From sequence record PP627278.1: a stretch of DNA of 58,418 nucleotides; one strand, given 5' to 3'. A program made the translations under genes and the position numbers. The stretch comes from Escherichia phage KS_A3. The notes beneath the pieces are model-generated. The model was not told where the DNA came from. It searched no databases and worked only from the letters and a program-made list of their open reading frames with translations. Of this stretch, positions 1 through 58,418 are shown piece after piece. Positions within the stretch are counted from its first letter, which is position 1, and each line of letters opens with the position of its first letter.

Positions 1-558
1 ATGAACGGGGCAAGTCAAGAGCAATATGATCGTGACTGGACGAATTACATCCAGTATGCAAATAGCTTGTCCGCTGAAGAGATGGCAATACGTGACAAAG
101 TTGTTGCTGAGTACATGTTCGACTACAATTGGACTAACGCTTGCATGAGATGCGGGTTCAATGCTATGTTTGCACAGGAGCTTGGCCAACGCTTTGCCAC
201 GGACTGTTATGTTCGATGGAAGCTCAAGGAGATTGAAAGATCCCGTGTTCAACGTACTTCTGAGCAAGCTAACATTGAAGCAGACCTTGAGCGTCAGCAT
301 ATCATTGAAGCATTAAAACGTGAAGCTCATTATACAGGACCGGGATCTTCTCAAGCTGCTAGAGTCGCCGCATTGGGCAAGCTTGCACAAATTTATGATT
401 TGGATGCTCCCAAGAAGGCTAAGATTGATGTTACTAACAGAGGCGGCGTAATGATAGTCCCTGCTGTAGCAAATATTGACGAATGGGAAAAAACTGCATC
501 CGAGTCTCAACAACGACTAGTTAAAGAGACTGAAGATGGAGCTAAACCGACAACCTGA
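1..558 (+). CDS. putative terminase small subunit
   Basis: 185-aa ORF beginning at window position 1, immediately upstream of and overlapping the terminase large subunit gene by 23 nt; assigned by position only. Confidence 0.4.
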   Translation: MNGASQEQYDRDWTNYIQYANSLSAEEMAIRDKVVAEYMFDYNWTNACMRCGFNAMFAQELGQRFATDCYVRWKLKEIERSRVQRTSEQANIEADLERQHIIEALKREAHYTGPGSSQAARVAALGKLAQIYDLDAPKKAKIDVTNRGGVMIVPAVANIDEWEKTASESQQRLVKETEDGAKPTT

Positions 559-2095
559 TAACATGCCGCGAGTCGTCTGGAAACCACATCCAGGTTCACA
601 GACACTCGCTCTATCCTGCCCCGCTGATATTATCCTATACCACGGAACTCGCGGTCCTGGAAAAACGGACTGCCAGCTTATGCGTTTCCGTAAGAATGTT
701 GGTGTAGGGTACGGTAAATTTTGGAAGGGTATTATATTCGACCGTGAATATAAAAACCTTGATGACCTTGTAACTAAATCCCAGCGTTGGTTTCCTGAAT
801 TTAAAGACGGGGCTAAATTCCTTAGCTCTAAGTCTGATTATAAATGGGTTTGGCCTACAGGTGAAGAGCTACTGTTCCGCGTTGCTTGTAAAGAAAAGGA
901 TTACTGGTCTTATCACGGTCACGAATACCCATTTATCGGATGGAACGAATTAACAAAATATCCGGACGGGCGTTTGTTTGAAGCTATGATGTCCTGTAAC
1001 CGTTCATCTTTCTTACCAGAAGATAACCCAATTATCAATCCAGATGGTACGGTCACATATTTACCGGATATCCCTCTTGAAGTGTTTGCTACCAGTAACC
1101 CGTTTGGTGCGGGACATAACTGGGTTAAGAAACGCTTCATTGACGCTGCACCGATGGGTAAAATACTCAGGAAGACTACGCGAGTGTTTAACCCGAGGAC
1201 GCAGAAAGACGAAGATGTGGTTACGACGCAATGCCATATCTTTGGTTCGTACCGTGAAAACAAAAACCTAAGTCCAAAATATATTGCAGAACTTATGTCT
1301 ATCACAGACCCGAACAAGCGTGCTGCATGGTTGGGCGGGAGCTGGGATATTACATCCGGTGGTATGTTCGATGACCTGTGGCGTAGCACTGTTCACAAAG
1401 TACGACCATTCCCAATTCCAGCAAGTTGGAAGGTTACACGTTCTTTCGACTGGGGTTCTTCAAAACCTTTCTCTGTCGGTTGGTGGGCTATTAGTGATGG
1501 TTCGGATGTTGTGCGTGAAGACGGCACTACATTCTCCACGGTCCGCGGTGACCTGTTTAGGATTAACGAATGGTATGGGACCAACGGTAAAACAAACGAA
1601 GGTCTACATTTGCTGGACTCAGAAATTGCAAGCGGTATACTGGAGCGGGAATTGGCCTGGGGTATACACGATCGTGTAGTTCCTGGTCCTGCGGATAACT
1701 CCATTTGGGATCTGGAGAACAATAACTCCACCGCTGCAACAATGGCGAAGAAAATTCGTCTTAACGGGAAGTTATACAACGGTATACATTGGAAGCGCAG
1801 TGATAAGTCTGCTGGGTCACGTAAACGAGGCTGGCAGAAAATGCGTGAGTTCCTTAAAGCTGCACTGCGGGAAGATGCGAACGGTAAACCTTTGCCCGGT
1901 CCGCGCGAGAATCCAGCAATGTACATTTTTGATAACTGCAACTATTTCTTTGAGCTGGTTCCAAGTCTACCTCGCGATGAAGTAGATCAGGACGACGTTG
2001 ATACGGAATGTGAAGACCATATGGGTGATGAAGTTCGTTATATGGTTCTGGATCAAGCTGTTTATACAGGTGTTGGCAAAACTATCGGTATTTAA
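536..2095 (+). CDS. terL: terminase large subunit
   Basis: 519 aa; N-terminal Walker A-like ATPase motif GTRGPGKTD; size and position ahead of portal gene. Confidence 0.8.
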   Translation: MELNRQPDNMPRVVWKPHPGSQTLALSCPADIILYHGTRGPGKTDCQLMRFRKNVGVGYGKFWKGIIFDREYKNLDDLVTKSQRWFPEFKDGAKFLSSKSDYKWVWPTGEELLFRVACKEKDYWSYHGHEYPFIGWNELTKYPDGRLFEAMMSCNRSSFLPEDNPIINPDGTVTYLPDIPLEVFATSNPFGAGHNWVKKRFIDAAPMGKILRKTTRVFNPRTQKDEDVVTTQCHIFGSYRENKNLSPKYIAELMSITDPNKRAAWLGGSWDITSGGMFDDLWRSTVHKVRPFPIPASWKVTRSFDWGSSKPFSVGWWAISDGSDVVREDGTTFSTVRGDLFRINEWYGTNGKTNEGLHLLDSEIASGILERELAWGIHDRVVPGPADNSIWDLENNNSTAATMAKKIRLNGKLYNGIHWKRSDKSAGSRKRGWQKMREFLKAALREDANGKPLPGPRENPAMYIFDNCNYFFELVPSLPRDEVDQDDVDTECEDHMGDEVRYMVLDQAVYTGVGKTIGI

Positions 2096-2106
2096 CTGGA
2101 GGGTAT

Positions 2107-3603
2107 ATGGGTATTGATGCAACTCACCCGCTATATAACAAGTGGAAGGACGCATGGGTTAAGTGCAACGACTGCTATGAGGGTGAAGATAAAATTAAGG
2201 AAGAAGGTGTTAAATATCTACCACCTTTAGCTTCCATGATTATTGATGGGATGAATAATCCTAATGATTTGGGCTTTCAACGTTGGCTTGCCTATCGTCT
2301 GCGTGCTAACTTCCCTGACGATTATTCAAGTGCGGTTACAAACAATCTAGGTCTGCTGCACCAGAAGCCTCCTACAATCCAGCTCCCCCCTGAAATGGAA
2401 TACATGCGGGATCTGTGTACTGCGGACGGTGAAGACATTATTGCTCTGCTACGTCGCATCAACGAAATGCAGTTAAAAAATGGACGTTTGGGGCTGCTGC
2501 TGGACTTGCCTAAAGGTGAGGATGTAAATAACAGACCTTATATTAGTGTTTATGATGCTTTATCCATTATCAACTGGGATGATGGTAAAGATGAATTGGG
2601 CAATATCAACTTGAACATGGTTGTTCTGGATGAAAGCGGCCCTGTACGTGTCAATCAGTTTGACTGGAAAGAAGAGAAGCGTTATCGTGTACTACAATTA
2701 GGTCCAATGGACACAGATGAAGTTGCAGGTGGAGCTGTCTACTCCCAACATCTGTTTATTAACAATACCAATTATGATGAAGGGCAAATGATTGCTCCTT
2801 ATTATAAAGGTAATACGCTGGATGAAATTCCTTTCCAGTTTGTCAATACAACAGATATTACCCCAGCACCGGAAGCGCCGCCATTGTTGGGTCTTGCTAA
2901 CATTTGTCTAAGCATGTACCGAAGTGACGCGGATTACCGCCAAAGCTTGCATATGCAGGGTCAGGACACCTTAGTCGTTGTTGGTGGTACTGGGGAGAAT
3001 GGGGATAAAGCCCCTCAACGCATCGGTCCTGGCGCTGTCATTAACGTTGCTATTGGTGGTGACGCTAAATATGTAGGTGTTAGCGGTGACGGTTTGTCCG
3101 AGCAACGTCTCGCACTTGCAGCGGATAAGCAAGAAGCACAAATTAAAGCCGGGCAAATGGTAAACAATACCAAGAGTACGCAGGAATCGGGTGAAGCCAT
3201 GAAAACGCGTATTGCTGCGCGTACAGCTAGTCTGATTCGAATTGCGTATACTGGTGCGGCTGGTCTGGAAAACTTGCTGAAGGTTTGCGCTAAGTGGATG
3301 GGCGCTGATCCCGAGAAAGTTGTGGTTAAGCCTAATCTTGAATTCACCAAGAGCATGTTTAACGGTCAAGACTTTGTTCAAATTATCACTGCACGCAACC
3401 TTAAAGCTCCGATTAGCTTGCAGTCTATTCATGGCTGGCTTGTTGATCAGGGCTTAACCACACTAAGCTTTGAAGAAGAAATGGCAATTCTTGAAGAAGA
3501 GCTTAAGAAGTGGCCTCTGCCTGATGATGCTAAAGCTGATTTAAACGCAGAGCAGCAAGTAAGCAAAGATCCTAAGGAAGACAACGCTTCCGATAAAGAA
3601 TAG
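2107..3603 (+). CDS. portal protein
   Basis: 498 aa ORF directly after terL with SD (GGAGGG) before ATG; acidic C-terminus; assigned by synteny. Confidence 0.6.
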   Translation: MGIDATHPLYNKWKDAWVKCNDCYEGEDKIKEEGVKYLPPLASMIIDGMNNPNDLGFQRWLAYRLRANFPDDYSSAVTNNLGLLHQKPPTIQLPPEMEYMRDLCTADGEDIIALLRRINEMQLKNGRLGLLLDLPKGEDVNNRPYISVYDALSIINWDDGKDELGNINLNMVVLDESGPVRVNQFDWKEEKRYRVLQLGPMDTDEVAGGAVYSQHLFINNTNYDEGQMIAPYYKGNTLDEIPFQFVNTTDITPAPEAPPLLGLANICLSMYRSDADYRQSLHMQGQDTLVVVGGTGENGDKAPQRIGPGAVINVAIGGDAKYVGVSGDGLSEQRLALAADKQEAQIKAGQMVNNTKSTQESGEAMKTRIAARTASLIRIAYTGAAGLENLLKVCAKWMGADPEKVVVKPNLEFTKSMFNGQDFVQIITARNLKAPISLQSIHGWLVDQGLTTLSFEEEMAILEEELKKWPLPDDAKADLNAEQQVSKDPKEDNASDKE

Positions 3604-3698
3604 TTGCAACTTCCAAGTTGATTGGTTTATATTAACGAACACGGGGCTGGGACGGCTCAGCCCCAAAAACGTCACACGGGTGACAACGGAGATAAGAA

Positions 3699-4571
3699 AT
3701 GAAAAAGAGTTCTGTAGCTATTAGTGTTGGTATGGCTTTAATTAATCCACGCGCTCGCGGTGAAGGTGATGTGGAACTGGAATACGAATATGCATCTGCG
3801 GAAGAAATCCCGGCAGAGTTTGCAACTCTTTACGCAGAGCAGGGCGGTAAATACGTTCTTGCAAAAGTTAAAGGTGTAGCCCCTGCTGATAGCGTTCGTC
3901 GTCTGGAAAGTGCATTAGCAAAAGAACGTAACGACCATCGTCAGGTGAAGCAACAGATTAGCGCACTTGGGCGTCCGGTTGAAGAAGTCCTTGCGGACCT
4001 TGATCGTATCCCTCAACTGGAAGCTGCCGCTAACGGTAAAGGTACTCCGGAAGACATCGAAAAGATGGTTAAAGCTCGTCTTGCTCCGCTCGAGCGTCAA
4101 TTGCAAACTGTAGCAGCTGAACGCGATTCCGTTAAGCAGGAAATTGAAGGCTACCGCACTCGCGAAACTAAAGCGAAAATTAAAGACGCAGTTATTGCCG
4201 CTGCATCCGGTGCTAAGCTGCGTCCGTCTGCTATCGAAGATGCGGTGACTTATGCACAGTTGCAAATGACCGTCGACGAGAACGGCAATGTGGTTACGAA
4301 AGATGGGGCGGGTGTAACTCCATACCTAACCCCGGCGGATTGGCTTAACGAGATCCTCCCGAAACGTCCTCACTGGGTTGAGGGTTCTGCTGGTGGCGGT
4401 GCATCTGGTCCGGGTGCTGGCGGTCATCACGGTGAAGACCCATACAGTCACGACGGTTGGAACATCTCTAAGCAGATGAATCTCTGGAAAACTAATCAAT
4501 CTTTAGCTAAACGCTTAGCTGAAAAGAATGGCGTAGATCCGCTGAAGCCTGTACGTCCTGCTAAGAAATAA
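3699..4571 (+). CDS. putative scaffolding protein
   Basis: 290 aa, charged and predicted helical, located between portal and major capsid genes. Confidence 0.45.
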   Translation: MKKSSVAISVGMALINPRARGEGDVELEYEYASAEEIPAEFATLYAEQGGKYVLAKVKGVAPADSVRRLESALAKERNDHRQVKQQISALGRPVEEVLADLDRIPQLEAAANGKGTPEDIEKMVKARLAPLERQLQTVAAERDSVKQEIEGYRTRETKAKIKDAVIAAASGAKLRPSAIEDAVTYAQLQMTVDENGNVVTKDGAGVTPYLTPADWLNEILPKRPHWVEGSAGGGASGPGAGGHHGEDPYSHDGWNISKQMNLWKTNQSLAKRLAEKNGVDPLKPVRPAKK

Positions 4572-4572
4572 G

Positions 4573-4601
4573 TTGACATCCCGACGTCCCTGATGTTAAG
4601 T
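4573..4601 (+). promoter_or_regulatory. candidate sigma70-like promoter upstream of capsid gene
   Basis: TTGACA (4573-4578), 17-nt spacer, TTAAGT; overlaps a 10-bp perfect-stem hairpin (4586-4618). Confidence 0.3.
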
Positions 4602-4693
4602 TTCAACACATCAGGGACACGGGTTCCTAAACAGCCTTCCACGGGGAAAGGCTACCAACAGTAAACAAATCAATCCTTTTCCTGGAGACAAGT

Positions 4694-5755
4694 ATGTCTA
4701 AATCTAAAATTATTCTGCCATTTGGTCGTGGTGAAACTGACCTAACTCGTTTGACGGATGTCATTGTCCCTGAGATCTTCACTGGTTATGTGCAGACGCA
4801 GACCGCTGAACTTTCTGCCCTGATCCAATCCGGTGCGGTTGTGATGGACGAGCGTTTATCAGCTAACCTTGCTGGTGCAGGTCTGACTTTTAACGAGCCG
4901 TTCTATAACGACCTGAAAGATGAAGACGAAGATATCGCGGTTGATAAAGGTGATCCGTCCAAACCGTCTAACATCACTACCGGATCTGAAGTTCAGGTTC
5001 GTATGAGTCGTTCAAAATCCTGGGGTTCTGCGGATCTGGTATCAGCTTTGATTGGTAACGACCCAATGACCGCTATCGGTAACCGCGTATCTGCGTGGTG
5101 GGTTCGCCGTCTGCAAGCTGCATACATCGCAACCTGGAAAGGTGTATTTGCTAATGCGAAGAAATCTCATAAGGACGATTTGACTTTCGACATCTCTGGT
5201 CCTTCTTTTGTAAATAACCAGACCAACTTTACCGCGTCTAACTTCATCAACGCAACCGCAACGATGGGTGATGCTGCCCGCGGTCTGACTATGATTATGG
5301 TACACTCTACCGTTCGTAACCGTATGCGTCAGTTGAACATGATCGACTTCATTCCAGATGCTCGCGGTGAAACTCAGTTTGAGTATTATCAGGGTCTGCG
5401 TATTATTGAAGACGACTCCATGCCACACGATCCGTCTACTGGTGTGTTTGAAAGCTGGCTGTTCGGCCCGGGCGCAACTGCAATGGGTGCTGGATCACCG
5501 AAAGTTCCGACCGCTGTGGTGCGTGACGAAGCCGCTAACCAAGGCGCTGGTGAAGAAGTTCTTCACAACCGTGTTGAATGGATTCTGCATCCGGTTGGCC
5601 ATGCTTGGGCTGCTGCTCAAACTGCTAAAGGTGGTCCGTCTAACGCTGCTACCACTAACAACCTGGCCCATGAAGATTCCTGGCGTCGTGCGTTCCCTGA
5701 GCGCAAGCAGCTTAAAGTTGCACGCCTGATCACTCGTGAGTATCAGGGTTCCTAA
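4694..5755 (+). CDS. major capsid protein
   Basis: 353 aa ORF after scaffold gene, strong SD (GGAGA), followed by a terminator; assigned by synteny. Confidence 0.6.
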   Translation: MSKSKIILPFGRGETDLTRLTDVIVPEIFTGYVQTQTAELSALIQSGAVVMDERLSANLAGAGLTFNEPFYNDLKDEDEDIAVDKGDPSKPSNITTGSEVQVRMSRSKSWGSADLVSALIGNDPMTAIGNRVSAWWVRRLQAAYIATWKGVFANAKKSHKDDLTFDISGPSFVNNQTNFTASNFINATATMGDAARGLTMIMVHSTVRNRMRQLNMIDFIPDARGETQFEYYQGLRIIEDDSMPHDPSTGVFESWLFGPGATAMGAGSPKVPTAVVRDEAANQGAGEEVLHNRVEWILHPVGHAWAAAQTAKGGPSNAATTNNLAHEDSWRRAFPERKQLKVARLITREYQGS

Positions 5756-5786
5756 GGCTTCACTCAACGCCGCGCTGTAGTATTTT

Positions 5787-5812
5787 GGGGACATTTATGT
5801 CCCCTCTTTTTT
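5787..5812 (+). terminator. rho-independent terminator after capsid gene
   Basis: GGGGACAT..ATGTCCCC stem followed by TCTTTTTT. Confidence 0.5.
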
Positions 5813-5824
5813 AGGAGAACAACC

Positions 5825-6148
5825 ATGCGTTATCAACGTTATGAACGACATGACTTGATGGAAAAATCGTTGCAGGTGGAGCCAATTTCGATTACTCTCG
5901 ATCCTGCTACGATTGACACCACAACTTCAGAAGTAAAAACGGTTACTGTTAAAATAAACTTTGTCCCAGGCGGAACTACAAACAAAGCGTATAGCGCGTC
6001 AGTTGACGGTTCCTCTGCTACAATTAAAGACAACGGGGACGGTACAATTACTGTGACCACAACCGAAAGCAGTGGTACTTCAAACTTGACAGTAACGTCC
6101 AAGGCAAAGGATAGTGTTACTGGTACATGTGTTATTAATGTGACCTAA
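5825..6148 (+). CDS. Ig-like (Big_2-type) domain protein, possible head decoration protein
   Basis: 107 aa, Thr/Val-rich beta-strand pattern (TVTVKINF...TITVTTTESSGTSNLTVTS) typical of bacterial Ig-like domains. Confidence 0.45.
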   Translation: MRYQRYERHDLMEKSLQVEPISITLDPATIDTTTSEVKTVTVKINFVPGGTTNKAYSASVDGSSATIKDNGDGTITVTTTESSGTSNLTVTSKAKDSVTGTCVINVT

Positions 6149-6164
6149 AAATAAGGATTAAACA

Positions 6165-6818
6165 ATGAAGACATTAATTGAAGCATTGTTAGAACTTGAT
6201 CCGGATAACCCGAATCATTGGACTAGCGACGGTCTACCTAAAGTTGACGCTCTGCGTTTCGCTACCGCTAACCCGTCTTTAACCCGCGACGATATTACAA
6301 CTGCTGCCCCTCTATTCACCCGCGACAACCGCGTGCTGGAAGAGCCTGAGCCTGTGGAACCCGTTAAATCTGCTGATCCAGTTTTACATGAAGCAGTTAA
6401 ACAGGAGAAAGCTCATGAAGAACAAAAGAAAGTCGCGGTTACAACGATGCAAATCGAAGTTAAGATTAGCGAAGCACTGCGTGCTCTTCTGGAGCCGGAA
6501 AAAATCGGTGACGCTTCCAGCTTAACCGATGAAGAACTGAAAGCGAAGCGCGAAAAGCTTAGCAATGTGGTTAAAGAGATTGCCCACACTAAGCACGCGT
6601 TGGAGCTCGCTATCGCAGACGTTCAAGCGGATCTGGATAAGATTATCGTTGAGCAGGAGCGTCGTCGTCCTAAGTCCGGTCTTACTGCAACTCAGATGTA
6701 TCTTGAAGCGCAGAAAAAACGTAAACCGGAAGACATGCTTTCTGACCATCGCTTCCAGAACCCTATTGACGATCCGGTCGCCCGTATGGTTGCACGTAAT
6801 ATGATGCGTCGAGGTTAA
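6165..6818 (+). CDS. hypothetical protein (head module)
   Basis: 217 aa ORF with SD, in structural block. Confidence 0.45.
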   Translation: MKTLIEALLELDPDNPNHWTSDGLPKVDALRFATANPSLTRDDITTAAPLFTRDNRVLEEPEPVEPVKSADPVLHEAVKQEKAHEEQKKVAVTTMQIEVKISEALRALLEPEKIGDASSLTDEELKAKREKLSNVVKEIAHTKHALELAIADVQADLDKIIVEQERRRPKSGLTATQMYLEAQKKRKPEDMLSDHRFQNPIDDPVARMVARNMMRRG

Positions 6819-6956
6819 CCATGGAAATGAGCCATAGACAATATGTGTTGTGGCTCCTCCGACGTAATAGAAAACGGCGTCAAGAAGACGCCGTTTCTGT
6901 TCCTGAAGAAGAGCTCCCGCCGCTTATCCCTACAACCATCGCAATGAGGAAGAAAG

Positions 6957-7463
6957 ATGGAGATTCCACTGATAGTTGAAGATGGTACTGGTGTACCGGA
7001 CGCCAACAGTTATGTCACCATTGAACAAGTCCGCATGTATGCAGCAATGCGAGGTATTGTACTTCCAAGTGAAGACGAAGATCTAAAGACAAAGATCTTT
7101 GACGCTATGGATTTTGTGGAAGGGTACAGCCAACGCTTTAAAGGTTATAAAATTAACCCACAGCAACCGCTAAATTGGCCACGCTACGGGGTGTTTGTGG
7201 ACGGGTTCGAGCTACCCCAAAGCCCCTTACCAAAGGCGCTTATAAACGCTGTTTGCCAGCTTACAGCGGACTCAGCTACTGGCGGTCCTCTTAATGGGAA
7301 AACTACTGCATATGCAGTCAAAAGAACTAAAGTAGAAGGTCTTGAGATTGAATACGCAACTGGTAGCACAGCACAGTCAGGTCCAGCAAAAACATATGAT
7401 AAAGCTATGACGTTTTTATCACCTTTGCTGGGTTATCAAATGGGTAATAGACTGATACGGTGA
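6957..7463 (+). CDS. putative head-tail connector protein
   Basis: 168 aa ORF with SD (GAGGAAG); position between head and tail genes. Confidence 0.35.
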   Translation: MEIPLIVEDGTGVPDANSYVTIEQVRMYAAMRGIVLPSEDEDLKTKIFDAMDFVEGYSQRFKGYKINPQQPLNWPRYGVFVDGFELPQSPLPKALINAVCQLTADSATGGPLNGKTTAYAVKRTKVEGLEIEYATGSTAQSGPAKTYDKAMTFLSPLLGYQMGNRLIR

Positions 7464-7466
7464 TTT

Positions 7467-7847
7467 ATGAGCTTTCCTTACGAGCAGCTAGTTGAAGCTG
7501 CAAAGCAAATGATCAACGATGCAGGTGTTAACTGTACCCTTGTTGTTATGGAGCAAGGGGAAGGTCAAGATGAATGGGACGATCCGAGCGTTGAAAAACG
7601 ATACCCATTCATTGGAGCTTTCCTTTCACCGAAGGAAAAGATGATTGGCGGCAGTCTTGTTTCTGCTGGTGAACTGAAAGTGTTGACTTACCCAATGACA
7701 CCTCCATTGACTCGCGATAAAGCAATGACTGCACGCATTGAGCGTGTGTCGCCGGATGGGGAACTGGAAGTGTGGACAATAAATGAGTTTGTTGATACAC
7801 GACCAGCTAACGTTTCTGTTCTTTACACTTTTAAGGTGACGCGATAA
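7467..7847 (+). CDS. putative head-tail joining protein
   Basis: 126 aa ORF tightly packed in connector region. Confidence 0.35.
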   Translation: MSFPYEQLVEAAKQMINDAGVNCTLVVMEQGEGQDEWDDPSVEKRYPFIGAFLSPKEKMIGGSLVSAGELKVLTYPMTPPLTRDKAMTARIERVSPDGELEVWTINEFVDTRPANVSVLYTFKVTR

Positions 7848-8254
7848 TGGGATTCGGGGCGGATATTCGACGTGCAAGTCAGAAGGTACTTGTTCAGACA
7901 AGCGAACAGGCCAAAAAAGTCGTTGTCAAGTTCACAGAGAACGTGATACAGGATACTCCTGTTAAGACCGGACGTACAAAAGGTGGTTGGCGGTCATCCA
8001 TTGGTGCGCCGTATGCAACGGAAACTATCCGCCTCGATCCTACTGGAGAGATGGCTAAAGCTGAAGCCCGAGTTGTTGCACGCCAACTACCTAATGATAA
8101 AGACTGGACTTTCTATTTTAGCAACCTGACACCATATGCTGGCAAACTGGAGTTCTTAGGTTGGTCGCAGCAAGCTCCGAACGGTATGGTTCGTATTAAC
8201 GTAGCGAAGCTTCCAATGTTGATACGTCAAGCTATAGCAGAAGGAAAACTATAA
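7847..8254 (+). CDS. putative head-tail joining / neck protein
   Basis: 135 aa; start overlaps upstream stop (TAATG coupling). Confidence 0.35.
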   Translation: MGFGADIRRASQKVLVQTSEQAKKVVVKFTENVIQDTPVKTGRTKGGWRSSIGAPYATETIRLDPTGEMAKAEARVVARQLPNDKDWTFYFSNLTPYAGKLEFLGWSQQAPNGMVRINVAKLPMLIRQAIAEGKL

Positions 8255-8703
8255 TGCTTGGATACGATTTCATTAATGATGCATTTAATAAGATGCTACG
8301 CGAAGCAGTTGGACCGGATATTGGTATAGCGTGGAAGAATAAGAAGTTCACACCTAAAGCCAACCAGATGTGGTTAAAGGCAATCAATGCTCCCGCTTCC
8401 ACTTACGCTGCAACGCTAGGTGATAACGGTCTGAATGAAATTCCAGGCTTCTACCAAATCACAGTATATAGCCCTTTAAACACTGGAACGTCTAAGCAGA
8501 ATCAAATCTTGGATTCTATTCGGAAAAAGTTTAAACTGGGCTTGCGTATCCCGTGCCCGGATGACCACACGTTACGGATCGTCAGTTTAGACTTTTCGCA
8601 AGGTGGACAAACTTCGCTAAACGATTTTACCAAAGGCGGGGTTGAAGATAACTGGGACGTTAACTTTATCACAATCTATTGGTCGGCTCGTGAGCCGAGG
8701 TAA
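8254..8703 (+). CDS. putative tail completion protein
   Basis: 149 aa; TAATG coupling to upstream gene; position before major tail protein. Confidence 0.35.
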   Translation: MLGYDFINDAFNKMLREAVGPDIGIAWKNKKFTPKANQMWLKAINAPASTYAATLGDNGLNEIPGFYQITVYSPLNTGTSKQNQILDSIRKKFKLGLRIPCPDDHTLRIVSLDFSQGGQTSLNDFTKGGVEDNWDVNFITIYWSAREPR

Positions 8704-8717
8704 GAGAGGATCTAAAT

Positions 8718-9641
8718 ATGGCTACAGGTTCACGTTATTCATGTTACTACGTCAAAGAAGATGTAAGCAACACTACGCCAGCGAGTGCGAAGTTTACTCC
8801 GTTCCGTGTGACCAGCTCCGGTCTGGACATTAATATTGCAACGCTGGAATCTGAAGAACTGCGCGATGACGCTGAAACTGCGGACTTCCGCCTCGGTGCT
8901 CGCAGTGTTGAAGGTACAGTAACGGGCGAAATGTCCTTCGGCACCTTCGATGATCTTATTGCTGCTGCACTTCGTGGGGAGTGGCAAGACAACGTCCTTA
9001 AAGGCGGTATTATCCGTCAGTCATTTACTTTCGTAGACTATAACGCAGATCTACCGTCAGGTAAATATACAATTTATCGCGGTTGCGAAGTTAATAGCAT
9101 GACTTTCTCATTGTCTGCGGAAAACATGACCACAGTGGAATTCGGTATTGTTGGTCGCTCAATGGAAATTGCGGAATCGCTCCCATCTGGTGCAACTATC
9201 AAAGAGCGTACGACTACTTCACCGATGGATGGTTTCTCCGGTCGCTTGCTGGAAAACGACGAAGAAATCAGCGTTATTACGGAAATCGGTCTTACCGTTG
9301 AAAACGATATTGCACCGCGCTTTGTTGTTGGTTCTAAGTTCTCCATTGAACCGTCCGCTGGCCGCCGTGCGGTAACTGGTACAGCTAACGTGTACTTCCT
9401 GGATAACAAGCTGCGTATGAAGTATCTGGATGAAGTGGAAACTTCAATCAAGTTTGATCTGATTGACCCAAGCAATCCGGAACAAAAATACACTGTGGAA
9501 ATCCCTCGCGTGAAATTCACTGAAGCTCCGCGTCCTATTGACGGTGAAGGGGATATCATGCTTAATATGGGCTACCGCGGATTGCTGGACCCAACAACCG
9601 CAAGTTCCATCAAAATTACCCGCGTTGTAGCGGGAGCCTAA
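8718..9641 (+). CDS. major tail protein
   Basis: 307 aa ORF with SD, immediately upstream of tail chaperone/frameshift/tape measure genes. Confidence 0.55.
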   Translation: MATGSRYSCYYVKEDVSNTTPASAKFTPFRVTSSGLDINIATLESEELRDDAETADFRLGARSVEGTVTGEMSFGTFDDLIAAALRGEWQDNVLKGGIIRQSFTFVDYNADLPSGKYTIYRGCEVNSMTFSLSAENMTTVEFGIVGRSMEIAESLPSGATIKERTTTSPMDGFSGRLLENDEEISVITEIGLTVENDIAPRFVVGSKFSIEPSAGRRAVTGTANVYFLDNKLRMKYLDEVETSIKFDLIDPSNPEQKYTVEIPRVKFTEAPRPIDGEGDIMLNMGYRGLLDPTTASSIKITRVVAGA

Positions 9642-9650
9642 GGATAAGAA

Positions 9651-10058
9651 ATGACCGACACCAAAAAAGCCAAAGTTGCAGTAGCTAAAAGCTTCCGTGA
9701 TTTTAAAACTGTGAGCCGGGCTAACGACCCGGCAAACACTAAGCCAATGAATGTGGTTATTCCTGGTGTAGGCGACACTGGCGAAAAACTCTACATTCGT
9801 AGCCGCTACTGCACAGAGTACCGTGATGCTGAACTGAAAGCACAGCGTCAACTGTTGGCGCTTATGCAGGGTAAAGACGGTGAAGTAACGGATGCTATGA
9901 AGGAAGATATCCTTACCCGTTCACTGTGTAACCTTGTAGCAGGTTGGACTTTTGACGAGCCTCCGACTGTTGACAACGTATTTGAGTTCTTAACGGAGAA
10001 CCCAACTGTTCGAGAAGATCTTAACGTATTTGCCGCCAAAGATAGTAATTTTTTCTAA
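9651..10058 (+). CDS. tail assembly chaperone (G-like)
   Basis: 135 aa ORF immediately upstream of tape measure gene; ends with slippery site. Confidence 0.6.
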   Translation: MTDTKKAKVAVAKSFRDFKTVSRANDPANTKPMNVVIPGVGDTGEKLYIRSRYCTEYRDAELKAQRQLLALMQGKDGEVTDAMKEDILTRSLCNLVAGWTFDEPPTVDNVFEFLTENPTVREDLNVFAAKDSNFF

Positions 10059-10456
10059 AAGCGCGCAGACAGTTAATTGATAAGAAGATCCTCCAATGGG
10101 AACTAAATAGCAAAGTCCCCGGCGGGGGATCTTCTTTATTATCGCAACTGCAAAAGGTTGAGGAACAGTCTGGTAAGACGCCACCTAAGCTTAAAGAATA
10201 TCGGGAAAAGGAAATACCGGTTTGCTTTGAATACCTGTCTACTTTATTTGATGACATTTACACTGGAGGGGATTTTAGTTATACAGAATTGCACAGCTAT
10301 CAGGTAACAATGGGCTTACATCTTCAACCGTACGAATGCGAAATACTGCGACAGCTATGGCTTGAAAAGCGCGTGTCTGAAGCTGAACAAAATGCTAAAC
10401 TCATGGAAAGTCAAATGCAGAATCTGAATAAAGGTAGAAGGAAAAGGAGAAGGTAA
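9651..10456 (+). CDS. tail assembly chaperone frameshift product (GT-like), made by -1 programmed ribosomal frameshift
   Basis: -1 frame is open from 10049 to the TAA at 10454-10456 with no start codon of its own and is not in the ORF track; T_TTT_TTC heptamer at 10049-10055 in X_XXY_YYZ register. Confidence 0.5.
10049..10055 (+). other. slippery heptamer TTTTTTC for -1 frameshift
   Basis: zero-frame codons TTT TTC just before stop of the chaperone ORF; hairpin AAGAAGATCC..GGATCTTCTT at 10082-10135 downstream. Confidence 0.5.
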
Positions 10457-13400
10457 TGGCCGAAACTGCTTCGCTAGTAATCAGGGTTGACGCGAAAGGG
10501 ATTAGCACAGCGGACTCCATGCTGCGTAACCTTGCGCGTACAGGTGACACAGCGGAGCGTTCCGCTCAACGTGTCACATCCAGCTATAAGACATTGTCTA
10601 ACGCATCTAACGAACTTGCAACTGTCACAAGTCGTTTAGATGCTGCAATTGTAGGAATGATTAGCGTCGACACCATTAACCGTGTTATTTCGCTATCGGA
10701 CTCCTGGACTATCCTCACCAACAAGCTTGAACTGGCTCGTACGGGTAATGAAACCGTTGCGGATGCGCAACAACGTGTATTTGATATTGCCCAGCGTTCG
10801 CGTACAAGCTTGGAAGCGACTGCAACTCTGTACTCCCGTCTCCAGCGTGCGATGAAGAATACTGGTATGACGGGTATGGAGCTTGGACGTATCACGGAAA
10901 CAATCAACAAAGCAATGATCGTTTCTGGTGCAACGTCCCATGAAGCAAGTGCTGCCCTTATTCAGTTTTCGCAAGCAATGGCGTCCGGTGTTCTGCGTGG
11001 GGACGAATTCCGATCCGTTGCAGAACAAGCGCCCCGCTTAACTCAAATCATGTCCGATGCGTTAGGCGTTACCATTGGACAATTGCGTGAAATGGCTCAC
11101 AGCGGCAAGTTGAGCGCCGATGTGGTTATCAAATCGTTGTCTGGTGCTGCGGATACAATTGATAAAGAATTTAGCCGCACTATGCCAACGTTTAACCAGC
11201 AATGGACGGTTGCAACAAACAACTTGACTAAGTTCATGGGCGAATCCCAAAAGACTCAAGGTGCGGTTGCTGCATTGGGACAGACGTTTGTTGCGTTATC
11301 CAAAAACTTAGGAACGGTTGTAACAGTTGGTTCAGCTTTAGCCACAGTAATTACCGCCCGTATCATTACGGCAATGCTTGCTAAGACTAAAGCGTCTATA
11401 GCTGCTGCAAAAGCATCGCAGATGGAAGCTGCACAAACGGCGGCAACTACTGCGGTGATGCAAAGCTCTATTGGCGTTACCGCGCAGAAAGCGGCTGCGG
11501 ATCGTGCTGCTTCTCTTGCAGCGTTACAGGTTGCTCGCGGGTCATTAGCGGTTGCTAAAGGTACGGCAGCGGAAGCAGGCGCACGTCTTGCGCTTATTAA
11601 CGCTACCCGTGCGCATTCTGCGGCAATTATGGCGGACGTACAAGCGCGGCAAGCGCTCAATGCTGCGCTTAATGCAACTGTACCAGCCGCAAGCCGAGCA
11701 GCTACAGCAATGAGCGTGCTGCGCGGTGCTATGGGGTTAATTGGCGGTCCTGTTGGTGTAGCAATGCTGGCAGCGGGTGCAATTTACTCCTATAAAGCGT
11801 CGTTGGAAGCTGGTCGTGCGGAAAACAATCAATTTGCGGATAGTGTTGATTCTGTACGCGAGAAACTGATGCAGATGACAGAAGCTCAGTTGGCAGCTAA
11901 CGCAGTTAAAGCTCGCGCAATCCTCCCTGAACTTGAAGAGCAAATGAAGCGGGAGCAAACTGCTCTTAAATCTGCAACGGAAACGCAGAAGTTCTATGAA
12001 GCACAATTAAAACGTCGTGCTGCGTCCGGTCGTGATACGGCCAGTGCTGAAAAGAATTTACAAATTGCAACGGATAACGTCAAGCTTGCTGCGGAACGTG
12101 CTGAAGAAGCTCAACGTCGTTACAACAATGTGCTTGAAATGACAAGTCCCGCTATAGAGAAAATAATCCCTCTAGCGCGTCAGCTTGCTGCGGATATGAA
12201 GGCTGTCCTTAACATTAAATCCGGTCCGTTGATTGACGAAAAAGTATTGGACCGCTTTAAAGGTCAACTAGGGGACGTTAACCGTGAGATTGATGTTAAC
12301 ACGGTTAAGGGTGCTGGCAATGCTCGCCAAGCTGCAATCCTTAGTGGACTGTATCAGACGCTGGGCAAGGATGCGGATACATACGGAAGTCTTATTCGCA
12401 AAGTAGCTATGGGTCAGGACGTTAGCTCAGAGGCAACAAGCGAGTCCGCTAAAGAGCTTGTTAAATATGCTCAAGATTTAGCCCAAGCTCTTGGCAAAAA
12501 CTACGATCTTGAAGAAGCAGAGAGAAACCGGACTAAAGCTATAAAAGACGGTATTAAAGCAGAACAACAGAACGCCAAAGTTATTGACAATTTACGCAAC
12601 AAGCTTAACGAAGTAACCACAGGAGTTAAGGAAAACGCCAAAGCAAAAGCTCAAGCTGTGGCTTTAAACAAGCTCAATACGTCTGCAACTGCCGCGGAAA
12701 AAGCAGAAGTTATGAGTCTTGCTGCTGCGATTTATGAAGCGGAAGAAGCTCAAAAGAAACTGGACGAGCGTAAAAAGAATCGTAAAGTTGCTCAAGGTCT
12801 GTTAGATGAAGGTATGACGGACTATGAAAAAATCGCGTATGAGCAAAATACTAAGATTGCAGAGCTTAATGCAAAACAGCGAGCCGATGATTTAGCTTAC
12901 TATCAGCTTTACGAAGACGCTAAGACGCAAGTCCTGAAGAAAGCGAGTATGGAAAGAGAAAATCTGGATAAAGTTCTTATGAACCGAATGATATCCTTTT
13001 CTCAGGAATCCTTAGGCATTATAATGGATGGCCTGTCACAGGCTGTAAGCCAGCAGAACTTCTTTTATAAAGCTATGTTTGCAGCACAGAAAGCAATGCA
13101 AATCCCATCAATCCTTGCCAACACGGAAACGGCAGCATCTGCGGCGCTTGCATGGGGTACACAGCAAGGAGGTGCTACGATGGGTGCAACAATGGCAGCT
13201 ATAGTGAAAACTATGGGTTATGCGTCCGCTGCCACTGTGGGTGGCTTAGCGATTGCTGGTATGGCTCACGACGGTATTGATAACGTTCCGCGTGAAGGTA
13301 CATGGTTGCTGGATAAGGGTGAACGTGTACTTAATGCTCCGTCTAATGACAAGTTAAACCGCTTCCTGGATAGCCAAGCTTCACAACAAGGTGGCGTGAA

Positions 13401-13572
13401 TATGTCCGGTGGTGTTAGCATTGTTCAGTATATCACGGTGCAAGGAAATGGCGATGCAGCACTCACACAAGCCATGCAAAAAGCGGCCCGTGATGGCGCT
13501 GAGCAGGGATATAATAAAGTTCTTAATGACTTTGCATCCCGAGGAACAATTCGTAGAACTGCAATGGGGTAA
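10456..13572 (+). CDS. tail tape measure protein
   Basis: 1038 aa, Ala/Gln-rich helical protein, longest tail-module ORF directly after the frameshifted chaperone. Confidence 0.85.
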   Translation: MAETASLVIRVDAKGISTADSMLRNLARTGDTAERSAQRVTSSYKTLSNASNELATVTSRLDAAIVGMISVDTINRVISLSDSWTILTNKLELARTGNETVADAQQRVFDIAQRSRTSLEATATLYSRLQRAMKNTGMTGMELGRITETINKAMIVSGATSHEASAALIQFSQAMASGVLRGDEFRSVAEQAPRLTQIMSDALGVTIGQLREMAHSGKLSADVVIKSLSGAADTIDKEFSRTMPTFNQQWTVATNNLTKFMGESQKTQGAVAALGQTFVALSKNLGTVVTVGSALATVITARIITAMLAKTKASIAAAKASQMEAAQTAATTAVMQSSIGVTAQKAAADRAASLAALQVARGSLAVAKGTAAEAGARLALINATRAHSAAIMADVQARQALNAALNATVPAASRAATAMSVLRGAMGLIGGPVGVAMLAAGAIYSYKASLEAGRAENNQFADSVDSVREKLMQMTEAQLAANAVKARAILPELEEQMKREQTALKSATETQKFYEAQLKRRAASGRDTASAEKNLQIATDNVKLAAERAEEAQRRYNNVLEMTSPAIEKIIPLARQLAADMKAVLNIKSGPLIDEKVLDRFKGQLGDVNREIDVNTVKGAGNARQAAILSGLYQTLGKDADTYGSLIRKVAMGQDVSSEATSESAKELVKYAQDLAQALGKNYDLEEAERNRTKAIKDGIKAEQQNAKVIDNLRNKLNEVTTGVKENAKAKAQAVALNKLNTSATAAEKAEVMSLAAAIYEAEEAQKKLDERKKNRKVAQGLLDEGMTDYEKIAYEQNTKIAELNAKQRADDLAYYQLYEDAKTQVLKKASMERENLDKVLMNRMISFSQESLGIIMDGLSQAVSQQNFFYKAMFAAQKAMQIPSILANTETAASAALAWGTQQGGATMGATMAAIVKTMGYASAATVGGLAIAGMAHDGIDNVPREGTWLLDKGERVLNAPSNDKLNRFLDSQASQQGGVNMSGGVSIVQYITVQGNGDAALTQAMQKAARDGAEQGYNKVLNDFASRGTIRRTAMG

Positions 13573-13575
13573 TAT

Positions 13576-14160
13576 ATGCTCACTTGGCCCGAAGAAATTA
13601 GACCGTCTGAGATGGAATGGTATCTAGTTTCAAACTCTGTAGAATTTACAAGCCCCTTCAATGGGGCTTCCCAAACTGTGTCCTATCCTGGATCACGATG
13701 GGAAGCAACGTTGACATTTAGTAATTTAAATGACTGGCAATCCAGAAAGCTCGAATCGACATTAGCTAAGCTTGATGGTAAAGCTGGTCGAATTATGCTT
13801 CAAGATTTTGGTCGTTGGGGACGTGCACCGATTGGATCACCTGTGGTTAACGGTGCAAACAATACAGGGACAACTTTATCAACTAAAGGTTGGACGCCTA
13901 ATAGAAAGGTTTTATGGGAAGGGGATTACATCGCAGTAAACGATGAATTAAAATTAATAACCGAGGATGCTTGGAGCGATTCTTCTGGTAACGTGATATT
14001 AAATATCGCCCCGATGCTAAGGACTATTCCACCGAATGGGGCTAAAATCGAAACTCAAAAGCCACAAGGGGCTTTCCGGTTAGCGGAAAATACTAACGGG
14101 GTTAAGCGTCAGCCCGCTTTTAATAATTCATTCACTCTAAAATTCTCGGAGGCGTTCTAA
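13576..14160 (+). CDS. minor tail protein (lambda M-like position)
   Basis: 194 aa ORF directly after tape measure. Confidence 0.45.
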   Translation: MLTWPEEIRPSEMEWYLVSNSVEFTSPFNGASQTVSYPGSRWEATLTFSNLNDWQSRKLESTLAKLDGKAGRIMLQDFGRWGRAPIGSPVVNGANNTGTTLSTKGWTPNRKVLWEGDYIAVNDELKLITEDAWSDSSGNVILNIAPMLRTIPPNGAKIETQKPQGAFRLAENTNGVKRQPAFNNSFTLKFSEAF

Positions 14161-14744
14161 TGCTATTCAGTCCTTTCAGCGATACGCTTCTTGACGCAAT
14201 GGAGCAAACAAATGTTAGCCTGGTTCTTGCTGCGGAGATTGACTTTCCTTCTGGTGTAACGCGTGTGCATACTGGGACAGGGGTTGTTGTTATTAATGGT
14301 CAGACTTTCCTTGGCGTTGGTACTCTTGGGGACGTTGGGTCAGTGACTGAGGAAAACAGCACTAGCTCCAGCACAATGTCCATGGCGCTTAGCGGTCTGG
14401 ACATGAGTCTTGTTGGGGAGACATTAAACGAAGAAGTTATCGGGCGTAATGTTGTTTGCTATATTGCAGTGATGAACGATCAAGGTAATGTCATTGCTGC
14501 TAATATTTTATTTGAAGGTTTTATTACAGACACCGCATTACAAGCAGGTCAACAGAATGCCTTGAGTTATGTTATTTCCAACGTGTTTGAGCGTTGGTCA
14601 CAAGGTTTACCGGATCGCTATACAGATGAAAGTCAACAGCGTTTATATCCAGGCGACCGTTTCTTTAGATACATTGCACAAATGGCTGAACGTTCAATCT
14701 TTTGGGGGAGTAAGAAAGATGCGCCAGGGTTCTCCTATGAGTAA
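14160..14744 (+). CDS. minor tail protein (lambda L-like position)
   Basis: 194 aa ORF, coupled start. Confidence 0.45.
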   Translation: MLFSPFSDTLLDAMEQTNVSLVLAAEIDFPSGVTRVHTGTGVVVINGQTFLGVGTLGDVGSVTEENSTSSSTMSMALSGLDMSLVGETLNEEVIGRNVVCYIAVMNDQGNVIAANILFEGFITDTALQAGQQNALSYVISNVFERWSQGLPDRYTDESQQRLYPGDRFFRYIAQMAERSIFWGSKKDAPGFSYE

Positions 14745-15153
14745 GTTGCCGGGCTGGCAGACACGTTTATTAACCACAGTAAAGGAGTTGTCATCGACTC
14801 CTTTTTCTTGGGGTGAAAATGATTGCTGCACCTTCGCGGCTAAATGTGTTGATGCGCAATACGGCACAAATATCTACGAACAAGTTGCTGGAAAATATAG
14901 TACCGAGCTTGGAAGTAAAAAGTTCACTATTGAAAGAGTTGGAACCGCTTACCTTCCATTGTTATTGGATACTTACCTCAGCGAACGAGTTGACAAGAAC
15001 TATGCGCAAAGAGGCGATGTGGTTACATTTGAGGGAGCATTGGGCTTAACTGCTGGCATATTATGGACTGGATATGTATGGGCTATGGGTCCGAACGGTG
15101 TGGAAACATTCCCGCTTAATAAGATCAAAATTACGGATATTTGGAGGGTCTAA
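14719..15153 (+). CDS. tail assembly protein (lambda K-like, possible NlpC/P60-type)
   Basis: track ORF from 14569 overlaps upstream gene; ATG at 14719 has SD (GGGGGAG); contains NDCCTF motif resembling the Cys-containing NlpC/P60 motif. Confidence 0.4.
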   Translation: MRQGSPMSKLPGWQTRLLTTVKELSSTPFSWGENDCCTFAAKCVDAQYGTNIYEQVAGKYSTELGSKKFTIERVGTAYLPLLLDTYLSERVDKNYAQRGDVVTFEGALGLTAGILWTGYVWAMGPNGVETFPLNKIKITDIWRV

Positions 15154-18100
15154 TGCCACCAGCAATAATTGGAGCAGCGATAGCTTTAGGTGCGTCGGCT
15201 GCTGCTGCGGCTAGTATTATTTCGGCTACTACCGCTCTCGTTATCGGTATTGCTGCAACCGCGGCAGGTGCTCTTTTGACTAAGACACCAAATATGAACT
15301 TTGATGCTTACAAGGGGCAGCAAGAGCGTAAACAGGTTCTGCGTGCAGCTACAGCGTCACGTTCTGTTGTATATGGCACGACTGTAGCGTCCGGACTATT
15401 AGCATTTGCGGAGGAAGAAGCTGGAGATCAAGATGAAGGTGAATGGATGCATCTTGTTGTCGTTCTTGCCAGTCATAAATTGGAAGGTATTGAAACGATT
15501 TGGTTGGGTGATGACGGAATTGATTGGTTTGGTGAAAACGCTACTTGGGAGTTTCATAACGACCGTCAGACTGTTGACCCATTCATGTTAAAACATTGTC
15601 CTTCCTGGAAGGAGGATATGATTGGCAAGGGTATTGCATGGCTACGTTTAAGCTTAAAGTTTGATGCTGAAAAATTCCCATCCGGTTTGCCAAACGTCAA
15701 GGTGTTGAAAAAGGGACGTAGAATTTATGACCCACGTTCCGGTCAAACTGTCTTTAGCGATAACGCTGCTCTTGTTATTCTTGATTATTTCCGCACGTAT
15801 TTAAAGCGCAAGGACGAGAATATTAACTGGGACCAATTCAAGGAAGCTGCTAACATCTGCGACGAGTTTGTAACTAATGCGGATAACACTACGGAAAGAC
15901 GCTACCGCATTAACGGTGAGTTTGAAGTGGACGAAGCACCTGCTAAGATCCTTGATGCTATGCTTGAAGCTTGCGGCGGGGAACTAACCTATATTGGCGG
16001 TAAGCATGGTCTGTTAGTTGGTGCGTATTACGGTCCAGCCACCATGACTTTGGATGAAAGCTGCATTGCTGGGGATATCAAAATAATCCCTGAGACGTCT
16101 TATAAAGAGCGTACCAATACCATTACAGGTACATTCGTCGACCCGAAGCAAACATACGCTGAAGCAGATTTCCCTCCAGTTGTGGTTAAGGAATGGGTGG
16201 AAAAAGATGGCGGTGAAATAACGCAAGACATGGATTTCCGCTTTGTTACAAGTGAATATCAAGCTCAACGTCTTGCTAATATTATTTTACGTCGTAAGCG
16301 TGTTGGTCGAACAATTGAAGTGCCGTGTAACATGAAGGGGTATAAATTCCGCCCCGGCATGTATGTCAACGTAACCATTTCAAATATCGGAATGAAAAAC
16401 GTTGAGATGCGCGTTACTAAATGGTCATTCGATCCTAAAGGTGGGATTAATCTTGTTCTTCGTCAAGACTTCCTGGAAATGTGGGACGACGCTATTGGTA
16501 AACCAATGGAGCGCCCGGATCTGGTAGACCTTCCGTCTGGTGCTATTGCTCAACCGCAGAACCTTCAGTATCAGGTATTGCAGATTAGCGATGTTGTGCA
16601 GGGTGTTTTAACGTGGAGCAATATTGGACAGGTAGCATATAACCGCGTAGCCGTGCGACAGGGAGGTACAACGGTTTGGACCGCACAAGTCCCTGGCCAA
16701 AACGTTCGCGTTACTGGGTTGCTGCGGGGCGCGTATACAGCGCATGTTCAAGCGGTAGCTTATAGCGGGGCAATATCGCCGGAAGCATATCTGGAATTTA
16801 ATATTCAGGCTCCGCCGCCACCAACATCTATTGAAGTACAACAGGGTTACTTTGCTATAAGCCTGATCCCTAGATCTGCGGACCTTGCAAACGTTAGCAC
16901 GCAGTATGATTTCTGGACTTCCGGTGAAACAAGATTGTCATCTGTGTCTACAGACGTTGTTGAGCGTGAAGCAACTCGTAAAGGTATGGGTACAACCTGG
17001 ACTTCGGAAGGTTTGAAGAATGACCACACTTATTACTGGTATGTCCGCACCATTAACGCTTTCGGATCATCTGCATTTGTAGAAGTAGCTGCATTGTGCT
17101 TTACAACAGCTACAGATTTGATGCCACAAATTGATTCTGAATTCAAGAAGACGGAGACTTACAAAGAGCTTACTACTGAAATCACAGGTGTTAAAGACGG
17201 TGTTACTCAGCTTAGCCAAACTGTAGTGGAAACTGAACAGCGTTTAAGTCAAAGCGTTAGCAATGTTCAACAAAGCGTTATCACTTTGGATGGTGTTGTT
17301 CAGGATCAGGGCGTTACCATTAATGAACAAGGACAGCTTATCGACGCACAGGGTAAGTTGATTGACACTCAAGGTAAGACTATTGAAACGGTTAGCGCGA
17401 CCGTGCAGGAGACAAGTAAAGCAGTTGTAGATCTGGAAGGTAATGTTAACGCTCAATGGGGTGCTAAAGTACAGGTAGATAGTAAAGGGCAAAAATACGT
17501 TGCTGGTATCCAGTTAGGTATGGAAGGGTCCGGTGGCGCTGTTCAGTCTTACTTTATGGTAAGTGCTAACAACTTTGCTATCTATAACCCGACAAACAGC
17601 GCCGCTGAATTAGCATTTGCCGTTAAAAACGGTCAAGTGTTTATGAAGGCTACATTTATTGAAAATGGTACTATCGACAGTGCTAAGATAGCAAACCAAA
17701 TTCAGTCAACAAACTACGCTAACAATAGCGCGGGTTGGATGATTAACAAGAATGGTAGCGCTCAGTTTAACAACGTAACGATAAGAGGTACTGTATACGC
17801 TAGCAACGGATCTTTCACAGGCACAGTGAACGCAACAAGCGGTAAATTCAAGGGTACTGTGGAAGCTACCAGTTTTGTGGGTGATGTTGCGAATATGTGT
17901 GTCATTGCTGAGTCTGCAATACCAAACACACAAACTACAAGTTCAAGAACCTGGACAAAAACTTTCAAAGACTCATCCGGTTCAGCATTATCTAAAGACT
18001 TTGTGTTGCTATTAAGTTATAGTTTAACTGCATATACATCAAATCAGGCAAGTCGTATAATTGTGACTGCTAACATAGGGGGGACATCAATTACAAGGAG

Positions 18101-18275
18101 GATTGAGCGAGCTGCTAATGGTCCTGCCATGGATGTAACCATACCTTTAGCAGTGAAAGGAAAGACAGCGTCGAGCGTAACAATAAGCGTTAAGGAGGAG
18201 TATACGAACGTCTATGGGAGCTACTTGCGCCCGTCTGTAATATTAATGACTCGCGGAACTGGTAGTTGGTCGTAA
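15141..18275 (+). CDS. tail tip / host specificity protein (lambda J-like)
   Basis: 1044 aa; N-terminal Gly/Ala-rich hydrophobic segment reminiscent of the lambda gpI C-terminus; fibronectin-III-like region; position after M/L/K-like genes. Confidence 0.7.
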   Translation: MEGLMPPAIIGAAIALGASAAAAASIISATTALVIGIAATAAGALLTKTPNMNFDAYKGQQERKQVLRAATASRSVVYGTTVASGLLAFAEEEAGDQDEGEWMHLVVVLASHKLEGIETIWLGDDGIDWFGENATWEFHNDRQTVDPFMLKHCPSWKEDMIGKGIAWLRLSLKFDAEKFPSGLPNVKVLKKGRRIYDPRSGQTVFSDNAALVILDYFRTYLKRKDENINWDQFKEAANICDEFVTNADNTTERRYRINGEFEVDEAPAKILDAMLEACGGELTYIGGKHGLLVGAYYGPATMTLDESCIAGDIKIIPETSYKERTNTITGTFVDPKQTYAEADFPPVVVKEWVEKDGGEITQDMDFRFVTSEYQAQRLANIILRRKRVGRTIEVPCNMKGYKFRPGMYVNVTISNIGMKNVEMRVTKWSFDPKGGINLVLRQDFLEMWDDAIGKPMERPDLVDLPSGAIAQPQNLQYQVLQISDVVQGVLTWSNIGQVAYNRVAVRQGGTTVWTAQVPGQNVRVTGLLRGAYTAHVQAVAYSGAISPEAYLEFNIQAPPPPTSIEVQQGYFAISLIPRSADLANVSTQYDFWTSGETRLSSVSTDVVEREATRKGMGTTWTSEGLKNDHTYYWYVRTINAFGSSAFVEVAALCFTTATDLMPQIDSEFKKTETYKELTTEITGVKDGVTQLSQTVVETEQRLSQSVSNVQQSVITLDGVVQDQGVTINEQGQLIDAQGKLIDTQGKTIETVSATVQETSKAVVDLEGNVNAQWGAKVQVDSKGQKYVAGIQLGMEGSGGAVQSYFMVSANNFAIYNPTNSAAELAFAVKNGQVFMKATFIENGTIDSAKIANQIQSTNYANNSAGWMINKNGSAQFNNVTIRGTVYASNGSFTGTVNATSGKFKGTVEATSFVGDVANMCVIAESAIPNTQTTSSRTWTKTFKDSSGSALSKDFVLLLSYSLTAYTSNQASRIIVTANIGGTSITRRIERAANGPAMDVTIPLAVKGKTASSVTISVKEEYTNVYGSYLRPSVILMTRGTGSWS

Positions 18276-18282
18276 TAAATAA

Positions 18283-18310
18283 TTAACCCCTCAAACGAGG
18301 GGTTAATTTT
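18283..18310. terminator. bidirectional hairpin terminator
   Basis: TTAACCCCTC-AAAC-GAGGGGTTAA followed by TTTT on + and by a U-rich run on -; sits between convergent genes. Confidence 0.5.
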
Positions 18311-18543
18311 CAATAATCAATCACACAGTTTGAAGGTGAGCCAATTCGTCGGTATTCGTGATCAATTTCATGGCACCATTGCCCAGTCATTGGAAGCTTT
18401 TCGGTATCATAAATTAAAGAACCGTTACCATCGCGATCCAAAGGTTTTGGAATGACACCGGAATTAGGTTTACCAGTATTTAAACCATTACCACATGCAG
18501 TAAGGGACAAACATAATGCCAGCATAATTAGGGCGTGTTTCAT
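18310..18543 (-). CDS. small lipoprotein, candidate receptor-blocking superinfection exclusion protein (Llp/Cor-like)
   Basis: 77 aa, signal peptide with lipobox (LSLTAC), SD AAGGAG; opposite strand, wedged between J-like and tail fibre genes. Confidence 0.55.
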   Translation of the reverse strand: MKHALIMLALCLSLTACGNGLNTGKPNSGVIPKPLDRDGNGSLIYDTEKLPMTGQWCHEIDHEYRRIGSPSNCVIDY

Positions 18544-18625
18544 CGGGACTCCTTTGTGTTGTTGTTAAGGTTCAATTTTAATATACTTGTTGTGTTGAGT
18601 AAGTCAAATAAATGTGGGAGATATT

Positions 18626-21600
18626 ATGGCAACTCGTTTACGTGGTACTTTAGTTGATGGTTTGAACAAGCCTATTATCAACGCTACAGTTGCGCTTTTA
18701 GCTAAAGGAAACAGTCTTACCGTATTATCCGGCAGCGAAGCTATCTTTAAAACAAGTGCAACCGGAACATATGACATCACCGTCCAAACAGGTTATTACA
18801 AGGTTATTATCGGTCCGCAGGGCGTAGAGCCATATAAAGCTGGTGAAATTGCTATTTACGCGGATAGTAAAGAAGGTACGCTGAATAACTATTTAACTTC
18901 CTGGGCACCGGAAGAATTAACTCCGGAAGTTATTGCTCAGGTAAAAGATTTGGTTGCACAAGCTGAGACAGCTAAGAATGCTTCAGCTTCGTCTGCTACT
19001 AAATCCGAGCAAGAACGCGTTAAAGCAGAAGCTGCTGCTAAAAAGGCAGAAGACACCGCTAATGGTATGAAAGCCTCTATTGGTCTTAGCAATGTTCCAA
19101 GACATGTAGCAGATATTAGTGGAAACCCTTCTGAGTTCTTAGGGTTTATACGCATATTAAGGACAACTACTGTCGGTTATCCTTCAATTGCTTCTGGTGA
19201 AACAGTATTAGCCGGTTTTGTGTCACCGATGGATGGAACTCCAGGATATACTGGTGTATTTGTTGGGGATGTGACTGGGACTTTATATACTTACCGTTGG
19301 ACTTCAGTTACTGGCGCTATATGGTGGAAACATGTAAAATCAGAAACAATAGACAGATATACACAATTATCAGATTCCACTGCTATTTATAATGCGTCAA
19401 AGAGCGGCACCCTTGTCATAAAAGATACTAAAACTTGGGGAGCTTGGGACAATCAAAGCTCCAAATACATACCTCTCGCAATAGCACAGGGTGGCACTGG
19501 AGGGGTTACTGACGCGGACGCTCGTACAAACTTAAAGCTTGGCGCTAACGATACCCCGCAATTCAGAAACCTTAATCTTGTTACCGTATTGGACACGGCG
19601 CAAGCCCCTTCCGGTATTGTAAGCGGTTATTTAAATAATAGCTCTGGAGTTCAAAGATGCCGCTACCGCATATATTCTGAAATACGCGGTGACAATAAAG
19701 CGTGGTTAACCTTACACCTTCAATCAGACACAGCAACAAATAAATATGCTGGTTTAAGCGTTGATGGTAATTTTCAAATCAATGGAAATTTTATCGGTAA
19801 CGCTTTAAGTCTTAGCGATGTCCCTACTTCTAAAGTAAATCTTCAAATTAATAGATTTGTTCAGAACACTGGTGAAACCGATGTGGTTAACCATGCAGGG
19901 ACAGCTCAAATTTTTATCACTGATAATAAAAATTGGGGCGCTTACGATAAAGAATCAAAGCGACATATTCCTTTGCCCATTTCACAAGGAGGTACTGGAG
20001 CGGTTACTATTGCTGATGCTAAAACCAATCTTCAAATTCCATCTGTAGGTGGGGGTGATTGGTTAACTTATAACGCCCCTCCTGGCGTGGAAGCTGGAAA
20101 GTATTATCCTGTTATTATTGATATGGCATATAGTTCTTTATATGCTTCTGGCGCTTTTATAGATATAAAAACAAGATCCGCCTCTGGCGATGATCCAATG
20201 AACTGCTGCACTTTTAACGGTTTTATCCGATGTGGTGGTTGGAGCGATCGTAAAGACGGTGGTTATGGTTACTTCAATAACTATGCAAAAAATGAAATTG
20301 CAATAAAATGTATTCTTTCTTCTTCTAAAGATGCAGAAAGGTACGTTGCTATATACGTTGAAGGTCGTGGTTTCCCACTCCAGTTACGTGTTCCCGCATT
20401 CTGTGAAGTAACAGTACCAACATCCAATTTCACGTATAAGAATACTACATATGCTTGGGGCACTGCTAATCCTGCCACGGATTCGACTGCTGTTCTTACT
20501 ATGTTTGATTTTTCTTTAAACCGCATAGGATTCTATCAAGCAACAACGGAAGGTAACTATTATATAGGGAATGGAGAACGTATTGTTTTATCACACGGGA
20601 TGTCCGTAGGGGATGAATTAAGCTTAACCACACCTAAGGTTACTTTCAGCGGTACAGTAGCAGCGGGTAACGGTTTTATTGCGCATGGAACGTCTCTATC
20701 CAACGCTACTTTTTATAGCCGTTATCGTGTTGGTGACGTACTATACGGCAGCGAATTTCGCGCGAGCGAAAACGCGGCCCAGATTATTGTCAGAGATCCG
20801 GCGGGTACTAACCATCAATTCTTTAACTTTAATCTTAATGGAACGTTTAGTCCTCCAAACGGCTTGTTGACTTCCACTGGTAATGATTGGAACGGTCAAA
20901 TTAATACCGTCAATAAATTCTATGCGATTGCTGGAGGGACTAACGGACCAGAACATGAAGGGAACATGGTTTATGGCGGTATCCATGTAGGATTCAGCGG
21001 AAACTATGGATTTCAGCTAAGTGGTCGAAATGGTAAATTTTTTGCAAGAACGTTTGAAGCAGGTAAACCAACTACATGGGACCGGATTATTGTTGCAGGT
21101 TTATATGGTATAGGTAGACAGTCTATGCTTCTACCAGAAGGAGGACAAGCTGGATTCTATTCGGATAGTCGGGGAGACACTCAATGGGCCCCTGTTAATG
21201 GTGCAGGTTTTCAGTCTTCATATGATCCGTATAGGATTTTCCAGTTTTGGATGAATACTTCTGGAGGTGCATATGTCCGATTCAATGATAGTGGTAACGC
21301 TCAAGCCACTAAAACAGATAAGCCTTGGGCAACACTTCAAGTCGCTGGTACATCGGATATTAATTTCAAACGTGTTCACGGTGAAATGGACACAGACGTT
21401 GCGTTAGATAATATTAGCAAGCTTGAATTTGTTTATTTCAACTACTTGTCCGACGGTCCGGAGCGTGACATTCGCAGAGGTATCATAGCGCAACAGGCTC
21501 AGGAAGTTGATCCTGAATATGTGCATAGCGCTGAAACATCCGGAAAAATGACTTTGGATTCTAACCCATTGTTATTGGATGCATTAGCCGCAATACAATC

Positions 21601-21712
21601 CCTCAAGAAAAAGGACCAAGATAATAAAGACCGCATTAGCAAGCTTGAAACTGAAGTTGAGGAACTCAAAAAGTTAGTTGCAACACTTGTCAATAAAGAA
21701 CCTCTACCGTAA
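18626..21712 (+). CDS. tail fibre protein with C-terminal intramolecular chaperone (S74-like) domain
   Basis: track start 18614 is GTG; ATG at 18626 follows SD GGGAG; C-terminal region (DTDVALDNISKLEFVYFNYLSD...) resembles the auto-cleaving chaperone domain of T5 L-shaped fibre/endosialidases, followed by coiled coil. Confidence 0.6.
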   Translation: MATRLRGTLVDGLNKPIINATVALLAKGNSLTVLSGSEAIFKTSATGTYDITVQTGYYKVIIGPQGVEPYKAGEIAIYADSKEGTLNNYLTSWAPEELTPEVIAQVKDLVAQAETAKNASASSATKSEQERVKAEAAAKKAEDTANGMKASIGLSNVPRHVADISGNPSEFLGFIRILRTTTVGYPSIASGETVLAGFVSPMDGTPGYTGVFVGDVTGTLYTYRWTSVTGAIWWKHVKSETIDRYTQLSDSTAIYNASKSGTLVIKDTKTWGAWDNQSSKYIPLAIAQGGTGGVTDADARTNLKLGANDTPQFRNLNLVTVLDTAQAPSGIVSGYLNNSSGVQRCRYRIYSEIRGDNKAWLTLHLQSDTATNKYAGLSVDGNFQINGNFIGNALSLSDVPTSKVNLQINRFVQNTGETDVVNHAGTAQIFITDNKNWGAYDKESKRHIPLPISQGGTGAVTIADAKTNLQIPSVGGGDWLTYNAPPGVEAGKYYPVIIDMAYSSLYASGAFIDIKTRSASGDDPMNCCTFNGFIRCGGWSDRKDGGYGYFNNYAKNEIAIKCILSSSKDAERYVAIYVEGRGFPLQLRVPAFCEVTVPTSNFTYKNTTYAWGTANPATDSTAVLTMFDFSLNRIGFYQATTEGNYYIGNGERIVLSHGMSVGDELSLTTPKVTFSGTVAAGNGFIAHGTSLSNATFYSRYRVGDVLYGSEFRASENAAQIIVRDPAGTNHQFFNFNLNGTFSPPNGLLTSTGNDWNGQINTVNKFYAIAGGTNGPEHEGNMVYGGIHVGFSGNYGFQLSGRNGKFFARTFEAGKPTTWDRIIVAGLYGIGRQSMLLPEGGQAGFYSDSRGDTQWAPVNGAGFQSSYDPYRIFQFWMNTSGGAYVRFNDSGNAQATKTDKPWATLQVAGTSDINFKRVHGEMDTDVALDNISKLEFVYFNYLSDGPERDIRRGIIAQQAQEVDPEYVHSAETSGKMTLDSNPLLLDALAAIQSLKKKDQDNKDRISKLETEVEELKKLVATLVNKEPLP

Positions 21713-21729
21713 CCACATCTAACTTCCAC

Positions 21730-21757
21730 AGCGCGTCTTCGGGCGCGCTTTTTATTG
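21730..21757 (+). terminator. rho-independent terminator after tail fibre gene
   Basis: AGCGCG..CGCGCT stem followed by TTTTTATT. Confidence 0.55.
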
Positions 21758-21896
21758 ACTGTCAATCCCAATTTACAAAATCTTTACATTTGGATCATTG
21801 TAAAAAGCATGTTAAGGGGTATGCTTTTGCACCGCCTGTTTTCAATACTTTTGGCGTATACCCATACGGTGCTTTCTTTCGTATATTCTAAGAAGA

Positions 21897-21924
21897 GAAA
21901 AGGGGGCAAACGCCCCCTTTCTTT
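21897..21924. terminator. bidirectional terminator at end of - strand early block
   Basis: AGGGGGC-AAAC-GCCCCCT hairpin flanked by A-run and T-run. Confidence 0.5.
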
Positions 21925-22204
21925 AACGCTTATGAAAAGCTGACAGGATTGCAAGTGTTACAGCACCCAATCCAACGACGGTAGCATAAGTGAGTTGGTG
22001 TTGAACTTTAACAAAGCCATAATAGGTGCTAGGGATGTCTACAATCCCAAACGCCATAGCAAAGCTGGTCCCAAGTAGTGCTACAGCAAGGGCGCGTAAT
22101 AACGCCCTGCTCATTGCTGTAAAGCCCTTCTCATTACTATCTCCGGTCATTATAACAACAATGATTAGAAATAGCGAAACGTCAACTAATAGATATTCCA
22201 TCAT
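21923..22204 (-). CDS. hypothetical membrane protein
   Basis: 93 aa, two predicted hydrophobic helices. Confidence 0.45.
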   Translation of the reverse strand: MMEYLLVDVSLFLIIVVIMTGDSNEKGFTAMSRALLRALAVALLGTSFAMAFGIVDIPSTYYGFVKVQHQLTYATVVGLGAVTLAILSAFHKR

Positions 22205-22407
22205 TTGCGCCTCCTGTACATGTATTGATCATACGCAGTCGCAATAATAGTGACTGGCCAGCAAGCGAGTATACATAGAAGACTTACAATCTTCTCCCAA
22301 CGTTTCTTATGGGCTAGCGCATAATCATAGTTATTCCAACAAAAGAAATAAGTCATTGTTGCAATAACTGCACCAATTACAAAATACATAACCACATATT
22401 CATGCAT
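22201..22407 (-). CDS. hypothetical membrane protein
   Basis: 68 aa, two hydrophobic segments; overlapping start/stop with neighbours. Confidence 0.45.
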   Translation of the reverse strand: MHEYVVMYFVIGAVIATMTYFFCWNNYDYALAHKKRWEKIVSLLCILACWPVTIIATAYDQYMYRRRK

Positions 22408-22588
22408 CGGTAAACTCCCAAATCAGATTATAATTATTTCCCGCTGGTACATAGCGCCCTGGACGTGGATCGAAGCTTTTCACTGAAAACTCCAGCGTTC
22501 CAGCGCTATATAGTTGCACCTTTTGTCCGTCCCACGGTCCACCTATCAATTTAAAAGTCTGTCGATAACCTTTTGCAGCTTTAGCCAT
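22400..22588 (-). CDS. hypothetical protein
   Basis: 62 aa ORF with SD AAGGAG. Confidence 0.4.
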   Translation of the reverse strand: MAKAAKGYRQTFKLIGGPWDGQKVQLYSAGTLEFSVKSFDPRPGRYVPAGNNYNLIWEFTDA

Positions 22589-22630
22589 GCTCGCTCCTTA
22601 AATACCCGCGCGAACGCGGGTATTTCTTTG

Positions 22631-22837
22631 TTACGCTTCCGGTGTTTCCGGTGATGGTTCATCAGGAACAACAATAACGTCAGCTAAAACTTTCAACGCT
22701 TCTTGTTGCTCCGCTGTCATATTATTCCAGTAATAGACGTGAATGTAAACTACTGGTTTGTCACCATGTTGCCACGGTTCGCGACTTACTACATCCGCAG
22801 CTAAATCGCTTGCTACGCTCTTTTCTTTACCAGCCAT
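22631..22837 (-). CDS. hypothetical protein
   Basis: 68 aa acidic ORF. Confidence 0.4.
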   Translation of the reverse strand: MAGKEKSVASDLAADVVSREPWQHGDKPVVYIHVYYWNNMTAEQQEALKVLADVIVVPDEPSPETPEA

Positions 22838-22869
22838 GCTAATGTACCCCTTTAAGGTTTTACACGCTG

Positions 22870-23163
22870 CTAGCCCCCAAAAGTACCCCTATGATCAAGG
22901 GTTCTAATGCGCTGCTCCAGCCAACGTGCGTTCTTTTCAAAATGTTCATTGGTACGCGCTGCTTTGCACGCATCAATAATACCTAACTCACATCCAAGCT
23001 GCGTTTGTCCCATCACGTAAGAATGGGTTAACATGCTGGATACAAGCTCTTCACATTGTAACTTAATAGGATGGTCTTGGCATAGTTTCTTTGCTGCATC
23101 TTTTAAATCCACAGCTTGGACACCAGGCGCTATCAGCAAAGTTACGAGTAATAAACGTTTCAT
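22870..23163 (-). CDS. hypothetical secreted protein
   Basis: 97 aa, N-terminal signal peptide (MKRLLLVTLLIAPGVQA), several Cys. Confidence 0.45.
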   Translation of the reverse strand: MKRLLLVTLLIAPGVQAVDLKDAAKKLCQDHPIKLQCEELVSSMLTHSYVMGQTQLGCELGIIDACKAARTNEHFEKNARWLEQRIRTLDHRGTFGG

Positions 23164-23504
23164 TATGCTTTCCCTTTACGACATAAGGCTTGAAGTTCCA
23201 GAAGCGCATCAATGTCTTCCTGTGGAGTTACACCAACGTGAATTGGATATTTAGCGCAACATTCGTTGCTGACTTCAACAGTGTGGTTAATGTAGCCGTA
23301 AACACATCCACCAATAACAGTGAAGATAAGCGCAACAATCATTGTAAGGTACTTACCTTGTTTGCGTTCTTCATTTTGTTTATTAAGCTGACGGTTAAGT
23401 TCCACCGCGTCAATTTTACCTTTATTGTAATCGTCTACTAAGCTCATTTTGTATCTCCTCTTGTTGTATGCATATATTAAAACAGACCCGCGAAGGGTCT
23501 GCAA
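23163..23504 (-). CDS. hypothetical membrane-anchored protein
   Basis: 113 aa with central transmembrane helix. Confidence 0.4.
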   Translation of the reverse strand: MQTLRGSVLIYAYNKRRYKMSLVDDYNKGKIDAVELNRQLNKQNEERKQGKYLTMIVALIFTVIGGCVYGYINHTVEVSNECCAKYPIHVGVTPQEDIDALLELQALCRKGKA

Positions 23505-23511
23505 GTAGAAT

Positions 23512-25497
23512 TTAGGCGTATCCCATGTCTTCGAGATACTTCTCTGCTTTAGCTATATAAGCATCATAATCTATGTCGTCCGGTATTTTATCCGGTAGCG
23601 TCATGATCGGGACGCCTCCCGCGCTACCAGCTACACGGTTGCCCGAGTTAACATAGATTATTTCAGGTGTTTCTTCATTAGTGCTTAAGTACCAGCGTAC
23701 AACCTTACCCAAAAATTCGCCATTCCATACCGCGCCGCCTTTTACCGCACGTAAGATAATGAATTTTCTAATATCGTTGCAATTGCGTATAGTACGAGAA
23801 ACAGGCGTACCGTGGGCCAAACATTCACATACAGCTTCCATAATAATCTCACCAGTACAGTTCTTTTGAAGACCTGTCTTTGCGAACCACCCTTTACGCT
23901 TAATTTCAACATTTCCTTCCTCGTCAGGTTCTTTTACTGCAACATAGTTATTGACGTTAGCACTGTACAGCTTGTCATAGTAGTTGGATTCCATTTCAAA
24001 ACCTGTTACGGATTCCCACCACTTGATCATATTATCAACGAAGTCCTGCATATGGTCCGGATACTTAACCACAATACCATCCGTGTTGGCTGAAATTACT
24101 TTAACACCGTTCAGCTCAAACGCTTCAATAAGCATCAACAGTGAAAGCTGTCCGGTTAATGTAACTTGTATCAATAATTGGGGCGCGTACAGTACAGACC
24201 ACATGGACCCCAACTTACCGAACGATCCGTTGATAACGATCTTCAGCGTGTTGGCTGTGTTCTTATCCCCTGAGTGCTTAGCTGCAATACGACGATCTAC
24301 AATACTCTTATAAACACGAAGGAACGCTGGTCCCAACTGTTCTGGATATAAGCCCTGATTAAGAATGATTGAAGGATAATAAGACGTTACGTCAATGTCC
24401 CGCTTTTTGATACCAGGCTCTTTACCGTGGCCAGCGCACTCTTCGGAGCTATGCAAACCACCAATACCCATACGGTAGACACCGTCCGCAATCTTGATCT
24501 CAAGACCTGTTAATGCAGGAGGTAAGCTAACACCACCGTTATCGCTAACAATAAAGCGACAGTCCCGAACAATATCCAAAACACTATTCATCAAAGGTGT
24601 TTGAAAACGAATAAAGCCCGGTATGTTGTATGCATACTTTGTTCCAGGATAAACTTGCGGACGATGTGGGCGCACGCCCGTTAACGCTTGAATTTCGTGC
24701 TTAATCACGTCTTCTGCAATCTGTGCATCGGAGCGTGAACGCAGGTCCACACCGTATTCTTTCGACATGATTTCACGCAAGTGGATAGGCTCTTGCAATG
24801 CAATAAAACATTCTTCCGTCTGTACAAGGTCGTTAATACAGTACCATCGCACAATTAACATCTGGTCCTGCGTCAACATGGTATTTGGTTTGAACGGTAA
24901 ATCCTGCATACGGCGAGTATGTACACGTCCGCCATATTGTTTCAAACCACCGGACCCAGGCAGAACTTCCATAATATCAATGTGGTTAACGTTCTGCATA
25001 CGCTTAAGACGGTAACTCTTCAATACATCAGAAGGACGCCAGTCTTCAACGATTATTTTATCGGTCGCGTCTTTAAGCTGTGCATTAGAACAGCCATTAA
25101 GCGCAAGCGTAGCAATGGGCATATCGTACCCATTACCGTTAAAGCTCACGATAAGGAAGTTTGTCATTACCCAGTTAAGTAGCAAGCAATTCAAACTACA
25201 ACCGTGATACATTTCGAAGTAGACAACTTTCTTAGTCCTTACTCCGCGGAATGCGATCAAGAAGTAGTTTGGATAACATTCAATATCATATACAAGCGGT
25301 TCGCGATTAATCCATGCTTGAATAAGTTCGTCCTGTGTGTACAGGTTGTATTGGAAGTTCCGCGCTTCCTCAAGGTTAGGCAAATAATCCGGGCGCTCCC
25401 AAGTGCGCTCCGGCGGTAAACGTTTAACCTTTTCTTTCTTTGCTTTTGGCTCAGGCGGTAAGTCCTGCCAAAAGAAACCAATAGCATCTGTCCGCAT
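23512..25497 (-). CDS. DNA polymerase, family B, with 3'-5' exonuclease domain
   Basis: Exo motifs DIECY, NGNGYD, YCIND; polymerase motifs DVTSYYPS (motif A), KIVINGSFGK (motif B), NTDGIV (motif C); start set to ATG at 25497 overlapping upstream stop rather than track start 25551. Confidence 0.75.
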   Translation of the reverse strand: MRTDAIGFFWQDLPPEPKAKKEKVKRLPPERTWERPDYLPNLEEARNFQYNLYTQDELIQAWINREPLVYDIECYPNYFLIAFRGVRTKKVVYFEMYHGCSLNCLLLNWVMTNFLIVSFNGNGYDMPIATLALNGCSNAQLKDATDKIIVEDWRPSDVLKSYRLKRMQNVNHIDIMEVLPGSGGLKQYGGRVHTRRMQDLPFKPNTMLTQDQMLIVRWYCINDLVQTEECFIALQEPIHLREIMSKEYGVDLRSRSDAQIAEDVIKHEIQALTGVRPHRPQVYPGTKYAYNIPGFIRFQTPLMNSVLDIVRDCRFIVSDNGGVSLPPALTGLEIKIADGVYRMGIGGLHSSEECAGHGKEPGIKKRDIDVTSYYPSIILNQGLYPEQLGPAFLRVYKSIVDRRIAAKHSGDKNTANTLKIVINGSFGKLGSMWSVLYAPQLLIQVTLTGQLSLLMLIEAFELNGVKVISANTDGIVVKYPDHMQDFVDNMIKWWESVTGFEMESNYYDKLYSANVNNYVAVKEPDEEGNVEIKRKGWFAKTGLQKNCTGEIIMEAVCECLAHGTPVSRTIRNCNDIRKFIILRAVKGGAVWNGEFLGKVVRWYLSTNEETPEIIYVNSGNRVAGSAGGVPIMTLPDKIPDDIDYDAYIAKAEKYLEDMGYA

Positions 25498-26450
25498 TAG
25501 ACACGTTCTCCAATTAACACACCGCGAAGATTTTCCCCAAAGAATGCGCAAGGTTGCGGATATAAACTAAAGTCCGCAGTCTTAACCACATTTTCGAGTA
25601 ATAACAGGATGTCGATATTGTAAACTCCCGTTATTGATCTGTCCTGCAATACGAAGCTTGCACCTTCTGCATCATCGTAATGAGTACGCGCTAGACCGTT
25701 TTCAATATATACGCGAGGACGATCTTCCGCAAAAGGTTTGATTTTATGCAATCCCTCAAAAAGACCTGGATCAACAGGATGTGCATTGCATTGAACATTT
25801 AAAATACGACGTATATCGGGCCACTCCGCATCAATAAGCTGTGTTCGCAACCAGCGACCTTCCGGATAATGAAATGTGACATTGTTCTTGCTAACCTGAA
25901 TATGTGTCGGGTTAGCTTTAATGCGCAGTATTTCTTTGATAGCAACAGACGGTATTATGCAGTCAATAGGGAATTGATTACCGAACCAATATTCCGCAAT
26001 AGTGACGTTATTTGTAGCAAACAAGCTACCGTTATTGATCAGAATACCGCAAGCCCACGGACGGGAAGCATCGGACCCAACAAATGGAGCAACGGACTTT
26101 ACACCATGCACGAAGCGAGCGCCGTCTATTTCGTACAAATCGCCTTCAGGGAATACGTGCGGCGTTTCTTTATCAATGCAGCGTATAGCAACACGAAACG
26201 GACCGGACTTGATATTTAACTTACCGTTAGCCATCATTGTTAGCTGCACTGTTTCATCGCAGTTCGAAATAGCTTTAATCATAGGCCCAGCTTCGGGCTT
26301 GCAATCAATATCCAGCTCAATAGGGCTACCCAGTGCAATAACACCGTTAAAGCCCTGTACCTGTCCGTCACGAATAAGAAAACTGGTAAGCCCTTCTACC
26401 AGTTCCTTCTTCGCTACGGAGCCTTGAACAAATTTAAGAGCGTCTAACAT
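25497..26450 (-). CDS. hypothetical protein, translationally coupled to DNA polymerase (possible processivity factor)
   Basis: 317 aa; TAATG overlap with polymerase start; function not established from sequence. Confidence 0.4.
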   Translation of the reverse strand: MLDALKFVQGSVAKKELVEGLTSFLIRDGQVQGFNGVIALGSPIELDIDCKPEAGPMIKAISNCDETVQLTMMANGKLNIKSGPFRVAIRCIDKETPHVFPEGDLYEIDGARFVHGVKSVAPFVGSDASRPWACGILINNGSLFATNNVTIAEYWFGNQFPIDCIIPSVAIKEILRIKANPTHIQVSKNNVTFHYPEGRWLRTQLIDAEWPDIRRILNVQCNAHPVDPGLFEGLHKIKPFAEDRPRVYIENGLARTHYDDAEGASFVLQDRSITGVYNIDILLLLENVVKTADFSLYPQPCAFFGENLRGVLIGERV

Positions 26451-26677
26451 TAGCGGTCCTCGATTGCTCTAATTGTGGTTAAATCTAATTCACAGGTTGG
26501 AGGGTATCCATAAAGTCCCATTTGTTTTCCTTGTGCATTAAACCATGTACCTGACGGATCCTGCCACTGCTTAGGTGTCTTGTGGAGAAATACTACTCTG
26601 TTTTCACCGTAATAATTAATTCTTACTCCTGTGTGAGTATATTTACGTTTACCTTTTGGTCTTCTTAAGTTAGCCAT
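26450..26677 (-). CDS. hypothetical protein
   Basis: 75 aa basic ORF, ATGA-type overlap with neighbours. Confidence 0.4.
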   Translation of the reverse strand: MANLRRPKGKRKYTHTGVRINYYGENRVVFLHKTPKQWQDPSGTWFNAQGKQMGLYGYPPTCELDLTTIRAIEDR

Positions 26678-27597
26678 CAGAACAACTCCATTACACGATC
26701 ACGGAATGTGCCGTCATGGGTAGCGTTAATGTTTGCAGCAATTACACCATACGCCCATAAGTTGAAGGCAGCACGTGATTCATAGATTGTTGATAAACGT
26801 TCGTAAGTGAAACCGTTTTGCTCAAGGTATTTAAGGACAGCGTCTTGTTCAATTTCAGTTAATGTTGAAACATGCTTACCAAAATGATGGCGGTCCGGTG
26901 ACTTATCTGATACGCGCATTGGTCCCCACGGAGGGGTAACCACACTTCCAAACGCTGCCGCTTGAATCCAGGAGGATGAGTCACAGCTATACCACGGATA
27001 ACGCTCCATAATGGTTGTGGACGTAATACCAAACGCATGAAGTTTAATTTTAGCACGTCCGCTACCGTCGCAAATATATTTGTCCCACATGCGGTCCAGC
27101 CAAGTTTTAAGCGTGTCCGTTGAACGTCCTACCATGCCCCCAATGGTGATATATTCGTAGTTCTTCATGTAGTATTCAAGATAGCGGAAGTCCTCCCCAA
27201 AGTGAAAGCAAGGTAACGGTTTAGCACCGCGTGCTTCCATTTCAAGCTGGTTACGGTAGGTTTGCAACGGGTCACCAATACCGTCGAGCACCGACGCCAT
27301 TACAGCACCATCTTCTACGCGAAGGATGTCTTTGTTACGCTTGATGTATTCGCAGTATTCAACAATATCAATGTGAGCACCCAAAGAGTGCGCGGAGAAT
27401 GCACCTGAGTCGAGAAACACTTTAGCCCCATCCGCACGCATTTGATCAACATACTTCTGACGTCCAACGTAGTGGTATGATTCCAAAATATTTGGAAGGC
27501 TATTAACAATGTCTTTTTCCCGATCGTTTAACTTTTCATATCGTTGTTGACCAGCTTTATAGCCGTTGGTATATACCGCAGCGACAAACAGATGCAT
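26677..27597 (-). CDS. dpdA: DNA-guanine transglycosylase (tRNA-guanine transglycosylase-like, DpdA family)
   Basis: 306 aa; FLDSGAFS motif resembling the catalytic DSGG(F/Y)Q region of TGT enzymes; sits in operon with queC/D/E and folE. Confidence 0.65.
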   Translation of the reverse strand: MHLFVAAVYTNGYKAGQQRYEKLNDREKDIVNSLPNILESYHYVGRQKYVDQMRADGAKVFLDSGAFSAHSLGAHIDIVEYCEYIKRNKDILRVEDGAVMASVLDGIGDPLQTYRNQLEMEARGAKPLPCFHFGEDFRYLEYYMKNYEYITIGGMVGRSTDTLKTWLDRMWDKYICDGSGRAKIKLHAFGITSTTIMERYPWYSCDSSSWIQAAAFGSVVTPPWGPMRVSDKSPDRHHFGKHVSTLTEIEQDAVLKYLEQNGFTYERLSTIYESRAAFNLWAYGVIAANINATHDGTFRDRVMELF

Positions 27598-28154
27598 TAT
27601 TCCACCTCAAATTTATTACGCTTAGATCTGTTTTCTTCAATAGATAAGTATTGTAGGTTACTAAGGACGTGAAGTCCACTGACTCTTTTACCGCAAAGAG
27701 GTATAATATGATCAACCTCCATCCCATCCGGGCAGTTAGCGTAGAACAATTCAATTTGTTCTTTTTCAGACCACGCAGGGATTCTTAAAGACCTTTTCTT
27801 ATGCACTTCAAGGGAATGTAACCTTGATCTAGCTTTACCGTAATCTGTCTTAGCCCAGCGTTTCAGCCTTTCTTTATTTTGTTCTTTACCTTTCTCAGTA
27901 GAATTATAAGCAGCTTTTGAACGTTGAAGGGCTTCTTTTCCTTTCTGTGACTTATGGTATCTCTTAATAGCATTCCTTGCAGCTTCTGTTTTATTGTAAA
28001 TACGCATTCTTTTCTTTCGTGCTTCTCTGTCACAAGTAATACAATAGCCATCTACAGTCTTTCTTTCAGAAACATGACCTTTCGCACAAGGCTTACCAGT
28101 AAAATAATATTTCAAACCTCTTTCTTTTGCTTCAGCTCTTGTGATAATTTCCAT
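27597..28154 (-). CDS. HNH homing endonuclease
   Basis: 185 aa; Cys-rich zinc-binding N-terminus, DHIIPL...N HNH motif; inserted between dpdA and folE. Confidence 0.7.
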   Translation of the reverse strand: MEIITRAEAKERGLKYYFTGKPCAKGHVSERKTVDGYCITCDREARKKRMRIYNKTEAARNAIKRYHKSQKGKEALQRSKAAYNSTEKGKEQNKERLKRWAKTDYGKARSRLHSLEVHKKRSLRIPAWSEKEQIELFYANCPDGMEVDHIIPLCGKRVSGLHVLSNLQYLSIEENRSKRNKFEVE

Positions 28155-28224
28155 TGTCTTATACCAACTAAAAAGCCCATACCAGTATTATGACCGATAT
28201 GGGCTTGATCTGTAAAGCTATCTA

Positions 28225-28866
28225 TTATTTACAAGCTTCAAGGAACTCCCGGCGCCATTCTTTACCAATATCGCTACCATGCTCCAGTTCTGTAGCGCCC
28301 CGGAACGCTTTGGTAATAGTAGAGCTGCCACATACCTGCTTAACTCCGCGCGACTCCATGCACATATGCTTGGCGTCAACATAAACACATACAGCTTTCG
28401 GGTTTAAATGCTCCTGAATAGCGTCTGCAATCTGGTTAGTAAGACGTTCCTGAACTTGCAGTCGACGACTAAAAGCATCCACAACGCGAGACAGCTTACT
28501 AAGCCCAACAATCTTCCCATTGGGGACATAACCCACGACAGCATGACCGATGATAGGAGCCATGTGATGCTCACAATGACTATACACAGGGATATCACGG
28601 ACAATGACCATTTCATTGGTGTTTTCCGCCCCATCCTCAAAGGTTTTAAACAGACCAGCGATATCTACATCGTAACCGCTAAACCACGTTGCATAAGCTT
28701 TCGCTACACGCTCCGGAGTTTCCTCCAGCCCTGGGCGCAGAACCGCGCTAACTTCAATTTGGGATAGTAAAGTACGCACAGCGTTAGCAATACGGAATTG
28801 AACACCTTCACTATTAATACTATATTTAGACATGGTTTGCAGTTTCCTTGTTGTTAATGTGGTCAT
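28225..28866 (-). CDS. folE: GTP cyclohydrolase I
   Basis: 213 aa; SHCEHHM and GLSKL/QVQERLT motifs of FolE. Confidence 0.85.
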   Translation of the reverse strand: MTTLTTRKLQTMSKYSINSEGVQFRIANAVRTLLSQIEVSAVLRPGLEETPERVAKAYATWFSGYDVDIAGLFKTFEDGAENTNEMVIVRDIPVYSHCEHHMAPIIGHAVVGYVPNGKIVGLSKLSRVVDAFSRRLQVQERLTNQIADAIQEHLNPKAVCVYVDAKHMCMESRGVKQVCGSSTITKAFRGATELEHGSDIGKEWRREFLEACK

Positions 28867-28868
28867 AC

Positions 28869-29378
28869 TTACAGACTATAGTTTACGTGGCACTTCGAAG
28901 TTTCTTCGATGGTGCATTCTACAAGTTGAACACCATGTTCGTCAAGTAGCAGTGGCCCAATTACGTTGACCATATATGCAGCTAAGTTTTCCGCAGTAGG
29001 ATTGAATGGTAAAGATACCAGTGAATGAAAAAACGCATCACCATCAAGCTCACTTATACTCGGTCTGGAAGACATCTTCCAATCCTGGCTTACTAAATTT
29101 TTCAACCCGTCAATTAGCAAGTCTTTTTCCCAGTGCAGGAACTTATGATCCCAATTATCTTCCAACCACTGGCAGAGCGTAGTTTTAACCACACTAAAGT
29201 CGATAACTCGCCCAACTTCGTCCAGCAAAATACTATTCATTTCTTGCGACCCTTTTTTCGGCGCAACCTTAAAGTGAAACTTATAGTTATGACCGTGAAG
29301 GTGACGACACTTACTTTCATGACCCACAACACGGTGACCAGCGCAAATTTCATGTGAACGAATTACTGTATAGCTCAT
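28869..29378 (-). CDS. queD: 6-carboxy-5,6,7,8-tetrahydropterin synthase
   Basis: 169 aa; CAGHR and CRHLHGH zinc-binding motifs of QueD/PTPS. Confidence 0.8.
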   Translation of the reverse strand: MSYTVIRSHEICAGHRVVGHESKCRHLHGHNYKFHFKVAPKKGSQEMNSILLDEVGRVIDFSVVKTTLCQWLEDNWDHKFLHWEKDLLIDGLKNLVSQDWKMSSRPSISELDGDAFFHSLVSLPFNPTAENLAAYMVNVIGPLLLDEHGVQLVECTIEETSKCHVNYSL

Positions 29379-29379
29379 T

Positions 29380-29649
29380 TTAATCCTCTTCTACTCTATT
29401 CATAAATTCCAAATGACGACGCATAGTTTCTTCTTTTGTGGAAGAATTAAAATGTGACCAACCGTTATCTAAGAAGTATGCCCAGTAATATTCGCCATAT
29501 TTCTTCCGCATAGCTGGGATGGGGCATTTCCTTCTTTCAAGCTTAGGATTCTGCGATTTTATATAAGCTTGTTTTTCTTTAAGACTTAATGCTTCAAACC
29601 AATCAGCTAGCTCGTGAAACTTTAAATGACTTGGAGGTACAGGAATCAT
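29380..29649 (-). CDS. hypothetical protein within 7-deazaguanine cluster
   Basis: 89 aa ORF, coupled to neighbours. Confidence 0.4.
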   Translation of the reverse strand: MIPVPPSHLKFHELADWFEALSLKEKQAYIKSQNPKLERRKCPIPAMRKKYGEYYWAYFLDNGWSHFNSSTKEETMRRHLEFMNRVEED

Positions 29650-30263
29650 TTTAACACCTCTTTAGATTGTTCAATTTCTAACGCACGCTGTGCGGATGCA
29701 ATAATGTCTTTCAAATCTTCTACCACATGCTTATGACCGCGTTCGCCAGGCTGCAACGCCTTTTTAATCAAATGTTGTAAAGCTGGGTTAGTTGTCTTCC
29801 AAGCTTCCAAGACATCATACACGTCCACGATGCATTTTACAACATTGCCGTTTTCATCTTTACCATAAATAACTTTCTGGTATTTGTTTAGATTGTCGTC
29901 TTTATTCATAGCAGATCGTATATCCCAATCCTTTCCGTATACGCCCAGTCCATCAATAGCGAAACTTTCAGAAGTCACTTTAAATCCATTTTCACCGGCT
30001 TGTCTAACGTAATCTTCTGCGACAATATAACGCCAAGATATAACCGAATCCCTTTCTAACGGTATTACGTTATCACAGGATTTTTTATACCAGTCCCATC
30101 CTTGCCTATGATTTTTCTTAAGAGAACCGTCAGCTAATTGAACTTCAAACTGTTCGTTTTGAAGAAAAATGGGCATTCCTTTCCCATCGTGCTTGTGCCA
30201 AATTTTATTAAGATTATCTTTCATTTTACGCTCTCGCTGTACGTGAATGAACTTCGTAAACAA
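29646..30263 (-). CDS. hypothetical protein within 7-deazaguanine cluster
   Basis: 205 aa soluble protein; no motif recognised. Confidence 0.45.
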   Translation of the reverse strand: MFTKFIHVQRERKMKDNLNKIWHKHDGKGMPIFLQNEQFEVQLADGSLKKNHRQGWDWYKKSCDNVIPLERDSVISWRYIVAEDYVRQAGENGFKVTSESFAIDGLGVYGKDWDIRSAMNKDDNLNKYQKVIYGKDENGNVVKCIVDVYDVLEAWKTTNPALQHLIKKALQPGERGHKHVVEDLKDIIASAQRALEIEQSKEVLK

Positions 30264-30705
30264 CCCAAAGGATGGCAGATGCTGTGAACTTACTTAAGCT
30301 CATTGCTACCATTGATCCCGGATTAATAATACCTATAATACTTAAGAACACAATGGAGTCAATCGGTACAGCTACTAAAGAGCTGATAAATACGCGTTGA
30401 TGGAAAGGCTTCTTGGTGACCGTGTATACTACATAGTCCGCAAACTCACTAAGCGCAAAAGACGCAACGGATGCAACTACAACCGCAGGATCACCGAACA
30501 CCCAGCTAAGGATGCAACCAACAATCATTGCAGGGATGACGCCTTTGCCAGCGTTACGCTGTGCGTAATCACGCAGAACAAAGATAATGCCTACAAAGAA
30601 AGCCATCATGGGGACTACGCCAAGTGGCGTATTAAGCATCGGAAGATAGGAAAAGCCCAGGTTTACGAATGTAATTGCAGCCAGATAAGCAACGATAAAT
30701 TTCAT
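30226..30705 (-). CDS. small polytopic membrane protein, candidate 7-deazaguanine precursor transporter (YhhQ/QueT-like)
   Basis: 159 aa with about five hydrophobic helices, SD GGAG; located between queC and queD; family assignment from context and loose resemblance only. Confidence 0.35.
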   Translation of the reverse strand: MKFIVAYLAAITFVNLGFSYLPMLNTPLGVVPMMAFFVGIIFVLRDYAQRNAGKGVIPAMIVGCILSWVFGDPAVVVASVASFALSEFADYVVYTVTKKPFHQRVFISSLVAVPIDSIVFLSIIGIINPGSMVAMSLSKFTASAILWVVYEVHSRTARA

Positions 30706-30825
30706 ACTTTTGTTCTCCAGTTTTAACAGCGCTATTCGCTGGTTGTTGGGTTTAAAAGCTTTAGTAGTATAGTTGGGTTACCGCACCCTAAACAATGCGC
30801 TAGCGGTGCGGTTTTCGCGGTAAGA

Positions 30826-31548
30826 TCAAACGTGTTTGCTGTAAGCGTTATCCATAAATTCGCTGTACCCTTTAGCACGCAATTTGCACGCAGGACATTC
30901 ACCGCAACCATATCCCCAGTCATGCAGAGTGCGACGGACGCCATTATAGCAACTATGGGACTGTTCAATTACTGTGGTTAAGAAACCAACCTTATCCGCC
31001 AGCTCAAACGTTTCTGCTTTATTTAAACGCATAAGCGGAGTAACAAAATGGATATCTGTTTCATATCCAACGTTTAACGTAGCTTCAAGCAAATCTACAA
31101 ACTGCTGACGGCAATCCGGATAACCGCTATAGTCCGTCTCACAAACGCCTGTAACCACATATCGGGCTCCAACCTTCTGCGCATAGGCGTGCGCGGTAGT
31201 CAGGAAAAGAGCATTACGGTTGGGCACAAAGCTTGCCGGAAGGTTGTTGTGCTGTTCGTGATGTTCGTTAACATCACCTTCGTTCCCGATTAAAGCGCTA
31301 TTGCCAATTTGTTTCAAAGCAGGTAATTCAAAGACAACAAACGGGACATCGTGCTCTTTACAAATTTGATTAGCACAAGCCAGCTCAATGTTATGACGTT
31401 GACCGTATGCAAAACCAATAGCGTAGACCTTATCATAGTTATTCAGTGCAAGACCCAAACAGGTCACGCTGTCCTGGCCGCCAGACAGGACAACAACGGC
31501 GGAGTTATGATTTTTTACAGGGAATACCAGTTTATCTAATTTATTCAT
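30826..31548 (-). CDS. queC: 7-cyano-7-deazaguanine synthase
   Basis: 240 aa; PP-loop VVLSGGQDS; C-terminal Cys cluster CYNG...CGECPAC. Confidence 0.85.
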   Translation of the reverse strand: MNKLDKLVFPVKNHNSAVVVLSGGQDSVTCLGLALNNYDKVYAIGFAYGQRHNIELACANQICKEHDVPFVVFELPALKQIGNSALIGNEGDVNEHHEQHNNLPASFVPNRNALFLTTAHAYAQKVGARYVVTGVCETDYSGYPDCRQQFVDLLEATLNVGYETDIHFVTPLMRLNKAETFELADKVGFLTTVIEQSHSCYNGVRRTLHDWGYGCGECPACKLRAKGYSEFMDNAYSKHV

Positions 31549-31753
31549 TTACTTCACCTTCAATATCACAAGGGTTGATTGTTACGTTAGACATTACAAT
31601 TGGATGATTGCGCGCTCCAATTGTACTAACGTGATTAATATCTAATTCTACATGCACACCTTGCATAGTAGCATGGGCAATTGAAGAATTAAGTTTTTCT
31701 ACCAGCTCAGTGATCATTTCCTGATGCTGTTTCGCTTCTTCCAAAGTGATCAT
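31541..31753 (-). CDS. hypothetical protein
   Basis: 70 aa ORF. Confidence 0.35.
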   Translation of the reverse strand: MITLEEAKQHQEMITELVEKLNSSIAHATMQGVHVELDINHVSTIGARNHPIVMSNVTINPCDIEGEVNE

Positions 31754-32008
31754 TTAAACCTCCGTTAATGTTTGAGTCCAGTCTAAGCCTTCAAGATCTA
31801 CATCAGCTATTTCATCGTACTCGTAAGCTTCCGGATCTGCTGGCAACCATCTATCAAAGCGATGGCTAAGTTCTGGAGGAATTGCTTCATATCCCCAAAC
31901 CTTCCCATCCTTGTCGGCTGCCAGATAATCAACTCGACTTGGAACGGTTAAAGCGACACCACAAAAATTAACATCTTTAGTATGCACAACCTGGCTTAAC
32001 ACACGCAT
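31754..32008 (-). CDS. hypothetical protein, member of three-copy paralogous family
   Basis: 84 aa; shares AxDxDGKV...Y and W..TL.E motifs with ORFs 52708-52950 and 53292-53588. Confidence 0.45.
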   Translation of the reverse strand: MRVLSQVVHTKDVNFCGVALTVPSRVDYLAADKDGKVWGYEAIPPELSHRFDRWLPADPEAYEYDEIADVDLEGLDWTQTLTEV

Positions 32009-32715
32009 TATTCCACCCCGATATATTTGTGAACCTGAAGCTGCAACGTGTAACCGTGTTTCATACAGCTTTGGACAACGGCTTGGATATTACTGTGGTT
32101 AAGGTCTTCATCCTGCTCGTCCATTGGCTGTAAATATATCTTACCCTTGAAACCCTTCGGAGGTCTAGCGATAAATGGCGTAGCTTGATGATCTAATGCC
32201 TGAAGCGGCAAACCATCTTCCACGTTTACACAGCACGCTTTAAGTACATATTTAAATGCATTAGCGCGGCGCAGCACAGAAGGATGAATCTTTGAGGTCT
32301 TGGGACTACATACAATTACAGGTAACTGGGAAAAGTTCTTAGGTAAAGGCATAGACCCATTAGTTTCAATTTGCACCAAATACCCGCGCGATAACAGTTG
32401 TTCAATAAACGGGTTAATTTGCTGACGGAACGGTTCACCCCCAGTGATAACCACAAGTGAGGTGCTATTACCTGATTCCAGCTTACGGCTTTCGATTAAA
32501 CGCATAATATCGACAATGTGATAAAGACTACGACCAACAGTATAATCTGTATCACAGCCAGGACATTGCAGATTACACCCAGCAAGACGCACAAATACAG
32601 CAGGTTGGCCGCAGAATGGACCTTCACCTTGAATGGTAGAGAATACCGAATGCACGTCTAAATACATATCGTTTTCTTTAGAACGGGACTCGGGAGCTTG
32701 TTGATTAATATTCAT
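32008..32715 (-). CDS. queE: 7-carboxy-7-deazaguanine synthase (radical SAM)
   Basis: 235 aa; radical-SAM Cys triad CNLQCPGC; ITGGEP motif. Confidence 0.85.
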   Translation of the reverse strand: MNINQQAPESRSKENDMYLDVHSVFSTIQGEGPFCGQPAVFVRLAGCNLQCPGCDTDYTVGRSLYHIVDIMRLIESRKLESGNSTSLVVITGGEPFRQQINPFIEQLLSRGYLVQIETNGSMPLPKNFSQLPVIVCSPKTSKIHPSVLRRANAFKYVLKACCVNVEDGLPLQALDHQATPFIARPPKGFKGKIYLQPMDEQDEDLNHSNIQAVVQSCMKHGYTLQLQVHKYIGVE

Positions 32716-32730
32716 CTTAAATCCTCTAGT

Positions 32731-32760
32731 GAAAAAGAAAGCGCCTCATTGGGCGCTTTC
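32731..32760 (-). terminator. hairpin terminator/attenuator upstream of queE
   Basis: AAAGCGCC-TCATTG-GGCGCTTT followed by a U-run on the - strand; only about 16 nt before the queE start codon. Confidence 0.35.
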
Positions 32761-32784
32761 ATTATAACGTGATATGTTTTGATA

Positions 32785-33591
32785 TTACAAGCCGTTCAGG
32801 GCTTCCGGTACTGGTACAGGTACGCGACCAGTCACACCATTAAATTTCTTCCAGCGTGCATACTGGGTTTTAACGGTATCTTCGTTCAGACCATGTCGAC
32901 CAGCCAGGTTCAGAACATAAGAGATCGGAGCAGGCTGACCCAGCGTAGCGCTAATCTGGTCCATCAGAGCCCAGGCACGACCGCAGGAAGTTTCAGGTTG
33001 TGGACGACGAACACCATTCTGTTCAGGCATACGGTTCGCTTCTTTCGCTTTTTCACGTTCAGCTTTTTCGCGGGCTTTTTCAGCAGCCTTTTCAGCCTGT
33101 TTAGCAGCGCGGATCTTGTCTTTGAAGCCTTTGATAAACGAATCCAGTTCGTCAACCATGCTCTGAGCAGCACTTACTGCACCGGACAGATCTTCATCTT
33201 TGGATTTTTTAACAACTGCTTTCAGCTCTTTCAGTTTATTCTTAAAAAGCTTCAGCTGTTCAGAACCCTGAAATTCAGCTACCGTAATCTCTTCAATAGT
33301 GCCTTTATCGGCAACATCGGATAAAACAGACCTCACGGTTTCAACTCCGCGGGAAAGAGCGGTAAATTTATTTTCCGCTACAGCACGAATTTCAGCTTGT
33401 TTCTTTTCAGCGGCAGCTTTTTTCTCTGCTTCTTTTTTCTCTTTTGCTACGCGTGCAGCTTCAGCGGCAGCGGCTTTTTTAGCTTCTTTCTTTGCAGGCT
33501 TAGCAGATTTTTCAGCGGCAGCAGCGGCTGCGGCAGCAGCGGCTGCGGCAGCAGCGGCTTTCTTATCTTCAATATTACTCATTTTCTTCAC
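32785..33591 (-). CDS. lysine/alanine-rich histone H1-like protein with poly-Ala tract
   Basis: 268 aa; N-terminal run of 15 Ala then KAAK/EKKA repeats, globular C-terminal domain. Confidence 0.55.
   Translation of the reverse strand: MKKMSNIEDKKAAAAAAAAAAAAAAAEKSAKPAKKEAKKAAAAEAARVAKEKKEAEKKAAAEKKQAEIRAVAENKFTALSRGVETVRSVLSDVADKGTIEEITVAEFQGSEQLKLFKNKLKELKAVVKKSKDEDLSGAVSAAQSMVDELDSFIKGFKDKIRAAKQAEKAAEKAREKAEREKAKEANRMPEQNGVRRPQPETSCGRAWALMDQISATLGQPAPISYVLNLAGRHGLNEDTVKTQYARWKKFNGVTGRVPVPVPEALNGL
33515..33559. repeat. perfect 3x tandem 15-mer (GCGGCAGCAGCGGCT) encoding poly-Ala
   Basis: three identical 15-nt units read directly in the sequence. Confidence 0.9.
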
Positions 33592-33709
33592 TCCGAATTA
33601 TTATGGGTTCGTTTGTTACCAACGGGGTTAAATGTACCAAAGGATTTTGTGACACGCAACCCCTTACATAAACATTTTTAAAAATATTTTTGATCAGGGT
33701 TAGAACTTA

Positions 33710-34204
33710 TTAGCTCTTCGCACCTCTGCCCGGTGTCCATGCTGCTTGCAATGCGGGTTGCTCACAAATGACCCTGGCACCGGAAATAATACCACCCTCC
33801 CGTTCAGCATCGTATTTGACACGGGCAGGTTTCCAAAGTCCTTCATCCATTGACGGTACATATTGCCCAAGTTGAGGCGAGCAAAAGCCCTGGATATCAT
33901 ATTCCACACAGAATTCGGCTTGTGCGCTAATTTGGGCGTGATCCAGGAGTGTTTCTGGAAGTTGCGTAAAGTAATCAGACAAAATGCGCTCAACGATTTC
34001 CCGTTCATAAGGTGCAGCTCCTAAATTTTCTGTCAAGTTAATATAAAGCATTTGTAGATCAACATCTTCAAGATCGTGTAAATCGTCTACTGGTGTTACC
34101 AGTGTTGACTCCGGACAACAAATAATTCCAAGTTGGTGTAGTGTCAGCCAATTGGGATGCTTTGCCAAGAGTTCAAATTTATCTGTATCAATTAGGACGT
34201 ACAT
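33710..34204 (-). CDS. hypothetical protein
   Basis: 164 aa acidic ORF. Confidence 0.4.
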   Translation of the reverse strand: MYVLIDTDKFELLAKHPNWLTLHQLGIICCPESTLVTPVDDLHDLEDVDLQMLYINLTENLGAAPYEREIVERILSDYFTQLPETLLDHAQISAQAEFCVEYDIQGFCSPQLGQYVPSMDEGLWKPARVKYDAEREGGIISGARVICEQPALQAAWTPGRGAKS

Positions 34205-34263
34205 TGCAATCCCCTATAAATAAGTAATGCCCCAATAGTAGGAGCATTAGATGTCGAAGTCAA

Positions 34264-36249
34264 TTAGAACGGAACGTAATCCGGATCTTCTACTTGTACA
34301 GGGTTAACCACATTGTTCACCGTTATACCTTGCGTATTCTGTGAAACAATATCATCCCAGCTCACATCATCATTATAGCTTGGCCCTTCTGTTGTTCCAT
34401 CCTGCCCGTATACTTTAACCTGAATAGCTTCGTCGTCGTCCTGTGGTGCTTCAAACTTACCGAAACACGTACCATCATAATCATAGTTCAATATCTCAGG
34501 CCATTTCTTATTGGTATGAACTTTGATGTATTTCGGCGTTTTGAGCATTGCAGCAACATCAAGAGCTTCTTCAATGGTTTGTGGTAAAGGAAGATGCGTC
34601 CTTTTCTTCCACCATGCAACCGCTATACGACCTGCCCAGTCACCGTGAAGTAGAGCTACCCATTCGCTGAATATTTTACTACCGCAATAATAAGTCACCT
34701 TCATTGTTGGAGGTTTGGAGCTATCATTGCGTTTAGTGTGCTTCGCATAAGTCACATGCGTAACTTTGAAGTCTTCAACTACCGGAATGTCCTGTTTGAT
34801 CAGTGCTTCGGTACTTGCTGCCTTTTTAAGTTTCGTCTGGAACTTAAACTCATGACCGCAAAATCCTTCTTTAACATAATCCGTTCCACGTAGTCTGAAT
34901 CCCTTCAAATATAATTGTTGAGCTTGTTCCTGTGTAACGCTGTCCATAGGAATTGGTGCAAAGCCACCGCAATAGCGAGCAGATGCATGATTATACGACC
35001 CGCACACATCGCATTCTTTAACCGGAGCAGTACCAGCACCTTTTTTGCCCGGACGCTTGGGTTTAACAGGGTCGTTAATAGGGCCCAAACGGCGCGTATT
35101 ACCGCTGAAATCCAGTACAAGGCAGTTCTGCTTAGGACTTGCTGCAATAGCTTGCAAGCGGCCTTCCTGCGTGGAAAGATCAAAGCCTTCCGCGTATACC
35201 GGACGCGTACCGCGACCTAGCATCTGAACCCATAGCACCGCCGACGCAGTGGGGCGAAGCATGATAATCAGATCAAGCATTGGATGGTCAAAACCTGTGG
35301 TTAAGACGTTGTTGTTCGTCAGCGCTCGAAACTCTCCACGCTTGAACTTTTCAATAATTTCGTCACGCTCTTTTGCATCAAGCTTTGAGTGAATACATCC
35401 GCAACTAATACCCATATCGTTCAGCATATCGCACGCATCTTTAGCGTGTTCAATACCCGAACAAAATATAAGCCAACTTTGACGGTCTTCACCACATTCA
35501 ATGGCTTCCTCAAGTGCGCGAAGTGTTGCATCGTCGCGGTTCACCGCACTTTGCAGCTCACTCTGAATAAACTCACCACCGCGTTTGCCCACCCCATTGA
35601 GGTCCAGTTCCATCTTTGTACGCTTTGGCACAACCGGAAGCAAATAGCCTTGCTCCAGGAACCAGTTAAAGGCTTCAGGGGTAGTTGCATCAAACGTTAC
35701 TTTATCAAATAAAGCATCATCGTCTTTGTTTTCCTTAACAATTGAGCCGTAACCCAGTCGGTAAGGTGTAGCGGTAAGACCGATAATTTTTAAATACGGG
35801 TTAACTTCACGCAATGCTGCAAAGAACTTCTTATACATTGTTGCATCACGCGGACTAATAAGGTGCGCTTCATCCACAAAGATTAGATCAACCTTGCCAA
35901 ACTTTTTAGGATGCTTAGCAACAGATGCAATCCCCGCAAATGTGATAAGATTATAAACTTCTTTACGCTTCAAACCTGCGCTGTAAATACCTGCTGGCGC
36001 TTCAGGCCAGACTTTCATTAATTTATCATAGTTTTGCGCGATCAACTCTTTGACGTGAGTTAACATCATTACGCGCTGGTTTGGATACCATTTATAAAGC
36101 AGATCGAGGAACCCCGCGATAACGAGCGATTTTCCTGTCCCTGTTGGTAACAGGATCAAAGGGTTCCCCGCGTTACCCTTTTCAGCATCAAAATAGCGGA
36201 ATACGCTATAAACTGCTTCCTGTTGATAATCGCGGAGCTGCATAATCAA
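34264..36249 (-). CDS. SF2 DEAD/DEAH-box DNA helicase
   Basis: 661 aa; Walker A LLPTGTGKS, DEAH box FVDEAH; C-terminal Cys-containing segment. Confidence 0.75.
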   Translation of the reverse strand: MIMQLRDYQQEAVYSVFRYFDAEKGNAGNPLILLPTGTGKSLVIAGFLDLLYKWYPNQRVMMLTHVKELIAQNYDKLMKVWPEAPAGIYSAGLKRKEVYNLITFAGIASVAKHPKKFGKVDLIFVDEAHLISPRDATMYKKFFAALREVNPYLKIIGLTATPYRLGYGSIVKENKDDDALFDKVTFDATTPEAFNWFLEQGYLLPVVPKRTKMELDLNGVGKRGGEFIQSELQSAVNRDDATLRALEEAIECGEDRQSWLIFCSGIEHAKDACDMLNDMGISCGCIHSKLDAKERDEIIEKFKRGEFRALTNNNVLTTGFDHPMLDLIIMLRPTASAVLWVQMLGRGTRPVYAEGFDLSTQEGRLQAIAASPKQNCLVLDFSGNTRRLGPINDPVKPKRPGKKGAGTAPVKECDVCGSYNHASARYCGGFAPIPMDSVTQEQAQQLYLKGFRLRGTDYVKEGFCGHEFKFQTKLKKAASTEALIKQDIPVVEDFKVTHVTYAKHTKRNDSSKPPTMKVTYYCGSKIFSEWVALLHGDWAGRIAVAWWKKRTHLPLPQTIEEALDVAAMLKTPKYIKVHTNKKWPEILNYDYDGTCFGKFEAPQDDDEAIQVKVYGQDGTTEGPSYNDDVSWDDIVSQNTQGITVNNVVNPVQVEDPDYVPF

Positions 36250-37154
36250 TCTTTCCCGTAATAGTTAGCTACTTGATAGTTTTGACAACCCACTTTTTGA
36301 CCCTGAGTATCTACTGCAACGGAATGGAAATTGCAATACCATGTTCCATCATCTTTTGGCTCAAGAAATTGACATGTGCGACAGTTTACTTCCGGCATAG
36401 TTTTACGCCAGCACAATGAGGAGTGGTCACACCATTTACATTCGAAGAATGTAGAGTCTTTAAAAGCACGGTCAGGAATATCCGTAGCAATAGCAATCTG
36501 CACACCACGATCAATATACATGTCCGCAGTGACCGGATCAAATGGAATAATTTCTGCGTAAACTTCATCATCGTTCTTGTTTACAGCAAGATATAACGCT
36601 GCGCCAAGTCCAAGCTTTCGCATATACACGTTCATCTGCACATAGTGCTCAGGTTTAGCTTCTTTGACACCTTTAGCTTTCAGCTTCTTGAAAGACTTAT
36701 CATTATGGGTCTTCATTTCAGTAAGCACAGGCATTCCAGGCTGCACGTCCGGACAACCTATAACCACACCATCACAGGAACCGCCAAAGTGTCCACCCGC
36801 TTCACTGATACGGAACTGGTGTCCGTTTTCATCCTGCTGGTAGACTTGCATACCTGCCGCAAGAAGCATAGCAATGAAACGCGCTTCTTCCAGATGTCCG
36901 CGGTTAAATAAGCGGAGCTGGCGTCCATCGAACTCTTTACGCGTAGCCCAGCGATATCCGTAGAACAGCTTGCGAGCACATTGCTGTCCAATAAGGGAAG
37001 CGCCTAAGTGACTGCGATTTCCGCTTTCAGGACGATATGCGTCTTCAATTGTGGGAATGACTACGCCGAGATATTTACGGTAAGTCCCACCCTGATCTTT
37101 TTGCACACCGTCATTGATTGCTTGAAGTGTTTTTTCTGCAATATAAATAGCCAT
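36246..37154 (-). CDS. PD-(D/E)XK family nuclease (RecB/Cas4-like exonuclease)
   Basis: 302 aa; EMK and YVQMNVYM motifs plus C-terminal Cys cluster. Confidence 0.45.
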   Translation of the reverse strand: MAIYIAEKTLQAINDGVQKDQGGTYRKYLGVVIPTIEDAYRPESGNRSHLGASLIGQQCARKLFYGYRWATRKEFDGRQLRLFNRGHLEEARFIAMLLAAGMQVYQQDENGHQFRISEAGGHFGGSCDGVVIGCPDVQPGMPVLTEMKTHNDKSFKKLKAKGVKEAKPEHYVQMNVYMRKLGLGAALYLAVNKNDDEVYAEIIPFDPVTADMYIDRGVQIAIATDIPDRAFKDSTFFECKWCDHSSLCWRKTMPEVNCRTCQFLEPKDDGTWYCNFHSVAVDTQGQKVGCQNYQVANYYGKD

Positions 37155-37176
37155 TGGAGTACCTTAGAAAAATAAG

Positions 37177-37203
37177 CCGTCTTTCGACGGCTTAGGGACA
37201 CTA
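37177..37203 (-). terminator. hairpin terminator
   Basis: AGCCGTC-TTTC-GACGGCT followed by a U-run on the - strand. Confidence 0.4.
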
Positions 37204-37219
37204 CAGAGGGAGGGTTAAC

Positions 37220-38104
37220 TTACTGCTGCCACGGCGGGACTGCTGCTTGTGCCGGATGGGGTTCAGCTTGCTGCTGTGGCTGCGCTTGCTGTTGCGGTGC
37301 CGCTGCCTGGCCCGGCTGCGCTACCTGCTGCGCCCACGGTTGCTGAGCTGCTTCCGGTGCTACTGGCTGTTGTACCGGAGCTTGCTGAACTGGCTGCTGT
37401 GGCGCTGCGTTTTGAGCAGGGTTATCCCACGGCTGCGGTGCTGCGTTCTGCCACGGTTGAGCTGCTGCGACCTGCTGCGGTGCTGGTTGCTGCTGCACAG
37501 GCTGCTGAACTGTCTGCTGTTGCTGTACCGGAGCTTGCTGCTGTACAGGCGCTTGCTGTTGCTGAGCAAACGGGTTAGCTGCTGGCTGCTGTGGCGCTGC
37601 GCCCGGGAAAGTCGGTTGCTGTGCTGGCGCACCTGCACCAAACGGGTTAGCTACTGCTGGAGCACCCATTGATGGAGCCTCTGCTGCTTTTTCTGCATAT
37701 TTAACCGGATCGTTGATGTTAGCGTAACCGTTAGGCTCGTTGCTGTCTTCATAACCTTCCTGAGAACGAACTTTCAGACGCAGGTTCAGCGGAATGTTAT
37801 GCAGCTGAGCAGGGGTATCCCAGCGAATTACACCAACCGCATGGGACAGAGCACCCAGTTGCTCGTAAGCGATGCGTACAGTATCTTCGTTGTCGTTAAT
37901 GACGTTATAACGAGCAAAGATTTTACGACCTTTAGCAAAACCGTCAATGATGCTAAACGTTACCTGGATCGCCATACCGCCATTTTTGGTCGGTTTAAAT
38001 TCAGATGCTTCAATTACTGCTTTATACCAACCTTTCGGCAATGCGCCGTAAGAAGGTGCTTGATAGCTGCTCGCGTCAAAGTGGAAATTAGTTGGCATAG
38101 TCAT
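37220..38104 (-). CDS. putative ssDNA-binding protein with Q/P/A-rich disordered C-terminal tail
   Basis: 294 aa; about 135-aa globular N-terminus then about 160 aa of PQQ/AQQ low complexity; directly downstream of the Sak4-like ATPase. Confidence 0.4.
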   Translation of the reverse strand: MTMPTNFHFDASSYQAPSYGALPKGWYKAVIEASEFKPTKNGGMAIQVTFSIIDGFAKGRKIFARYNVINDNEDTVRIAYEQLGALSHAVGVIRWDTPAQLHNIPLNLRLKVRSQEGYEDSNEPNGYANINDPVKYAEKAAEAPSMGAPAVANPFGAGAPAQQPTFPGAAPQQPAANPFAQQQQAPVQQQAPVQQQQTVQQPVQQQPAPQQVAAAQPWQNAAPQPWDNPAQNAAPQQPVQQAPVQQPVAPEAAQQPWAQQVAQPGQAAAPQQQAQPQQQAEPHPAQAAVPPWQQ

Positions 38105-38832
38105 TAGTTGATACCTTTCATTTTGTTGATAACAGAACCTAAGTGTGGGACTTCAACCGCATCTAAACGTCCCGAACGATCCTTAGCGATTGTATTAAAG
38201 TCCGGTTGAGTTTGCAAGTAACGATATGAGTTACCTTGCTGATCTTTATTTACATTCAGACGAAATACTTCGTCGAAGAAATAAGGGAGCATTTGTCCCA
38301 ATTTGGACCCAGGCATAGATGGAGCATACGCGGTAACACCGGAGACTTCATCTTTGTCTTTGCCCATTTTAGCAGACATATAAACATGTTTGCCAGGGAT
38401 ATCGCGAAATTTACGGATCAGATCTTGCATCTTTTCAAGCAAAGTACCATAAGCTTGACGAGGATCTTTTGTTCCTTTTTTCGCATTGTTTAAACATTGT
38501 TCAGCAATTTCGCTCAAGCTGTCAAGCGCAATAGAATCGAAATACTGCTGGTTAGCTGGAGTTACACACCACTGATAAGCAGCTTCAACGTCCTCCAGAC
38601 ATTTAACTTCGATAACAGGAATGTCATAAACGATCGGCAATCCCATGTTACCATAAACGCGATTAAGGTTTTCCGCTGCAATAGATAACAGACCGGACTC
38701 TGCGCTGATCAAAATTGGTTTAGGTAGTGTGGCTACAAGGCTGGTTTTACCCATACCCGCTTCACCGTAAACCAGAATTTTAACGCCTGTGTCTTGCACT
38801 ACTTGTGAAGACATTTTAATTTCAATGGCCAT
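38104..38832 (-). CDS. RecA-like ATPase (Sak4-type recombination protein)
   Basis: 242 aa; Walker A GEAGMGKTS. Confidence 0.6.
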   Translation of the reverse strand: MAIEIKMSSQVVQDTGVKILVYGEAGMGKTSLVATLPKPILISAESGLLSIAAENLNRVYGNMGLPIVYDIPVIEVKCLEDVEAAYQWCVTPANQQYFDSIALDSLSEIAEQCLNNAKKGTKDPRQAYGTLLEKMQDLIRKFRDIPGKHVYMSAKMGKDKDEVSGVTAYAPSMPGSKLGQMLPYFFDEVFRLNVNKDQQGNSYRYLQTQPDFNTIAKDRSGRLDAVEVPHLGSVINKMKGIN

Positions 38833-38897
38833 TTAACGCCTCTCTTTTAAGTTCGTGCTCATTGTAACGTAATATACTTTGAACCCTCAATTACTTT

Positions 38898-39818
38898 TTA
38901 ATCTAAAGCCTGATCAGTTTCATCGCGGAAATGCATAAAGTTAGCAAAACGCGGTTTATCTTTAACGCCATGAGGGAAGTGCTTATATGAAATAGTCCGA
39001 CCTTTAATCTTGTCAGGATTATTCCAATAATAGATCTTATCCTCTTGCGTTAGTTTACCAGGACTAACGTTGATTGTATTGCCCGTCTTAACGTCTTTAC
39101 AAACAAGCGTCCCGACCATACCGTTAGGAACTTTATTTTCCTGATGTGAAGATCGTGTAGTCCTGCCCAGCTCGTTAACAGTAGCTTCATTAAGGTTAGT
39201 TTCACCCTCAATAATATCGAGGACAATAGCGTCTTCCTGAATAAAGCGTTTAATACGAAGATATCCACCTTCTCGAACTGTACCGCGCCCATGCTTGTAA
39301 GGCTTGTTTGGATCACGGATAATAATACCTTCATAACCCATATCAAGCCAGATGTTTTCCCAGTAGAGTAACTCTTCTAAAGACTTAACCACATACATCG
39401 GCACAACTTGCAGGTCGAGCAGTTCACCTTTCGCGTGCTGTGTGGTTATAAAATCTTTCATCATGTTGTAGCGTGCTTCATAGCCCAGCTCTGCAACACT
39501 TTCCGCGCACAGATCAAAGATGTGCCATTTCAGGAACGGTTCGCCTTCAATTGTGTTTACCGCACTGGTTGTTTTACGGCACAGATCCGGGTCCGTTTCA
39601 ACTCCTGCTGCAAGCTCGCCGTCATAGCCCATGTATTGAGGACCGCTGAAAATTGCGCTTGTATGGCGGTTTTTAAACAGCTTTAAGCTGCGCCCTACTA
39701 TTTGCCCATCCGGATTTAAACCGCGTACACCGTCGATTTTAGGCAGTATGCAGCACGGAAACTTAATCTTTTCTTCAACCGCGTCAGTCGCTAAATGTGG
39801 TTTAAATACCATTTGCAC
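38898..39818 (-). CDS. ATP-dependent DNA ligase
   Basis: 306 aa; adenylation motif I KIDGVRG; EGIIIR motif. Confidence 0.75.
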   Translation of the reverse strand: MQMVFKPHLATDAVEEKIKFPCCILPKIDGVRGLNPDGQIVGRSLKLFKNRHTSAIFSGPQYMGYDGELAAGVETDPDLCRKTTSAVNTIEGEPFLKWHIFDLCAESVAELGYEARYNMMKDFITTQHAKGELLDLQVVPMYVVKSLEELLYWENIWLDMGYEGIIIRDPNKPYKHGRGTVREGGYLRIKRFIQEDAIVLDIIEGETNLNEATVNELGRTTRSSHQENKVPNGMVGTLVCKDVKTGNTINVSPGKLTQEDKIYYWNNPDKIKGRTISYKHFPHGVKDKPRFANFMHFRDETDQALD

Positions 39819-40464
39819 CTCTATTCATAAAAGAATGTACGAATTTTAATTTACGAATACGCTCATCGCGTTCTGCAACAGCTTTATCGTCTTCTGAACG
39901 AGCAGCCAAACAAACTTTCTCTTTCATACGGATATTACGACGTAAATGTCCGCTACCCTTTTTAGGTCTGTTTTCCTTTTTCTTTGCTTCGGAAATAAGC
40001 TCTTTGCACTCCTGCAAACGGATCTTGCTTCTTTCCAATCGCATAGCAGAACGCGCACGTTCATTACAAAATCTTTGAGCTTTGCTACGCTGGTCCTGAT
40101 TACTTGTATGACCTTTAACGTGGCGAAACTCAATAGTAAGGTTATATTTACGAAGTTGATCGTTCAACCATTTGAAAGCTGTACCTTCCTGTTCGCTTTT
40201 CCAGCTTGCCTCTTTATACACTTTAATAGCAGTTGAACAATCTGTTTGGACGATTAGATGATCACCCGATTGAATTAAATTAGCTTTCAATCCTTCCCAA
40301 ATGACATTACAAATTGCCATCGTTTCGGCTGCATTGTTATCCGGAGCACCGCGTAATGGACCACCGTTAGCATTATTTCCACGGTTACAAACTACCCATC
40401 CGCCATAGCCTGCGGCTTTTGTATTTGGGCAAAAACTTGCATCAGAAATAATTGTTACTCTCAT
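39802..40464 (-). CDS. ribonuclease H
   Basis: 220 aa; IISDASF, NAAE, QTDC, HVKGH...NERAR pattern resembling RNase HI; basic C-terminal tail. Confidence 0.6.
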   Translation of the reverse strand: MRVTIISDASFCPNTKAAGYGGWVVCNRGNNANGGPLRGAPDNNAAETMAICNVIWEGLKANLIQSGDHLIVQTDCSTAIKVYKEASWKSEQEGTAFKWLNDQLRKYNLTIEFRHVKGHTSNQDQRSKAQRFCNERARSAMRLERSKIRLQECKELISEAKKKENRPKKGSGHLRRNIRMKEKVCLAARSEDDKAVAERDERIRKLKFVHSFMNRGANGI

Positions 40465-40475
40465 TGTTTTTCCTT

Positions 40476-40502
40476 AATAAAAAGGGGTCGAAAGACCCCC
40501 TT
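40476..40502 (-). terminator. hairpin terminator
   Basis: GGGGTC-GAAA-GACCCC followed by a U-run on the - strand. Confidence 0.45.
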
Positions 40503-40507
40503 GTAAG

Positions 40508-40738
40508 TTATGCAGGAATAGATTCTTCCGGTTCTTCAGGGATCACGATTTCAATCTCTTCTTCATTTTGGAAGGTAAGACGGAAACCATCTCCTGGGCG
40601 CCCGAAAGCAAAAGTAAGGGCTATCGTATTGTCCTGCTCGTAATGACAGATACTTTCTACTTTCATTTCGTTACCGTAAAAGTCACGGTAAATCATTCCA
40701 GGAAGCGCATCGGTCGCTTTGATCTTTCTTACAGCCAT
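40508..40738 (-). CDS. hypothetical protein
   Basis: 76 aa ORF. Confidence 0.4.
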   Translation of the reverse strand: MAVRKIKATDALPGMIYRDFYGNEMKVESICHYEQDNTIALTFAFGRPGDGFRLTFQNEEEIEIVIPEEPEESIPA

Positions 40739-40749
40739 TATTCCCCCGT

Positions 40750-41541
40750 TTACAGTTTGTCTTTGAACTCTTCGATATATTGCTCGATCGGATACTGCTT
40801 ACGCTTGAAACGATCAAACAAGATTTTAGCAGCTTCTACCTCCTCTTTATTCTCCTTATTTGCGCCCGGTTCCATAAAGTCATGCCAGGTGAAACCGTTC
40901 AGAGTATACATGTTTGCAATGTGTTTAGTGTAACGGCTTTCCCAGTCAATACGCGGACCTTCCATCTTGCGTAAACCTCGCCCAAGCACCTGTACATATA
41001 AATCTTTCTGACGTTGTACAGCTTCGCCATTATAAGGTTCGGTTTTAAACTCAACAACACTACCGTTAAGATCTACACCATCCGCAAAGTTGTGTAGCAT
41101 AGTTTCAATAACGTCATTCAATGTCGGAACAGTCACTTTGCCCTGGGCAATACCTGCCAAATAACCGACATTTTCTTCACCGTACAACTCGATCAGTTCT
41201 TTCTTGGTCGCTTCTGCTTCTTTGTTTGCGGACAAAGCCAACATCTGTTGTTCGAACATGTGTTCCTGTTCCAGGAAGTGAGCATAGCGTTCTTCGTCCA
41301 CTTTACACACAATCCATTTATATTCAACATCCTTGCTGAAGTCCGGATACTGATCCACTTCTACTACTTCCGTAGTAAAGAACTTGCCGTTATATTGAAT
41401 AACAACAGTATCGCCCGGCTGCAATTCGTCACTTTCCAGAGCACGGTAGGTATAAAGACGACCACCTGCTTCAAACTTAACTTTGACAGTTACAACACCT
41501 TTTAACAGGGCATGATAAGCTTTCTGAAATTCTTTACGCAT
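40750..41541 (-). CDS. hypothetical protein
   Basis: 263 aa ORF. Confidence 0.45.
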   Translation of the reverse strand: MRKEFQKAYHALLKGVVTVKVKFEAGGRLYTYRALESDELQPGDTVVIQYNGKFFTTEVVEVDQYPDFSKDVEYKWIVCKVDEERYAHFLEQEHMFEQQMLALSANKEAEATKKELIELYGEENVGYLAGIAQGKVTVPTLNDVIETMLHNFADGVDLNGSVVEFKTEPYNGEAVQRQKDLYVQVLGRGLRKMEGPRIDWESRYTKHIANMYTLNGFTWHDFMEPGANKENKEEVEAAKILFDRFKRKQYPIEQYIEEFKDKL

Positions 41542-41582
41542 TTTAGTTTCCTCTTGGGCGGATCAACCGCCCGTTAATGTGG

Positions 41583-41993
41583 TTAGGCTTTATTTGGAAC
41601 GATTTCCAGCGACGCAGATCCAACTTTAGATTCAACGCACTGGTTGAAGACTGCGGCTTGCTCCGCTGTAAGTTTACGCCAAGCCGCAACTTTCAATACA
41701 GGTTTATTTTCTACAAGCTGATCAACGTTAACACCAACTTTAATCAGATCGCCCAGGATTCCGTTAAGACTTGGAAGATCAATCTTACGATCAATCTTGT
41801 GAGTCATTTTCATAACCCCGCCAGTAATTTCAACTTTATTAGTCCCTTCAGACGGCGCTGGGAAATATGACTTGATAATCTTATCACGGAGTGCTCGCTC
41901 ACGAGCTTGCAGCTTCTGCAATTCCGCTTTAGTTTTATACCACTCAATTACATCTGCTTCTGTTGCTTGTACTGCTTTATCTGCGTCGAACAT
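41583..41993 (-). CDS. hypothetical protein
   Basis: start moved to ATG at 41993 with SD GAGGA (track start 42053). Confidence 0.4.
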   Translation of the reverse strand: MFDADKAVQATEADVIEWYKTKAELQKLQARERALRDKIIKSYFPAPSEGTNKVEITGGVMKMTHKIDRKIDLPSLNGILGDLIKVGVNVDQLVENKPVLKVAAWRKLTAEQAAVFNQCVESKVGSASLEIVPNKA

Positions 41994-42234
41994 TTTTCTA
42001 TCCTCTGTTGTGTTTCGATGTATGTATAATAGCACATCCATGTGACAGGGCAAGACTCAATCTGTATCAATTAATCTTTTTAAACGGATTAGTAATCTAG
42101 CAACCTTCCTCCATTCAGCATCCTCCATTAATGGTGAAGGCTTATACGCTTCAGGTATCGGACAAGGTATATAGGGTTCCATGTCAGATATTACTTGCTT
42201 TGATAACTTTTTCTTCCGTTTACCCATAAATAAC

Positions 42235-42819
42235 CTATTTCAAATAGCGGGAAGTCATAATTGGATGCAAAGACACTTCTTCCTCAGATGTAACCACATT
42301 GGCAGACGTGCCTGTGGACCCAAAGCCATTAGCACCGCGCTCAGTAGTCTTAAGCTCGTCCACTTCTACAAGTTGCACGCTGGGCAACTTAATAAGCATA
42401 GCTTGCGCAACACGGCTACCGTGCTCAACAATGAAGCCTTCTTCATTATCAATGGTAAGCTTAATCTTAACTTCCCCAGTGTAATCGCTGTCAATAACGC
42501 CCACGCAGTTAGCTAGTCGCACGTCATTTTTAAATGCGTGCCCGCTGCGGGAATAGATCATAAGCGCGTAGCCTTCAGGGATATCAAATGCTAATCCTGT
42601 GCGAATAACTTCACTTTCTCTGAAGTACACCTGATTATACCCATCCGCACGTAAATCCGCGTGCAGGTCAAAACAAGCTGCCCCAGCAGTAGCGAACGCT
42701 GGTAGAATTGCCGTATCAGTTAACCGCTTGACACCGACAACAGGAGGTTCAAAGAACGTAGCTATTGCTTGTGCATCAATTTTAAAACAGCCTTCTGTGT
42801 TATTTAATACGTCAGTCAT
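42235..42819 (-). CDS. dut: dUTP diphosphatase
   Basis: 194 aa; dUTPase motifs AGAACFDL, RSG, GVIDSDYTGE, TERGANGFGSTG. Confidence 0.8.
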   Translation of the reverse strand: MTDVLNNTEGCFKIDAQAIATFFEPPVVGVKRLTDTAILPAFATAGAACFDLHADLRADGYNQVYFRESEVIRTGLAFDIPEGYALMIYSRSGHAFKNDVRLANCVGVIDSDYTGEVKIKLTIDNEEGFIVEHGSRVAQAMLIKLPSVQLVEVDELKTTERGANGFGSTGTSANVVTSEEEVSLHPIMTSRYLK

Positions 42820-42851
42820 AATTTCACCTTATTGAATTGAACCGCGATCAA

Positions 42852-43373
42852 TTAACCATTGTTGGAAAATTCACCGTGCAAAATTGCACGCATTTCCTTC
42901 AGCCATTGTGTCGCTTTATTTTTACCTTCATCATTAAATGGAAAATACCTATAATAGTTTTTACCATTCAGTCGAATTTGCGCTAACCAACTATTGCTGG
43001 TTTTAGATTTGTTATGTGTAAGACCTTTAACCCCGCTTGAATTGTTACTGTATTTAAATCTATTATGTGCGTTCTGACTAGAATTGCAAGCCCTCAAATT
43101 GTATTGAGCATTATTCAGTTTATTGCAGTCATCATGATCAATTTCTTCAGGTTCTTCATCATAGAGCATTTTCCAGATTATGCGGTGAACAAAATATGAA
43201 ATGCCATCAATCTTTGTTCTAAGATGACCAGTTGTATGAACCCATCCAACGCAAGATCCCTTTGGAGCTCTGTTGCTTCTATGAATCTTCCATGTTAATG
43301 CACCCGTCGACGGATCATAGTCAAATAGCTCCAGAAGCTGCTCTTGTGTAAGGTGTATAGGCTTCGCTTTCAT
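42852..43373 (-). CDS. HNH homing endonuclease
   Basis: 173 aa; IDHDDCNKLNN HNH motif. Confidence 0.65.
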   Translation of the reverse strand: MKAKPIHLTQEQLLELFDYDPSTGALTWKIHRSNRAPKGSCVGWVHTTGHLRTKIDGISYFVHRIIWKMLYDEEPEEIDHDDCNKLNNAQYNLRACNSSQNAHNRFKYSNNSSGVKGLTHNKSKTSNSWLAQIRLNGKNYYRYFPFNDEGKNKATQWLKEMRAILHGEFSNNG

Positions 43374-43840
43374 GACATGAGTGACCCCCTCTCAATCAAG
43401 TAGCATTTCGCGTGCGCTTTAAAAATAATGCGGTAGTCATCAAGACTAATTTCCGCGCGGATGGAATCTTTAACTTCATACCACTGCCATTCACCATTAC
43501 TGAAGACAACCGGATTAAGTGGTAGAACAACCTTCCATCCTTTACGTTCTATTTTATACATCAGAACTGGATATCTGCCAAGCTCTTTAGCAGATTGAAC
43601 AGTCTGCTTCCACCATGTGTTTACTTGTGGTGTAGCATGGTTTTTTACTTCAACTGCATGGTGACATGTATTGCTAATGTCGCAACCACCGACCGCACTT
43701 TGATTCTGGTTACGCTGCGCAATAGGTTTTTCCGGTAACTGCATCCCCAGCTCTGCGTAGATTTCGGCATAAATTGCATTAAAGAAATCACATACTTCCC
43801 GCTCACCGCGTTGACCTTTAGCGCGAATATTTACTGCCAT
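43370..43840 (-). CDS. putative Holliday-junction resolvase-like nuclease (Hjc/RecU-type)
   Basis: KGQRGEREV...D...EVK pattern; start set to ATG 43840 with SD GGAG (track start 43870). Confidence 0.35.
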   Translation of the reverse strand: MAVNIRAKGQRGEREVCDFFNAIYAEIYAELGMQLPEKPIAQRNQNQSAVGGCDISNTCHHAVEVKNHATPQVNTWWKQTVQSAKELGRYPVLMYKIERKGWKVVLPLNPVVFSNGEWQWYEVKDSIRAEISLDDYRIIFKAHAKCYLIERGSLMS

Positions 43841-43880
43841 GTTTGTCTCCATAACTTTAATGTAAAACACTTCATAAAGA

Positions 43881-43909
43881 ATTTTATATTGAAGTTATGT
43901 TGATCGCAA
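43881..43909 (-). promoter_or_regulatory. candidate sigma70-like promoter
   Basis: on - strand TTGCGA, 17-nt spacer, TAAAAT, immediately downstream of a terminator hairpin. Confidence 0.3.
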
Positions 43910-43913
43910 GGAA

Positions 43914-43946
43914 CAAAAAAGCCCAGGCATAAGGATTCCTGGGCTC
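43914..43946 (-). terminator. rho-independent terminator
   Basis: AGCCCAGG..CCTGGGCT stem followed by a U-run on the - strand. Confidence 0.5.
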
Positions 43947-44257
43947 TCTTGATTGTCGGATAGCTTACTTTGACTGCCGTCTTCGTCTATCCTGGCCTAC
44001 TTGTACAGCCTCGCCAAAGGCCGGTGACGGTTTGGTACATCTGGCGCCGTCTCGTTAAACATCGTTTACATCGTTCAGTAAGTTGCGGGTTTATCCTGTC
44101 CGCTCCAGGAAGCTCAGCGAAAGTAGTTGCTGTAAGGAGGTACAGCTACCGCTTTCAAGGGCTTGAGTTAAGCATCGTTCACTAAGTTAATGTTGTTAAA
44201 TTGTTAAACCTCGTTAACTGTGGTTATCTTAAAGGATGCAGTCTTGAATGGCAAGCT

Positions 44258-44572
44258 TCAATTTTGCGCGGTTCCCTTTGCCGCTTTTGGTGCTAAAGTA
44301 CCATCATTTAACATCAACTCAAAACCTGTTACTTGATCGGTTGGAACAATAGGGTAATTCATAATAGCCATGTGGATACGATGCCCTCCGTCACATTCAT
44401 CGATGTATTCATTGCCCCAATAGTATAAATGCCCATCTCTTCGAATATCCATTGCTGTTGGGAAATCAACAAGAATTCTTTTAATTTCTTTTCGTCCTTC
44501 TTTATGCAGATTAGTTTCAATACGAATAAGCTCCGCATAAATTGCTTCACAGATAGTGTTTACAATTCCCAT
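44258..44572 (-). CDS. hypothetical protein
   Basis: start at ATG 44572 with SD GAGGA; track ORF extends to 44644. Confidence 0.4.
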   Translation of the reverse strand: MGIVNTICEAIYAELIRIETNLHKEGRKEIKRILVDFPTAMDIRRDGHLYYWGNEYIDECDGGHRIHMAIMNYPIVPTDQVTGFELMLNDGTLAPKAAKGTAQN

Positions 44573-44576
44573 TTTT

Positions 44577-44792
44577 TCATTCCTCACAGTCTTTGATATT
44601 TTTAGGGATGAGAATATAACGATTGTGTTTTGGAAAATTATCACTGCAACAATTACAAAGACCTCCCATTACATTTTGATTACCTACAGCATGTAAAGAA
44701 CCGTCTAATCCGATAATGATTACATCATTATCAATGTAACCAAATTGATCAACCGGAGCCTGGCCTTCAATAACTTCTAATTCAATTTTCAT
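44577..44792 (-). CDS. hypothetical protein
   Basis: 71 aa (MKIELEV...), SD GAGGTG; track ORF over-extended to 44912. Confidence 0.4.
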   Translation of the reverse strand: MKIELEVIEGQAPVDQFGYIDNDVIIIGLDGSLHAVGNQNVMGGLCNCCSDNFPKHNRYILIPKNIKDCEE

Positions 44793-44800
44793 CTTACACC

Positions 44801-44875
44801 TCACAAAATATATGTAAACCAGAAATAACCAGCTACGAAAATAGCACCCGCAAATAATTTTAAAAGCTCGAACAT
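44801..44875 (-). CDS. 24-aa hydrophobic peptide (MFELLKLFAGAIFVAGYFWFTYIL)
   Basis: below the track's 60-aa cutoff; perfect SD GGAGG 5 nt before ATG; entirely hydrophobic. Confidence 0.35.
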   Translation of the reverse strand: MFELLKLFAGAIFVAGYFWFTYIL

Positions 44876-45033
44876 TGTTCCCTCCGTTAACTTTATGATG
44901 TAAGTATAGCAAGACTTACAATGTATGCAACAACTTTAGACTTGAAATACATCTATGAAATAGCACGATTTGCCTTTACCTCTGATCCGTCTAGCTGTAC
45001 TATTAACCCATAAACAGAGAGGAGGATTACAAA

Positions 45034-45258
45034 ATGGTCATGCTGAATAAAGTATATAGCACAATGGGCGCGGATTATAAAGTTGTACGTCATCCGCGTA
45101 CTGGTAAATTTGAAGCATACATCCGTCCAATGGGTGAAGGTTGGATGTATTACGGTACTTATGATGACGCTGAGCAAGCTTATAAAGAAGCGGAAAGTGT
45201 AGCGGAAGCATCCGAAATTATGGCAAGGTACGACGTCGATGATTACTACCTTAACTAA
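45034..45258 (+). CDS. hypothetical protein (lone + strand gene in early block)
   Basis: 74 aa, strong SD GAGAGGAGG, followed by bidirectional terminator. Confidence 0.5.
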   Translation: MVMLNKVYSTMGADYKVVRHPRTGKFEAYIRPMGEGWMYYGTYDDAEQAYKEAESVAEASEIMARYDVDDYYLN

Positions 45259-45290
45259 AAATAAAGGGCCTTTCGGCCCTTTATTTATTC
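45258..45290. terminator. bidirectional terminator
   Basis: AAAGGGCC-TTTC-GGCCCTTT hairpin flanked by A- and T-runs; between convergent genes. Confidence 0.55.
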
Positions 45291-47627
45291 CTCTTCTCCT
45301 AAGTTTGCCATAATACCTTCAACATCTTGCGTAATGCGCCAAGCTGCGCCAGTGAATCCCAGTTTGATAGTCTCCTCCCGTGTTACCGGAACAAGAGCAC
45401 CCATAGCAACCATTTCCTTGATCGTAGACTCGATCGCTGCGGACAATCCGTGGTGATAGTTTTTAAACGCGGACTTACTTGCAAGACGAGTAGTAATATC
45501 ACCCCGCGTGATAATGCCTTCCTTACGCAGATCTACACGTTTAACTTTCACCCAATCTTTAGTTAGATAATTCACACAAACCTGGCACATAGTACGGATA
45601 CGAGCTTCGTCATTAGTACCGATACCCCCACTATGCCATTCCTTCATAATGATATCCTGTCCATGACGCACAAAGTCCAAGGCCCATTGAACATGATAGG
45701 TCTGCACAACCGGATTGATCCAGTTTTCTCCCACAGCTAGCAGGGCGGATAGACGTAATACCTTCAGGTGCGCACGGTTCCAGGGCTGACGGATTGCTTC
45801 GTCTTTGGTTGCGTTAATATTACGGTCACATTCGTCGTTAAACTGATCACATAATGCTTCCGCATCCGGGCTAAACTGCACTTCAATACTTTGATGCTTT
45901 GCCATTGCGACTAAGGTGTGGTTAACAAGATGGCACACCATATCCCGCAAATGCTGATCCATTGTAGTCTGCTGGTTCTTGTTTAAAGGTGGTCGATCCC
46001 CTTCATAGCGGACAACATGGAAACGGGATAAGAAACCATCCTCCATCATTTCACGCGTCAACGCTTCAAAAAACGTGTCCGGTGTCGTTTCGCCCATGAT
46101 GCTATAGGCTACACCTTGTTGAGCTTCCGTATTATTAGCCTTATCAGAATAAGACATACCACCGACAATAGACATCTGACCGGACTTTTGATAAACATCG
46201 GTAAGGTCGTTCTTGAAGCTTTGCATCGGTGAACCTGCTGGCGCCGTTGCCATCGCTTTAATAATCTTACCAAACTCACCATTCAAGTTGATAAAAGATT
46301 GTTTGTCCGCAAAAGATTTACGCAGTGCGGAGCCGGAAGCACATCGGTCAAAAGATACAAAGCTATGAATCTGCGGAAACGGTTCCTGAAGCTGGCTAAC
46401 TATATTAGATAAGCCACTGTTCAACGTTTCTTTACCAACACCAGAACGGGCAATAAGGACGAAATATCCATTAAGACCGGATTGAGGAATCTGCCAAACC
46501 TTCCCGCATACGCCAGCCATAAATCCTAGTGCTGTCACAATAGAAATTTCTTTCACTGGCCGGACGGATGCTTTGTAGATGTACTTCGCAAGCTCCCCAG
46601 CAAGTCCCGGCGGCCAGTCAATAGCGGTTGCATCAATAGATGTACTTTCTGCAACTACTGTCTGCCCCTGTGTTGTTTCAACAGTTACGGGCATTTCCGC
46701 TACCTGCTGCATTGCACTGTGTGCCGCTTGCATACGGGCAGCATAATCCCGCGCCAGCGCCGCTACGTTTTCCTGGGCAATGCGCTCACGCTCCATACGA
46801 CCGCGGCACATGCGCAAACAACGGTCAATATGAACATTGTTCTTATTAGCCTTCTCACGTTTGCCCAGTGCACTGTAACGGAACAGACGGCGACATTGCT
46901 CATTACTTTCTGTGTAGAATGCATACATAGAAATAAGAGCAAGATCTGCTTCAGACTGGGAAGGGAATCCCATTTCAACCCATTCGCCATTGAATAGGCG
47001 TGCATACTTGTCCCCGTTGTCCGCTTCAAGTGCACGCTGGTGAATAGTTGCATCGTCTTCTACCGGATCTTTTTCTACCAGTTCAATTTCATATGTCTTG
47101 CGCTGAAGATCAATTTCATTCACAAGCATAGTAAGGTAATGATCACGTTCTGCAACTGGTTTGTTGTAGACGGGATTGCCCGTGCAGATAATAAAACGCT
47201 CCTGACTATAAACCTCGACACCATCACGTCGACGACCTTTACCGATGTTACCTCTTAACCACAGGTGAACACCCAAGCCTGAGCGGCTCACTTCGGTGTA
47301 AGTATCGAACGCAGTCATGATCTGTTCGAAGCGGCGCAACTGCTCCGGCGTCGTGTGCTTCTTGGGATCTGGTTCATTGGTTGCATTCTTCACATCCAGG
47401 TCGATGCAGGTGAACGGGTCTTGTGCAGTAAGCACAAAGCCAATATAAGGTTTATTGAAATGAGCGGCGCAACCTTTGGCAGCTTCAAACGTCATAAGCA
47501 TATCCGGATCGGTAACGTCCGCCGTCATCAAACGTCCAATATCGCTATCCCATACCAACGGCTTTTTATCCGCATCGGCGACCGCCCATTGTGGGAAAGC
47601 TTTAATTTCAGCGGGAAACAGTTCCAT
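45285..47627 (-). CDS. DNA primase (archaeo-eukaryotic primase / prim-pol type) with C-terminal NTPase-like domain
   Basis: 780 aa; AEP motifs CIDLDVK and SRSGLGVHLW; downstream P-loop-like ARSGVGKET. Confidence 0.6.
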   Translation of the reverse strand: MELFPAEIKAFPQWAVADADKKPLVWDSDIGRLMTADVTDPDMLMTFEAAKGCAAHFNKPYIGFVLTAQDPFTCIDLDVKNATNEPDPKKHTTPEQLRRFEQIMTAFDTYTEVSRSGLGVHLWLRGNIGKGRRRDGVEVYSQERFIICTGNPVYNKPVAERDHYLTMLVNEIDLQRKTYEIELVEKDPVEDDATIHQRALEADNGDKYARLFNGEWVEMGFPSQSEADLALISMYAFYTESNEQCRRLFRYSALGKREKANKNNVHIDRCLRMCRGRMERERIAQENVAALARDYAARMQAAHSAMQQVAEMPVTVETTQGQTVVAESTSIDATAIDWPPGLAGELAKYIYKASVRPVKEISIVTALGFMAGVCGKVWQIPQSGLNGYFVLIARSGVGKETLNSGLSNIVSQLQEPFPQIHSFVSFDRCASGSALRKSFADKQSFINLNGEFGKIIKAMATAPAGSPMQSFKNDLTDVYQKSGQMSIVGGMSYSDKANNTEAQQGVAYSIMGETTPDTFFEALTREMMEDGFLSRFHVVRYEGDRPPLNKNQQTTMDQHLRDMVCHLVNHTLVAMAKHQSIEVQFSPDAEALCDQFNDECDRNINATKDEAIRQPWNRAHLKVLRLSALLAVGENWINPVVQTYHVQWALDFVRHGQDIIMKEWHSGGIGTNDEARIRTMCQVCVNYLTKDWVKVKRVDLRKEGIITRGDITTRLASKSAFKNYHHGLSAAIESTIKEMVAMGALVPVTREETIKLGFTGAAWRITQDVEGIMANLGEEE

Positions 47628-47638
47628 GATTTATCCTT

Positions 47639-47854
47639 TTACTGAGAACTAACCATTGCACAACCGATGGCAGCAAATAAGTGCTTCTTAGTCTCGTTGA
47701 TCACTTTCTCTGCATCCAGATAGCTCTCATAATGTCCAAGGTAAATAATAGTCCCTGCAACCATAATATAAGCTGTGCGGTAATGCATATAATGCCCAAT
47801 GAACCATCCCTGCTCCCGAAGCTTATTTTGTCCAACTTCACTAAGTACCATCAT
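47639..47854 (-). CDS. hypothetical protein
   Basis: 71 aa ORF. Confidence 0.4.
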   Translation of the reverse strand: MMVLSEVGQNKLREQGWFIGHYMHYRTAYIMVAGTIIYLGHYESYLDAEKVINETKKHLFAAIGCAMVSSQ

Positions 47855-48054
47855 GACCTCCGACGCTTATCGCCTTGCATCTTTTCCAGGGCGGGCACTG
47901 CTAAGGAACGTTTGTAGATGTACTGGTTAGCAATTCTGATAGCGCCCGGAATGCTGTCACGTATGCGCGACATCTTAAACTTAGATATACCATAACGGTC
48001 TTCAATTTCCGCCGCCGTTATGTAGTTCAAATCAAATTCTGATTCGTGATCCAT
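47851..48054 (-). CDS. hypothetical protein
   Basis: start at ATG 48054 with strong SD GGAGGG (track start 48108). Confidence 0.4.
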   Translation of the reverse strand: MDHESEFDLNYITAAEIEDRYGISKFKMSRIRDSIPGAIRIANQYIYKRSLAVPALEKMQGDKRRRS

Positions 48055-48119
48055 AATACCCTCCGTTACAACCGTCCACACAATACACAGTAAAGTCTTA
48101 CTTTGCAACTATTTTTGCA

Positions 48120-48848
48120 TTATTGCGGAGTTGTGATAATATGGTTACCAACTTCTAACATAACGTCCTGCGGCTCCCTTCCCTGTCTTAAGCTAATGAG
48201 CCAATTATCAATATTAGGAAGAATATTTTTAGCCTGCTCAGAATCCCTGTAGAGTGCAAGGTCTACCCATTGAGCCCCAAGCTTCACACGGATAGCGGTA
48301 GCGGTTTCGTAATGGTGCAGGGAACACGTAGGCCAGCGACCACGATTATCCCAGTCCTGGATATCGCCGCTCCGGCGCATTCTGTACCAACGATGGGTTA
48401 GTTTATCCATTTCCTTATCCGTCAGAGCATCCCCTTTAAGTAACGCTTGGCGCTGTATCCAGGCCTTAAGCTCGGCGTTTTGCTTGCGCCCGGTTTTACC
48501 CTTATCTACTTTTACCTTAAGTGCTTCCTCATAGGGATCGTTACCCTTGCCCATGTGGTAATTGAATTTGCCCGTATAGCTGCGAAGCTCTTTGGCGTCC
48601 AGTTCATGTCCCAGCTTATCGCTCACCCATGCAAGAAAAGCCGCACGCTCTGCATCCAGCTTACCCGCTTTTTGTCTTACCGCTTTTTTAACTGGTTGCT
48701 CCACATCTTCGTTGAAGTAATCCTCCACCATAGCAAGCGCCTGAGCCTTAGTGGGCACGCCCCGTAACCGCGAGCACGCTTGCACGACCCAGGCAGCAAA
48801 GCACAAATCCTTAACCACAGTTTTAGATGTAATAGTTTCTTCGCTCAT
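48120..48848 (-). CDS. hypothetical protein (first gene downstream of AT-rich iteron region)
   Basis: 242 aa, SD AGGAGG. Confidence 0.5.
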   Translation of the reverse strand: MSEETITSKTVVKDLCFAAWVVQACSRLRGVPTKAQALAMVEDYFNEDVEQPVKKAVRQKAGKLDAERAAFLAWVSDKLGHELDAKELRSYTGKFNYHMGKGNDPYEEALKVKVDKGKTGRKQNAELKAWIQRQALLKGDALTDKEMDKLTHRWYRMRRSGDIQDWDNRGRWPTCSLHHYETATAIRVKLGAQWVDLALYRDSEQAKNILPNIDNWLISLRQGREPQDVMLEVGNHIITTPQ

Positions 48849-48859
48849 AAATCCTCCTA

Positions 48860-49150
48860 GTGAACTGGTAATGCCACTATAAAACAGCTATTAGCTATTT
48901 GCAAGAATTGTTTTAATATAGTGCTTAGTGGCGTACATAGTGGGCAAAGCGTGTATAGTACGCCGTTACTGGCTTTGTAAAAGTTTGCCACTATAAACCA
49001 CTATCCCACTATTCACTAATTTTTTATTTTTACACAGAGCAAAGTTTATAAGTTTACGGTTTTCCCCTTATTACCCCGTTTTCAAACAAAGAATTAGTAG
49101 TAGTAGTGAAAACGTGTAAATGCCACTATCACTACTATACTATTAATTAT
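48860..49150. repeat. iteron-like array of CCACTAT motifs in both orientations
   Basis: about ten copies of CCACTAT or its complement ATAGTGG clustered at 48872-49145. Confidence 0.6.
48876..48904 (-). promoter_or_regulatory. candidate sigma70-like promoter
   Basis: on - strand TTGCAA, 17-nt spacer, TATAGT; about 25 nt upstream of the 48848 start codon. Confidence 0.35.
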
Positions 49151-49517
49151 CTGAAAAAAGTTGGGAGTATACCCCTATAAACTTATAAACTTTCAGTCAA
49201 CTAACTAAAATAAACCTAATTAAACTAATATTAATAATAACTATAAATATATATAAAATAAGGATTTATTATTATTGTATATAGTACCTATTGGTATTAT
49301 GTGATGAGTTTATAGTCATTAAATAAACTCTATAAATTTTAATAAACCTGAACGGATGCAGATCAAAAACGAGAAGTCAAGTGCTTTTGAGGGAAATTTA
49401 TTGAACTATTGTAATCGGAAGGTATATCAAGCTATAATGCGCTTAATCGCGGGATATTGGAGGAGGACTTTATTGCGCGGTTAACCGGACCAGTAGGAGG
49501 GCTGGCCCGGAAGTAGT

Positions 49518-49844
49518 TTAGAGCTGTACAGGTGTGAAGTGGGCTAGCGTATCGTCGGACATAACACCCGACAGTTTTTCGCTTACCCATTCGGACCAAA
49601 TACTATCCGGTTCCTGGCGGTGTACAAACCAGATCTCGGATGTGCCTTCTTTGCGCATCGGTTGCACTTCTGCAAGGAACTTGTCCTGCATAAGGCGGGT
49701 GAAGCAGACGCTGGTCATTGGAACCGGCTTTTCGTCCTTATTGTAATAAGGGATTAATATTTTATTCCCGAAGTTGCCAACTTCATAAACTGTTCCTTTG
49801 CGAAGCCCTCTGATGTCTGTGTAAGAGCGGATGAACGTTTTCAT
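49518..49844 (-). CDS. hypothetical protein
   Basis: 108 aa ORF with SD AGGAG. Confidence 0.45.
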   Translation of the reverse strand: MKTFIRSYTDIRGLRKGTVYEVGNFGNKILIPYYNKDEKPVPMTSVCFTRLMQDKFLAEVQPMRKEGTSEIWFVHRQEPDSIWSEWVSEKLSGVMSDDTLAHFTPVQL

Positions 49845-49894
49845 GTTTACTCCTAGGGCTCCCGCAGAAGCCCGTTGGTTGATGTGGTTATAGA

Positions 49895-50377
49895 TTATGC
49901 GTCCAGTCCGTGGTTGGCGTGAAATTTGTAATGCTCTTCCGCTTGTTTACGGGCCTGTTTTGCGTCCTCTATAGTATCATATAAACCTAGATACTTTTTC
50001 AATCCGTTTATTTGAATGTAAGCCTGAAATTTACATGCCTTTTTATTAAAGTAAACTCCTGTTACTCCGGTAGAGTTATTTATTGCCCTGCTAAGATTTT
50101 TACTATTATCGCTTGGCAACACTAAGCGCAAATTCTCTATGCGGTCGTCCCATGTACAATGATTAATATGGTCTATTTGATGCCCTTCCGGTATCGGGCC
50201 TTTATGCAACTCCCATACTAACCTTGAACGACGATATAGTTTTCCCTTGTATCCTATCAGGATGTATCCGCGCTTATTTGGTACACCAGCTTTACTACCG
50301 ATAGAAATCTGTTTAGCTGGTTTTATTTTCCAAAATAATTCTCCGTTTTGATAGCTGAAGATATTATTTAAGTCCAT
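49895..50377 (-). CDS. HNH homing endonuclease with AP2-like DNA-binding domain
   Basis: 160 aa; IDHINHCTWDDRIENL HNH motif; GVTGVYFNKK...YLGLYDTIEDA AP2-like segment. Confidence 0.65.
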   Translation of the reverse strand: MDLNNIFSYQNGELFWKIKPAKQISIGSKAGVPNKRGYILIGYKGKLYRRSRLVWELHKGPIPEGHQIDHINHCTWDDRIENLRLVLPSDNSKNLSRAINNSTGVTGVYFNKKACKFQAYIQINGLKKYLGLYDTIEDAKQARKQAEEHYKFHANHGLDA

Positions 50378-50975
50378 GATAAGTTCTCCAAGCGTAGAAC
50401 TGAATGGCGACCGTTGTCCCGTTGTAAGAAGGCATTGCAGCTTTCATTTCTTTCAGCTCCGGCGTGCGGCCCAGTTCGGCTAAAAGTTTATCGCCCATTG
50501 CCCACACTTCGGCGGTTTTTCCTTTCAGAGGCTTGCGAGCGCCATTTTTGAAATCGCAGCGAGCAGCTTTTGCATCCTGTTTTGGCGCGGCAGCTTTTGG
50601 CTCTTCAATTTTGATCTCAGAAACCTGCGTGGCAGCTTTTGCGTGTTTCATATCTTTCTCTTCCTCCTGCTCCAGAGCTTCGAGGCAGCTTTTGACGATT
50701 TCCGGATTTACCATCGGGCGCAGTACCGAGACGCTGGCAGCTGGCGCGGCGGTTGGTGCTGGGACTTTCTGCTCCGGCTGTTGCGCTTTTTTATGGTCGC
50801 GCAGTACCTGAAGCACTTCCTTCTCGACGATGTAAAAACCAATCTCATCCTGATGGATTAACTGCTCGTGTGCGTCGCGTGCAACCTGGCCCCAGCGGGT
50901 CTTAAGGGCGCGGCGTGCATTCGTTTTCATGGTGTAACGCATTTTGTCCTGTTCGCGGTGAGTTACTTTAGACAT
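50364..50975 (-). CDS. hypothetical protein
   Basis: 203 aa, SD AAGGAG. Confidence 0.45.
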   Translation of the reverse strand: MSKVTHREQDKMRYTMKTNARRALKTRWGQVARDAHEQLIHQDEIGFYIVEKEVLQVLRDHKKAQQPEQKVPAPTAAPAASVSVLRPMVNPEIVKSCLEALEQEEEKDMKHAKAATQVSEIKIEEPKAAAPKQDAKAARCDFKNGARKPLKGKTAEVWAMGDKLLAELGRTPELKEMKAAMPSYNGTTVAIQFYAWRTYHGLK

Positions 50976-51054
50976 GGTATAGCTCCTTTAGTTATCTTGC
51001 TTAAGTAGGTTTATTATAACAGACTGTGTTTCAGTCTGTTAGATATAAATCAAC

Positions 51055-51279
51055 TTATTTAACCATCAAGGCCCATCTTTTATAGCCGTTCAGCTCCAGT
51101 CTATGACCGTGATCGTTGCAATAACGTTGGATATTATTAAAGTCGTTATCATTCATATCGCTAACATCAATATTAAAATAGTTGCGCTTTGCAGCTGTAA
51201 CGTATTGGGACAATTGTATTGAGTACAGATGTTCAATGTTGTCGATAATAGCTTGCTGAACTTTAGTGATAGTAGCCAT
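51055..51279 (-). CDS. hypothetical protein
   Basis: 74 aa; preceded on - strand by an A8-G9 homopolymer pair acting as SD. Confidence 0.4.
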   Translation of the reverse strand: MATITKVQQAIIDNIEHLYSIQLSQYVTAAKRNYFNIDVSDMNDNDFNNIQRYCNDHGHRLELNGYKRWALMVK

Positions 51280-51286
51280 GATGCAA

Positions 51287-51303
51287 CCCCCCCCCTTTTT
51301 TTT
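51287..51303. repeat. C9-T8 homopolymer tract
   Basis: CCCCCCCCCTTTTTTTT read directly; 7 nt upstream of the - strand ATG. Confidence 0.9.
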
Positions 51304-51532
51304 ATGTGGTTAAGCAGTATTTCTTTGTTGAAGTAATAATAGTCTTGCATCGTGATATTAAATAGGCCAAAAGTGCTCTTTTAGAATTGTTTTGCATCTA
51401 GTGAAAAATACGCTTGCCCTGCATGTTTAGCACTAAGGGCCTAACTAACATCACATCATCTGGAGTATTCGCGCAGGTGTACACATACATATAAAGCTGC
51501 CAAATATTTTTATAAAAAGATGCAAAAAGGTG

Positions 51533-51561
51533 TAGACACATGATCGGTCTAGCACTACTAT
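51533..51561 (+). promoter_or_regulatory. candidate promoter for + strand late/accessory block
   Basis: TAGACA, 17-nt spacer, TACTAT, about 45 nt upstream of the 51608 start. Confidence 0.3.
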
Positions 51562-51607
51562 ATACATACCGCAAGGTGCTACAAATTAACTTAAAGGGGT
51601 CTACATC

Positions 51608-51892
51608 ATGTCCATCGTCACTATGTCGTTCTTCGACCATTGCAATAACGAAAAACAAATTATCGTGAACCTGCAAAAAGGATCTGTTGTCGCACGCAAT
51701 GCTAACCGCCAATGCATCGCGCTAACCGATTTTGCTTTCCGCCTTAACGTGGACAACACTACCGCCAAAAATATCGTTCACGATACAGCGTTGGAAGCTG
51801 CTCACGCTGCGAAGGATAAAGGTATCCGCGACGCACGCAAAATCATGCACAAGGCGCTCGGCATCACGTTCTTCGTTGGGATTAAGGGGTAA
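51608..51892 (+). CDS. hypothetical protein
   Basis: 94 aa ORF with SD. Confidence 0.45.
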   Translation: MSIVTMSFFDHCNNEKQIIVNLQKGSVVARNANRQCIALTDFAFRLNVDNTTAKNIVHDTALEAAHAAKDKGIRDARKIMHKALGITFFVGIKG

Positions 51893-51897
51893 CTACT

Positions 51898-52038
51898 ATG
51901 TCACGCAAATACACGCTTACACGCGCACAGCACGCGTTATTATTGCAGGTTATGCGCGCAGAATATGCAGTTCATGGCTGGCATAGTGCCATGATGCGCG
52001 GTAAAAGCATATATGCGGACATGCGCTCGCAAGGATAA
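51898..52038 (+). CDS. hypothetical small protein (46 aa)
   Basis: below track cutoff; SD AAGGGG; basic (MSRKYTLTRAQHALLLQVMRAEYAVHGWHSAMMRGKSIYADMRSQG). Confidence 0.3.
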   Translation: MSRKYTLTRAQHALLLQVMRAEYAVHGWHSAMMRGKSIYADMRSQG

Positions 52039-52465
52039 CGCACACAGCAGCACCACAGCGAGCTAATGTACATAGGTAATGGTAATGCATTAGCTCGGGC
52101 GAAACAGGCGCACAGCGTCGCACACAGCTCGCACAGCGCACACAGACCCACGCAGGCCCAGCCGCGCGACCCGACCCACCCTTTTCCAGGTACTTGGATC
52201 GCTGGGGCGTGCCCTGTCTATCCTGATAGTAAGTCCTTGCCTAAATCTCACCTGTCACATCCCTGTCCGCCTACATCCATGACCCCACCTACCTTCTTTT
52301 TGAATATATTGCGCTCATCCTTTCTAAATATATGGATTTTGGTAGTAAATTCTGAGTCGTCAACGTATAATTCGTCTTGTAGCTGCTCCATAGCTATCAT
52401 CTTTAAGCGGATGCAACCAATTTCTATCAGTTCACACCTGTTTTTAGAGCATCGAGGAGGTATTT

Positions 52466-52717
52466 ATGTGCGACTCCAGTGCAAGCGCTGCACCCAGCAC
52501 CTCCAGCAATGTGGTTACAGAGGTAAATGCAATGCGATTAGGCCCATATCGCGGGTATTATGGTCGGGCAGCATGGAATGACGCTACTCAACGTTTTGAA
52601 GGCTGGATTATCTGTCCGGAACGTGTTAAATTTCACTCCGTAAAAGAGAAAAATATCGTTCTTAATTTTCAAAAATGTGTCACTAAATATGTAGAGGAGC
52701 AAGAAGAATGCGTGTAA
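52466..52717 (+). CDS. hypothetical protein
   Basis: 83 aa, strong SD GAGGAGG. Confidence 0.5.
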   Translation: MCDSSASAAPSTSSNVVTEVNAMRLGPYRGYYGRAAWNDATQRFEGWIICPERVKFHSVKEKNIVLNFQKCVTKYVEEQEECV

Positions 52718-52950
52718 AAGACGAGCAAAAGACAGTTGACTACTTCGGAATGCAAATTGTTGTTCCGGAATGGGTTAAATGGCTTGCTGTCGATGGTGAC
52801 GGTAAATTATTCGGTTATGAATGTGAGCCCGACATTTTAGTTAATGAAGATTGGGATGAATGGTACAGTGAAGAAGGTAAATGCCGCTGCATTACAGAAG
52901 TCATCCTTGAAGAAGAACATTGGTCACAAACCTTAGTGGAGCTTTTTTAA
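52708..52950 (+). CDS. hypothetical protein, paralogous family member
   Basis: 80 aa; VPEWVKWLAVDGDGKLFGYE...WSQTLVEL. Confidence 0.5.
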   Translation: MRVKDEQKTVDYFGMQIVVPEWVKWLAVDGDGKLFGYECEPDILVNEDWDEWYSEEGKCRCITEVILEEEHWSQTLVELF

Positions 52951-53240
52951 TGCACGTAGAAGATATTGTTGAAGGTAAAGAGTATCGTTTACTGACCGAT
53001 ATTGGTGGTGTCGGATATACTCCGGATGATGCAGCTTGTTTTAATGTCCTTCCGCAAGGTGCTATCGTGACAGTTAACAAGGTCGTTACCGATTTATACA
53101 GTGTTCATGACGGCAGATGGCCACATGCAGTTATTGTTACCTTCGGTAAAGATGGTTATGTGGACCTTGATGGCGAAGACGATACTTACGAAGTTGCTTA
53201 TACAGGTCTGGTAAGCCCCAATTTCCTGGAAGAAGTATAA
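52950..53240 (+). CDS. hypothetical protein
   Basis: ATG at 52950 overlaps upstream stop (TAATG); track start 52920 is over-extended. Confidence 0.45.
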   Translation: MHVEDIVEGKEYRLLTDIGGVGYTPDDAACFNVLPQGAIVTVNKVVTDLYSVHDGRWPHAVIVTFGKDGYVDLDGEDDTYEVAYTGLVSPNFLEEV

Positions 53241-53291
53241 TTATCAATCTATAATGGGCTCTACGGAGCCCTTAATTATCTGGAGATTGTT

Positions 53292-53588
53292 ATGCTGTAT
53301 TTAGGAATGGACGAAACTGGACACGCGATTCCTTCTGTTAACAAGGAGACGCAAGTATTTACCGACTATTACGGGTCTGCTATCCCTGTAGAGCCCTGGG
53401 CTAACTTTATCGCTGTAGATGCAGATGGTAAAGTTCATTGTTATGACGGCAAACCTTCTTGCTATCAATCTGGTAAGCAATGGATGCTTGGCGTATACGG
53501 TTTGCAGGTCCGCTACTGCGGCGAAGTTGACATTGAAGGTGTGGACTGGCGCGATACGTTGAAGGAGATTAAAGATGTCCGCGGCTGA
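53292..53588 (+). CDS. hypothetical protein, paralogous family member
   Basis: 98 aa; VEPWANFIAVDADGKVHCYD...WRDTLKEI. Confidence 0.5.
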   Translation: MLYLGMDETGHAIPSVNKETQVFTDYYGSAIPVEPWANFIAVDADGKVHCYDGKPSCYQSGKQWMLGVYGLQVRYCGEVDIEGVDWRDTLKEIKDVRG

Positions 53589-53661
53589 AGTTACGACATT
53601 TATAATAGCTTTTGCTGTTGCTTTATTCCTTATAGCTAAGTTAGATTTAATGATGGGATAG
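53575..53661 (+). CDS. 28-aa hydrophobic peptide (MSAAEVTTFIIAFAVALFLIAKLDLMMG)
   Basis: below track cutoff; SD AAGGAG 8 nt upstream; single predicted TM helix. Confidence 0.3.
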   Translation: MSAAEVTTFIIAFAVALFLIAKLDLMMG

Positions 53662-53664
53662 TTT

Positions 53665-53889
53665 ATGCGCTTACTCATGGTGTTAGGCGTTATACTTGCC
53701 GCTTTCGTTGTATTTGCAATTGTAGACTCTAAAGAAATGGAGCGGCAAAACTGCCAACGTACTGGTAACAGCCGGGATGATATCATTTGGCAATATATTT
53801 ACGATGCAAAAGGTAATGTTATGTCAATGTATCCTCAGGTTATTACTGAGTATGAATATAAATGTAATGACCGTAACAGGTGGAGATAA
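53665..53889 (+). CDS. hypothetical membrane protein
   Basis: 74 aa, N-terminal TM helix. Confidence 0.45.
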   Translation: MRLLMVLGVILAAFVVFAIVDSKEMERQNCQRTGNSRDDIIWQYIYDAKGNVMSMYPQVITEYEYKCNDRNRWR

Positions 53890-54083
53890 TAATGGATAGA
53901 CTATCCGATGAGCGCGTTGCTAAGCTTGCAGAATATGACTGTGCAAGCAATGAGGAGGTTATGTCTTTAGCACAAGAGGTGAAGGAACTTCGAGCTGTAG
54001 CAAAGGACTTCCTGCGTCGTAATAAATATGGTCCTTTGTTCTATCGTGATCTGTATAACCGTTTTAAGGAGATTGTGAAATGA
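53880..54083 (+). CDS. hypothetical protein
   Basis: 67 aa ORF. Confidence 0.4.
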   Translation: MEIIMDRLSDERVAKLAEYDCASNEEVMSLAQEVKELRAVAKDFLRRNKYGPLFYRDLYNRFKEIVK

Positions 54084-54349
54084 TTACCGCTCAAGAAGCT
54101 CGTGAATTAAGCGATAAGCTGGATATTAGCGAAGATATTGAATTTATCAGTAACAGCATTCGCGTAGCTGCTACAAAGGGATACAATAAAGTATCACTGG
54201 TAACAAAATACGGATCTGTTGGCAATCCCGACACTCAAGACCCAACCACTATGAAGATTGCTAAATGGTTAGCTGATTCTGGTTTTACGGTGTTATATTA
54301 TCCTTCAATGGACCAACGTGATAACGAGCGTACTGAGGTAGCATGGTGA
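54080..54349 (+). CDS. hypothetical protein
   Basis: 89 aa ORF. Confidence 0.4.
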   Translation: MITAQEARELSDKLDISEDIEFISNSIRVAATKGYNKVSLVTKYGSVGNPDTQDPTTMKIAKWLADSGFTVLYYPSMDQRDNERTEVAW

Positions 54350-54416
54350 TTGAAGAAAATATCAAATATTGGAAAGGCTTTATTGACGAAATGTTGAAAC
54401 CATTGGAGAAGAAATA

Positions 54417-54809
54417 ATGCTATTAGTCGTCACCGGAGGTCGAGATTTTAAGCATGTGGAGTATATTTACGCTCAATTGGATAAGCTGCATATGCAAAGA
54501 AGGATAACCACACTTCGCCACGGTGACGCTGACGGTGTTGACCGCATTTGCGCACATTGGGCAGAGCGCAACGGTATTAAGACAGAAGCGTTCCCTGCCC
54601 CGTGGGACAATCTTTCCTTACCAAATACCAAGATACGGTATAACGCCAAGGGTGCTTATAATGCACAAGCTGGCGCATACCGTAACCAATTAATGTTGGA
54701 TACTGATCCTAAACCAGATCACGCTATTGTGTTTCCTGGCGGAGCTGGTACTATGGATATGTACAGACGGATTAAAGCATCCGGTATTCCTTACACTTTA
54801 GCGGAGTAA
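54417..54809 (+). CDS. SLOG/DUF2493-like Rossmann-fold protein
   Basis: 130 aa; VTGGRDF...HGDADGVDRICAHWA...FPGGAGT pattern typical of SLOG (Smf/DprA-LOG) family. Confidence 0.4.
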   Translation: MLLVVTGGRDFKHVEYIYAQLDKLHMQRRITTLRHGDADGVDRICAHWAERNGIKTEAFPAPWDNLSLPNTKIRYNAKGAYNAQAGAYRNQLMLDTDPKPDHAIVFPGGAGTMDMYRRIKASGIPYTLAE

Positions 54810-54812
54810 ATA

Positions 54813-55283
54813 ATGGCTGACGTTAAAACTATTGTTGATGCAATGGACGAATCCAAAGACTGCCAACTGAAGAAGTCATTTGAAGTAAAACAGGTTACAG
54901 AGACTCAGTTGGTTTGCAATTTTGCGCGTTATTGTGGACTGGGGCGCGGGAAAGACTGGAACGGGCTTATTGTTATGCCCACATCGCAGATTCTCGTTTA
55001 CGTCCGCAATATTGTAGAAGATCTTTTGCGTCTTCAAATAGATATTGGTGACGTAGAAATTAACATGACCGCGAGCTCTACCATTGTGGTTAAATGGCAG
55101 TCGGGCGAGACACTGCGTTTGGAAGCGTGTCATTGTGCTAAGAGCTTGCACCACCTGCGCGGCTGTCATTACCAGTTCGTTGGGTTTGTACATCCGCAAG
55201 GGTTAAGCGAGCGTACGGCGCTTGTAGCTCGTTTGCTGCTGCGTCCTTATAATAACGAGCCGGAAGTCATATACGAGGCATAA
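54813..55283 (+). CDS. hypothetical protein
   Basis: 156 aa ORF. Confidence 0.45.
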   Translation: MADVKTIVDAMDESKDCQLKKSFEVKQVTETQLVCNFARYCGLGRGKDWNGLIVMPTSQILVYVRNIVEDLLRLQIDIGDVEINMTASSTIVVKWQSGETLRLEACHCAKSLHHLRGCHYQFVGFVHPQGLSERTALVARLLLRPYNNEPEVIYEA

Positions 55284-55284
55284 G

Positions 55285-55491
55285 ATGGAAACTCCATTAG
55301 CTAAACAAATGATAGAGCGTGCGGATCGGGACGGTTTACCGGAAGACCATGCTATGCGTCGAACTGCCCAAGTATTTGACGAAATTAGCGTTAAATATGC
55401 GATGGGTAAGAGCACGCCTAAAGGTTTATTGGGCGCCTGGGCTCGCGCTCGGCGCTGCTGGTGCAACTACACCGGAGAACCACTTGTATGA
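55285..55491 (+). CDS. hypothetical protein
   Basis: 68 aa ORF. Confidence 0.4.
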   Translation: METPLAKQMIERADRDGLPEDHAMRRTAQVFDEISVKYAMGKSTPKGLLGAWARARRCWCNYTGEPLV

Positions 55492-55910
55492 TTAAACACG
55501 TTAAACAGCCAACGTTGAATACATGCGTTTCTGCGTGTTTGGCAATGATCCTTAATAAACCTGTCGAAAAGGTCATTAAGGAATTTCACAGTCGTTATTA
55601 TAACAACTGGGAAATCACTATCAGCGAATATTTGACTAAAAACGGCGTCCCGCATCATTGTTCAGAAGGTGGTGGGCGTGAAACTTTGCATATGGGAGGT
55701 TTGTTCCTATGCACGGTGCCAAGTCTTAATATTCCTGGCGCATTGCACCAGATTGTGATTGATATGACGGATCACAAGTTTATTGTGCATGATCCAATTA
55801 AAGGATGGGAAGGTAAAAAGTTCTATGTTGGTCCGGATCAAGATCCTGAAGAGCCTGGAGCTTTTATCATTCATACTTGGGTCAAAGACGTTGAAATCCT
55901 GCCTTATTAA
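55488..55910 (+). CDS. putative C39-like papain-fold cysteine peptidase
   Basis: N-terminal QPTLNTCVSACLAMIL resembles the Q...C..A.L.M catalytic-Cys motif of C39 peptidases; ATG 55488 overlaps upstream stop. Confidence 0.3.
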   Translation: MIKHVKQPTLNTCVSACLAMILNKPVEKVIKEFHSRYYNNWEITISEYLTKNGVPHHCSEGGGRETLHMGGLFLCTVPSLNIPGALHQIVIDMTDHKFIVHDPIKGWEGKKFYVGPDQDPEEPGAFIIHTWVKDVEILPY

Positions 55911-55972
55911 TTTTCTTGCTATCACATAACCCTTCATTGTATTGTGTACCCATCGAATAAGAGGGGTACACA

Positions 55973-56158
55973 ATGACCAAACTATACGCCGGATTGTTTT
56001 TATTTGCGACGTTGATGTTCGCTGGGCTTTATACCTATACAGTAGTCGAACAACCTTCCACGGTTATCCGAATCTTTGCAAGTACAGGGCTTTGCATCTG
56101 TCTTATTCTATTTGTTTTATGCATTGTTATTATTCAAGACCAAAGGAAAGTTAAATGA
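55973..56158 (+). CDS. small two-TM membrane protein
   Basis: 61 aa, two hydrophobic helices. Confidence 0.4.
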   Translation: MTKLYAGLFLFATLMFAGLYTYTVVEQPSTVIRIFASTGLCICLILFVLCIVIIQDQRKVK

Positions 56159-56619
56159 CCACAATTGCGTTTGATGGAAAAGTATTAGCTGCGGACCGTG
56201 GCGTTATGCGCGGGGAAGCTGTGACTGCTTATAAGAAAGTTCATAGCGTGAATGGACATCGTGGACGGTTTTTACTGGGCTTGTGCGGTTTGACAGCATT
56301 TACCGATCAGGTGTTGCGTTATTTTAATAGCGCGGAACCTGTTAAGTTCCCTGATATTAAACTTTACAGCAAAGATGATGATTACGGGCAAACTTGCGGT
56401 CTTGCTGTCACTCCGGAAGGTACTTGCCATTTTATTTATAATGATGGTACTTTGAGCGAGCCCATGCTGGATGGATGGGGATCTGAGGGTAGCGGTTGTG
56501 TGTTTGCTGCTGGGGCGTTAGCTGCTGGTGCAAGTGCGAGCGAAGCTATTGAGTTGGCAATTAAACACACCACATGCGCATTCCTGGGAGTCGATACAAT
56601 ATCATTTGAGGGTTTTTAA
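56155..56619 (+). CDS. HslV/proteasome-like Ntn-hydrolase peptidase
   Basis: 154 aa; N-terminal MTTIAFDGKVLAADRG (Thr nucleophile after Met) and C-terminal GSEGSGCVFAAGALAAG...AIELAI parallel the HslV TTIV...AGDGQ and GSGG.YA..AA.AL pattern. Confidence 0.45.
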   Translation: MTTIAFDGKVLAADRGVMRGEAVTAYKKVHSVNGHRGRFLLGLCGLTAFTDQVLRYFNSAEPVKFPDIKLYSKDDDYGQTCGLAVTPEGTCHFIYNDGTLSEPMLDGWGSEGSGCVFAAGALAAGASASEAIELAIKHTTCAFLGVDTISFEGF

Positions 56620-56880
56620 ATGACTACATTCAGTCACCTGATCCCACCTGCTTATCATAGTAAGGTAGTTGACCACGGGACGCATGTTGTAATTGGTGGC
56701 GAAATCTTTATCACAGATAACGAGGAAATCGCCATTGCAATTATTGACAGCACTCAGCATGACTTTATGGTTATCCTGCAACACGAACCAGATAACTTCA
56801 CTTTTTACTCCAGCTACGGGGTCGATAAAGGTGGAAAAAGCCTTGTTAGCTGGTACATTAGTGAGTGGTTTGACGGGTAA
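56620..56880 (+). CDS. hypothetical protein
   Basis: 86 aa ORF. Confidence 0.4.
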   Translation: MTTFSHLIPPAYHSKVVDHGTHVVIGGEIFITDNEEIAIAIIDSTQHDFMVILQHEPDNFTFYSSYGVDKGGKSLVSWYISEWFDG

Positions 56881-56962
56881 TCTCCTTAGATCAATTCTCC
56901 TTGCGCCGTATCAAGTTTCTCTGTTACCCTTGAGTGGTTCATGTCAAGCGGAGGAACTCGAT

Positions 56963-57400
56963 ATGGCACTTCAACCTCGTGGTATTCGTAATAACAATCC
57001 AGGCAATATTCGCTGGGGTGATAATTGGCAGGGCTTAGTTCCTGTTGATAAGCGAACCGATAAATCTTTTGCGCAATTCACGCAACCGATTTACGGCATT
57101 CGCGCACTAGCGAAAATCCTGACAAACTACACCAAACGTGAAGGCTTACCCAATGTGGGTAAGAAAAACATCGACACTGTACGTGAAATCATCGCTCGCT
57201 GGGCACCGCCTAACGAAAACGATACGGAAGCGTATATTCGCTCTGTTGCCAAAGCAATTGGTGTTCAACCTAACGATCCAATTAATGTCTTCGACAAGGC
57301 AATTATGTCAGGATTGGTGAAAGCAATCATTCGTCATGAAAATGGCATGATGCCCTATACCGATGACGTAATTAACCGCGCTATTGCAATGGTACTTTAA
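56963..57400 (+). CDS. putative endolysin (peptidoglycan hydrolase; family not resolved)
   Basis: ATG at 56963 with SD GGAGGA (track ORF over-extended from 56693); immediately upstream of holin and spanin genes. Confidence 0.45.
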   Translation: MALQPRGIRNNNPGNIRWGDNWQGLVPVDKRTDKSFAQFTQPIYGIRALAKILTNYTKREGLPNVGKKNIDTVREIIARWAPPNENDTEAYIRSVAKAIGVQPNDPINVFDKAIMSGLVKAIIRHENGMMPYTDDVINRAIAMVL

Positions 57401-57436
57401 CTGACGGGGCGTTAGCCCCTTTTATTTGGAGGGAAC

Positions 57437-57781
57437 ATGTTCAATTCACCCAACGAACATTGGGCAGTTCTAGCGGGGTTTGCGTTTATCTCCCTCATTG
57501 GGGGAGCTCTCGGTTATGTCATGCGTACAATAGACGCTGGTAAGAAAGTACGGGCAAGCATTGCATTTCTTGAAGGCTTATCCGCCGCTTTCTTTGGCGT
57601 TATAATGTATGCGATCTACAGGGAGTTTAACATCAGCCTTTGGTTCGCTTTTGGCCTTGCTGGCCTATTTGCTTGGGTAGGTTCACGTGCTACGCTAAAA
57701 GCCCTAACGTCGCTTATAGCTTCACGGACAGGGATCAAACTCGATTCAGGGGACTGCAAACATGAAAACGATTCTAAATAA
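57437..57781 (+). CDS. holin
   Basis: 114 aa, three predicted TM helices, charged C-terminus, SD GGAGGG. Confidence 0.55.
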   Translation: MFNSPNEHWAVLAGFAFISLIGGALGYVMRTIDAGKKVRASIAFLEGLSAAFFGVIMYAIYREFNISLWFAFGLAGLFAWVGSRATLKALTSLIASRTGIKLDSGDCKHENDSK

Positions 57782-58235
57782 CTTCTTCGGTTTTATAAAA
57801 ACTAAACCGCGTCTGTTTATCGAGTATTTGATGATCGGCGCGGTTGTGTTTTTATGCGGGGTGGCTGCATACTTGTGGTCACAGAACGAGCTCAGCAAAA
57901 CTAATTTAAATCATGCTGAGCAAAGACTAACCGTTGTAGAACGGGACAATGCAAAGCTGGGCGAAGCTGTTGTATTTCTTGCATCCCAACGGGAGAAGGA
58001 TACTGAATCCTATCGAAAATTGGCTTCAGCGATTGAAAGTGAGCAACATAACCACAGGTTGCTTCAGGACAAATTAAAAGCACTGGAGAAAAGCAATGCC
58101 GACGTCAAAGCTTATCTTAATGAGCGTGTTCCTGATGATTTGCGCAGGCTGCTCGACGGAGATACAACCTCCACCGCCGCAGATAGTGAAAATAAAACTT
58201 CCAGCCCATCTGTTGGTAGAATGTCGGGAAGTTGA
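57762..58235 (+). CDS. i-spanin (Rz-like)
   Basis: 157 aa; N-terminal TM helix then coiled-coil periplasmic domain. Confidence 0.55.
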   Translation: MKTILNNFFGFIKTKPRLFIEYLMIGAVVFLCGVAAYLWSQNELSKTNLNHAEQRLTVVERDNAKLGEAVVFLASQREKDTESYRKLASAIESEQHNHRLLQDKLKALEKSNADVKAYLNERVPDDLRRLLDGDTTSTAADSENKTSSPSVGRMSGS

Positions 58236-58398
58236 TAAATATCCTTTGGTTTATACGAGGGATATTATCCAACGTTTGCAGGATACAGAAACAGCTCTGA
58301 CTGAATGTAAACTGAGGGTTAAGGAAATCATACGCTATGAAGCTGAAAATGTTTCGCTTGATTTTGTAGGATCAAGCAATTATATTCAGCCTAAATAG
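58096..58398 (+). CDS. o-spanin (Rz1-like lipoprotein), overlapped with i-spanin gene
   Basis: 100 aa in alternate frame starting inside the i-spanin gene; signal peptide with Cys (LMICAGCST), Pro-rich mature N-terminus, SD GGAG. Confidence 0.5.
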   Translation: MPTSKLILMSVFLMICAGCSTEIQPPPPQIVKIKLPAHLLVECREVDKYPLVYTRDIIQRLQDTETALTECKLRVKEIIRYEAENVSLDFVGSSNYIQPK

Positions 58399-58418
58399 CA
58401 ATACGAAAGGGGGCTTCC

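What the first reader, a model, noticed from the sequence alone, without database searches (positions are those of the whole stretch)
26677..32715. Phage-encoded 7-deazaguanine DNA-modification cluster (dpdA, folE, queD, queC, queE)
Seen in sequence: one 6 kb co-directional - strand segment encodes proteins with FolE (SHCEHHM), QueD (CRHLHGH), QueE (radical-SAM CNLQCPGC), QueC (SGGQDS PP-loop plus Cys cluster) signatures and a TGT-like protein (FLDSGAFS). Established knowledge: FolE, QueD, QueE and QueC convert GTP to preQ0, and DpdA-family transglycosylases exchange guanine in DNA for a 7-deazaguanine base; such clusters are known from bacterial dpd islands and some coliphages, so the family itself is not new. 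Inference: no QueF, ArcS or amidotransferase-QueC fusion was recognised, so the expected product is 2'-deoxy-preQ0 unless the unknown ORFs in the cluster add a further step. A phage that replaces G in its own DNA would resist many restriction enzymes.
Basis: partly seen in the sequence, partly recalled or inferred. Interest (0 to 1): 0.8.

Follow-up and report, generated by a model that had tools for sequence, protein, structure and literature searches.

The report
Known Seuratvirus preQ0 DNA-modification gene cluster
This is the well-studied gene cluster that lets Seuratvirus coliphages swap about a third of the guanines in their DNA for the modified base preQ0 to escape restriction enzymes. 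The window is almost identical to an already deposited phage genome, so the finding is correct but ordinary.

Summary

The interpretation (dPreQ0 in phage DNA) is supported, but the system is already known:
- The window matches Escherichia phage KS_S4 (Seuratvirus, Queuovirinae). It is 100% identical over the cluster. Over the 50 kb compared there are 3 mismatches and one 111-bp indel.
- The cluster is orthologous to that of phage CAjan: DpdA 95.8% (identical from residue 37 to 306), QueC 98.3%, QueE 100%, YhhQ-like 99.4%, FolE 90.8%, QueD 73.6%.
- For CAjan, LC-MS showed about 32% of G replaced by dPreQ0 only. Deleting dpdA abolished the modification, and the target motifs are GA and GGC.

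No Gat domain was found anywhere in the window. No QueF, ArcS-like, methyltransferase or formyltransferase domain, and no DpdB-K, was found in the ORFs scanned, so dPreQ0 is the expected end product.

The catalytic aspartates of DpdA (D63, D206) are present and conserved.

Novelty: already known. Interest is low.

The parts
26450..26677 (-). orf75, homologue of CAjan gp34. A small basic protein of unknown function whose start overlaps the dpdA stop.
   Evidence: 100% aa identity to CAjan gp34. At least 97% identity in 33 Seuratvirus records, always next to dpdA. PHROG 38388, no known function. Counted as part of the 12-gene cluster in PMC7544227.
26677..27597 (-). dpdA (DpdA1 subfamily), the DNA guanine / 7-deazaguanine transglycosylase.
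27597..28154 (-). HNH185, an HNH homing-endonuclease-like gene inserted between folE and dpdA. Not part of the pathway.
   Evidence: PHROG 1035 (endonuclease VII) at 2e-16. Weak Pfam HNH match at residues 143-170. Absent from CAjan, where gp36 occupies the slot. Found in only 4 Seuratvirus records. Relatives at 45% identity sit next to dpdA in some Nonagvirus phages, and a relative in Pseudomonas phage NP1 is annotated as a homing endonuclease.
28173..28206 (-). Terminator-like hairpin (14 pairs plus a T-run) between folE and HNH185.
   Evidence: Consensus scan only. The number of such sites in the region is no higher than in shuffled sequence.
28225..28866 (-). folE, GTP cyclohydrolase I (GTP to H2NTP).
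   Evidence: PF01227 at 1.3e-63. TIGR00063 scores 195.7 bits against a cut-off of 181.6. 90.8% identical to CAjan FolE. 81% identical to 9g FolE, which complemented an E. coli folE deletion (PMC6884629). The alignment to CAjan begins at residue 32, so the true start may be an internal Met.
28869..29378 (-). queD, 6-carboxytetrahydropterin synthase.
   Evidence: PF01242 at 1.7e-23, above the gathering score. The QueD equivalog TIGR03367 scores 68.1 bits, below its cut-off of 89.25; the profile match spans about 45 extra residues in the protein. CxxxHGH motif at residue 24. 73.6% identical to CAjan and 72% to 9g QueD.
29380..29649 (-). orf89, a variable small ORF of unknown function in the slot of CAjan gp39.
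   Evidence: No Pfam, PHROG or NCBIfam hit. Found in only 11 phage records; those identifiable are Seuratvirus or Nonagvirus phages.
29646..30224 (-). orf192, homologue of CAjan gp40. Unknown function, with a widespread C-terminal domain.
   Evidence: 55% identical to CAjan gp40. The C-terminal 80 aa are 50% identical to the C-terminus of 9g gp07. The same domain occurs in 709 phage records, mostly Salmonella and Escherichia phages of about 40-48 kb; their modification genes were not checked. No Pfam hit.
30226..30705 (-). yhhQ-like gene, a putative preQ0 / queuosine-precursor transporter.
   Evidence: 99.4% identical to CAjan gp41, annotated 'putative preQ0 transporter'. Weak matches below cut-off to PF02592 Vut_1 (2.5e-5) and TIGR00697 queuosine precursor transporter (8.3e-5). 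32 synonymous against 1 non-synonymous change versus CAjan. The CAjan yhhQ deletion mutant stays modified (PMC7544227).
30826..31548 (-). queC, 7-cyano-7-deazaguanine (preQ0) synthase. Stand-alone, with no Gat domain.
   Evidence: PF06508 at 6.1e-75 over the full profile. TIGR00364 scores 243 bits against a cut-off of 150. 98.3% identical to CAjan QueC. Only residues 220-457 of 9g Gat-QueC match it, at 29% identity.
31541..31753 (-). orf70, homologue of CAjan gp44. Unknown function.
   Evidence: 92.9% identical to CAjan gp44. Found in 39 records, next to queC/queE wherever the records are annotated. Its database name 'radical SAM domain-containing protein' is not credible for a 70-aa protein with a single Cys.
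31754..32008 (-). orf84, a variable small ORF of unknown function.
   Evidence: Absent from CAjan. PHROG 1972, unknown function. Relatives occur in jumbo phages and 48-kb Klebsiella phages. Two paralogues elsewhere in the window.
32008..32715 (-). queE, the radical-SAM 7-carboxy-7-deazaguanine synthase.
   Evidence: 100% identical to CAjan gp45. 64% identical to 9g QueE, which complemented an E. coli queE deletion (PMC6884629). PHROG 2076 at 5.9e-69. The five best NCBIfam hits are all QueE models, all below their cut-offs. CxxxCxxC at Cys 47/51/54.
32737..32790 (-). Candidate upstream regulatory region: a sigma-70-like promoter match (32790-32761) followed by a G+C-rich hairpin with a T-run (32760-32737), just upstream of queE.
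   Evidence: Consensus scans only. Function not shown.

Best explanation
The segment is the 7-deazaguanine DNA-modification module of a Seuratvirus coliphage.

FolE, QueD, QueE and QueC convert GTP, via H2NTP, CPH4 and CDG, into the free base preQ0 (7-cyano-7-deazaguanine). A small YhhQ-like membrane protein may also import preQ0.

After replication, the TGT-like transglycosylase DpdA (DpdA1 subfamily) excises guanine from double-stranded phage DNA and inserts preQ0. By analogy with TGT and bacterial DpdA, this is a double-displacement reaction. D206 would act as the nucleophile that forms a covalent enzyme-DNA intermediate. D63, in the DSGxF motif, would act as the general acid/base.

The expected product is 2'-deoxy-preQ0 at GA and GGC sites, roughly 28-32% of all G. 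It partly shields the genome from type I and type II restriction.

[quoted passage not shown] What is shown elsewhere, for CAjan and 9g: the product, the essentiality of dpdA, folE and queC, the target motifs and the protection from restriction. What is inferred: that this phage behaves in the same way.
For: Identity of the window:
- 100% identical to phage KS_S4 (Seuratvirus) over 26400-32800.
- Over the 50 kb compared, 3 mismatches and one 111-bp indel.

Orthology to CAjan:
- DpdA 95.8%, QueC 98.3%, QueE 100%, YhhQ-like 99.4%, FolE 90.8%, QueD 73.6%.
- All 13 DpdA differences lie in residues 2-36.

Published results for CAjan:
- 70,628 dPreQ0 per 10^6 nt, with dADG, dG+, dPreQ1 and dQ all below 6 per 10^6 nt. 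No modification at all in the dpdA deletion mutant (PMC6884629, read).
- The folE, queC and dpdA deletions lose the modification and become restriction-sensitive. The yhhQ deletion does not. Target motifs are GA and GGC (PMC7544227).

Support from 9g: FolE, QueD and QueE are 81, 72 and 64% identical to the 9g proteins that complemented E. coli mutants.

Profile hits are listed.

DpdA:
- D63, D105, G153-G154 and D206 are invariant or nearly invariant in 55 homologues of 30-66% identity.
- Three independent DpdA models align the same segment and place D206 on the nucleophile D256 of Salmonella DpdA (residue roles from PMC10164549).

Other points:
- 28.3% of G in the window lies in GA or GGC, against about 32% measured in CAjan.
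- Purifying selection: 42-50 synonymous against 4-13 amino-acid changes in dpdA and queC versus CAjan.
- The gene order queE-queC-queD-folE-dpdA is the order conserved across Queuovirinae (PMC10484667).
Against: - No chemical data exist for this particular phage.
- The AlphaFold model of DpdA is only moderately confident. Mean pLDDT is 59.8, and it is below 50 from residue 206 onwards. The fold match therefore rests on the N-terminal two thirds of the protein.
- Sequence links between the phage DpdA and solved DpdA/TGT structures are weak: E = 0.44 for the profile against 7ui4, and 1e-3 to 2e-3 for the DpdA HMMs. There was no Pfam TGT hit.
- QueE and QueD score below NCBIfam's equivalog cut-offs.
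- Three small ORFs differ from CAjan, so an extra tailoring step cannot be formally excluded.
Confidence: 0.93

Rival explanations
1. The cluster modifies tRNA (queuosine or archaeosine) rather than DNA, as the GenBank product name 'queuine tRNA-ribosyltransferase' implies. On this reading it would boost translation of phage genes.
For: KS_S4 and CAjan annotate the gene as queuine tRNA-ribosyltransferase. The fold is TGT-like. An early Seuratvirus paper considered queuosine-related roles (PMC5758909).
Against: 9g dpdA did not complement an E. coli tgt deletion, but it did put dPreQ0 into plasmid DNA. The CAjan dpdA deletion loses all DNA modification (PMC6884629). The window's protein is 95.8% identical to CAjan DpdA and 68.6% identical to 9g DpdA. 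Pfam's TGT family did not match it, and no QueF or QueA was found in the ORFs scanned.
Confidence: 0.02
2. preQ0 is modified further (to dG+, dADG, dPreQ1 or a new derivative) by one of the uncharacterised ORFs: orf75, orf89, orf192, orf70 or orf84.
For: Five ORFs in the cluster have no assigned function. orf89 and orf84 are absent from CAjan, so the CAjan chemistry does not cover them.
Against: - None of the five has an amidotransferase, reductase, methyltransferase or any other enzyme-domain hit.
- orf89 and orf84 are under 90 aa.
- The orf84 family occurs in jumbo phages and 48-kb Klebsiella phages. The orf192 C-terminal domain occurs in 709 phage records, mostly small Salmonella and Escherichia siphophages. 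I did not check whether those phages have modification genes.
- The Gat domain of 9g Gat-QueC has no match in six frames.
- Ten other hypothetical ORFs of 100 aa or more gave no such domain.
- orf84 is 98.8% identical in phage Seurat. The BASEL study treats Seuratvirus phages as dPreQ0 phages (PMC8594841).
Confidence: 0.04
3. The cluster is a decaying or inactive remnant.
For: None specific. The HNH insertion next to dpdA might have been thought disruptive.
Against: All ORFs are intact and their catalytic motifs are present. Synonymous changes greatly outnumber amino-acid changes relative to CAjan. The HNH gene lies between genes, not within one.
Confidence: 0.01

Closest known systems
7-deazaguanine (dPreQ0) modification cluster of Escherichia phage CAjan, gp34-gp45 (Seuratvirus, Queuovirinae)
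   Same: Same gene order and same enzymes. DpdA 95.8% (residues 37-306 identical), QueC 98.3%, QueE 100%, YhhQ-like 99.4%, FolE 90.8%, QueD 73.6%, gp34 100%, gp44 92.9%. Same position in the genome, between the helicase/gp46-47 genes and the clamp and polymerase genes.
   Different: Three small cassettes are exchanged. HNH185 replaces gp36, and orf89 replaces gp39. orf84 is added between the gp44 homologue and queE, while gp43 is missing. The gp40 homologue is only 55% identical.
dG+ (2'-deoxyarchaeosine) system of Enterobacteria phage 9g (Nonagvirus)
   Same: [quoted passage not shown] DpdA 68.6%, FolE 81%, QueD 72%, QueE 64% identical. The C-terminal domain of 9g gp07 is shared with orf192.
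   Different: 9g carries a Gat-QueC fusion (471 aa). The window has a stand-alone QueC (240 aa, 29% identical to the QueC half of the fusion) and no Gat domain anywhere. 9g has no yhhQ-like gene and no gp34 homologue in its annotated cluster. Its product is dG+ rather than dPreQ0 (PMC6884629).
Bacterial Dpd restriction-modification island (Salmonella Montevideo DpdA/DpdB/DpdC plus DpdD-K; DpdA structure 7ui4)
Pseudomonas phage iggy dPreQ0 system (Queuovirinae)
   Same: Same pathway, same gene order and same product (PMC10484667).
   Different: iggy DpdA targets GA only and modifies about 16.5% of G. The CAjan-type enzyme targets GA and GGC. iggy shares less than 10% nucleotide similarity with other published phage genomes; what is shared is concentrated in dpdA and the preQ0 genes.

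Membership tests
Phage dPreQ0 DNA-modification system (Seuratvirus / CAjan type) | Complete preQ0 pathway: FolE, QueD, QueE and a stand-alone QueC | tested here: met
   Profile hits, motifs, and 73.6-100% identity to the CAjan proteins.
Phage dPreQ0 DNA-modification system (Seuratvirus / CAjan type) | DpdA1-type DNA transglycosylase encoded with the pathway | tested here: met
   95.8% identical to CAjan DpdA and 68.6% to 9g DpdA. PHROG 887 at 4.3e-94.
Phage dPreQ0 DNA-modification system (Seuratvirus / CAjan type) | Absence of enzymes that convert preQ0 further (Gat-QueC, ArcS, QueF/QueF-L, DpdL/M/N) | tested here: met
   The Gat domain has no six-frame match. The only QueF signal is the sub-threshold homology of FolE itself. 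No such domain was found in the cluster ORFs or in 10 other hypothetical ORFs of 100 aa or more. DpdL/M/N were not searched with their own sequences.
Phage dPreQ0 DNA-modification system (Seuratvirus / CAjan type) | Conserved order queE-queC-queD-folE-dpdA within the replication module | tested here: met
   the order as described in PMC10484667.
Phage dPreQ0 DNA-modification system (Seuratvirus / CAjan type) | dPreQ0 actually present in virion DNA (about 30% of G, at GA and GGC sites) | not testable with these tools
   Only the sequence context could be counted: 28.3% of G lies in GA or GGC. Confirmation needs LC-MS/MS or nanopore sequencing.
TGT / DpdA transglycosylase superfamily | TGT-like (beta/alpha)8 barrel fold | tested here: met
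TGT / DpdA transglycosylase superfamily | Catalytic aspartates: a general acid/base in a DSGxF motif, a base-recognising Asp, and a nucleophile Asp | tested here: met
   D63 (FLDSGAF, with F67 four residues on, like D95/F99 of Salmonella DpdA), D105 and D206. D206 is invariant, and D63 and D105 are at least 90% conserved, in 55 homologues. D206 aligns to D256, and G153-G154-M155 to G206-G207-M208, of 7ui4 (20-residue tag offset inferred). The same segment is aligned by the NCBIfam and PADLOC DpdA models. The pairings D63 = D95 and D105 = D130 rest on motif and spacing only.
TGT / DpdA transglycosylase superfamily | Structural Zn2+ site (CxCxxC...H), reported as conserved in TGTs and bacterial DpdA (PMC10164549) | tested here: not met
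   The protein has only four Cys (82, 130, 176, 205) and no CxCxxC motif. No Cys column is invariant or nearly invariant among the 55 homologues. This separates the phage DpdA1 group from bacterial DpdA and TGT. It does not affect membership of DpdA1, which is defined by 9g and CAjan DpdA.
Nonagvirus dG+ system (9g type) | QueC fused to a glutamine amidotransferase domain (Gat-QueC) | tested here: not met
   QueC has 240 aa and no N-terminal extension. Residues 1-219 of 9g Gat-QueC have no credible match in the window.
Bacterial Dpd restriction-modification island | DpdB ATPase and DpdC partners, plus the DpdD-K restriction module | tested here: not met
   A PADLOC scan of the cluster's ORFs of unknown function and its two upstream neighbours found only a weak DpdA match. 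The replication and structural genes of the window were not scanned with PADLOC.

The most novel reading that the evidence does not exclude
The small conserved ORFs of the Seuratvirus cluster are not passengers but accessory factors of DpdA. The main candidate is the 75-aa basic protein whose start overlaps the dpdA stop; it is 100% conserved in 26 records. The gp44 and gp40 homologues are further candidates. They might, for instance, give the enzyme its second target motif (GGC, which the GA-only phage iggy lacks) or couple it to the replisome, since the clamp gene lies next door.

Nothing here tests this. Counter-evidence exists: 9g lacks a gp34 homologue in its annotated cluster yet modifies about 25% of its G (PMC10516641). 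9g DpdA plus Gat-QueC alone reached 9-18% of G on plasmids (PMC6884629).
Probability: 0.08. Interest if true: 0.4.

Novelty: already known. Interest (0 to 1): 0.1.

Why it matters
It matters little as a discovery. The cluster is the defining trait of the subfamily Queuovirinae. It is annotated in the near-identical GenBank record (KS_S4), and it has been dissected genetically and chemically in phage CAjan.

It still has practical value for anyone working with this phage:
- About 28% of its G (those in GA or GGC) should be dPreQ0.
- That modification partly blocks type I and type II restriction.
- It disturbs nanopore base-calling.
- It makes the DNA a target for defences that recognise 7-deazaguanine (a DNA glycosylase, bioRxiv 10.1101/2025.10.29.685425).

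The only open points are the roles of the conserved small ORFs and of the yhhQ-like gene. The latter is under strong purifying selection, although its deletion does not affect the modification in the laboratory.

Tried and rejected
- Direct sequence searches of DpdA against PDB sequences found nothing relevant. This held for the single protein, a shallow 29-sequence profile and an 82-aa fragment. Only a profile of 55 diverse homologues gave a weak alignment to 7ui4 (E = 0.44).
- Pfam has no hit for DpdA, even at E = 5.
- The AlphaFold model built from a 29-sequence alignment of about 70% identity was mediocre (pLDDT 59.8). I ran no further search on it. A more diverse alignment could only have been built from representative proteins that the tool does not accept.
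- I suspected that the orf192 C-terminal domain was a DUF3310-like domain. Pfam did not support this, so I dropped the idea.
- I considered whether HNH185 could be a functional partner of DpdA, because relatives sit next to dpdA in some Nonagvirus phages. I rejected this. CAjan lacks it and is still fully modified. Its distribution is sporadic, and it also occurs in phages of unrelated hosts, including one where it is annotated as a homing endonuclease. That pattern fits a homing endonuclease.
- Promoter and terminator scans gave only consensus-level matches.
- Two fetched loci (L002, L006) were not available to Python scripts, so I pasted the sequences in or refetched them.

Full report
**Observation.** The six-frame ORF list shows an unbroken run of - strand ORFs across 26450-32715. 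In the order of transcription they are:
- queE (32008-32715)
- orf84 (31754-32008)
- orf70 (31541-31753)
- queC (30826-31548)
- a yhhQ-like gene (30226-30705)
- orf192 (29646-30224)
- orf89 (29380-29649)
- queD (28869-29378)
- folE (28225-28866)
- an HNH endonuclease-like gene (27597-28154)
- dpdA (26677-27597)
- orf75 (26450-26677)

Neighbouring genes overlap or lie within 2 bp of each other, except for three gaps of 69-120 bp. The profile matches are far beyond chance:
- FolE: PF01227 at 1.3e-63, and above the TIGR00063 cut-off.
- QueC: PF06508 at 6.1e-75, and above the TIGR00364 cut-off.
- QueD: PF01242 at 1.7e-23.
- QueE: PHROG 2076 at 5.9e-69. Its five best NCBIfam hits are all QueE models, though all fall below their curated cut-offs.
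- DpdA: PHROG 887 at 4.3e-94.

The only correction is that the cluster, as defined in the literature, extends to 26450.

**What the window is.** Megablast of 26400-32800 against GenBank phages gave a 100% match over the full length to Escherichia phage KS_S4 (PP627282.1; Seuratvirus, Queuovirinae). There were 59 further matching records, most of them Escherichia phages. Across the first 50 kb of that record the window differs by 3 mismatches and by having one copy rather than two of a 111-bp unit near 18120-18230. The GenBank record already annotates the five enzymes. KS_S4 is one of six Seuratvirus isolates from a Japanese sewage phage library (bioRxiv 10.1101/2024.04.14.589459).

**Orthology to the characterised system.** I compared the cluster with phage CAjan (NC_028776). 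Identities are DpdA 95.8%, QueC 98.3%, QueE 100%, YhhQ-like 99.4%, FolE 90.8%, QueD 73.6%, gp34 100%, gp44 92.9% and gp40 55%. All 13 amino-acid differences in DpdA fall in residues 2-36, and residues 37-306 are identical. Synonymous changes far outnumber amino-acid changes: dpdA 42 against 13, queC 50 against 4, yhhQ-like 32 against 1. The genes are therefore under purifying selection.

The published results for CAjan are direct.
- LC-MS/MS found 70,628 dPreQ0 per 10^6 nt, about 32% of G. dADG, dG+, dPreQ1 and dQ were all below 6 per 10^6 nt.
- A dpdA deletion removed the modification completely (PMC6884629; PMC10516641).
- Deleting folE, queC or dpdA abolished the nanopore modification signal and made the DNA restriction-sensitive. 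Deleting yhhQ did not.
- The modified sites are GA and GGC (PMC7544227).

The window's FolE, QueD and QueE are 81, 72 and 64% identical to the 9g proteins, which complemented the matching E. coli mutants. In the window, 28.3% of all G (both strands) lies in GA or GGC. If every such site were modified, that would be 62,700 sites per 10^6 nt, close to the CAjan measurement.

**DpdA.**
- Pfam does not recognise the protein, and phmmer against PDB sequences finds nothing.
- A search of 1.84 billion representative proteins shows a large family: 5,625 representatives at E <= 1e-3.
- In an alignment of 55 members sharing 30-66% identity with the query, H187, S204, D206 and R275 are invariant. D63-S64-G65-A66, L104-D105, H132, G153-G154, Y200-P201-W202, S207 and W210 are at least 90% conserved.
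- A profile of that alignment gives a weak match to the Salmonella Montevideo DpdA crystal chain 7ui4 (E = 0.44). It pairs "YIalGGlv" with "ITMGGMV" and "PwYSvDStsW" with "GVTSIDSTT".
- Subtracting an inferred 20-residue tag, window G153-G154-M155 correspond to G206-G207-M208, and window D206 to D256. D256 is the proposed nucleophile, and the paper reports that alanine substitution of the nucleophile Asp and of D95 each abolished guanine exchange (PMC10164549).
- The NCBIfam and PADLOC DpdA models align the same segment independently (E = 0.0022 and 0.0013).
- D63 sits in FLDSGAF with F67 four residues downstream, as D95 and F99 do in the Salmonella enzyme. That pairing is inferred from motif and spacing alone.

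The catalytic-residue test is passed. One defining feature of TGT and bacterial DpdA is missing: there is no CxCxxC zinc motif. The protein has only four scattered cysteines, and none is conserved across the family.

**What is absent.**
- The amidotransferase half of 9g Gat-QueC (residues 1-219) has no six-frame match in the window. Only the QueC half matches, at 29% identity.
- The only QueF signal is FolE's own sub-threshold match.
- The cluster's unknown ORFs have no enzyme-domain hit in Pfam, NCBIfam, PHROGs or PADLOC.
- Ten other hypothetical ORFs of 100 aa or more elsewhere in the window gave only DUF669, DUF7173 and a weak PriA-domain hit.
- No DpdB-K homologue was found among the ORFs scanned with PADLOC.

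The expected end product is therefore dPreQ0, not dG+, dADG or dPreQ1.

**The other ORFs.** A DNA comparison with CAjan shows a mosaic. Conserved blocks of 75-96% nucleotide identity are interrupted by replaced cassettes at 27602-28166 (HNH185 in place of gp36), 29386-29645 (orf89 in place of gp39), 29893-30141 (the divergent middle of orf192) and 31755-32005 (orf84; CAjan instead has gp43 on the other side of gp44).
- **HNH185** matches PHROG 1035 (endonuclease VII) and, weakly, Pfam HNH. It occurs at over 97% identity in only four Seuratvirus records. Relatives at 45% identity lie next to dpdA in some Nonagvirus phages, and others occur in Pseudomonas, Vibrio and cyanophages. The divergent first 36 codons of dpdA lie directly beside it. 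This pattern fits a homing endonuclease with a co-conversion tract, not a pathway component, and CAjan is fully modified without it.
- **orf84** belongs to a family also found in jumbo phages and in 48-kb Klebsiella phages. It has two paralogues in the window.
- **orf89** is confined to 11 phage records; those identifiable are Seuratvirus or Nonagvirus phages.
- **orf192** has a C-terminal domain found in 709 phage records, mostly Salmonella and Escherichia phages of about 40-48 kb whose modification genes I did not check. The same domain is at the C-terminus of 9g gp07.
- **orf75 and orf70** are essentially restricted to Seuratvirus and always sit in the cluster. orf75 is 100% conserved at the protein level in 26 records. 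Their function is unknown. The database label 'radical SAM domain-containing protein' for the 70-aa orf70 is not credible.
- **The yhhQ-like protein** has 159 aa. It gives only sub-threshold matches to Vut_1 and to the queuosine-precursor transporter family, so 'putative transporter' is as far as the evidence goes.

**Mechanism.** The following rests on established knowledge of the queuosine pathway and of TGT and DpdA enzymology (PMC10164549, PMC10516641).
- FolE converts GTP to H2NTP, QueD makes CPH4, the radical-SAM enzyme QueE makes CDG, and QueC makes preQ0 via ADG.
- DpdA then acts on duplex DNA after replication. [quoted passage not shown]
- The modification gives partial resistance to restriction. 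In CAjan and the BASEL Seuratvirus phages this means resistance to type I and type II systems but sensitivity to type III (PMC6884629; PMC8594841).
- It also creates a target for at least one host DNA glycosylase that recognises 7-deazaguanine (bioRxiv 10.1101/2025.10.29.685425).

These steps have been shown for orthologues. For this phage they are inferred.

**Comparison and novelty.** The system is a member of the CAjan-type Seuratvirus dPreQ0 module.
- It differs from the Nonagvirus (9g) module in lacking the Gat domain.
- It differs from bacterial Dpd islands in lacking DpdB/C and the restriction genes, in lacking the zinc motif, and in its much higher modification level.
- It differs from phage iggy in the expected dual GA/GGC motif.

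Nothing in the window departs from what is published, and the sequence itself is essentially a deposited, annotated genome. The most novel reading still open is that the conserved small ORFs, orf75 in particular, are accessory factors of DpdA. I rate it at about 8%.

Noticed in passing
window 18120-18230: This 111-bp unit occurs once in the window but as a perfect tandem duplication in the KS_S4 GenBank record, in the 3' part of the central tail-fibre J gene. With one copy, the window's J gene would have the length of CAjan's. Apart from this there are only 3 mismatches in the first 50 kb.
   Followed up: partly
window 27597-28154 and dpdA codons 2-36 (about 27490-27594): An HNH homing-endonuclease-like gene sits between folE and dpdA. 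It is present in only 4 Seuratvirus records, and 45%-identical relatives lie next to dpdA in some Nonagvirus phages. All 13 amino-acid differences between this DpdA and CAjan's lie in the 36 codons directly beside it, which looks like a co-conversion tract from homing.
   Followed up: partly
proteins P0126, P0129, P0143 (relatives, not in the window); corresponds to window DpdA residues 203-206: Some DpdA homologues of about 610-640 aa carry an insertion of roughly 310 aa. It begins with Cys and ends in ...GN, followed by Ser. It lies between YPW(Y/H) and S(V/C)DSSSW, two residues before the nucleophile Asp. This looks like an intein at the active site.
   Followed up: partly
window 31541-31753: orf70 (CAjan gp44 homologue) is labelled 'radical SAM domain-containing protein' in GenBank and in PHROG 26258. 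It has only 70 aa, a single Cys and no radical-SAM profile hit. The name is probably an annotation error.
   Followed up: partly
window 30226-30705: The yhhQ-like gene shows 32 synonymous against 1 amino-acid difference relative to CAjan, which indicates strong purifying selection. Yet deleting it in CAjan left the modification unchanged in the laboratory (PMC7544227).
   Followed up: partly
window 26450-26677: orf75 is a basic 75-aa protein whose start overlaps the dpdA stop. It is 100% identical at the protein level in 26 Seuratvirus records, is always adjacent to dpdA, and has no counterpart in the annotated 9g cluster. Its function is unknown.
   Followed up: partly
window 52708-52944 and 53364-53570 (+ strand): Two paralogues of orf84 (36% and 30% identity) lie in the early-gene region on the other strand.
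   Followed up: no
window 32785-33591: The ORF upstream of queE (CAjan gp46 homologue, 87.6% identical over the C-terminal 201 aa) starts with a run of about 15 alanines. Its Lys/Ala/Glu-rich N-terminal 67 aa did not align to CAjan. No family hit apart from a weak MukB-like coiled-coil match.
   Followed up: no
window about 42852-43373 and about 49895-50377 (- strand; KS_S4 record coordinates minus 111): The KS_S4 record annotates two further HNH endonuclease genes here. The first lies between dUTPase and RusA, where CAjan has no gene.
   Followed up: no
window 26677-27597 (DpdA): The phage DpdA has no CxCxxC zinc-binding motif. It has four scattered Cys, none conserved across the family. The structural Zn site is reported as conserved in TGTs and in bacterial DpdA (PMC10164549).
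   Followed up: partly

What the first reader, a model, noticed from the sequence alone, without database searches (positions are those of the whole stretch)
27597..28154. HNH homing endonuclease inserted between dpdA and folE; three HNH genes in total
An HNH ORF with a zinc-binding N-terminus sits between two pathway genes with overlapping stop/start (TAATG). Two further HNH genes lie at 42852-43373 and 49895-50377, the latter with an AP2-like domain. Free-standing homing endonucleases mark mobile insertions; one inside a modification operon raises the question whether it must tolerate or exploit modified DNA.
Basis: partly seen in the sequence, partly recalled or inferred. Interest (0 to 1): 0.4.

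Follow-up and report, generated by a model that had tools for sequence, protein, structure and literature searches.

The report
Mobile HNH endonuclease gene beside dpdA
A small nuclease gene between two DNA-modification genes of this E. coli phage behaves as a selfish mobile homing-endonuclease cassette: only a few close relatives carry it, and it has moved between them together with the start of the neighbouring dpdA gene. This is an ordinary kind of element, documented here in unusual detail.

Summary
The window is essentially Escherichia phage KS_S4, a Seuratvirus in the Queuovirinae. The 185-aa ORF at 27597-28154 (-) is real. Its stop overlaps the dpdA start (TAATG). The GenBank record calls it hypothetical, and no Pfam, NCBIfam or PADLOC model matches it. 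Family conservation, an AlphaFold model and fold matches show an N-terminal Cys-His-Cys-Cys zinc knuckle, a helical linker and a C-terminal HNH nuclease domain.

Only 4 of about 31 Seuratvirus genomes carry it. Others have an empty site, an unrelated 68-aa ORF, or a different HNH+NUMOD3 endonuclease. Against the diverged carrier STP-SP5, folE differs by 23% and distal dpdA by 13-20%. The cassette plus the first 111 nt of dpdA differs by under 1%, which indicates recent lateral transfer with co-conversion.

That 111-nt dpdA block is a distinct low-GC haplotype, 33-39% diverged, found only with this HNH lineage. Homologues at 44-46% identity occupy the same slot sporadically in Nonagvirus and Nipunavirus.

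The other two HNH genes are also clean presence/absence insertions. Cleavage activity, the target site and tolerance of 7-deazaguanine are inferred, not shown.

Verdict: a free-standing homing endonuclease, a new member of a known kind.

The parts
27597..28154 (-). HNH1: 185-aa free-standing HNH endonuclease ORF (CDS0035, 'hypothetical protein', in PP627282.1)
   Evidence: ORF. Record annotation. phrog_1035, 2e-16. Family alignment. AF2 model with pLDDT 92.7. HNH fold matches. GC 36.9% against 44.3% for the genome.
28020..28154 (-). N-terminal module of about 45 aa with an invariant Cys23-His27-Cys38-Cys41 zinc knuckle; presumed DNA-binding domain
   Evidence: Invariant columns in 37 sequences. 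phrog_1081 matches residues 1-50 alone. BFVD matches 41-59 columns long to this size of module in other phage proteins, including a GIY-YIG group I intron endonuclease. pLDDT 96-98.
27600..27785 (-). C-terminal HNH (beta-beta-alpha-metal) nuclease domain, residues about 124-185, with D148-H149, N166 and N175
   Evidence: Invariant residues. Aligned to the Cas9 HNH catalytic motif. Foldseek top hits are HNH domains.
27602..27608 (-). GAGGTGG Shine-Dalgarno sequence for dpdA, lying inside the 3' end of HNH1, 4 nt before the overlapping TAATG
   Evidence: Sequence. The empty site uses a different GGAGG-containing leader. Stop/start overlaps of 1, 4 or 8 nt recur in homologous loci.
28155..28166 (-). 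Cassette-specific 12-nt leader TGGTATAAGACA. The left boundary of the insertion lies right after the shared TTTTTAGT.
   Evidence: Multiple alignment of HNH+ and HNH- Seuratviruses.
28173..28206 (-). Hairpin with T-run (terminator-like) after folE, conserved in all Seuratviruses with or without the HNH; left-hand recombination anchor
   Evidence: Conservation. 0/70 mismatches in the intergenic region against STP-SP5, SHIN8 and ECP2304.
27487..27597 (-). First 111 nt (37 codons) of dpdA: a divergent low-GC haplotype block completely linked to this HNH lineage. Candidate immunity (target-site) variant and co-converted flank.
   Evidence: 33-39% nt divergence and 13/37 aa changes against HNH- alleles, compared with 3-5% and 0-1/269 for the rest of dpdA. 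This allele is at >=98.8% only in the 4 HNH+ phages and at 73-76% in 26 other Seuratvirus genomes. GC 37.8% against 43-46%. Also shared by L093, which carries a 46%-identical HNH allele.
27300..28224 (-). Tract of about 925 nt nearly identical between KS_S4 and the otherwise roughly 20%-diverged phage STP-SP5 (laterally transferred segment with a gradient into dpdA)
   Evidence: Mismatches against STP-SP5: folE 23.2%, intergenic 0/70, HNH 0.9%, dpdA nt 1-111 0.9%, nt 112-300 3.2%, nt 301-921 12.9%, next 1 kb 20.2%. Sliding identity.
26677..27597 (-). dpdA (7-deazaguanine DNA transglycosylase), downstream neighbour
28225..28866 (-). folE (GTP cyclohydrolase I), upstream neighbour
   Evidence: PF01227, 1.3e-63.
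42852..43373 (-). HNH2: 173-aa HNH_3-type endonuclease between a PDDEXK_15 nuclease gene and dUTPase. The segment 42864-43405 is absent from CAjan and Seurat.
   Evidence: HNH_3 6e-9. phrog_99 5e-51. Present at >=98.8% aa only in KS_S4, Skure and SHIN8. Indel boundaries. GC 37.4%.
49895..50377 (-). HNH3: 160-aa HNH_3-type endonuclease with a weak AP2-like C-terminal region. The segment 49915-50387 is replaced by 7 nt in SHIN8.
   Evidence: HNH_3 5.9e-16. AP2 E=0.026. phrog_99 1e-62. 100% aa only in KS_S4, CAjan and WildeMaa. Indel. GC 38.3%.

Best explanation
HNH1 is a free-standing homing endonuclease gene of a lineage specialised for the folE|dpdA junction of Queuovirinae phages.

Proposed mechanism:
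1. In a cell co-infected by an HNH+ and an HNH- phage, the protein binds DNA through its zinc-knuckle N-terminal module. Its HNH domain cuts or nicks the HNH- allele within the first 110-140 nt of dpdA.
2. The break is repaired by recombination using the HNH+ genome as template.
3. This copies in the cassette and a variable length of flank. The left end lies in the conserved post-folE hairpin. The right end lies somewhere in dpdA.
4. The HNH+ genome is protected because its own dpdA 5' block is a diverged haplotype.
5. The cassette does no harm to the operon, because its 3' end supplies a Shine-Dalgarno sequence and an overlapping stop/start (TAATG) for dpdA.

Shown here: the ORF and its domain architecture; the sporadic distribution; the empty and alternatively filled sites; lateral transfer with a flank gradient; complete linkage to the dpdA 5' haplotype; the foreign base composition.

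Inferred: nuclease activity, the position of the target, immunity of the linked haplotype, and the ability to act on dPreQ0-containing DNA or on newly replicated, not yet modified DNA.

HNH2 and HNH3 are independent HNH_3-type homing endonuclease insertions of the common phage kind.
For: Domain architecture and catalytic residues.

Distribution: the gene is present at >=97.8% aa only in KS_S4, SHIN8, ECP2304 and STP-SP5, that is 4 of about 31 distinct Seuratvirus genomes.

States of the same slot in other phages:
- Empty in L007.
- An unrelated 68-aa ORF in CAjan and L008.
- A different HNH_3+NUMOD3 endonuclease in slur01.

Lateral transfer: KS_S4 against STP-SP5 shows 0.9% divergence in the cassette plus dpdA nt 1-111, against 23% in folE and 13-20% further into and beyond dpdA.

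Linkage: the dpdA 5' haplotype is 33-39% diverged from HNH- alleles, is present only with the HNH, and is low in GC like the HNH itself.

Independent replicates:
- In Nipunavirus, NP1, L015 and L020 carry a homologue. L024 and L033 have a precise empty site with 99% identical folE. L020 has a 1-nt frameshift in the catalytic motif. L024 has a dense substitution patch at dpdA nt 85-140.
- In Nonagvirus, JenP1-type and FritzHoffmann-type HNH alleles are only 56% identical beside 95%-identical DpdA. The DpdA differences are confined to the first 45 aa.

Wider sample: only 8 of about 78 assessable IMG/VR dpdA loci have the gene in the slot. Two have it immediately 3' of dpdA, and most have folE abutting dpdA.

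Phylogeny: HNH and DpdA pairwise identities are only weakly correlated (rho 0.25), with clear incongruences.

Dispensability: CAjan lacks the gene, yet its DNA is modified at GA and GGC (PMC7544227).

Family range: more distant family members (30-38% identity) sit next to helicase, polymerase and RNase H genes in unrelated phages.
Against: - There is no biochemical or genetic evidence of cleavage or of biased inheritance.
- The target site is inferred only from where polymorphism clusters.
- The closest clade of the family is found almost always immediately 5' of dpdA with overlapping stop/start, in three genera and in 3 of 4 sampled metagenomic homologues. This could also mean a selected function coupled to DpdA.
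- L093 is a Seuratvirus contig with 90-98% identical flanks and the same dpdA 5' haplotype, yet its HNH allele is only 46% identical and has conserved ends. The HNH+ haplotype is therefore old, not a fresh invasion.
- There is no obvious Shine-Dalgarno sequence before the HNH1 ATG.
- L033 is HNH- but has the same DpdA residues as HNH+ NP1 around codons 29-45. The idea of a resistant patch is not uniformly supported.
Confidence: 0.75

Rival explanations
1. The gene is an accessory partner of DpdA: an ancestral, vertically inherited gene of the Queuovirinae 7-deazaguanine cluster. It would nick or open DNA for base exchange, or degrade unmodified host or competitor DNA, and would have been lost repeatedly.
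For: Homologues at 44-46% identity occupy the identical slot with overlapping stop/start in Seuratvirus, Nonagvirus and Nipunavirus. 3 of 4 sampled metagenomic homologues are also immediately 5' of dpdA. The HNH divergence between genera (44-51%) is not wildly beyond that of clamp or QueD (44-52%). Two deeply diverged alleles share the same flanks in Seuratvirus.
Against: The gene is absent from about 27 of 31 Seuratvirus genomes and about 70 of 78 IMG/VR dpdA loci that keep the full pathway. CAjan lacks it and is fully modified at GA and GGC. There is a clear lateral-transfer signature into a 20%-diverged background. Its GC content is foreign. Within Nonagvirus, two alleles are 56% identical next to 95%-identical DpdA. 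One copy is frameshifted. Copies also occur 3' of dpdA or elsewhere. An unrelated HNH+NUMOD3 endonuclease sits in the same slot in slur01.
Confidence: 0.1
2. The cassette is passive cargo shuffled by ordinary homologous recombination between the conserved hairpin and conserved dpdA sequence. Its nuclease serves another purpose, such as exclusion of competing phages, host DNA breakdown or a terminase-associated HNH role, and does not promote its own spread.
For: The transfer tract and linkage show only recombination, not nuclease-driven conversion. The slot also holds non-nuclease cargo: a 68-aa ORF in CAjan and a metallophosphoesterase-like ORF in L097. Queuovirinae genomes are generally mosaic, for example in folE and dUTPase alleles.
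Against: The architecture, a modular DNA-binding domain plus HNH, and the family's positions next to conserved replication genes in unrelated phages are those of homing endonucleases. The diverged block sits exactly at the adjacent gene's 5' end in three genera. The gene is 25 kb from the terminase genes.
Confidence: 0.12
3. The ORF is a decaying remnant that is no longer active in KS_S4, at a late stage of the homing cycle.
For: A frameshifted copy exists in L020. There is no clear ribosome-binding site.
Against: The ORF is intact with all invariant catalytic and zinc-ligand residues. It is 97.8-100% conserved in four phages from Japan, China and Malaysia.
Confidence: 0.03

Closest known systems
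Free-standing homing endonucleases of T-even phages that spread by 'intronless homing' (e.g. SegG next to gene 32, MobE in the nrd region). Comparison made from my own knowledge of the literature, not retrieved here.
   Same: An intergenic nuclease gene between conserved genes. Sporadic presence among close relatives. Transfer together with flanking sequence (co-conversion). A diverged flank on the carrier genome. Operation in phages whose DNA is chemically modified.
   Different: Seg proteins are GIY-YIG enzymes. This protein is HNH with a different N-terminal zinc module. The host phage carries 7-deazaguanine rather than glucosyl-hmC. No cleavage or cross data exist for this gene.
HNH domains of the Cas9 / Cas8-HNH / McrA / Gme-HNH type (solved structures)
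   Same: A D-H...N...N catalytic motif aligned to SaCas9 HNH. The best fold matches are 9shx, 9siu, 8w1p, 4h9d and Cas9 HNH domains.
PHROG 1035 ('endonuclease VII' label) and PHROG 1081
   Same: The full length matches phrog_1035 (2e-16). The N-terminal 50 aa match phrog_1081 (2e-18).
   Different: The 'endonuclease VII' label is an annotation, not a tested function. No T4 endonuclease VII-like match was seen in the PDB searches.
HNH_3 / HNH-AP2 phage homing endonucleases (PHROG 99; I-HmuI-like), which apply to HNH2, HNH3 and the slur01 slot gene
   Same: HNH2 and HNH3 hit PF13392 and phrog_99 strongly. The slur01 gene has HNH_3 plus NUMOD3.
   Different: HNH1 does not match HNH_3 and belongs to a separate HNH clade.

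Membership tests
HNH (beta-beta-alpha-metal) nuclease superfamily | Catalytic His preceded by Asp, a structural Asn and a metal-ligand Asn/His in a beta-beta-alpha fold | tested here: met
   D148-H149, N166 and N175 are invariant in 37 sequences. The model shows beta-beta-alpha at E145-149, E167-171 and H172-178. Top Foldseek and profile hits are HNH domains.
HNH (beta-beta-alpha-metal) nuclease superfamily | Significant match to a curated HNH profile (Pfam PF01844, PF13392 and the like) | tested here: not met
   PF01844 scores E=0.21, 12.2 bits against a cutoff of 21.4. No NCBIfam hit. All 120 listed homologues have no precomputed Pfam domain.
Free-standing homing endonuclease gene (HEG) | Sporadic presence/absence among close relatives at a fixed site in or between conserved genes | tested here: met
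   4 of about 31 Seuratvirus genomes. Empty sites in L007, L024 and L033. 8 of about 78 IMG/VR loci.
Free-standing homing endonuclease gene (HEG) | Evidence of horizontal movement with co-conversion of flanking DNA | tested here: met
   KS_S4 against STP-SP5: 0.9% divergence in the cassette and dpdA nt 1-111, grading to 3.2%, 12.9% and 20%. HNH and DpdA identities are incongruent.
Free-standing homing endonuclease gene (HEG) | Target-site difference between carrier and non-carrier alleles | tested here: inconclusive
   A completely linked diverged block at dpdA nt 1-111 and patches in Nipunavirus and Nonagvirus fit this feature. The actual recognition site is unknown.
Free-standing homing endonuclease gene (HEG) | Site-specific cleavage of the HEG-less allele and super-Mendelian inheritance in crosses | not testable with these tools
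   Requires enzyme assays and mixed infections.
Intron- or intein-encoded endonuclease | ORF embedded in a self-splicing intron or in frame within a host protein | tested here: not met
   No Rfam family, including group I and II introns, anywhere in the window. The ORF has its own start and stop between folE and dpdA.
7-deazaguanine (dPreQ0) modification pathway component | Co-occurrence with dpdA/folE/queCDE in all phages that make the modification | tested here: not met
   Absent from most Queuovirinae loci, including CAjan, whose modification was shown experimentally.
HNH-AP2 homing endonucleases (for HNH3) | HNH_3 domain followed by an AP2 DNA-binding domain | tested here: inconclusive
   HNH_3 at 5.9e-16 is met. 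AP2 scores only E=0.026, 15.3 bits, below the cutoff of 33.3. phrog_99 covers the full length at 1e-62.

The most novel reading that the evidence does not exclude
The dpdA-slot HNH lineage is specifically adapted to 7-deazaguanine genomes. It would either cleave dPreQ0/dG+-containing DNA that resists most restriction enzymes, or discriminate unmodified from modified DNA, for instance by cutting competitor or nascent DNA before DpdA acts. The 13-residue change it carries into the DpdA N-terminus might also alter DpdA behaviour. Either would make it a modification-aware homing or exclusion nuclease and a possible tool enzyme for deazaguanine DNA.
Probability: 0.12. Interest if true: 0.65.

Novelty: new member of a known kind. 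Interest (0 to 1): 0.35.

Why it matters
- It assigns a function to a gene deposited as 'hypothetical' in all four Seuratvirus carriers examined here (KS_S4, SHIN8, ECP2304, STP-SP5) and in several Nonagvirus and Nipunavirus records. It also defines a Pfam-invisible HNH family: a CHCC zinc knuckle, a helical linker and an HNH domain.
- It identifies the folE|dpdA junction as a recombination and insertion hotspot in Queuovirinae. This matters for comparative genomics, because the first 37 codons of DpdA are not vertically inherited. It also matters for engineering these phages, since the slot tolerates cargo.
- The candidate target region holds 14-16 GA/GGC modification sites per 111 nt. The element therefore offers a concrete test of whether a homing endonuclease can act on dPreQ0-modified DNA. 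T-even phage endonucleases already show that homing in modified genomes is possible, so the expected result is not surprising.

Tried and rejected
- Pfam, NCBIfam and PADLOC scans of HNH1 gave nothing significant.
- The afdb50 fold library was unavailable.
- I tested the idea that CAjan's 68-aa slot ORF is a truncated relative of HNH1, since phrog_1081 is 67 aa. It is not: the sequences are unrelated.
- I tested whether HNH2 is linked to a diverged dUTPase flank in the way HNH1 is linked to dpdA. It is not: Skure carries HNH2 next to a CAjan-like dUTPase.
- Intron or ribozyme context: no Rfam hits and no tRNAs.
- Promoter-like hits around the cassette were not above shuffled expectation (9 found against 7.3 expected), so no promoter is claimed.
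- Literature searches (DpdA plus homing endonuclease; Seuratvirus plus HNH; SHIN8; Queuovirinae plus homing endonuclease) found no description of this gene.
- I considered a terminase-associated HNH role and rejected it on position: the terminase genes are at 1-2095.
Full report
**Identity of the window.** The region 26000-30000 is 100% identical to Escherichia phage KS_S4 (PP627282.1; Seuratvirus, Queuovirinae; sewage, Japan). Over its whole length the window differs from that record only by one copy of a 111-nt repeat near 18120-18230, one small indel and a few substitutions. Past about 18.2 kb, window coordinates equal record coordinates minus 111. This phage group replaces part of its guanines with 7-deazaguanine (dPreQ0), using FolE, QueD, QueE, QueC and DpdA (BASEL paper PMC8594841; CAjan study PMC7544227).

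**The observation.** An ATG-to-TAA ORF of 185 aa lies at 27597-28154 on the minus strand. It sits between folE (28225-28866) and dpdA (26677-27597), and its stop overlaps the dpdA start as TAATG. The deposited record calls it a hypothetical protein. The 70-nt gap after folE holds a 14-bp hairpin followed by a T-run.

They match Pfam HNH_3 (6e-9 and 5.9e-16) and PHROG 99. The AP2-like label for the third gene rests on a sub-threshold hit (E=0.026). Ten other hypothetical proteins showed no nuclease domain.

**Is HNH1 really an HNH nuclease?**
- Curated profile libraries do not recognise it. Pfam HNH scores E=0.21, NCBIfam and PADLOC return nothing, and none of 120 listed homologues carries a precomputed Pfam domain.
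- PHROGs match it to phrog_1035 (2e-16) and match its first 50 residues to phrog_1081.
- An alignment of 37 family members shows three parts:
  - An N-terminal module with invariant C23, H27, C38 and C41, which forms a zinc knuckle.
  - A poorly conserved basic helical linker of variable length.
  - A C-terminal block with invariant D148-H149, N166, N175, K178 and N180.
- A profile of this alignment finds Cas9 HNH domains first in the PDB, aligned on exactly these residues (E=0.023).
- An AlphaFold2 model is confident (pLDDT 92.7).
- Its best Foldseek/PDB matches are all HNH domains: Cas8-HNH, Cas9 and the Gme HNH nickase, at probability 0.96-0.98.
- In BFVD it matches phage 'HNH nuclease domain' proteins down to E=2e-10. 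It also gives short matches of the N-terminal module in other proteins, including a GIY-YIG intron endonuclease.

I accept the HNH assignment and the zinc-binding N-terminus. The individual matches to solved structures are weak.

**Distribution within Seuratvirus.** By tblastn, the protein occurs at >=97.8% identity in only four phage genomes: KS_S4, SHIN8, ECP2304 and STP-SP5. About 27 other distinct Seuratvirus genomes lack it.

The slot is not uniformly empty in those phages:
- An IMG/VR genome (L007) has a bare junction: hairpin, then AGTCATTGGAGGTTTATTTAAGAT, then the dpdA ATG.
- CAjan and L008 carry an unrelated 68-aa ORF.
- slur01 carries a different endonuclease with HNH_3 and NUMOD3 motifs, which also alters the folE 3' end.

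The multiple alignment puts the left boundary of the cassette directly after the shared hairpin and TTTTTAGT.

**The right boundary is not the dpdA start codon.** The first 111 nt of dpdA in the four carriers form a separate haplotype. It differs from every non-carrier allele at 33-39% of positions (13 of 37 codons). The remaining 810 nt differ by only 3-5%, with 0-1 amino acid changes. A database search with this segment finds it at >=98.8% only in the four carriers and at 73-76% in 26 other Seuratvirus genomes. Its GC content (37.8%) resembles that of the HNH gene (36.9%). The non-carrier alleles have 43-46% and the genome 44.3%.

**Lateral transfer.** STP-SP5 is a diverged Seuratvirus. Its mismatches against KS_S4 are as follows (sliding windows):

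| Segment | Divergence |
|---|---|
| folE | 23.2% |
| Intergenic region | 0 of 70 |
| HNH gene | 0.9% |
| dpdA nt 1-111 | 0.9% |
| dpdA nt 112-300 | 3.2% |
| dpdA nt 301-921 | 12.9% |
| Next 1 kb | 20.2% |

ECP2304 shows the same sharp left edge at the folE stop. A tract of about 925 nt has therefore moved recently between diverged genomes. It has a fixed left end in the conserved hairpin and a graded right end inside dpdA. This is the expected footprint of double-strand-break repair from a break in or near the 5' part of dpdA.

**Other genera.** Homologues of 44-46% identity lie in the same slot, again overlapping the dpdA start:
- Nonagvirus: JenP1, SE1, SP8 and FritzHoffmann.
- Nipunavirus: NP1, PaMx25 and others.

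At first sight this favours an ancestral pathway gene, but several results argue against that:
- Among 80 IMG/VR dpdA loci, the family is in the slot in only 8. It lies immediately 3' of dpdA in 2 and elsewhere in 2. In most loci folE abuts dpdA.
- In Nipunavirus, L024 and L033 have precise empty sites beside folE that is 93-99% identical to NP1. L020 has a 1-nt insertion that breaks the catalytic motif. L024 has a dense substitution patch at dpdA nt 85-140.
- In Nonagvirus, the JenP1 and FritzHoffmann alleles are 56% identical next to 95%-identical DpdA, and all DpdA differences fall in the first 45 residues.
- HNH and DpdA pairwise identities are poorly correlated (rho 0.25).
- CAjan lacks the gene and is modified at GA and GGC.

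Metagenomic look-ups add a nuance. L093 is a Seuratvirus contig with 90-98% identical flanks and the same dpdA 5' haplotype. Its HNH allele is only 46% identical, and only the first 23 or so residues and the last codons are conserved. Two other homologues also sit 5' of dpdA, and one lies in an unrelated 177-kb contig. The HNH+ haplotype is therefore an old, segregating lineage tied to this site, not a single recent arrival.

**Mechanism.** The best reading (confidence 0.75) is a free-standing homing endonuclease lineage specialised on the folE|dpdA junction.
1. The enzyme would cut HNH-less alleles in the 5' part of dpdA. Polymorphism in all three genera clusters around codons 1-45, just before and into the invariant ILESYHYVG motif.
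2. Repair from the carrier genome would copy in the cassette and flank.
3. The carrier's own diverged block would confer immunity.
4. The cassette preserves dpdA expression through an internal GAGGTGG Shine-Dalgarno sequence and the overlapping TAATG.

Every step after 'the protein has an HNH fold' is inference from sequence patterns.

Rivals:
- A DpdA-coupled pathway function (0.10).
- Passive cargo whose nuclease serves another role (0.12).
- An inactive remnant (0.03).

**The modified-DNA question.** The non-carrier dpdA 5' block contains 14-16 GA/GGC sites, counting both strands, in 111 nt. Any 20-30-bp recognition site there would carry several dPreQ0 residues on mature DNA. The enzyme must therefore either tolerate them or act on freshly replicated DNA. 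This cannot be decided here. From my own knowledge, T-even phage homing endonucleases show that homing in hypermodified genomes is feasible.

**HNH2 and HNH3.**
- HNH2 is present only in KS_S4, Skure and SHIN8. The segment 42864-43405 is missing from CAjan and Seurat, with 98-99% identical sequence on the upstream side. The neighbouring dUTPase is only 79% identical to CAjan's, but this is not linked to HNH2, because Skure has HNH2 with a CAjan-like dUTPase.
- HNH3 is 100% identical in KS_S4, CAjan and WildeMaa only. In SHIN8, 49915-50387 is replaced by 7 nt.
- Both are low in GC (37-38%).

The three genes have three different distributions, so they were gained or lost independently.

**Verdict.** This is a new, previously unannotated member of a well-known kind of selfish element. 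It comes with an unusually clear comparative footprint and a specific, testable target prediction. Interest is moderate to low (0.35). The literature searches found no prior description of this gene.

Noticed in passing
window 18120-18230: The window has one copy of a 111-nt segment that is present twice in tandem in PP627282.1 (record 18120-18341), inside the 3' end of the central tail fibre J gene. The window is therefore a near-identical variant of the deposited KS_S4 genome, not the record itself. One further small indel lies after 50377.
   Followed up: partly
L006 (slur01) 3463-3921: A different 152-aa endonuclease (HNH_3 / His-Me finger plus NUMOD3) occupies the same folE|dpdA slot and changes the last residues of FolE. 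The slot is a hotspot for unrelated homing endonucleases.
   Followed up: partly
L002 (CAjan) 2093-2299; L008: An unrelated 68-aa ORF with no Pfam match fills the slot in CAjan-type phages. Its function is unknown.
   Followed up: partly
L093 4001-4576: A Seuratvirus metagenomic contig carries an HNH allele only 46% identical to HNH1. The first 23 or so residues, the last codons, the junction and the dpdA 5' haplotype are conserved. The middle of the gene has diverged or been exchanged far faster than its ends.
   Followed up: partly
L020 about 3900 (equivalent to NP1 locus L004 position 3326): A one-base insertion inside the VDHVIPL catalytic motif of the Nipunavirus homologue truncates the ORF. 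This is either a decaying copy or a metagenome assembly error.
   Followed up: no
L024 dpdA nt 85-140; L010-L013 and L077 dpdA: HNH-less relatives carry local changes around the otherwise invariant DpdA motif ILESYHYVG. L024 has VLESFHYVS with about 20 substitutions in 55 nt. HNH-less Nonagviruses have ILESWHYVG. These may be resistance variants of the endonuclease target.
   Followed up: partly
window 43370-43870 (-): The gene annotated 'RusA-like Holliday junction resolvase' in the record matches Pfam PDDEXK_15 (phage putative PDDEXK endonuclease, 1.8e-13), not RusA.
   Followed up: no
window 42235-42819 (-) and L100, L101, L091, L102: The dUTPase gene is mosaic among Seuratviruses. Its N-terminal part is 79% identical between KS_S4 and CAjan, against 98% for the flanks. 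It has a variable C-terminal insertion: 194 aa in KS_S4, 218 in CAjan and Skure, and 251 with a Cys-rich insert in SHIN8.
   Followed up: partly
L097 2514-3008; L094 3594-3998: In other Queuovirinae-like contigs the slot holds an extra ORF upstream of the HNH: a metallophosphoesterase-like protein of 164 aa in L097 and an unknown 134-aa ORF in L094.
   Followed up: no
window 28187-28216 (-): A sigma-70-like match (TTTACA, 18 nt, CATAAT) overlaps the conserved post-folE hairpin, with the -10 hexamer in the loop. The scan as a whole was not above shuffled expectation, so its significance is unclear.
   Followed up: no

What the first reader, a model, noticed from the sequence alone, without database searches (positions are those of the whole stretch)
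29380..30705. Three uncharacterised ORFs, including a polytopic membrane protein, inside the deazaguanine operon
Between queD and queC lie an 89-aa ORF, a 205-aa soluble ORF and a 159-aa protein with about five hydrophobic helices. A membrane protein in this context suggests a precursor (preQ0/preQ1/queuine) importer of the YhhQ/QueT type, which would let the phage salvage host-made 7-deazapurines. The two soluble ORFs are candidates for an unrecognised tailoring or specificity component. Assignments rest on context only.
Basis: inference. Interest (0 to 1): 0.65.

Follow-up and report, generated by a model that had tools for sequence, protein, structure and literature searches.

The report
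Known phage preQ0 transporter plus passengers
The membrane protein is the YhhQ-type preQ0 transporter already annotated, published and deletion-tested in sister phages such as CAjan, and the two soluble genes look like variable accessory passengers rather than missing steps of the DNA-modification pathway.

Summary
The window is Escherichia phage KS_S4 (Seuratvirus, Queuovirinae). All three ORFs are real, co-oriented and tightly coupled between queC and queD. The middle one is more likely 192 aa (ATG at 30224) than 205 aa.

The 159-aa membrane protein belongs to a short phage branch of the VUT/YhhQ family (hhalign 99.4% against bacterial YhhQ). It is 99.4% identical to CAjan YhhQ, which is published as a putative preQ0 transporter. 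Deleting it in CAjan left dPreQ0 modification at wild-type level. That part of the finding is correct but already known.

The 192-aa protein is a mosaic: a small N-terminal domain, a hypervariable disordered linker and a roughly 80-aa C-terminal module. The module occurs in 752 phage genomes, most from groups not known for que genes. It has no Pfam family. It is possibly a distant relative of DUF3310, the domain of the T7 gp1.7 nucleotide kinase, but that test was inconclusive. It is unlikely to be a deazaguanine tailoring enzyme.

The 89-aa protein folds confidently (pLDDT 89) but matches no known fold. It is rare and is absent from CAjan, which still makes dPreQ0. It lies beside yhhQ, queC or queD in 9 of 10 informative contexts. 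Its function is unresolved. Overall interest is low.

The parts
30226..30705 (-). ORF-C: 159-aa polytopic membrane protein, short phage-type VUT/YhhQ family (putative preQ0/preQ1 importer)
   Evidence: Pfam Vut_1 scores 25.1 bits against a gathering score of 27.2, and TIGR00697 scores 22.5 against 50.95. All 43 of 43 homologues hit Vut_1. hhalign against a bacterial YhhQ set that includes E. coli YhhQ gives probability 99.4%, E 3.3e-21. The protein is 99.4% identical to CAjan 'putative preQ0 transporter'. It has 5-6 hydrophobic spans.
29646..30224 (-). ORF-B: 192-aa soluble mosaic protein (PHROG 23361), start at the ATG
   Evidence: Homologues begin MKDNLNK and GenBank CDS0039 uses this start. 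The AF2 model has mean pLDDT 68 and shows two folded domains joined by a disordered linker. There is no Pfam, NCBIfam or PDB sequence match and no Foldseek match in the PDB.
30015..30224 (-). ORF-B N-terminal small beta-rich domain (residues 1-70; W-x-K-H-D-G-x-G-x-P motif)
   Evidence: pLDDT is 70-77. Identity among Seuratvirus-type homologues is 43-99%. The same motif opens some unrelated module-bearing proteins (P0080, P0090, P0095).
29895..30014 (-). ORF-B linker (residues 71-110): hypervariable and predicted disordered
   Evidence: pLDDT is 30-48. Identity among homologues is 0-28%, and 12% against CAjan, while the flanking genes are 98-100% identical.
29649..29894 (-). ORF-B C-terminal module (residues 111-192): NKY...VDVYDVLxAW..NPALQHLIKKALQPGERGHK...DLxDIIxSAxRA
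   Evidence: The module is 70-77% identical across proteins with unrelated N-termini. Invariant residues are K114 Y115 D134 Y136 D137 H151 K154 K155 G160 R162 H164 K165 D170 S177 R180. tblastn finds it in 752 of 50,697 phage records. pLDDT is 75-89. No Pfam family matches. The alignment to DUF3310 is collinear but not significant.
29380..29649 (-). ORF-A: 89-aa basic soluble protein (pI 8.7) of a rare family linked to que/yhhQ genes
30706..30825 (-). queC-yhhQ spacer with a hairpin (30780-30812) and the yhhQ ribosome-binding site
   Evidence: The fold is. The equivalent site is annotated as a rho-independent terminator in SA80RD. No Rfam family matches, preQ1 riboswitches included.
30826..31548 (-). 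queC (flank)
   Evidence: Pfam QueC 251.7 bits
28869..29378 (-). queD (flank)
   Evidence: Pfam PTPS 83.3 bits

Best explanation
The queC-queD interval of this Seuratvirus is a variable accessory slot inside the dPreQ0 DNA-modification operon (queE, queC, yhhQ, ORF-B, ORF-A, queD, folE, dpdA). It does not hide missing pathway steps.

(1) ORF-C is a minimal (159-aa) member of the VUT/YhhQ transporter family. It most likely sits in the inner membrane during infection and imports exogenous preQ0 or preQ1. That would top up the pool that FolE, QueD, QueE and QueC make from GTP and that DpdA swaps into DNA. It is auxiliary and dispensable when de novo synthesis works. Family membership is shown here. 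Substrate and direction of transport are inferred from E. coli YhhQ and from context.

(2) ORF-B is a mosaic accessory protein. Its function lies in a highly conserved, widely shared C-terminal module rich in invariant Lys, Arg, His and Asp residues. My best guess is a nucleotide- or nucleic-acid-binding domain distantly related to DUF3310, the domain of the T7 gp1.7 dGMP/dTMP kinase. It would then serve general nucleotide metabolism or host interaction, not deazaguanine chemistry. This step is inference.

(3) ORF-A is a small, well-folded protein that is optional within the genus and not needed for dPreQ0 formation. It travels with yhhQ and que genes in Queuovirinae-like phages. It may modulate or partner with that module, but its mechanism is unknown.
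For: ORF-C:
- Vut_1 hit; 43 of 43 homologues hit Vut_1.
- hhalign 99.4%, E 3.3e-21 against bacterial YhhQ, with collinear motifs.
- 99.4% identical to CAjan YhhQ.
- Published as a preQ0 transporter. [quoted passage not shown]

Operon:
- Tight gene coupling.
- Terminator-like sites only outside the queE-to-folE block, at 32737-32760 and 28173-28206.

ORF-B:
- The module is in 752 phage records, including Jerseyvirus, Rogunavirus, Acinetobacter and Vibrio phages.
- Three module-bearing contigs show recombination genes or arrays of small ORFs and no que genes.
- The N-terminus and linker vary while the flanks are 98-100% identical.
- The alignment to DUF3310 is collinear over 59-71 columns. The global score is 12.84, against 2.33 +/- 1.57 for 150 column shuffles (maximum 7.23) and 1.96 for the reversed profile.
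- T7 gp1.7 residues 122-184 match PF11753 at E 4.5e-23. gp1.7 phosphorylates dTMP and dGMP (PMC11897194).

ORF-A:
- pLDDT 89.
- Present in 5 of about 34 Seuratvirus records that carry yhhQ.
- CAjan carries an unrelated 107-aa gene in its place.
- Homologues lie next to queC, yhhQ or queD in 9 of 10 informative contexts, with varying gene order.
Against: ORF-C:
- It is just under Pfam's gathering score (25.1 against 27.2) and far under the TIGR00697 equivalog cut-off (22.5 against 50.95).
- It is about 60 residues shorter than E. coli YhhQ, and its C-terminal third did not align.
- No transport assay exists for any phage YhhQ. The only genetic test showed no phenotype.
- E. coli already has its own YhhQ, so the benefit to the phage is unproven.

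ORF-B:
- The DUF3310 link fails the standard tests. There is no Pfam hit for 28 members. It shares no PHROG with gp1.7. HHalign P is only 0.016-0.039. The local score is matched by 4 of 150 shuffles.
- BFVD structural hits to annotated nucleotide kinases are weak.
- A module-bearing protein also sits inside the Nonagvirus cluster, next to Gat-QueC. That could mean a pathway link after all.

ORF-A:
- The association with que and yhhQ genes could be functional rather than inherited synteny.
Confidence: 0.6

Rival explanations
1. One reading: the two soluble ORFs are unrecognised tailoring or specificity components of the 7-deazaguanine pathway. They might alter the base or DpdA's target motif.
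For: Both lie inside the operon and are translationally coupled to yhhQ and queD. ORF-A homologues sit beside queC, yhhQ or queD in 9 of 10 informative contexts, in varying order. A protein with the ORF-B module is also encoded inside the Nonagvirus cluster, directly upstream of Gat-QueC.
Against: CAjan lacks ORF-A yet makes dPreQ0 at two defined motifs. WildeMaa has nothing in that slot. The ORF-B module occurs in 752 phage genomes, most from groups not known to carry que genes. Its N-terminus and linker are hypervariable. Neither protein resembles an enzyme fold. Most of the ORF-A contexts are syntenic Queuovirinae relatives, so they are not independent observations.
Confidence: 0.1
2. ORF-C is a VUT-family protein but not a preQ0 importer. 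It might carry another substrate, such as queuine or an unrelated metabolite. Or it might have been recruited for a membrane role such as superinfection exclusion.
For: It scores below the TIGR00697 equivalog cut-off. It belongs to a distinct short (150-165 aa) branch. Its C-terminal third did not align to bacterial YhhQ. CAjan delta-yhhQ has no modification phenotype. From general knowledge, substrate range varies among YhhQ homologues: the Chlamydia homologue is reported to take up queuine (Yuan et al. 2019, listed as a reference in PMC8310023; not read here).
Against: It sits persistently between queC and queD in diverged phages. The core motifs are conserved and collinear with YhhQ. There is no Pfam or PHROG hit to holins or exclusion proteins.
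Confidence: 0.2
3. ORF-B is a host-interaction or counter-defence protein. The conserved C-terminal module would engage a conserved target, and the variable N-terminus and linker would evolve under an arms race. Its position in the que operon would be incidental.
For: Against CAjan, identity is 54% (N-terminal domain), 12% (linker) and 78% (module), between flanks that are 98-100% identical. The module is fused to many different N-termini and sits among small early genes in unrelated phages. T7 gp1.7, the DUF3310 protein, is itself sensed by the Avs5 defence system (PMC11897194).
Against: No known anti-defence family was matched, although PADLOC and anti-defence libraries were not searched. 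The invariant Lys, Arg, His and Asp pattern looks more like a ligand or catalytic site than a protein-binding surface. That reading is inference.
Confidence: 0.2
4. One or more of the ORFs is a chance reading frame rather than a gene.
For: ORF-A has few homologues and is absent from most Seuratviruses.
Against: ORF-A has homologues at 35-55% identity in diverged phages, pLDDT 89, a strong Shine-Dalgarno sequence and an ATGA overlap. ORF-B and ORF-C have hundreds of homologues.
Confidence: 0.02

Closest known systems
CAjan YhhQ (AJT60526.1 / YP_009196835.1) and other Seuratvirus 'preQ0 transporter YhhQ' annotations; E. coli YhhQ (b3471), Pfam PF02592 Vut_1 / COG1738
   Same: ORF-C is 99.4% identical to the CAjan protein and occupies the same position downstream of queC. 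It shares the VUT family profile and collinear core motifs with E. coli YhhQ.
   Different: It is 159 aa against 221 aa for E. coli YhhQ. It scores below the TIGR00697 equivalog cut-off. No phage member has been assayed for transport. The CAjan deletion has no modification phenotype in rich medium.
DUF3310 (PF11753), the C-terminal domain of the T7 gp1.7 nucleotide kinase
   Same: Size and predicted strand-plus-three-helix layout are the same. The motif order also matches: (H/K)Y, then an acidic I/V-D-V stretch, then K-(Y/K)-x-L-x-x-G-x-(K/R), then D-L-x-(K/D)-A/I. Divergent module members even begin HSHY or HDHY. The profile alignment is collinear and beats shuffled and reversed controls in global mode.
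   Different: No member hits PF11753. No PHROG is shared. HHalign probability is negligible and P is about 0.02-0.04. KY is replaced by KK, and there is an invariant His-Lys pair. Kinase activity is untested.
The variable small-gene content of Queuovirinae deazaguanine clusters (twelve-gene CAjan cluster with six unassigned genes; 'hypothetical genes inserted in between')
   Same: ORF-A and ORF-B are among the unassigned genes described in PMC7544227 and PMC10484667.
   Different: This analysis adds three points. ORF-A is optional within the genus and tracks yhhQ and que genes. ORF-B carries a module shared with hundreds of phages from other groups. The slot next to queD holds different genes in different isolates.

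Membership tests
VUT / YhhQ transporter family (Pfam PF02592, COG1738) | Significant match to the family profile | tested here: met
   KS_S4 protein: E 2.5e-5, 25.1 bits, just under the gathering score of 27.2. All 43 of 43 aligned homologues match Vut_1, best E 1.3e-8. Profile-profile comparison with bacterial YhhQ, including E. coli, gives 99.4%, E 3.3e-21.
VUT / YhhQ transporter family (Pfam PF02592, COG1738) | Polytopic inner-membrane protein with about six helices | tested here: met
   GRAVY +1.05, with hydrophobic spans at about 1-22, 26-48, 52-89 (two helices), 104-128 and 130-151
Queuosine precursor transporter equivalog (NCBIfam TIGR00697) | Score above the curated equivalog cut-off | tested here: not met
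   22.5 bits against a cut-off of 50.95. Family membership holds, but functional equivalence is not established by sequence.
Queuosine precursor transporter (functional) | Demonstrated uptake of preQ0 or preQ1 | not testable with these tools
   Only indirect evidence exists. CAjan delta-yhhQ keeps wild-type dPreQ0 in BHI medium (PMC7544227).
Queuosine precursor transporter (functional) | Genomic linkage to 7-deazaguanine or queuosine genes | tested here: met
   The gene lies between queC and queD here and in diverged relatives.
QueT (ECF-type S component) | Match to the QueT family profile | tested here: not met
   No QueT hit in Pfam or NCBIfam at E<=1
   The only hits are PHROG 4899 (unknown function) and Vut_1.
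DUF3310 / T7 gp1.7 nucleotide kinase (ORF-B C-terminal module) | Match to PF11753 | tested here: not met
   No hit at E<=10 for 20 close and 8 divergent members. T7 gp1.7 itself hits at E 4.5e-23.
DUF3310 / T7 gp1.7 nucleotide kinase (ORF-B C-terminal module) | Profile-profile homology | tested here: inconclusive
   Collinear over 59-71 columns, P 0.016-0.039. Global score 12.84 against shuffles 2.33 +/- 1.57 (0 of 150 reach it) and 1.96 for the reversed profile. Local score 15.16 against 9.40 +/- 2.07 (4 of 150 reach it). No shared PHROG.
DUF3310 / T7 gp1.7 nucleotide kinase (ORF-B C-terminal module) | dGMP/dTMP kinase activity | not testable with these tools
   This needs a biochemical assay.
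preQ1 riboswitch upstream of yhhQ | Match to Rfam preQ1-I, preQ1-II or preQ1-III | tested here: not met
   No Rfam match at E<=10, either in 28100-33000 or in the 151-nt spacer alone

The most novel reading that the evidence does not exclude
The 89-aa ORF-A family is a dedicated small partner of phage VUT transporters or deazaguanine clusters. It could be a cytoplasmic preQ0-binding hand-off protein or a regulator of YhhQ or DpdA. It lies next to yhhQ, queC or queD in 9 of 10 informative contexts, and the gene order is shuffled among them. One of these contexts is a contig with a diverged Vut_1 and no que genes in view. A second, weaker novel reading concerns the ORF-B module. It would be a new branch of gp1.7-like nucleotide kinases, recruited independently into the Seuratvirus and Nonagvirus deazaguanine clusters.
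Probability: 0.12. Interest if true: 0.5.

Novelty: already known. Interest (0 to 1): 0.2.

Why it matters
The headline idea, that a phage carries a YhhQ-type importer to salvage 7-deazapurine precursors, is already in GenBank annotations and in several papers, with a deletion mutant. KS_S4 adds nothing new there.

What remains open is modest but real. No phage YhhQ has been shown to transport anything. A very widespread phage domain, the ORF-B module found in about 1.5% of sequenced phage genomes, still has no family or function. A small, confidently folded protein (ORF-A) tracks the deazaguanine and yhhQ genes without being required for the modification. Resolving the last two would fill gaps in phage early-gene annotation. 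It would not change the picture of DNA hypermodification.

Tried and rejected
1. ORF-B module as DUF3310. This was my own recollection of the T7 gp1.7 C-terminal sequence.
- A narrow module profile against T7 gp1.7 gave nothing.
- The same profile against an alignment of T7-like sequences gave E 0.4-0.94.
- There was no PHROG overlap and no Pfam hit.
- Only after both profiles were broadened did a collinear alignment appear, and its support is marginal.
- I keep it as a lead, not a membership.

2. Structure matches.
- Foldseek of the ORF-B model against the PDB gave nothing at E<=0.001.
- Foldseek against BFVD found only uncharacterised viral proteins sharing the module, plus occasional fusions labelled DNA ligase or phosphodiesterase.
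- The afdb50 library was unavailable.

3. A preQ1 riboswitch in the queC-yhhQ spacer. It looked similar by eye, but there is no Rfam match. The fold z-score is only -1.7.

4. PDB sequence searches for all three proteins found nothing meaningful.

5. The word-indexed homologue search for ORF-A found only its own cluster. The exhaustive search was needed, and two of its 15 hits were repeat-protein false positives.

6. The search for related loci with the ORF-A alignment failed because no stretch was conserved enough.

Full report
**Identity of the window.** A 4.8-kb stretch of the window around the finding (28000-32800) is 100% identical to Escherichia phage KS_S4 (PP627282.1; Seuratvirus, Queuovirinae). 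Window coordinates equal record coordinates minus 111. Seuratviruses such as CAjan replace part of their genomic G with 7-cyano-7-deazaguanine (dPreQ0). They use FolE, QueD, QueE and QueC to make the base and DpdA to insert it (PMC6884629, PMC7544227).

**Observation.** Three co-oriented minus-strand ORFs lie between queC (30826-31548; Pfam QueC 252 bits) and queD (28869-29378; PTPS 83 bits).
- ORF-C is 30226-30705 (159 aa).
- ORF-B is 29646-30224 (192 aa).
- ORF-A is 29380-29649 (89 aa).

The spacing indicates translational coupling: a 1-nt gap, an ATGA overlap, then another 1-nt gap, each start preceded by a Shine-Dalgarno-like sequence. Terminator-like hairpins were found only outside the queE-to-folE block.

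**ORF-C.**
- Pfam Vut_1 matches at E 2.5e-5 (25.1 bits, gathering score 27.2). NCBIfam's 'queuosine precursor transporter' matches weakly at 22.5 bits, against a cut-off of 50.95.
- The protein belongs to a branch of 150-165-aa proteins, mostly from phage-sized contigs. Most of them carry a precomputed PF02592 hit. All 43 members that I aligned hit Vut_1.
- A profile of this branch aligns to a profile of bacterial YhhQ proteins, E. coli YhhQ included, with 99.4% probability and E 3.3e-21. The motifs are collinear: LRD in helix 2, AS..AF..SE..D, and SS....DS..F.
- Hydropathy gives 5-6 helices.

So it is a VUT/YhhQ-family protein, and it is not QueT. It is 99.4% identical to the CAjan protein annotated 'putative preQ0 transporter'. 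It is named 'preQ0 transporter YhhQ' in the BASEL phages and in SA80RD.

The CAjan yhhQ gene was deleted by Kot et al. [quoted passage not shown] The authors regard this as expected for a salvage transporter (PMC7544227). EC151 and the phage iggy papers repeat the annotation.

Transport by any phage YhhQ remains undemonstrated. The protein also falls short of the equivalog threshold, so the substrate is inferred.

**ORF-B.** It has no Pfam, NCBIfam or PDB sequence match. PHROG 23361 (unknown function) covers the whole protein, and five further PHROGs match only the C-terminal 60-90 residues.

Homologues fall into two groups. Full-length relatives come from Seuratvirus-like genomes. A much larger set of proteins shares only the last 28-45% of the query at 60-83% identity, behind unrelated N-termini.

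The shared module reads NKY-x-R-E-I-K...VDVYDVL-x-AW-x-V-x-NPALQHLIKKALQPGERGHK-x4-DL-x-DII-x-SA-x-RA. It contains about 20 invariant residues, many of them Lys, Arg, His or Asp.

AlphaFold gives three regions:
- a small beta-rich N-terminal domain (residues 1-70, pLDDT 70-77);
- a disordered linker (72-108, pLDDT below 50);
- a hairpin plus three helices for the module (pLDDT 75-89).

Foldseek finds no PDB match. In BFVD it finds only uncharacterised viral proteins, some of them fusions labelled DNA ligase or phosphodiesterase.

tblastn finds the module in 752 of 50,697 phage records. These are mostly Salmonella Jerseyviruses, Escherichia siphoviruses, and Acinetobacter, Klebsiella and Vibrio phages. 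Three contigs that I inspected place it among recombination genes (Erf, YqaJ, SSB, MazG) or arrays of small ORFs, with no que genes.

Within Seuratvirus the gene is a diversity hot spot. Against CAjan the N-terminal domain is 54% identical, the linker 12% and the module 78%. The neighbours YhhQ, QueC and QueE are 99.4%, 98.3% and 100% identical.

These facts argue against a dedicated deazaguanine tailoring enzyme. One observation points the other way. Nonagviruses (JenK1 gp35, ChristophMerian bas19_0033) encode a 253-aa module-bearing protein directly upstream of Gat-QueC.

**Is the ORF-B module a DUF3310?** From memory, the module resembled the C-terminus of T7 gp1.7. That region is indeed PF11753 (E 4.5e-23). 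gp1.7 is a dTMP/dGMP kinase (PMC11897194).

The direct tests failed. There was no Pfam hit for 28 members, no shared PHROG, and nothing from narrow profiles.

I then added nine divergent module members, some of which begin HSHY or HDHY like DUF3310. I also added eight divergent DUF3310 proteins. With these, hhalign produced an end-to-end collinear alignment of 59-71 columns with P 0.016-0.039.

Controls:

| Mode | Observed score | 150 column shuffles | Shuffles reaching it | Reversed profile |
|---|---|---|---|---|
| Global | 12.84 | 2.33 +/- 1.57 (max 7.23) | 0 of 150 | 1.96 |
| Local | 15.16 | 9.40 +/- 2.07 | 4 of 150 | 9.6 |

I read this as a plausible distant relationship that is not established. 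A nucleotide-binding or kinase-like role is my best guess for the module, at low confidence.

**ORF-A.** The word-indexed search found only its own cluster. The exhaustive search of 1.84 billion representatives found 13 true relatives of 71-163 aa at 33-55% identity, plus two repeat-protein false positives.

In GenBank phages it occurs in five Seuratviruses: KS_S4, SA80RD, SHIN8, ECP2304 and VogelGryff. It occurs at about 45% identity in Nonagviruses and in Klebsiella Queuovirinae. In the two that I examined it again lies between Gat-QueC and QueD.

CAjan carries an unrelated 107-aa gene in this slot, and WildeMaa carries nothing. ORF-A is therefore not needed to make dPreQ0.

Context was informative for ten family members. 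Nine lie beside queC, yhhQ or queD, and the order varies:
- QueC, ORF-A, YhhQ in L096;
- YhhQ, ORF-A in L095, L117 and L118;
- YhhQ, a 128-aa gene, ORF-A, QueD in L093.

One of the nine (L098) follows a diverged Vut_1 gene on a contig that shows no que genes. One 72-aa relative (L097) lies after a PD-(D/E)XK gene with no que genes nearby.

Most of these contigs are syntenic Queuovirinae relatives, so inheritance explains much of the pattern. The shuffled order and the L098 case leave room for a functional tie to the transporter or the pathway.

**Other checks.** The 120-nt queC-yhhQ spacer holds a hairpin, which SA80RD annotates as a terminator. It matches no Rfam family, preQ1 riboswitches included.

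**Verdict.** The finding is real. Its central interpretation is correct but already published and partly tested. The 'hidden tailoring component' idea is unlikely for ORF-B and unproven for ORF-A.

The most useful residue of this work is two annotation leads. The first is a very common, unnamed phage domain that may be a distant DUF3310 relative. The second is a rare small protein that tracks yhhQ and que genes.

Noticed in passing
window 27597-28154 (-): A 185-aa ORF lies between dpdA and folE. Its C-terminus looks HNH-like by eye (EVDHIIPL...N). It has no Pfam hit at E<=0.01. Most Seuratviruses lack this stretch: their megablast alignments start at about window 28167. It is probably a homing-endonuclease insertion.
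   Followed up: partly
window 29380-29649 compared with L116 2694-3017 (CAjan) and L003 (WildeMaa): The slot immediately upstream of queD holds different genes in different Seuratviruses. Five isolates carry ORF-A. CAjan carries an unrelated 107-aa gene whose C-terminus resembles Nonagvirus bas19_0030. WildeMaa carries nothing.
   Followed up: partly
L100 1-649 (JenK1 gp35); L006 1740-2498 (ChristophMerian bas19_0033): Nonagviruses encode a protein of about 253 aa that ends in the ORF-B C-terminal module (49% identity). It lies directly upstream of Gat-QueC. A module-bearing protein therefore sits inside the deazaguanine cluster in two genera, at different positions.
   Followed up: partly
window 29895-30224 (-), ORF-B N-terminal domain and linker: This is a local diversity hot spot. 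Against CAjan the N-terminal domain is 54% identical and the linker 12%, while the adjacent YhhQ, QueC and QueE are 99.4%, 98.3% and 100% identical. This suggests recombination or diversifying selection.
   Followed up: partly
L098 510-2325: A 4.5-kb metagenomic contig carries a Vut_1 gene (39 bits, above the gathering score). Two genes downstream is a 163-aa protein that ends in the ORF-A domain, near a C5 DNA methylase. No que genes are in view. This may be an ORF-A and VUT association independent of the Queuovirinae.
   Followed up: partly
window 31541-32008 (-): Two small ORFs (70 and 84 aa) lie between queE and queC. GenBank labels the 70-aa one 'radical SAM domain-containing', but it has no Pfam hit here. 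The 84-aa one is conserved in Nonagvirus at 54% identity.
   Followed up: no
window 32785-33591 (-): A 268-aa ORF has a run of 14 alanines and long Lys/Ala/Glu-rich low-complexity stretches. Relatives annotate it as 'FtrA domain-containing'. It has no Pfam hit here.
   Followed up: no
window 30780-30812 (-): A stable hairpin sits in the queC-yhhQ spacer. SA80RD annotates the equivalent site as a rho-independent terminator. It may attenuate read-through into yhhQ, ORF-B, ORF-A, queD and folE. It matches no Rfam family.
   Followed up: partly
protein P0061 (metagenome, 166 aa): One predicted protein joins the YhhQ C-terminus (96% identity) to an ORF-B segment (76% identity). It is either a frameshifted assembly or a natural fusion at the 1-nt gene junction.
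   Followed up: no

Follow-up and report, generated by a model that had tools for sequence, protein, structure and literature searches.

The window analysed here is a stretch of 58,418 nucleotides from Escherichia phage KS_A3 (PP627278.1; one strand, 5' to 3'). It carries three small open reading frames, referred to below as p1, p2 and p3, whose coordinates had been given exactly in an original prediction made from the sequence alone; PP627282.1 lists p1, p2 and p3 as hypothetical proteins (CDS0043, CDS0082 and CDS0084, respectively). The same prediction correctly placed one copy, p1, inside the deazaguanine operon next to queE, where it lies between queE and queC. The three genes and their neighbours are collected in Table 1.

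Table 1. Genes and other features around p1, p2 and p3, with positions in the window.
Feature	Position	Strand	Remarks
queC	30826..31548	(-)	last gene of the queE-p1-orf70-queC run
70-aa ORF (orf70, phrog_26258)	31541..31753	(-)	downstream of p1
p1	31754..32008	(-)	84 aa, pI 4.28, net charge -10; phrog_1972 match
queE (7-carboxy-7-deazaguanine synthase)	32008..32715	(-)	directly upstream of p1
p2	52708..52950	(+)	80 aa, pI 4.14, net charge -13; phrog_1972 match
96-aa ORF (phrog_27099)	52950..53240	(+)	between p2 and p3; not a family member
GC-rich hairpin, 6 pairs, weak T tail	53256..53271	(+)	just 5' of p3; consensus match only
p3	53292..53588	(+)	98 aa, pI 4.67, net charge -6; phrog_1972 match; extra N-terminal strand

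That the three proteins form one homologous family, as had been proposed, is borne out by pairwise BLASTP, by a shuffle control and by a common profile. In BLASTP, p1 and p2 align over their full length with 36% identity (E 6e-13), p1 and p3 with E 3e-9, and p2 and p3 with E 2e-9, the identities among the three being about 30-36%. The original prediction was to fall if the alignments were no better than shuffled controls; the Smith-Waterman scores are 111, 87 and 96, where shuffled sequences average about 26 (sd about 4.8), giving z = 17.5, 13.2 and 14.0, and the observed score was reached in 0 of 2000 shuffles. All three match the profile of PHROG 1972 over the whole domain (E 2.4e-22, 3e-22 and 5.4e-27 for p1, p2 and p3, at profile positions ~7-108 of 160), and the weaker matches, to PHROGs 26007, 23941, 11307, 21375, 15430 and 19703, are all annotated as "unknown function". 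No fourth copy was found in the six frames of the window with either a 3-sequence or a 138-sequence HMM. The 96-aa ORF between p2 and p3 was considered as a member and rejected, having only a local VDLDGED in common with the family, an hhalign probability of 17.6% and no HMM match.

The motif layout originally described for the three proteins (a hydrophobic residue followed by P-x-W, a central AVD-containing segment, an acidic stretch and a C-terminal W-containing motif) holds for the most part, with departures in each copy. In p1 the first element reads VPSRV, the W after the P being missing; p3 carries DWRDTL, with R where S or T had been described, continues for five residues beyond the motif, and has a weak acidic stretch where those of p1 and p2 are clear; and p2 has a degenerate VILEE at the place where the family strongly conserves VDLEG. 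Over 138 diverse single-domain sequences, the elements conserved at 88-99% are a G (FFG), A-x-D-x-x-G, a P, a W and the C-terminal V-D-L-E-G-x-D-W-x-x-T-L-x-E; most positions kept in this way are acidic, Gly, Pro or Trp. All of these are present in p1 and p3, while p2 keeps the G, A-x-D-x-x-G, the P, the W and W-x-x-T-L-x-E, with VILEEEH replacing VDLEGxD; that deviation apart, we count the conserved motif as present in all three. Acidity extends through the family, which has a median pI of 4.6 and 76% of its members below pI 5.

The AF2 models of p1 (pLDDT 92.4, 7 strands) and p3 (pLDDT 92.4, pTM 0.83, 8 strands) have the same order of seven core strands and a short C-terminal helical turn, and the same fold is found in 22 uncharacterised viral proteins in BFVD. 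Very probably, then, p1, p2 and p3 are anciently diverged members of a large family with an acidic, all-beta domain of ~75 residues, equivalent to PHROG 1972 together with its sister PHROGs. No structural relative of the family models was found in the PDB, no Pfam or NCBIfam entry matches p1-p3 at the curated cut-off or recurs among 37 members, and Rfam returned nothing relevant. Fusion partners were explored as a clue to function and given up: 17 family proteins longer than a single domain contain no supra-threshold Pfam domain, and their non-family regions are unannotated. Giant MBG-repeat proteins among the profile matches were judged to be a repeat-summed artefact of many short partial stretches; one of them, P0067, scores through partial stretches only (profile positions ~8-41), Pfam MBG_2 had no match in p1-p3, and in a local search no MBG-repeat protein passed the per-domain threshold. 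In the literature we found no paper mentioning PHROG 1972 and no anti-defence data for the p1-p3 genes. The family is thus known only as an automatically built PHROG, with no name, Pfam entry, solved structure or function attached, and the limits of the domain, its conserved motif, the tandem arrays, the acidity and the cassette behaviour described below are absent from the annotations we found.

An exhaustive profile search yielded 1,716 cluster representatives (clusters at 50% identity) at E <= 1e-3, and 350 at E <= 1e-10. Members are single proteins of ~80 aa or tandem arrays of 2-8 domains (an 8-domain protein had no tblastn match in GenBank phages), and wherever source data were seen they are held by phages or phage-sized contigs. 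On one 62-kb phage-like contig, about 18 copies of the domain lie within a 5-kb block. The 86 phage records with members cover siphoviruses, myoviruses and jumbo phages, and the unrelated phage types over which the family extends are T1-like, T4-like, rV5-like, jumbo and Queuovirinae; among BASEL phages, p1 or p2 status was established for WildeMaa, Bas19 and Bas20. In 185,579 bacterial species genomes there was only one relative with the VDLEGMDW motif, on a 17-kb MAG contig, and a search for loci with a narrow motif gave no more than 8 viral loci and 1 genome locus. Members found outside Queuovirinae are placed among rows of small, uncharacterised genes, and in jumbo phage CBB a member adjoins NAD-salvage genes.

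The three copies in the window had been read as a paralogue expansion in a small genome, a view that we abandon. In addition to the low identity among them, when the relatives of each copy are ranked within a sample of ~180 family members, its paralogues in the genome come only between the 50th and the 148th place, dozens of proteins on other contigs being closer to each copy than its in-genome paralogues are. Judged by these comparisons, the three copies stand for three old lineages within a phage family that is very widespread, and do not come from a burst specific to one lineage. At the two loci examined, close relatives have one to three copies.

The three lineages differ in how firmly they are held. 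p1, a precise cassette of 255 bp lying between queE and the 70-aa ORF, is absent from CAjan, SHIN8 and SA126VB; there the flanks (QueE, orf70 and QueC) show 93-100% identity and the 70-aa ORF follows queE directly, with no gene between the two in CAjan. In SLUR25 a 49%-identical p1 allele stands between flanks that are 97-99% identical. The Nonagvirus allele (54% identity) is closer to p1 than that of SLUR25 is, though the Nonagvirus QueE is only 64% identical. p2 is an optional cassette between a 61-aa ORF and the 96-aa ORF, 79% identical in Seurat and precisely absent from CAjan and SA126VB, and in these two p2-less phages the start-codon region of the 96-aa ORF is a hybrid p2/ORF codon run, which indicates deletion of p2 by microhomology. 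p3 was found in all four Seuratvirus loci examined and is 87-97% identical in CAjan, SA126VB and Seurat, with relatives down to 41% identity, most of them on ~60-kb contigs. On this comparative evidence p1 and p2 are dispensable cassettes, gained and lost precisely at start-codon junctions, and p3 is the conserved copy. On contig P0054, a remnant of p2 is fused to the next ORF.

The suggestion that the copies are split between early and late blocks finds no footing, the sequence giving no timing: promoter and terminator scans showed no enrichment over shuffles, and a literature search returned no transcriptome data for the p1-p3 genes. p2 and p3 are found close to where the rightward arm starts, with ~1.1-1.7 kb separating them from the divergent region (at ~51.5 kb), and ~3.2 kb upstream of the endolysin gene.

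As to function, the best explanation we can offer, and a tentative one, is that p1-p3 are acidic binder or inhibitor proteins directed against host proteins. The reservation concerns this mechanism and not the identification of the family: it is the binding, the class of target and the effect that we infer, alongside the homology, predicted fold, distribution, dispensability and allele replacement documented above. Each protein would be a soluble cytoplasmic binder, with a beta core kept rigid by the conserved G, A-x-D-x-x-G, P and W together with the VDLEGxDWxxTLxE motif at the C-terminus; the core would display the variable acidic segment lying between the conserved P and that motif, and this variable acidic surface would attach to a host protein and block it stoichiometrically. 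The most plausible targets would be a nucleic-acid-binding protein or a defence or toxin effector of the host, with different copies and alleles having different targets. We count as inhibitor-like the acidic pI, the domain arrays and the placement in runs of small genes or by NAD-salvage genes. The host-interaction or anti-defence idea in the original prediction is plausible, in keeping as it is with cassettes that are gained and lost, with the replacement of an allele, with acidity and with tandem arrays, and a host-interference role for the family is our guess. Neither an experimental nor a structural link to a host target came to light, for p1-p3 there turned up no phenotype, no partner and no likeness to a known anti-defence protein, and the family has no significant similarity to solved anti-CRISPR, anti-restriction or sponge proteins.

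Three known systems invite comparison. Ocr, ArdA and Arn are small, strongly acidic, cytoplasmic anti-restriction DNA mimics of phages; by analogy, p1-p3 are small and acidic, p1 sits within an operon that makes a product shielding phage DNA against restriction, and the net charges in Table 1 are as strongly negative as would be looked for in an Ocr/ArdA-type mimic, but neither in sequence nor in fold do p1-p3 resemble any solved structure. The SUKH/SMI1-KNR4 immunity families, as reportedly described by Zhang, Iyer and Aravind in 2011, occur as tandem "polyimmunity" arrays, also in phages, and resemble the present family in being small putative binder domains with highly variable alleles strung into arrays. 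They differ in that the only matches are sub-threshold (SMI1_KNR4 in one array protein, at 19.3 bits against a cut-off of 25.4, and an Imm33-like match in one family member, E 0.14) and that no toxin partner was seen near family members. The type I-C Cascade anti-CRISPR AcrIC9 (PDB 8G9T and 8HJJ) has, like the family proteins, a small size (70-79 aa) and high acidity, and is the best PDB sequence match of the family profile, with the aligned stretch F-x-G...V...W-L..D....V-Y..E..P-E..W. It is reported from Rhodobacter capsulatus and is proposed to bind Cas7 in a DNA-mimic-like manner (PMC10478522). AcrIC9 is the sole lead of this kind, and its similarity is not significant, the profile matching the two PDB sequences over 46 residues, with E 0.084 and 0.1; nor does the predicted fold of the family agree with the published beta-beta-alpha-beta-alpha-alpha fold of AcrIC9.

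Several observations argue against the inhibitor reading. The conservation of p3 is atypical of an arms-race accessory gene, and acidity and accessory status are generic among many small phage proteins. [quoted passage not shown] The strong conservation of the C-terminal motif, moreover, could equally well reflect binding to a conserved phage partner. Such a partner would belong to the phage's own processes, with the family acting as adaptor or chaperone for phage proteins in replication, assembly or lysis timing. We think this unlikely, although a near-invariant motif would suit a phage-encoded partner, p3 is in every Seuratvirus locus examined, its relatives at 41-55% identity are mostly on ~60-kb contigs, and it lies on the strand running into the lysis and packaging genes; against it, the unrelated phage types that carry the family have few specific proteins in common, p1 and p2 are freely lost, and arrays of 8 domains are hard to reconcile with one dedicated partner.

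It is decidedly improbable that the proteins instead act as sponges that take up small molecules, whether nucleotides of immune signalling, metabolites or the like. Small proteins encoded by many virulent phages would be in keeping with such a role, as would the NAD-salvage genes beside the CBB member and arrays that could increase binding capacity. Yet no conserved basic or aromatic pocket is evident, and the strongly acidic surface would be unfavourable to nucleotide binding; the models resemble no solved sponge protein, which follows from their resembling no solved structure of any kind.

The position of p1 raises a question of its own, namely whether this copy assists the deazaguanine (dPreQ0) pathway as an accessory factor, for instance by partnering the radical-SAM enzyme QueE. 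The start codon of p1 shares 1 nt with the queE stop, and its stop codon abuts the orf70 start, so that p1 is probably co-translated with queE, orf70 and queC, and the position directly after queE is kept in the Nonagvirus phage ChristophMerian and in one IMG/VR Seuratvirus contig. We nevertheless give this very little credence. In CAjan, which has no p1, about 32% of the G residues bear dPreQ0 (PMC6884629), SHIN8 and SA126VB are likewise devoid of p1, and QueE is 98-100% identical across Seuratviruses with or without the gene. No que genes stand in the flanks examined around p2, p3 and the members of Carvajevirus, of the T1-like Klebsiella phage Mingus_MM1, of jumbo-phage loci and of the 62-kb contig. 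A required role of p1 in the pathway is largely refuted; p1 is a passenger of the queE-queC transcription unit, outside deazaguanine chemistry, and this queE-adjacent gene should not be read as part of the pathway. Least credible of all is that the copies are functionless or decaying passengers persisting only because they are small and neutral, for although p1 and p2 are dispensable in nature and P0054 has its fused remnant, all three ORFs are intact, p1 and p3 fold with confidence, and the motifs are kept throughout a very large family, which together imply purifying selection.

The binder or inhibitor explanation can be carried further, to a proposal that we regard as doubtful in its entirety. 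The domain would be a modular type of inhibitor scaffold, not described before, that belongs to virulent phages. It would combine a hypervariable face with a beta core that is rigid and acidic; its alleles would neutralise different host defence effectors or toxins, and phages would shuffle it as single-gene cassettes at start-codon microhomologies, at times concatenating it into "poly-inhibitor" proteins with as many as 8 domains. In that case p1 would add a second layer of anti-restriction or anti-defence to the deazaguanine operon. The family matters in any case, with ~1,700 clusters in many unrelated virulent phages and neither Pfam entry, solved structure nor assigned function. If it turns out to be a scaffold for binders or inhibitors, a block of phage "dark matter" that keeps recurring would be annotated, and natural near-isogenic pairs for finding targets would be at hand, for example KS_S4, which has p1 and p2, and CAjan or SA126VB, which lack both.

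The three ORFs p1 (84 aa), p2 (80 aa) and p3 (98 aa) lie exactly where the original prediction had placed them, and their homology is real and statistically solid. Pairwise BLASTP gives E values of 6e-13, 3e-9 and 2e-9, Smith-Waterman scores stand 13-17.5 standard deviations above 2000 shuffles, none of which reaches the observed score, and all three proteins match, at E 1e-22 to 5e-27, the profile of the family to which they belong, PHROG 1972, which was assembled automatically and has no function assigned to it. The motif layout described for them was mostly correct, with minor inaccuracies only. The interpretation was partly right. A paralogue expansion had been proposed, but when each copy is ranked by BLASTP against about 180 collected family members its in-genome paralogues come only at 50th to 148th place, so that p1, p2 and p3 are old lineages of the family rather than a lineage-specific burst. 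When every frame of the window was scanned with HMMs made from 3 and from 138 family sequences, no fourth copy came to light; the ORF that separates p2 from p3 was considered and rejected as a member, having only a short motif in common.

Coordinates of the features in the window
Feature	Position	Strand or direction	Description
Arm 1	0-21.7 kb	rightward	structural
Arm 2	21.8-51.6 kb	leftward	replication, nucleotide metabolism, deazaguanine
Arm 3	from ~51.6 kb	rightward	many small unknown ORFs at start, endolysin and holin genes at end
orf70	31541-31753	-	70-aa ORF between p1 and queC
p1	31754-32008	-	family member
ATGCGTGT start region	31995-32010
Segment without credible gene	52040-52460		~420 bp
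CDS0080	52066-52581		GenBank CDS, 171 aa
ATGCGTGT start region	52705-52725
p2	52708-52950	+	family member
Start region of the ORF between p2 and p3	52948-52965
ORF between p2 and p3	52950-53240	+	96 aa
p3	53292-53588	+	family member
SLOG-family gene	54417-54809	+	annotated 'GTP-binding domain'

Apart from its delineation in PHROGs the family is undescribed, and neither Pfam nor NCBIfam has a model for it. Searched exhaustively with the family profile, a set of 1.84 billion representatives yielded 1,716 proteins at E <= 1e-3, 350 of them at E <= 1e-10; a few giant MBG-repeat proteins among the 1,716 are regarded as artefacts whose scores sum short partial matches. The commonest form is a single protein of about 80 aa, and there are also tandem arrays of 2-8 domain copies per polypeptide; non-family regions of the scanned members longer than one domain contain no supra-threshold Pfam domain. 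On a phage-like contig of 62,351 bp (JAWVGY010000536.1 of GCA_040384185.1), two neighbouring proteins (794 and 678 aa) carry 8 copies each and two single-domain ORFs come after them, so that the block at 7620-12871 packs about 18 domains into 5 kb. This contig also encodes a VapE-like primase and has a weak glycoside hydrolase 19 match. Across 138 single-domain members the G of FFG, A-x-D-x-x-G, a P and a W are 86-99% conserved, as is the C-terminal V-D-L-E-G-x-D-W-x-x-T-L-x-E; the stretch that separates the conserved P from this motif is variable and contains many acidic residues. The proteins are acidic overall (median pI 4.6; p1 4.28, p2 4.14, p3 4.67). AlphaFold2, run with family alignments, predicts a compact all-beta fold with confidence (p3: pLDDT 92.4, pTM 0.83, 8 strands; p1: pLDDT 92.4, 7 strands), the two models having a common strand order and a short C-terminal helical turn, and at E < 1e-3 BFVD holds the same fold in 22 viral proteins, all uncharacterised, whose sources are rV5-like, T4-like, jumbo and Nonagvirus phages. 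Every member of known source is on a phage or a phage-sized sequence. A motif-based scan of bacteria and archaea, covering 185,579 species with one genome each, found 1 relative, on a 17-kb MAG contig; since the scan was narrow, exact VDLEGMDW being required, it argues only weakly that bacterial chromosomes and prophages seldom carry the family.

From 30000 to 36000 the window shows 100% identity with Escherichia phage KS_S4 (PP627282.1; Queuovirinae, Seuratvirus), and some 30 further Seuratvirus genomes match there at 93-95%. Relative to PP627282.1 the coordinates are shifted by 111 at p1 but by 108 at p2, which implies a net 3-base indel somewhere in 36-51.4 kb, between two regions found 100% identical. 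As had been noted, one copy lies inside the deazaguanine operon: the start of p1 overlaps the queE stop by 1 base and its stop abuts the start of orf70, which itself overlaps queC, so that p1 forms part of a tightly coupled run, queE-p1-orf70-queC. The slot is also filled in Nonagvirus phage ChristophMerian and in an IMG/VR Seuratvirus contig, whereas in SHIN8, SA126VB and CAjan queE is followed directly by orf70, and DNA alignment shows p1 as a clean 255-bp presence/absence at a TAATG junction. In SLUR25 the slot holds an allele just 49% identical, between QueE, orf70 and QueC that are 97-99% identical; the Nonagvirus allele is closer to p1 (54%), though its QueE is only 64% identical. This pattern points to allele replacement by recombination between near-identical flanks. 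Over the opening ~36 nt the two Seuratvirus alleles are near-identical, and at the 3' end they become similar once more. The orf70 product is labelled 'radical SAM domain-containing protein' (phrog_26258; also in the CAjan record), but has no Pfam match, and the label may have been copied between records.

Like p1, p2 is naturally dispensable; it is 79% identical in Seurat and precisely absent in CAjan and SA126VB. In the latter two the following ORF starts ATGCGTGTAGAAGAG, a sequence that combines the p2 start (ATGCGTGTAAAAGA) with the start which this ORF has in KS_S4 (ATGCACGTAGAAGA); this indicates that p2 was deleted through microhomology between the two start regions. One 73-aa protein, encoded by a 59,876-bp contig that bears the label E. 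coli, joins the first ~33 residues of p2 to the C-terminal portion of the ORF that comes after p2, and is a deletion remnant, p2 loss in progress. The sequence ATGCGTGT (Met-Arg-Val) opens both p1 and p2, as well as the post-p2 ORF in the p2-less phages; the cassettes seem to be gained and lost at short shared start-codon sequences. By contrast, p3 is present in 4 of 4 Seuratvirus loci examined (87-97% identity), with relatives down to 41% identity mostly on ~60-kb contigs. Over the two loci examined, copy number varies: CAjan and SA126VB have one, KS_S4 and Seurat have three.

We infer that the family proteins would act as stoichiometric binders, the conserved residues building the core and the variable acidic segment serving as the recognition face. 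The most likely targets would be host proteins, either defence or toxin effectors or nucleic-acid-binding proteins, an assignment we offer tentatively; an anti-defence or host-interaction role, as originally suggested, is plausible but unproven. Acidic DNA mimics and polyimmunity arrays are functional analogies only. Counting against host targets, the searches turned up no characterised anti-defence protein that resembles the family, and BASEL phenotyping described the Queuovirinae as a group with very uniform profiles of sensitivity and resistance (PMC8594841). The only named protein to surface in comparisons was AcrIC9 (E 0.08), and a relationship is disfavoured because its published fold is beta-beta-alpha-beta-alpha-alpha, in contrast to the all-beta fold predicted for p1 and p3, and because it is absent from the fold-search matches listed. 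The main rival, an adaptor role internal to the phage, would fit the way p3 and the C-terminal motif are conserved, and seems to us less likely than host targets; sponge and junk explanations are both improbable. That p1 takes part in deazaguanine synthesis is largely ruled out, since CAjan, without p1, yet carries dPreQ0 on ~32% of G residues (PMC6884629), so that p1 is not needed for the modification. The deazaguanine link is positional only. No que genes were found near members outside the Queuovirinae within the flanks examined (4-12 kb by locus). In Pectobacterium jumbo phage CBB (locus 9813-12237), CBB_364, just downstream of nicotinamide-nucleotide adenylyltransferase and PnuC NMN-transporter genes, is another copy adjoining an auxiliary metabolic module.

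The proposed division into early and late blocks is not supported: p2 and p3 lie near the start of the rightward arm, ~1.1-1.7 kb from the divergent region at ~51.5 kb and ~3.2 kb upstream of the endolysin gene, sigma-70-like and terminator-like matches show no excess over shuffled sequence, and no transcriptome for this phage group was found in the literature. To call the p2/p3 block 'late' is therefore unsupported. CDS0080 is probably not a real gene, its translation being of low complexity and without Pfam or PHROG match. The overlapping segment without a credible gene has no Rfam match; in the annotation of SA126VB, its counterpart has a terminator and a sigma-70 promoter. Further along the arm, the 'GTP-binding domain' ORF encodes a YspA/cpYpsA-related SLOG-family protein (PF10686, E 4.9e-18).
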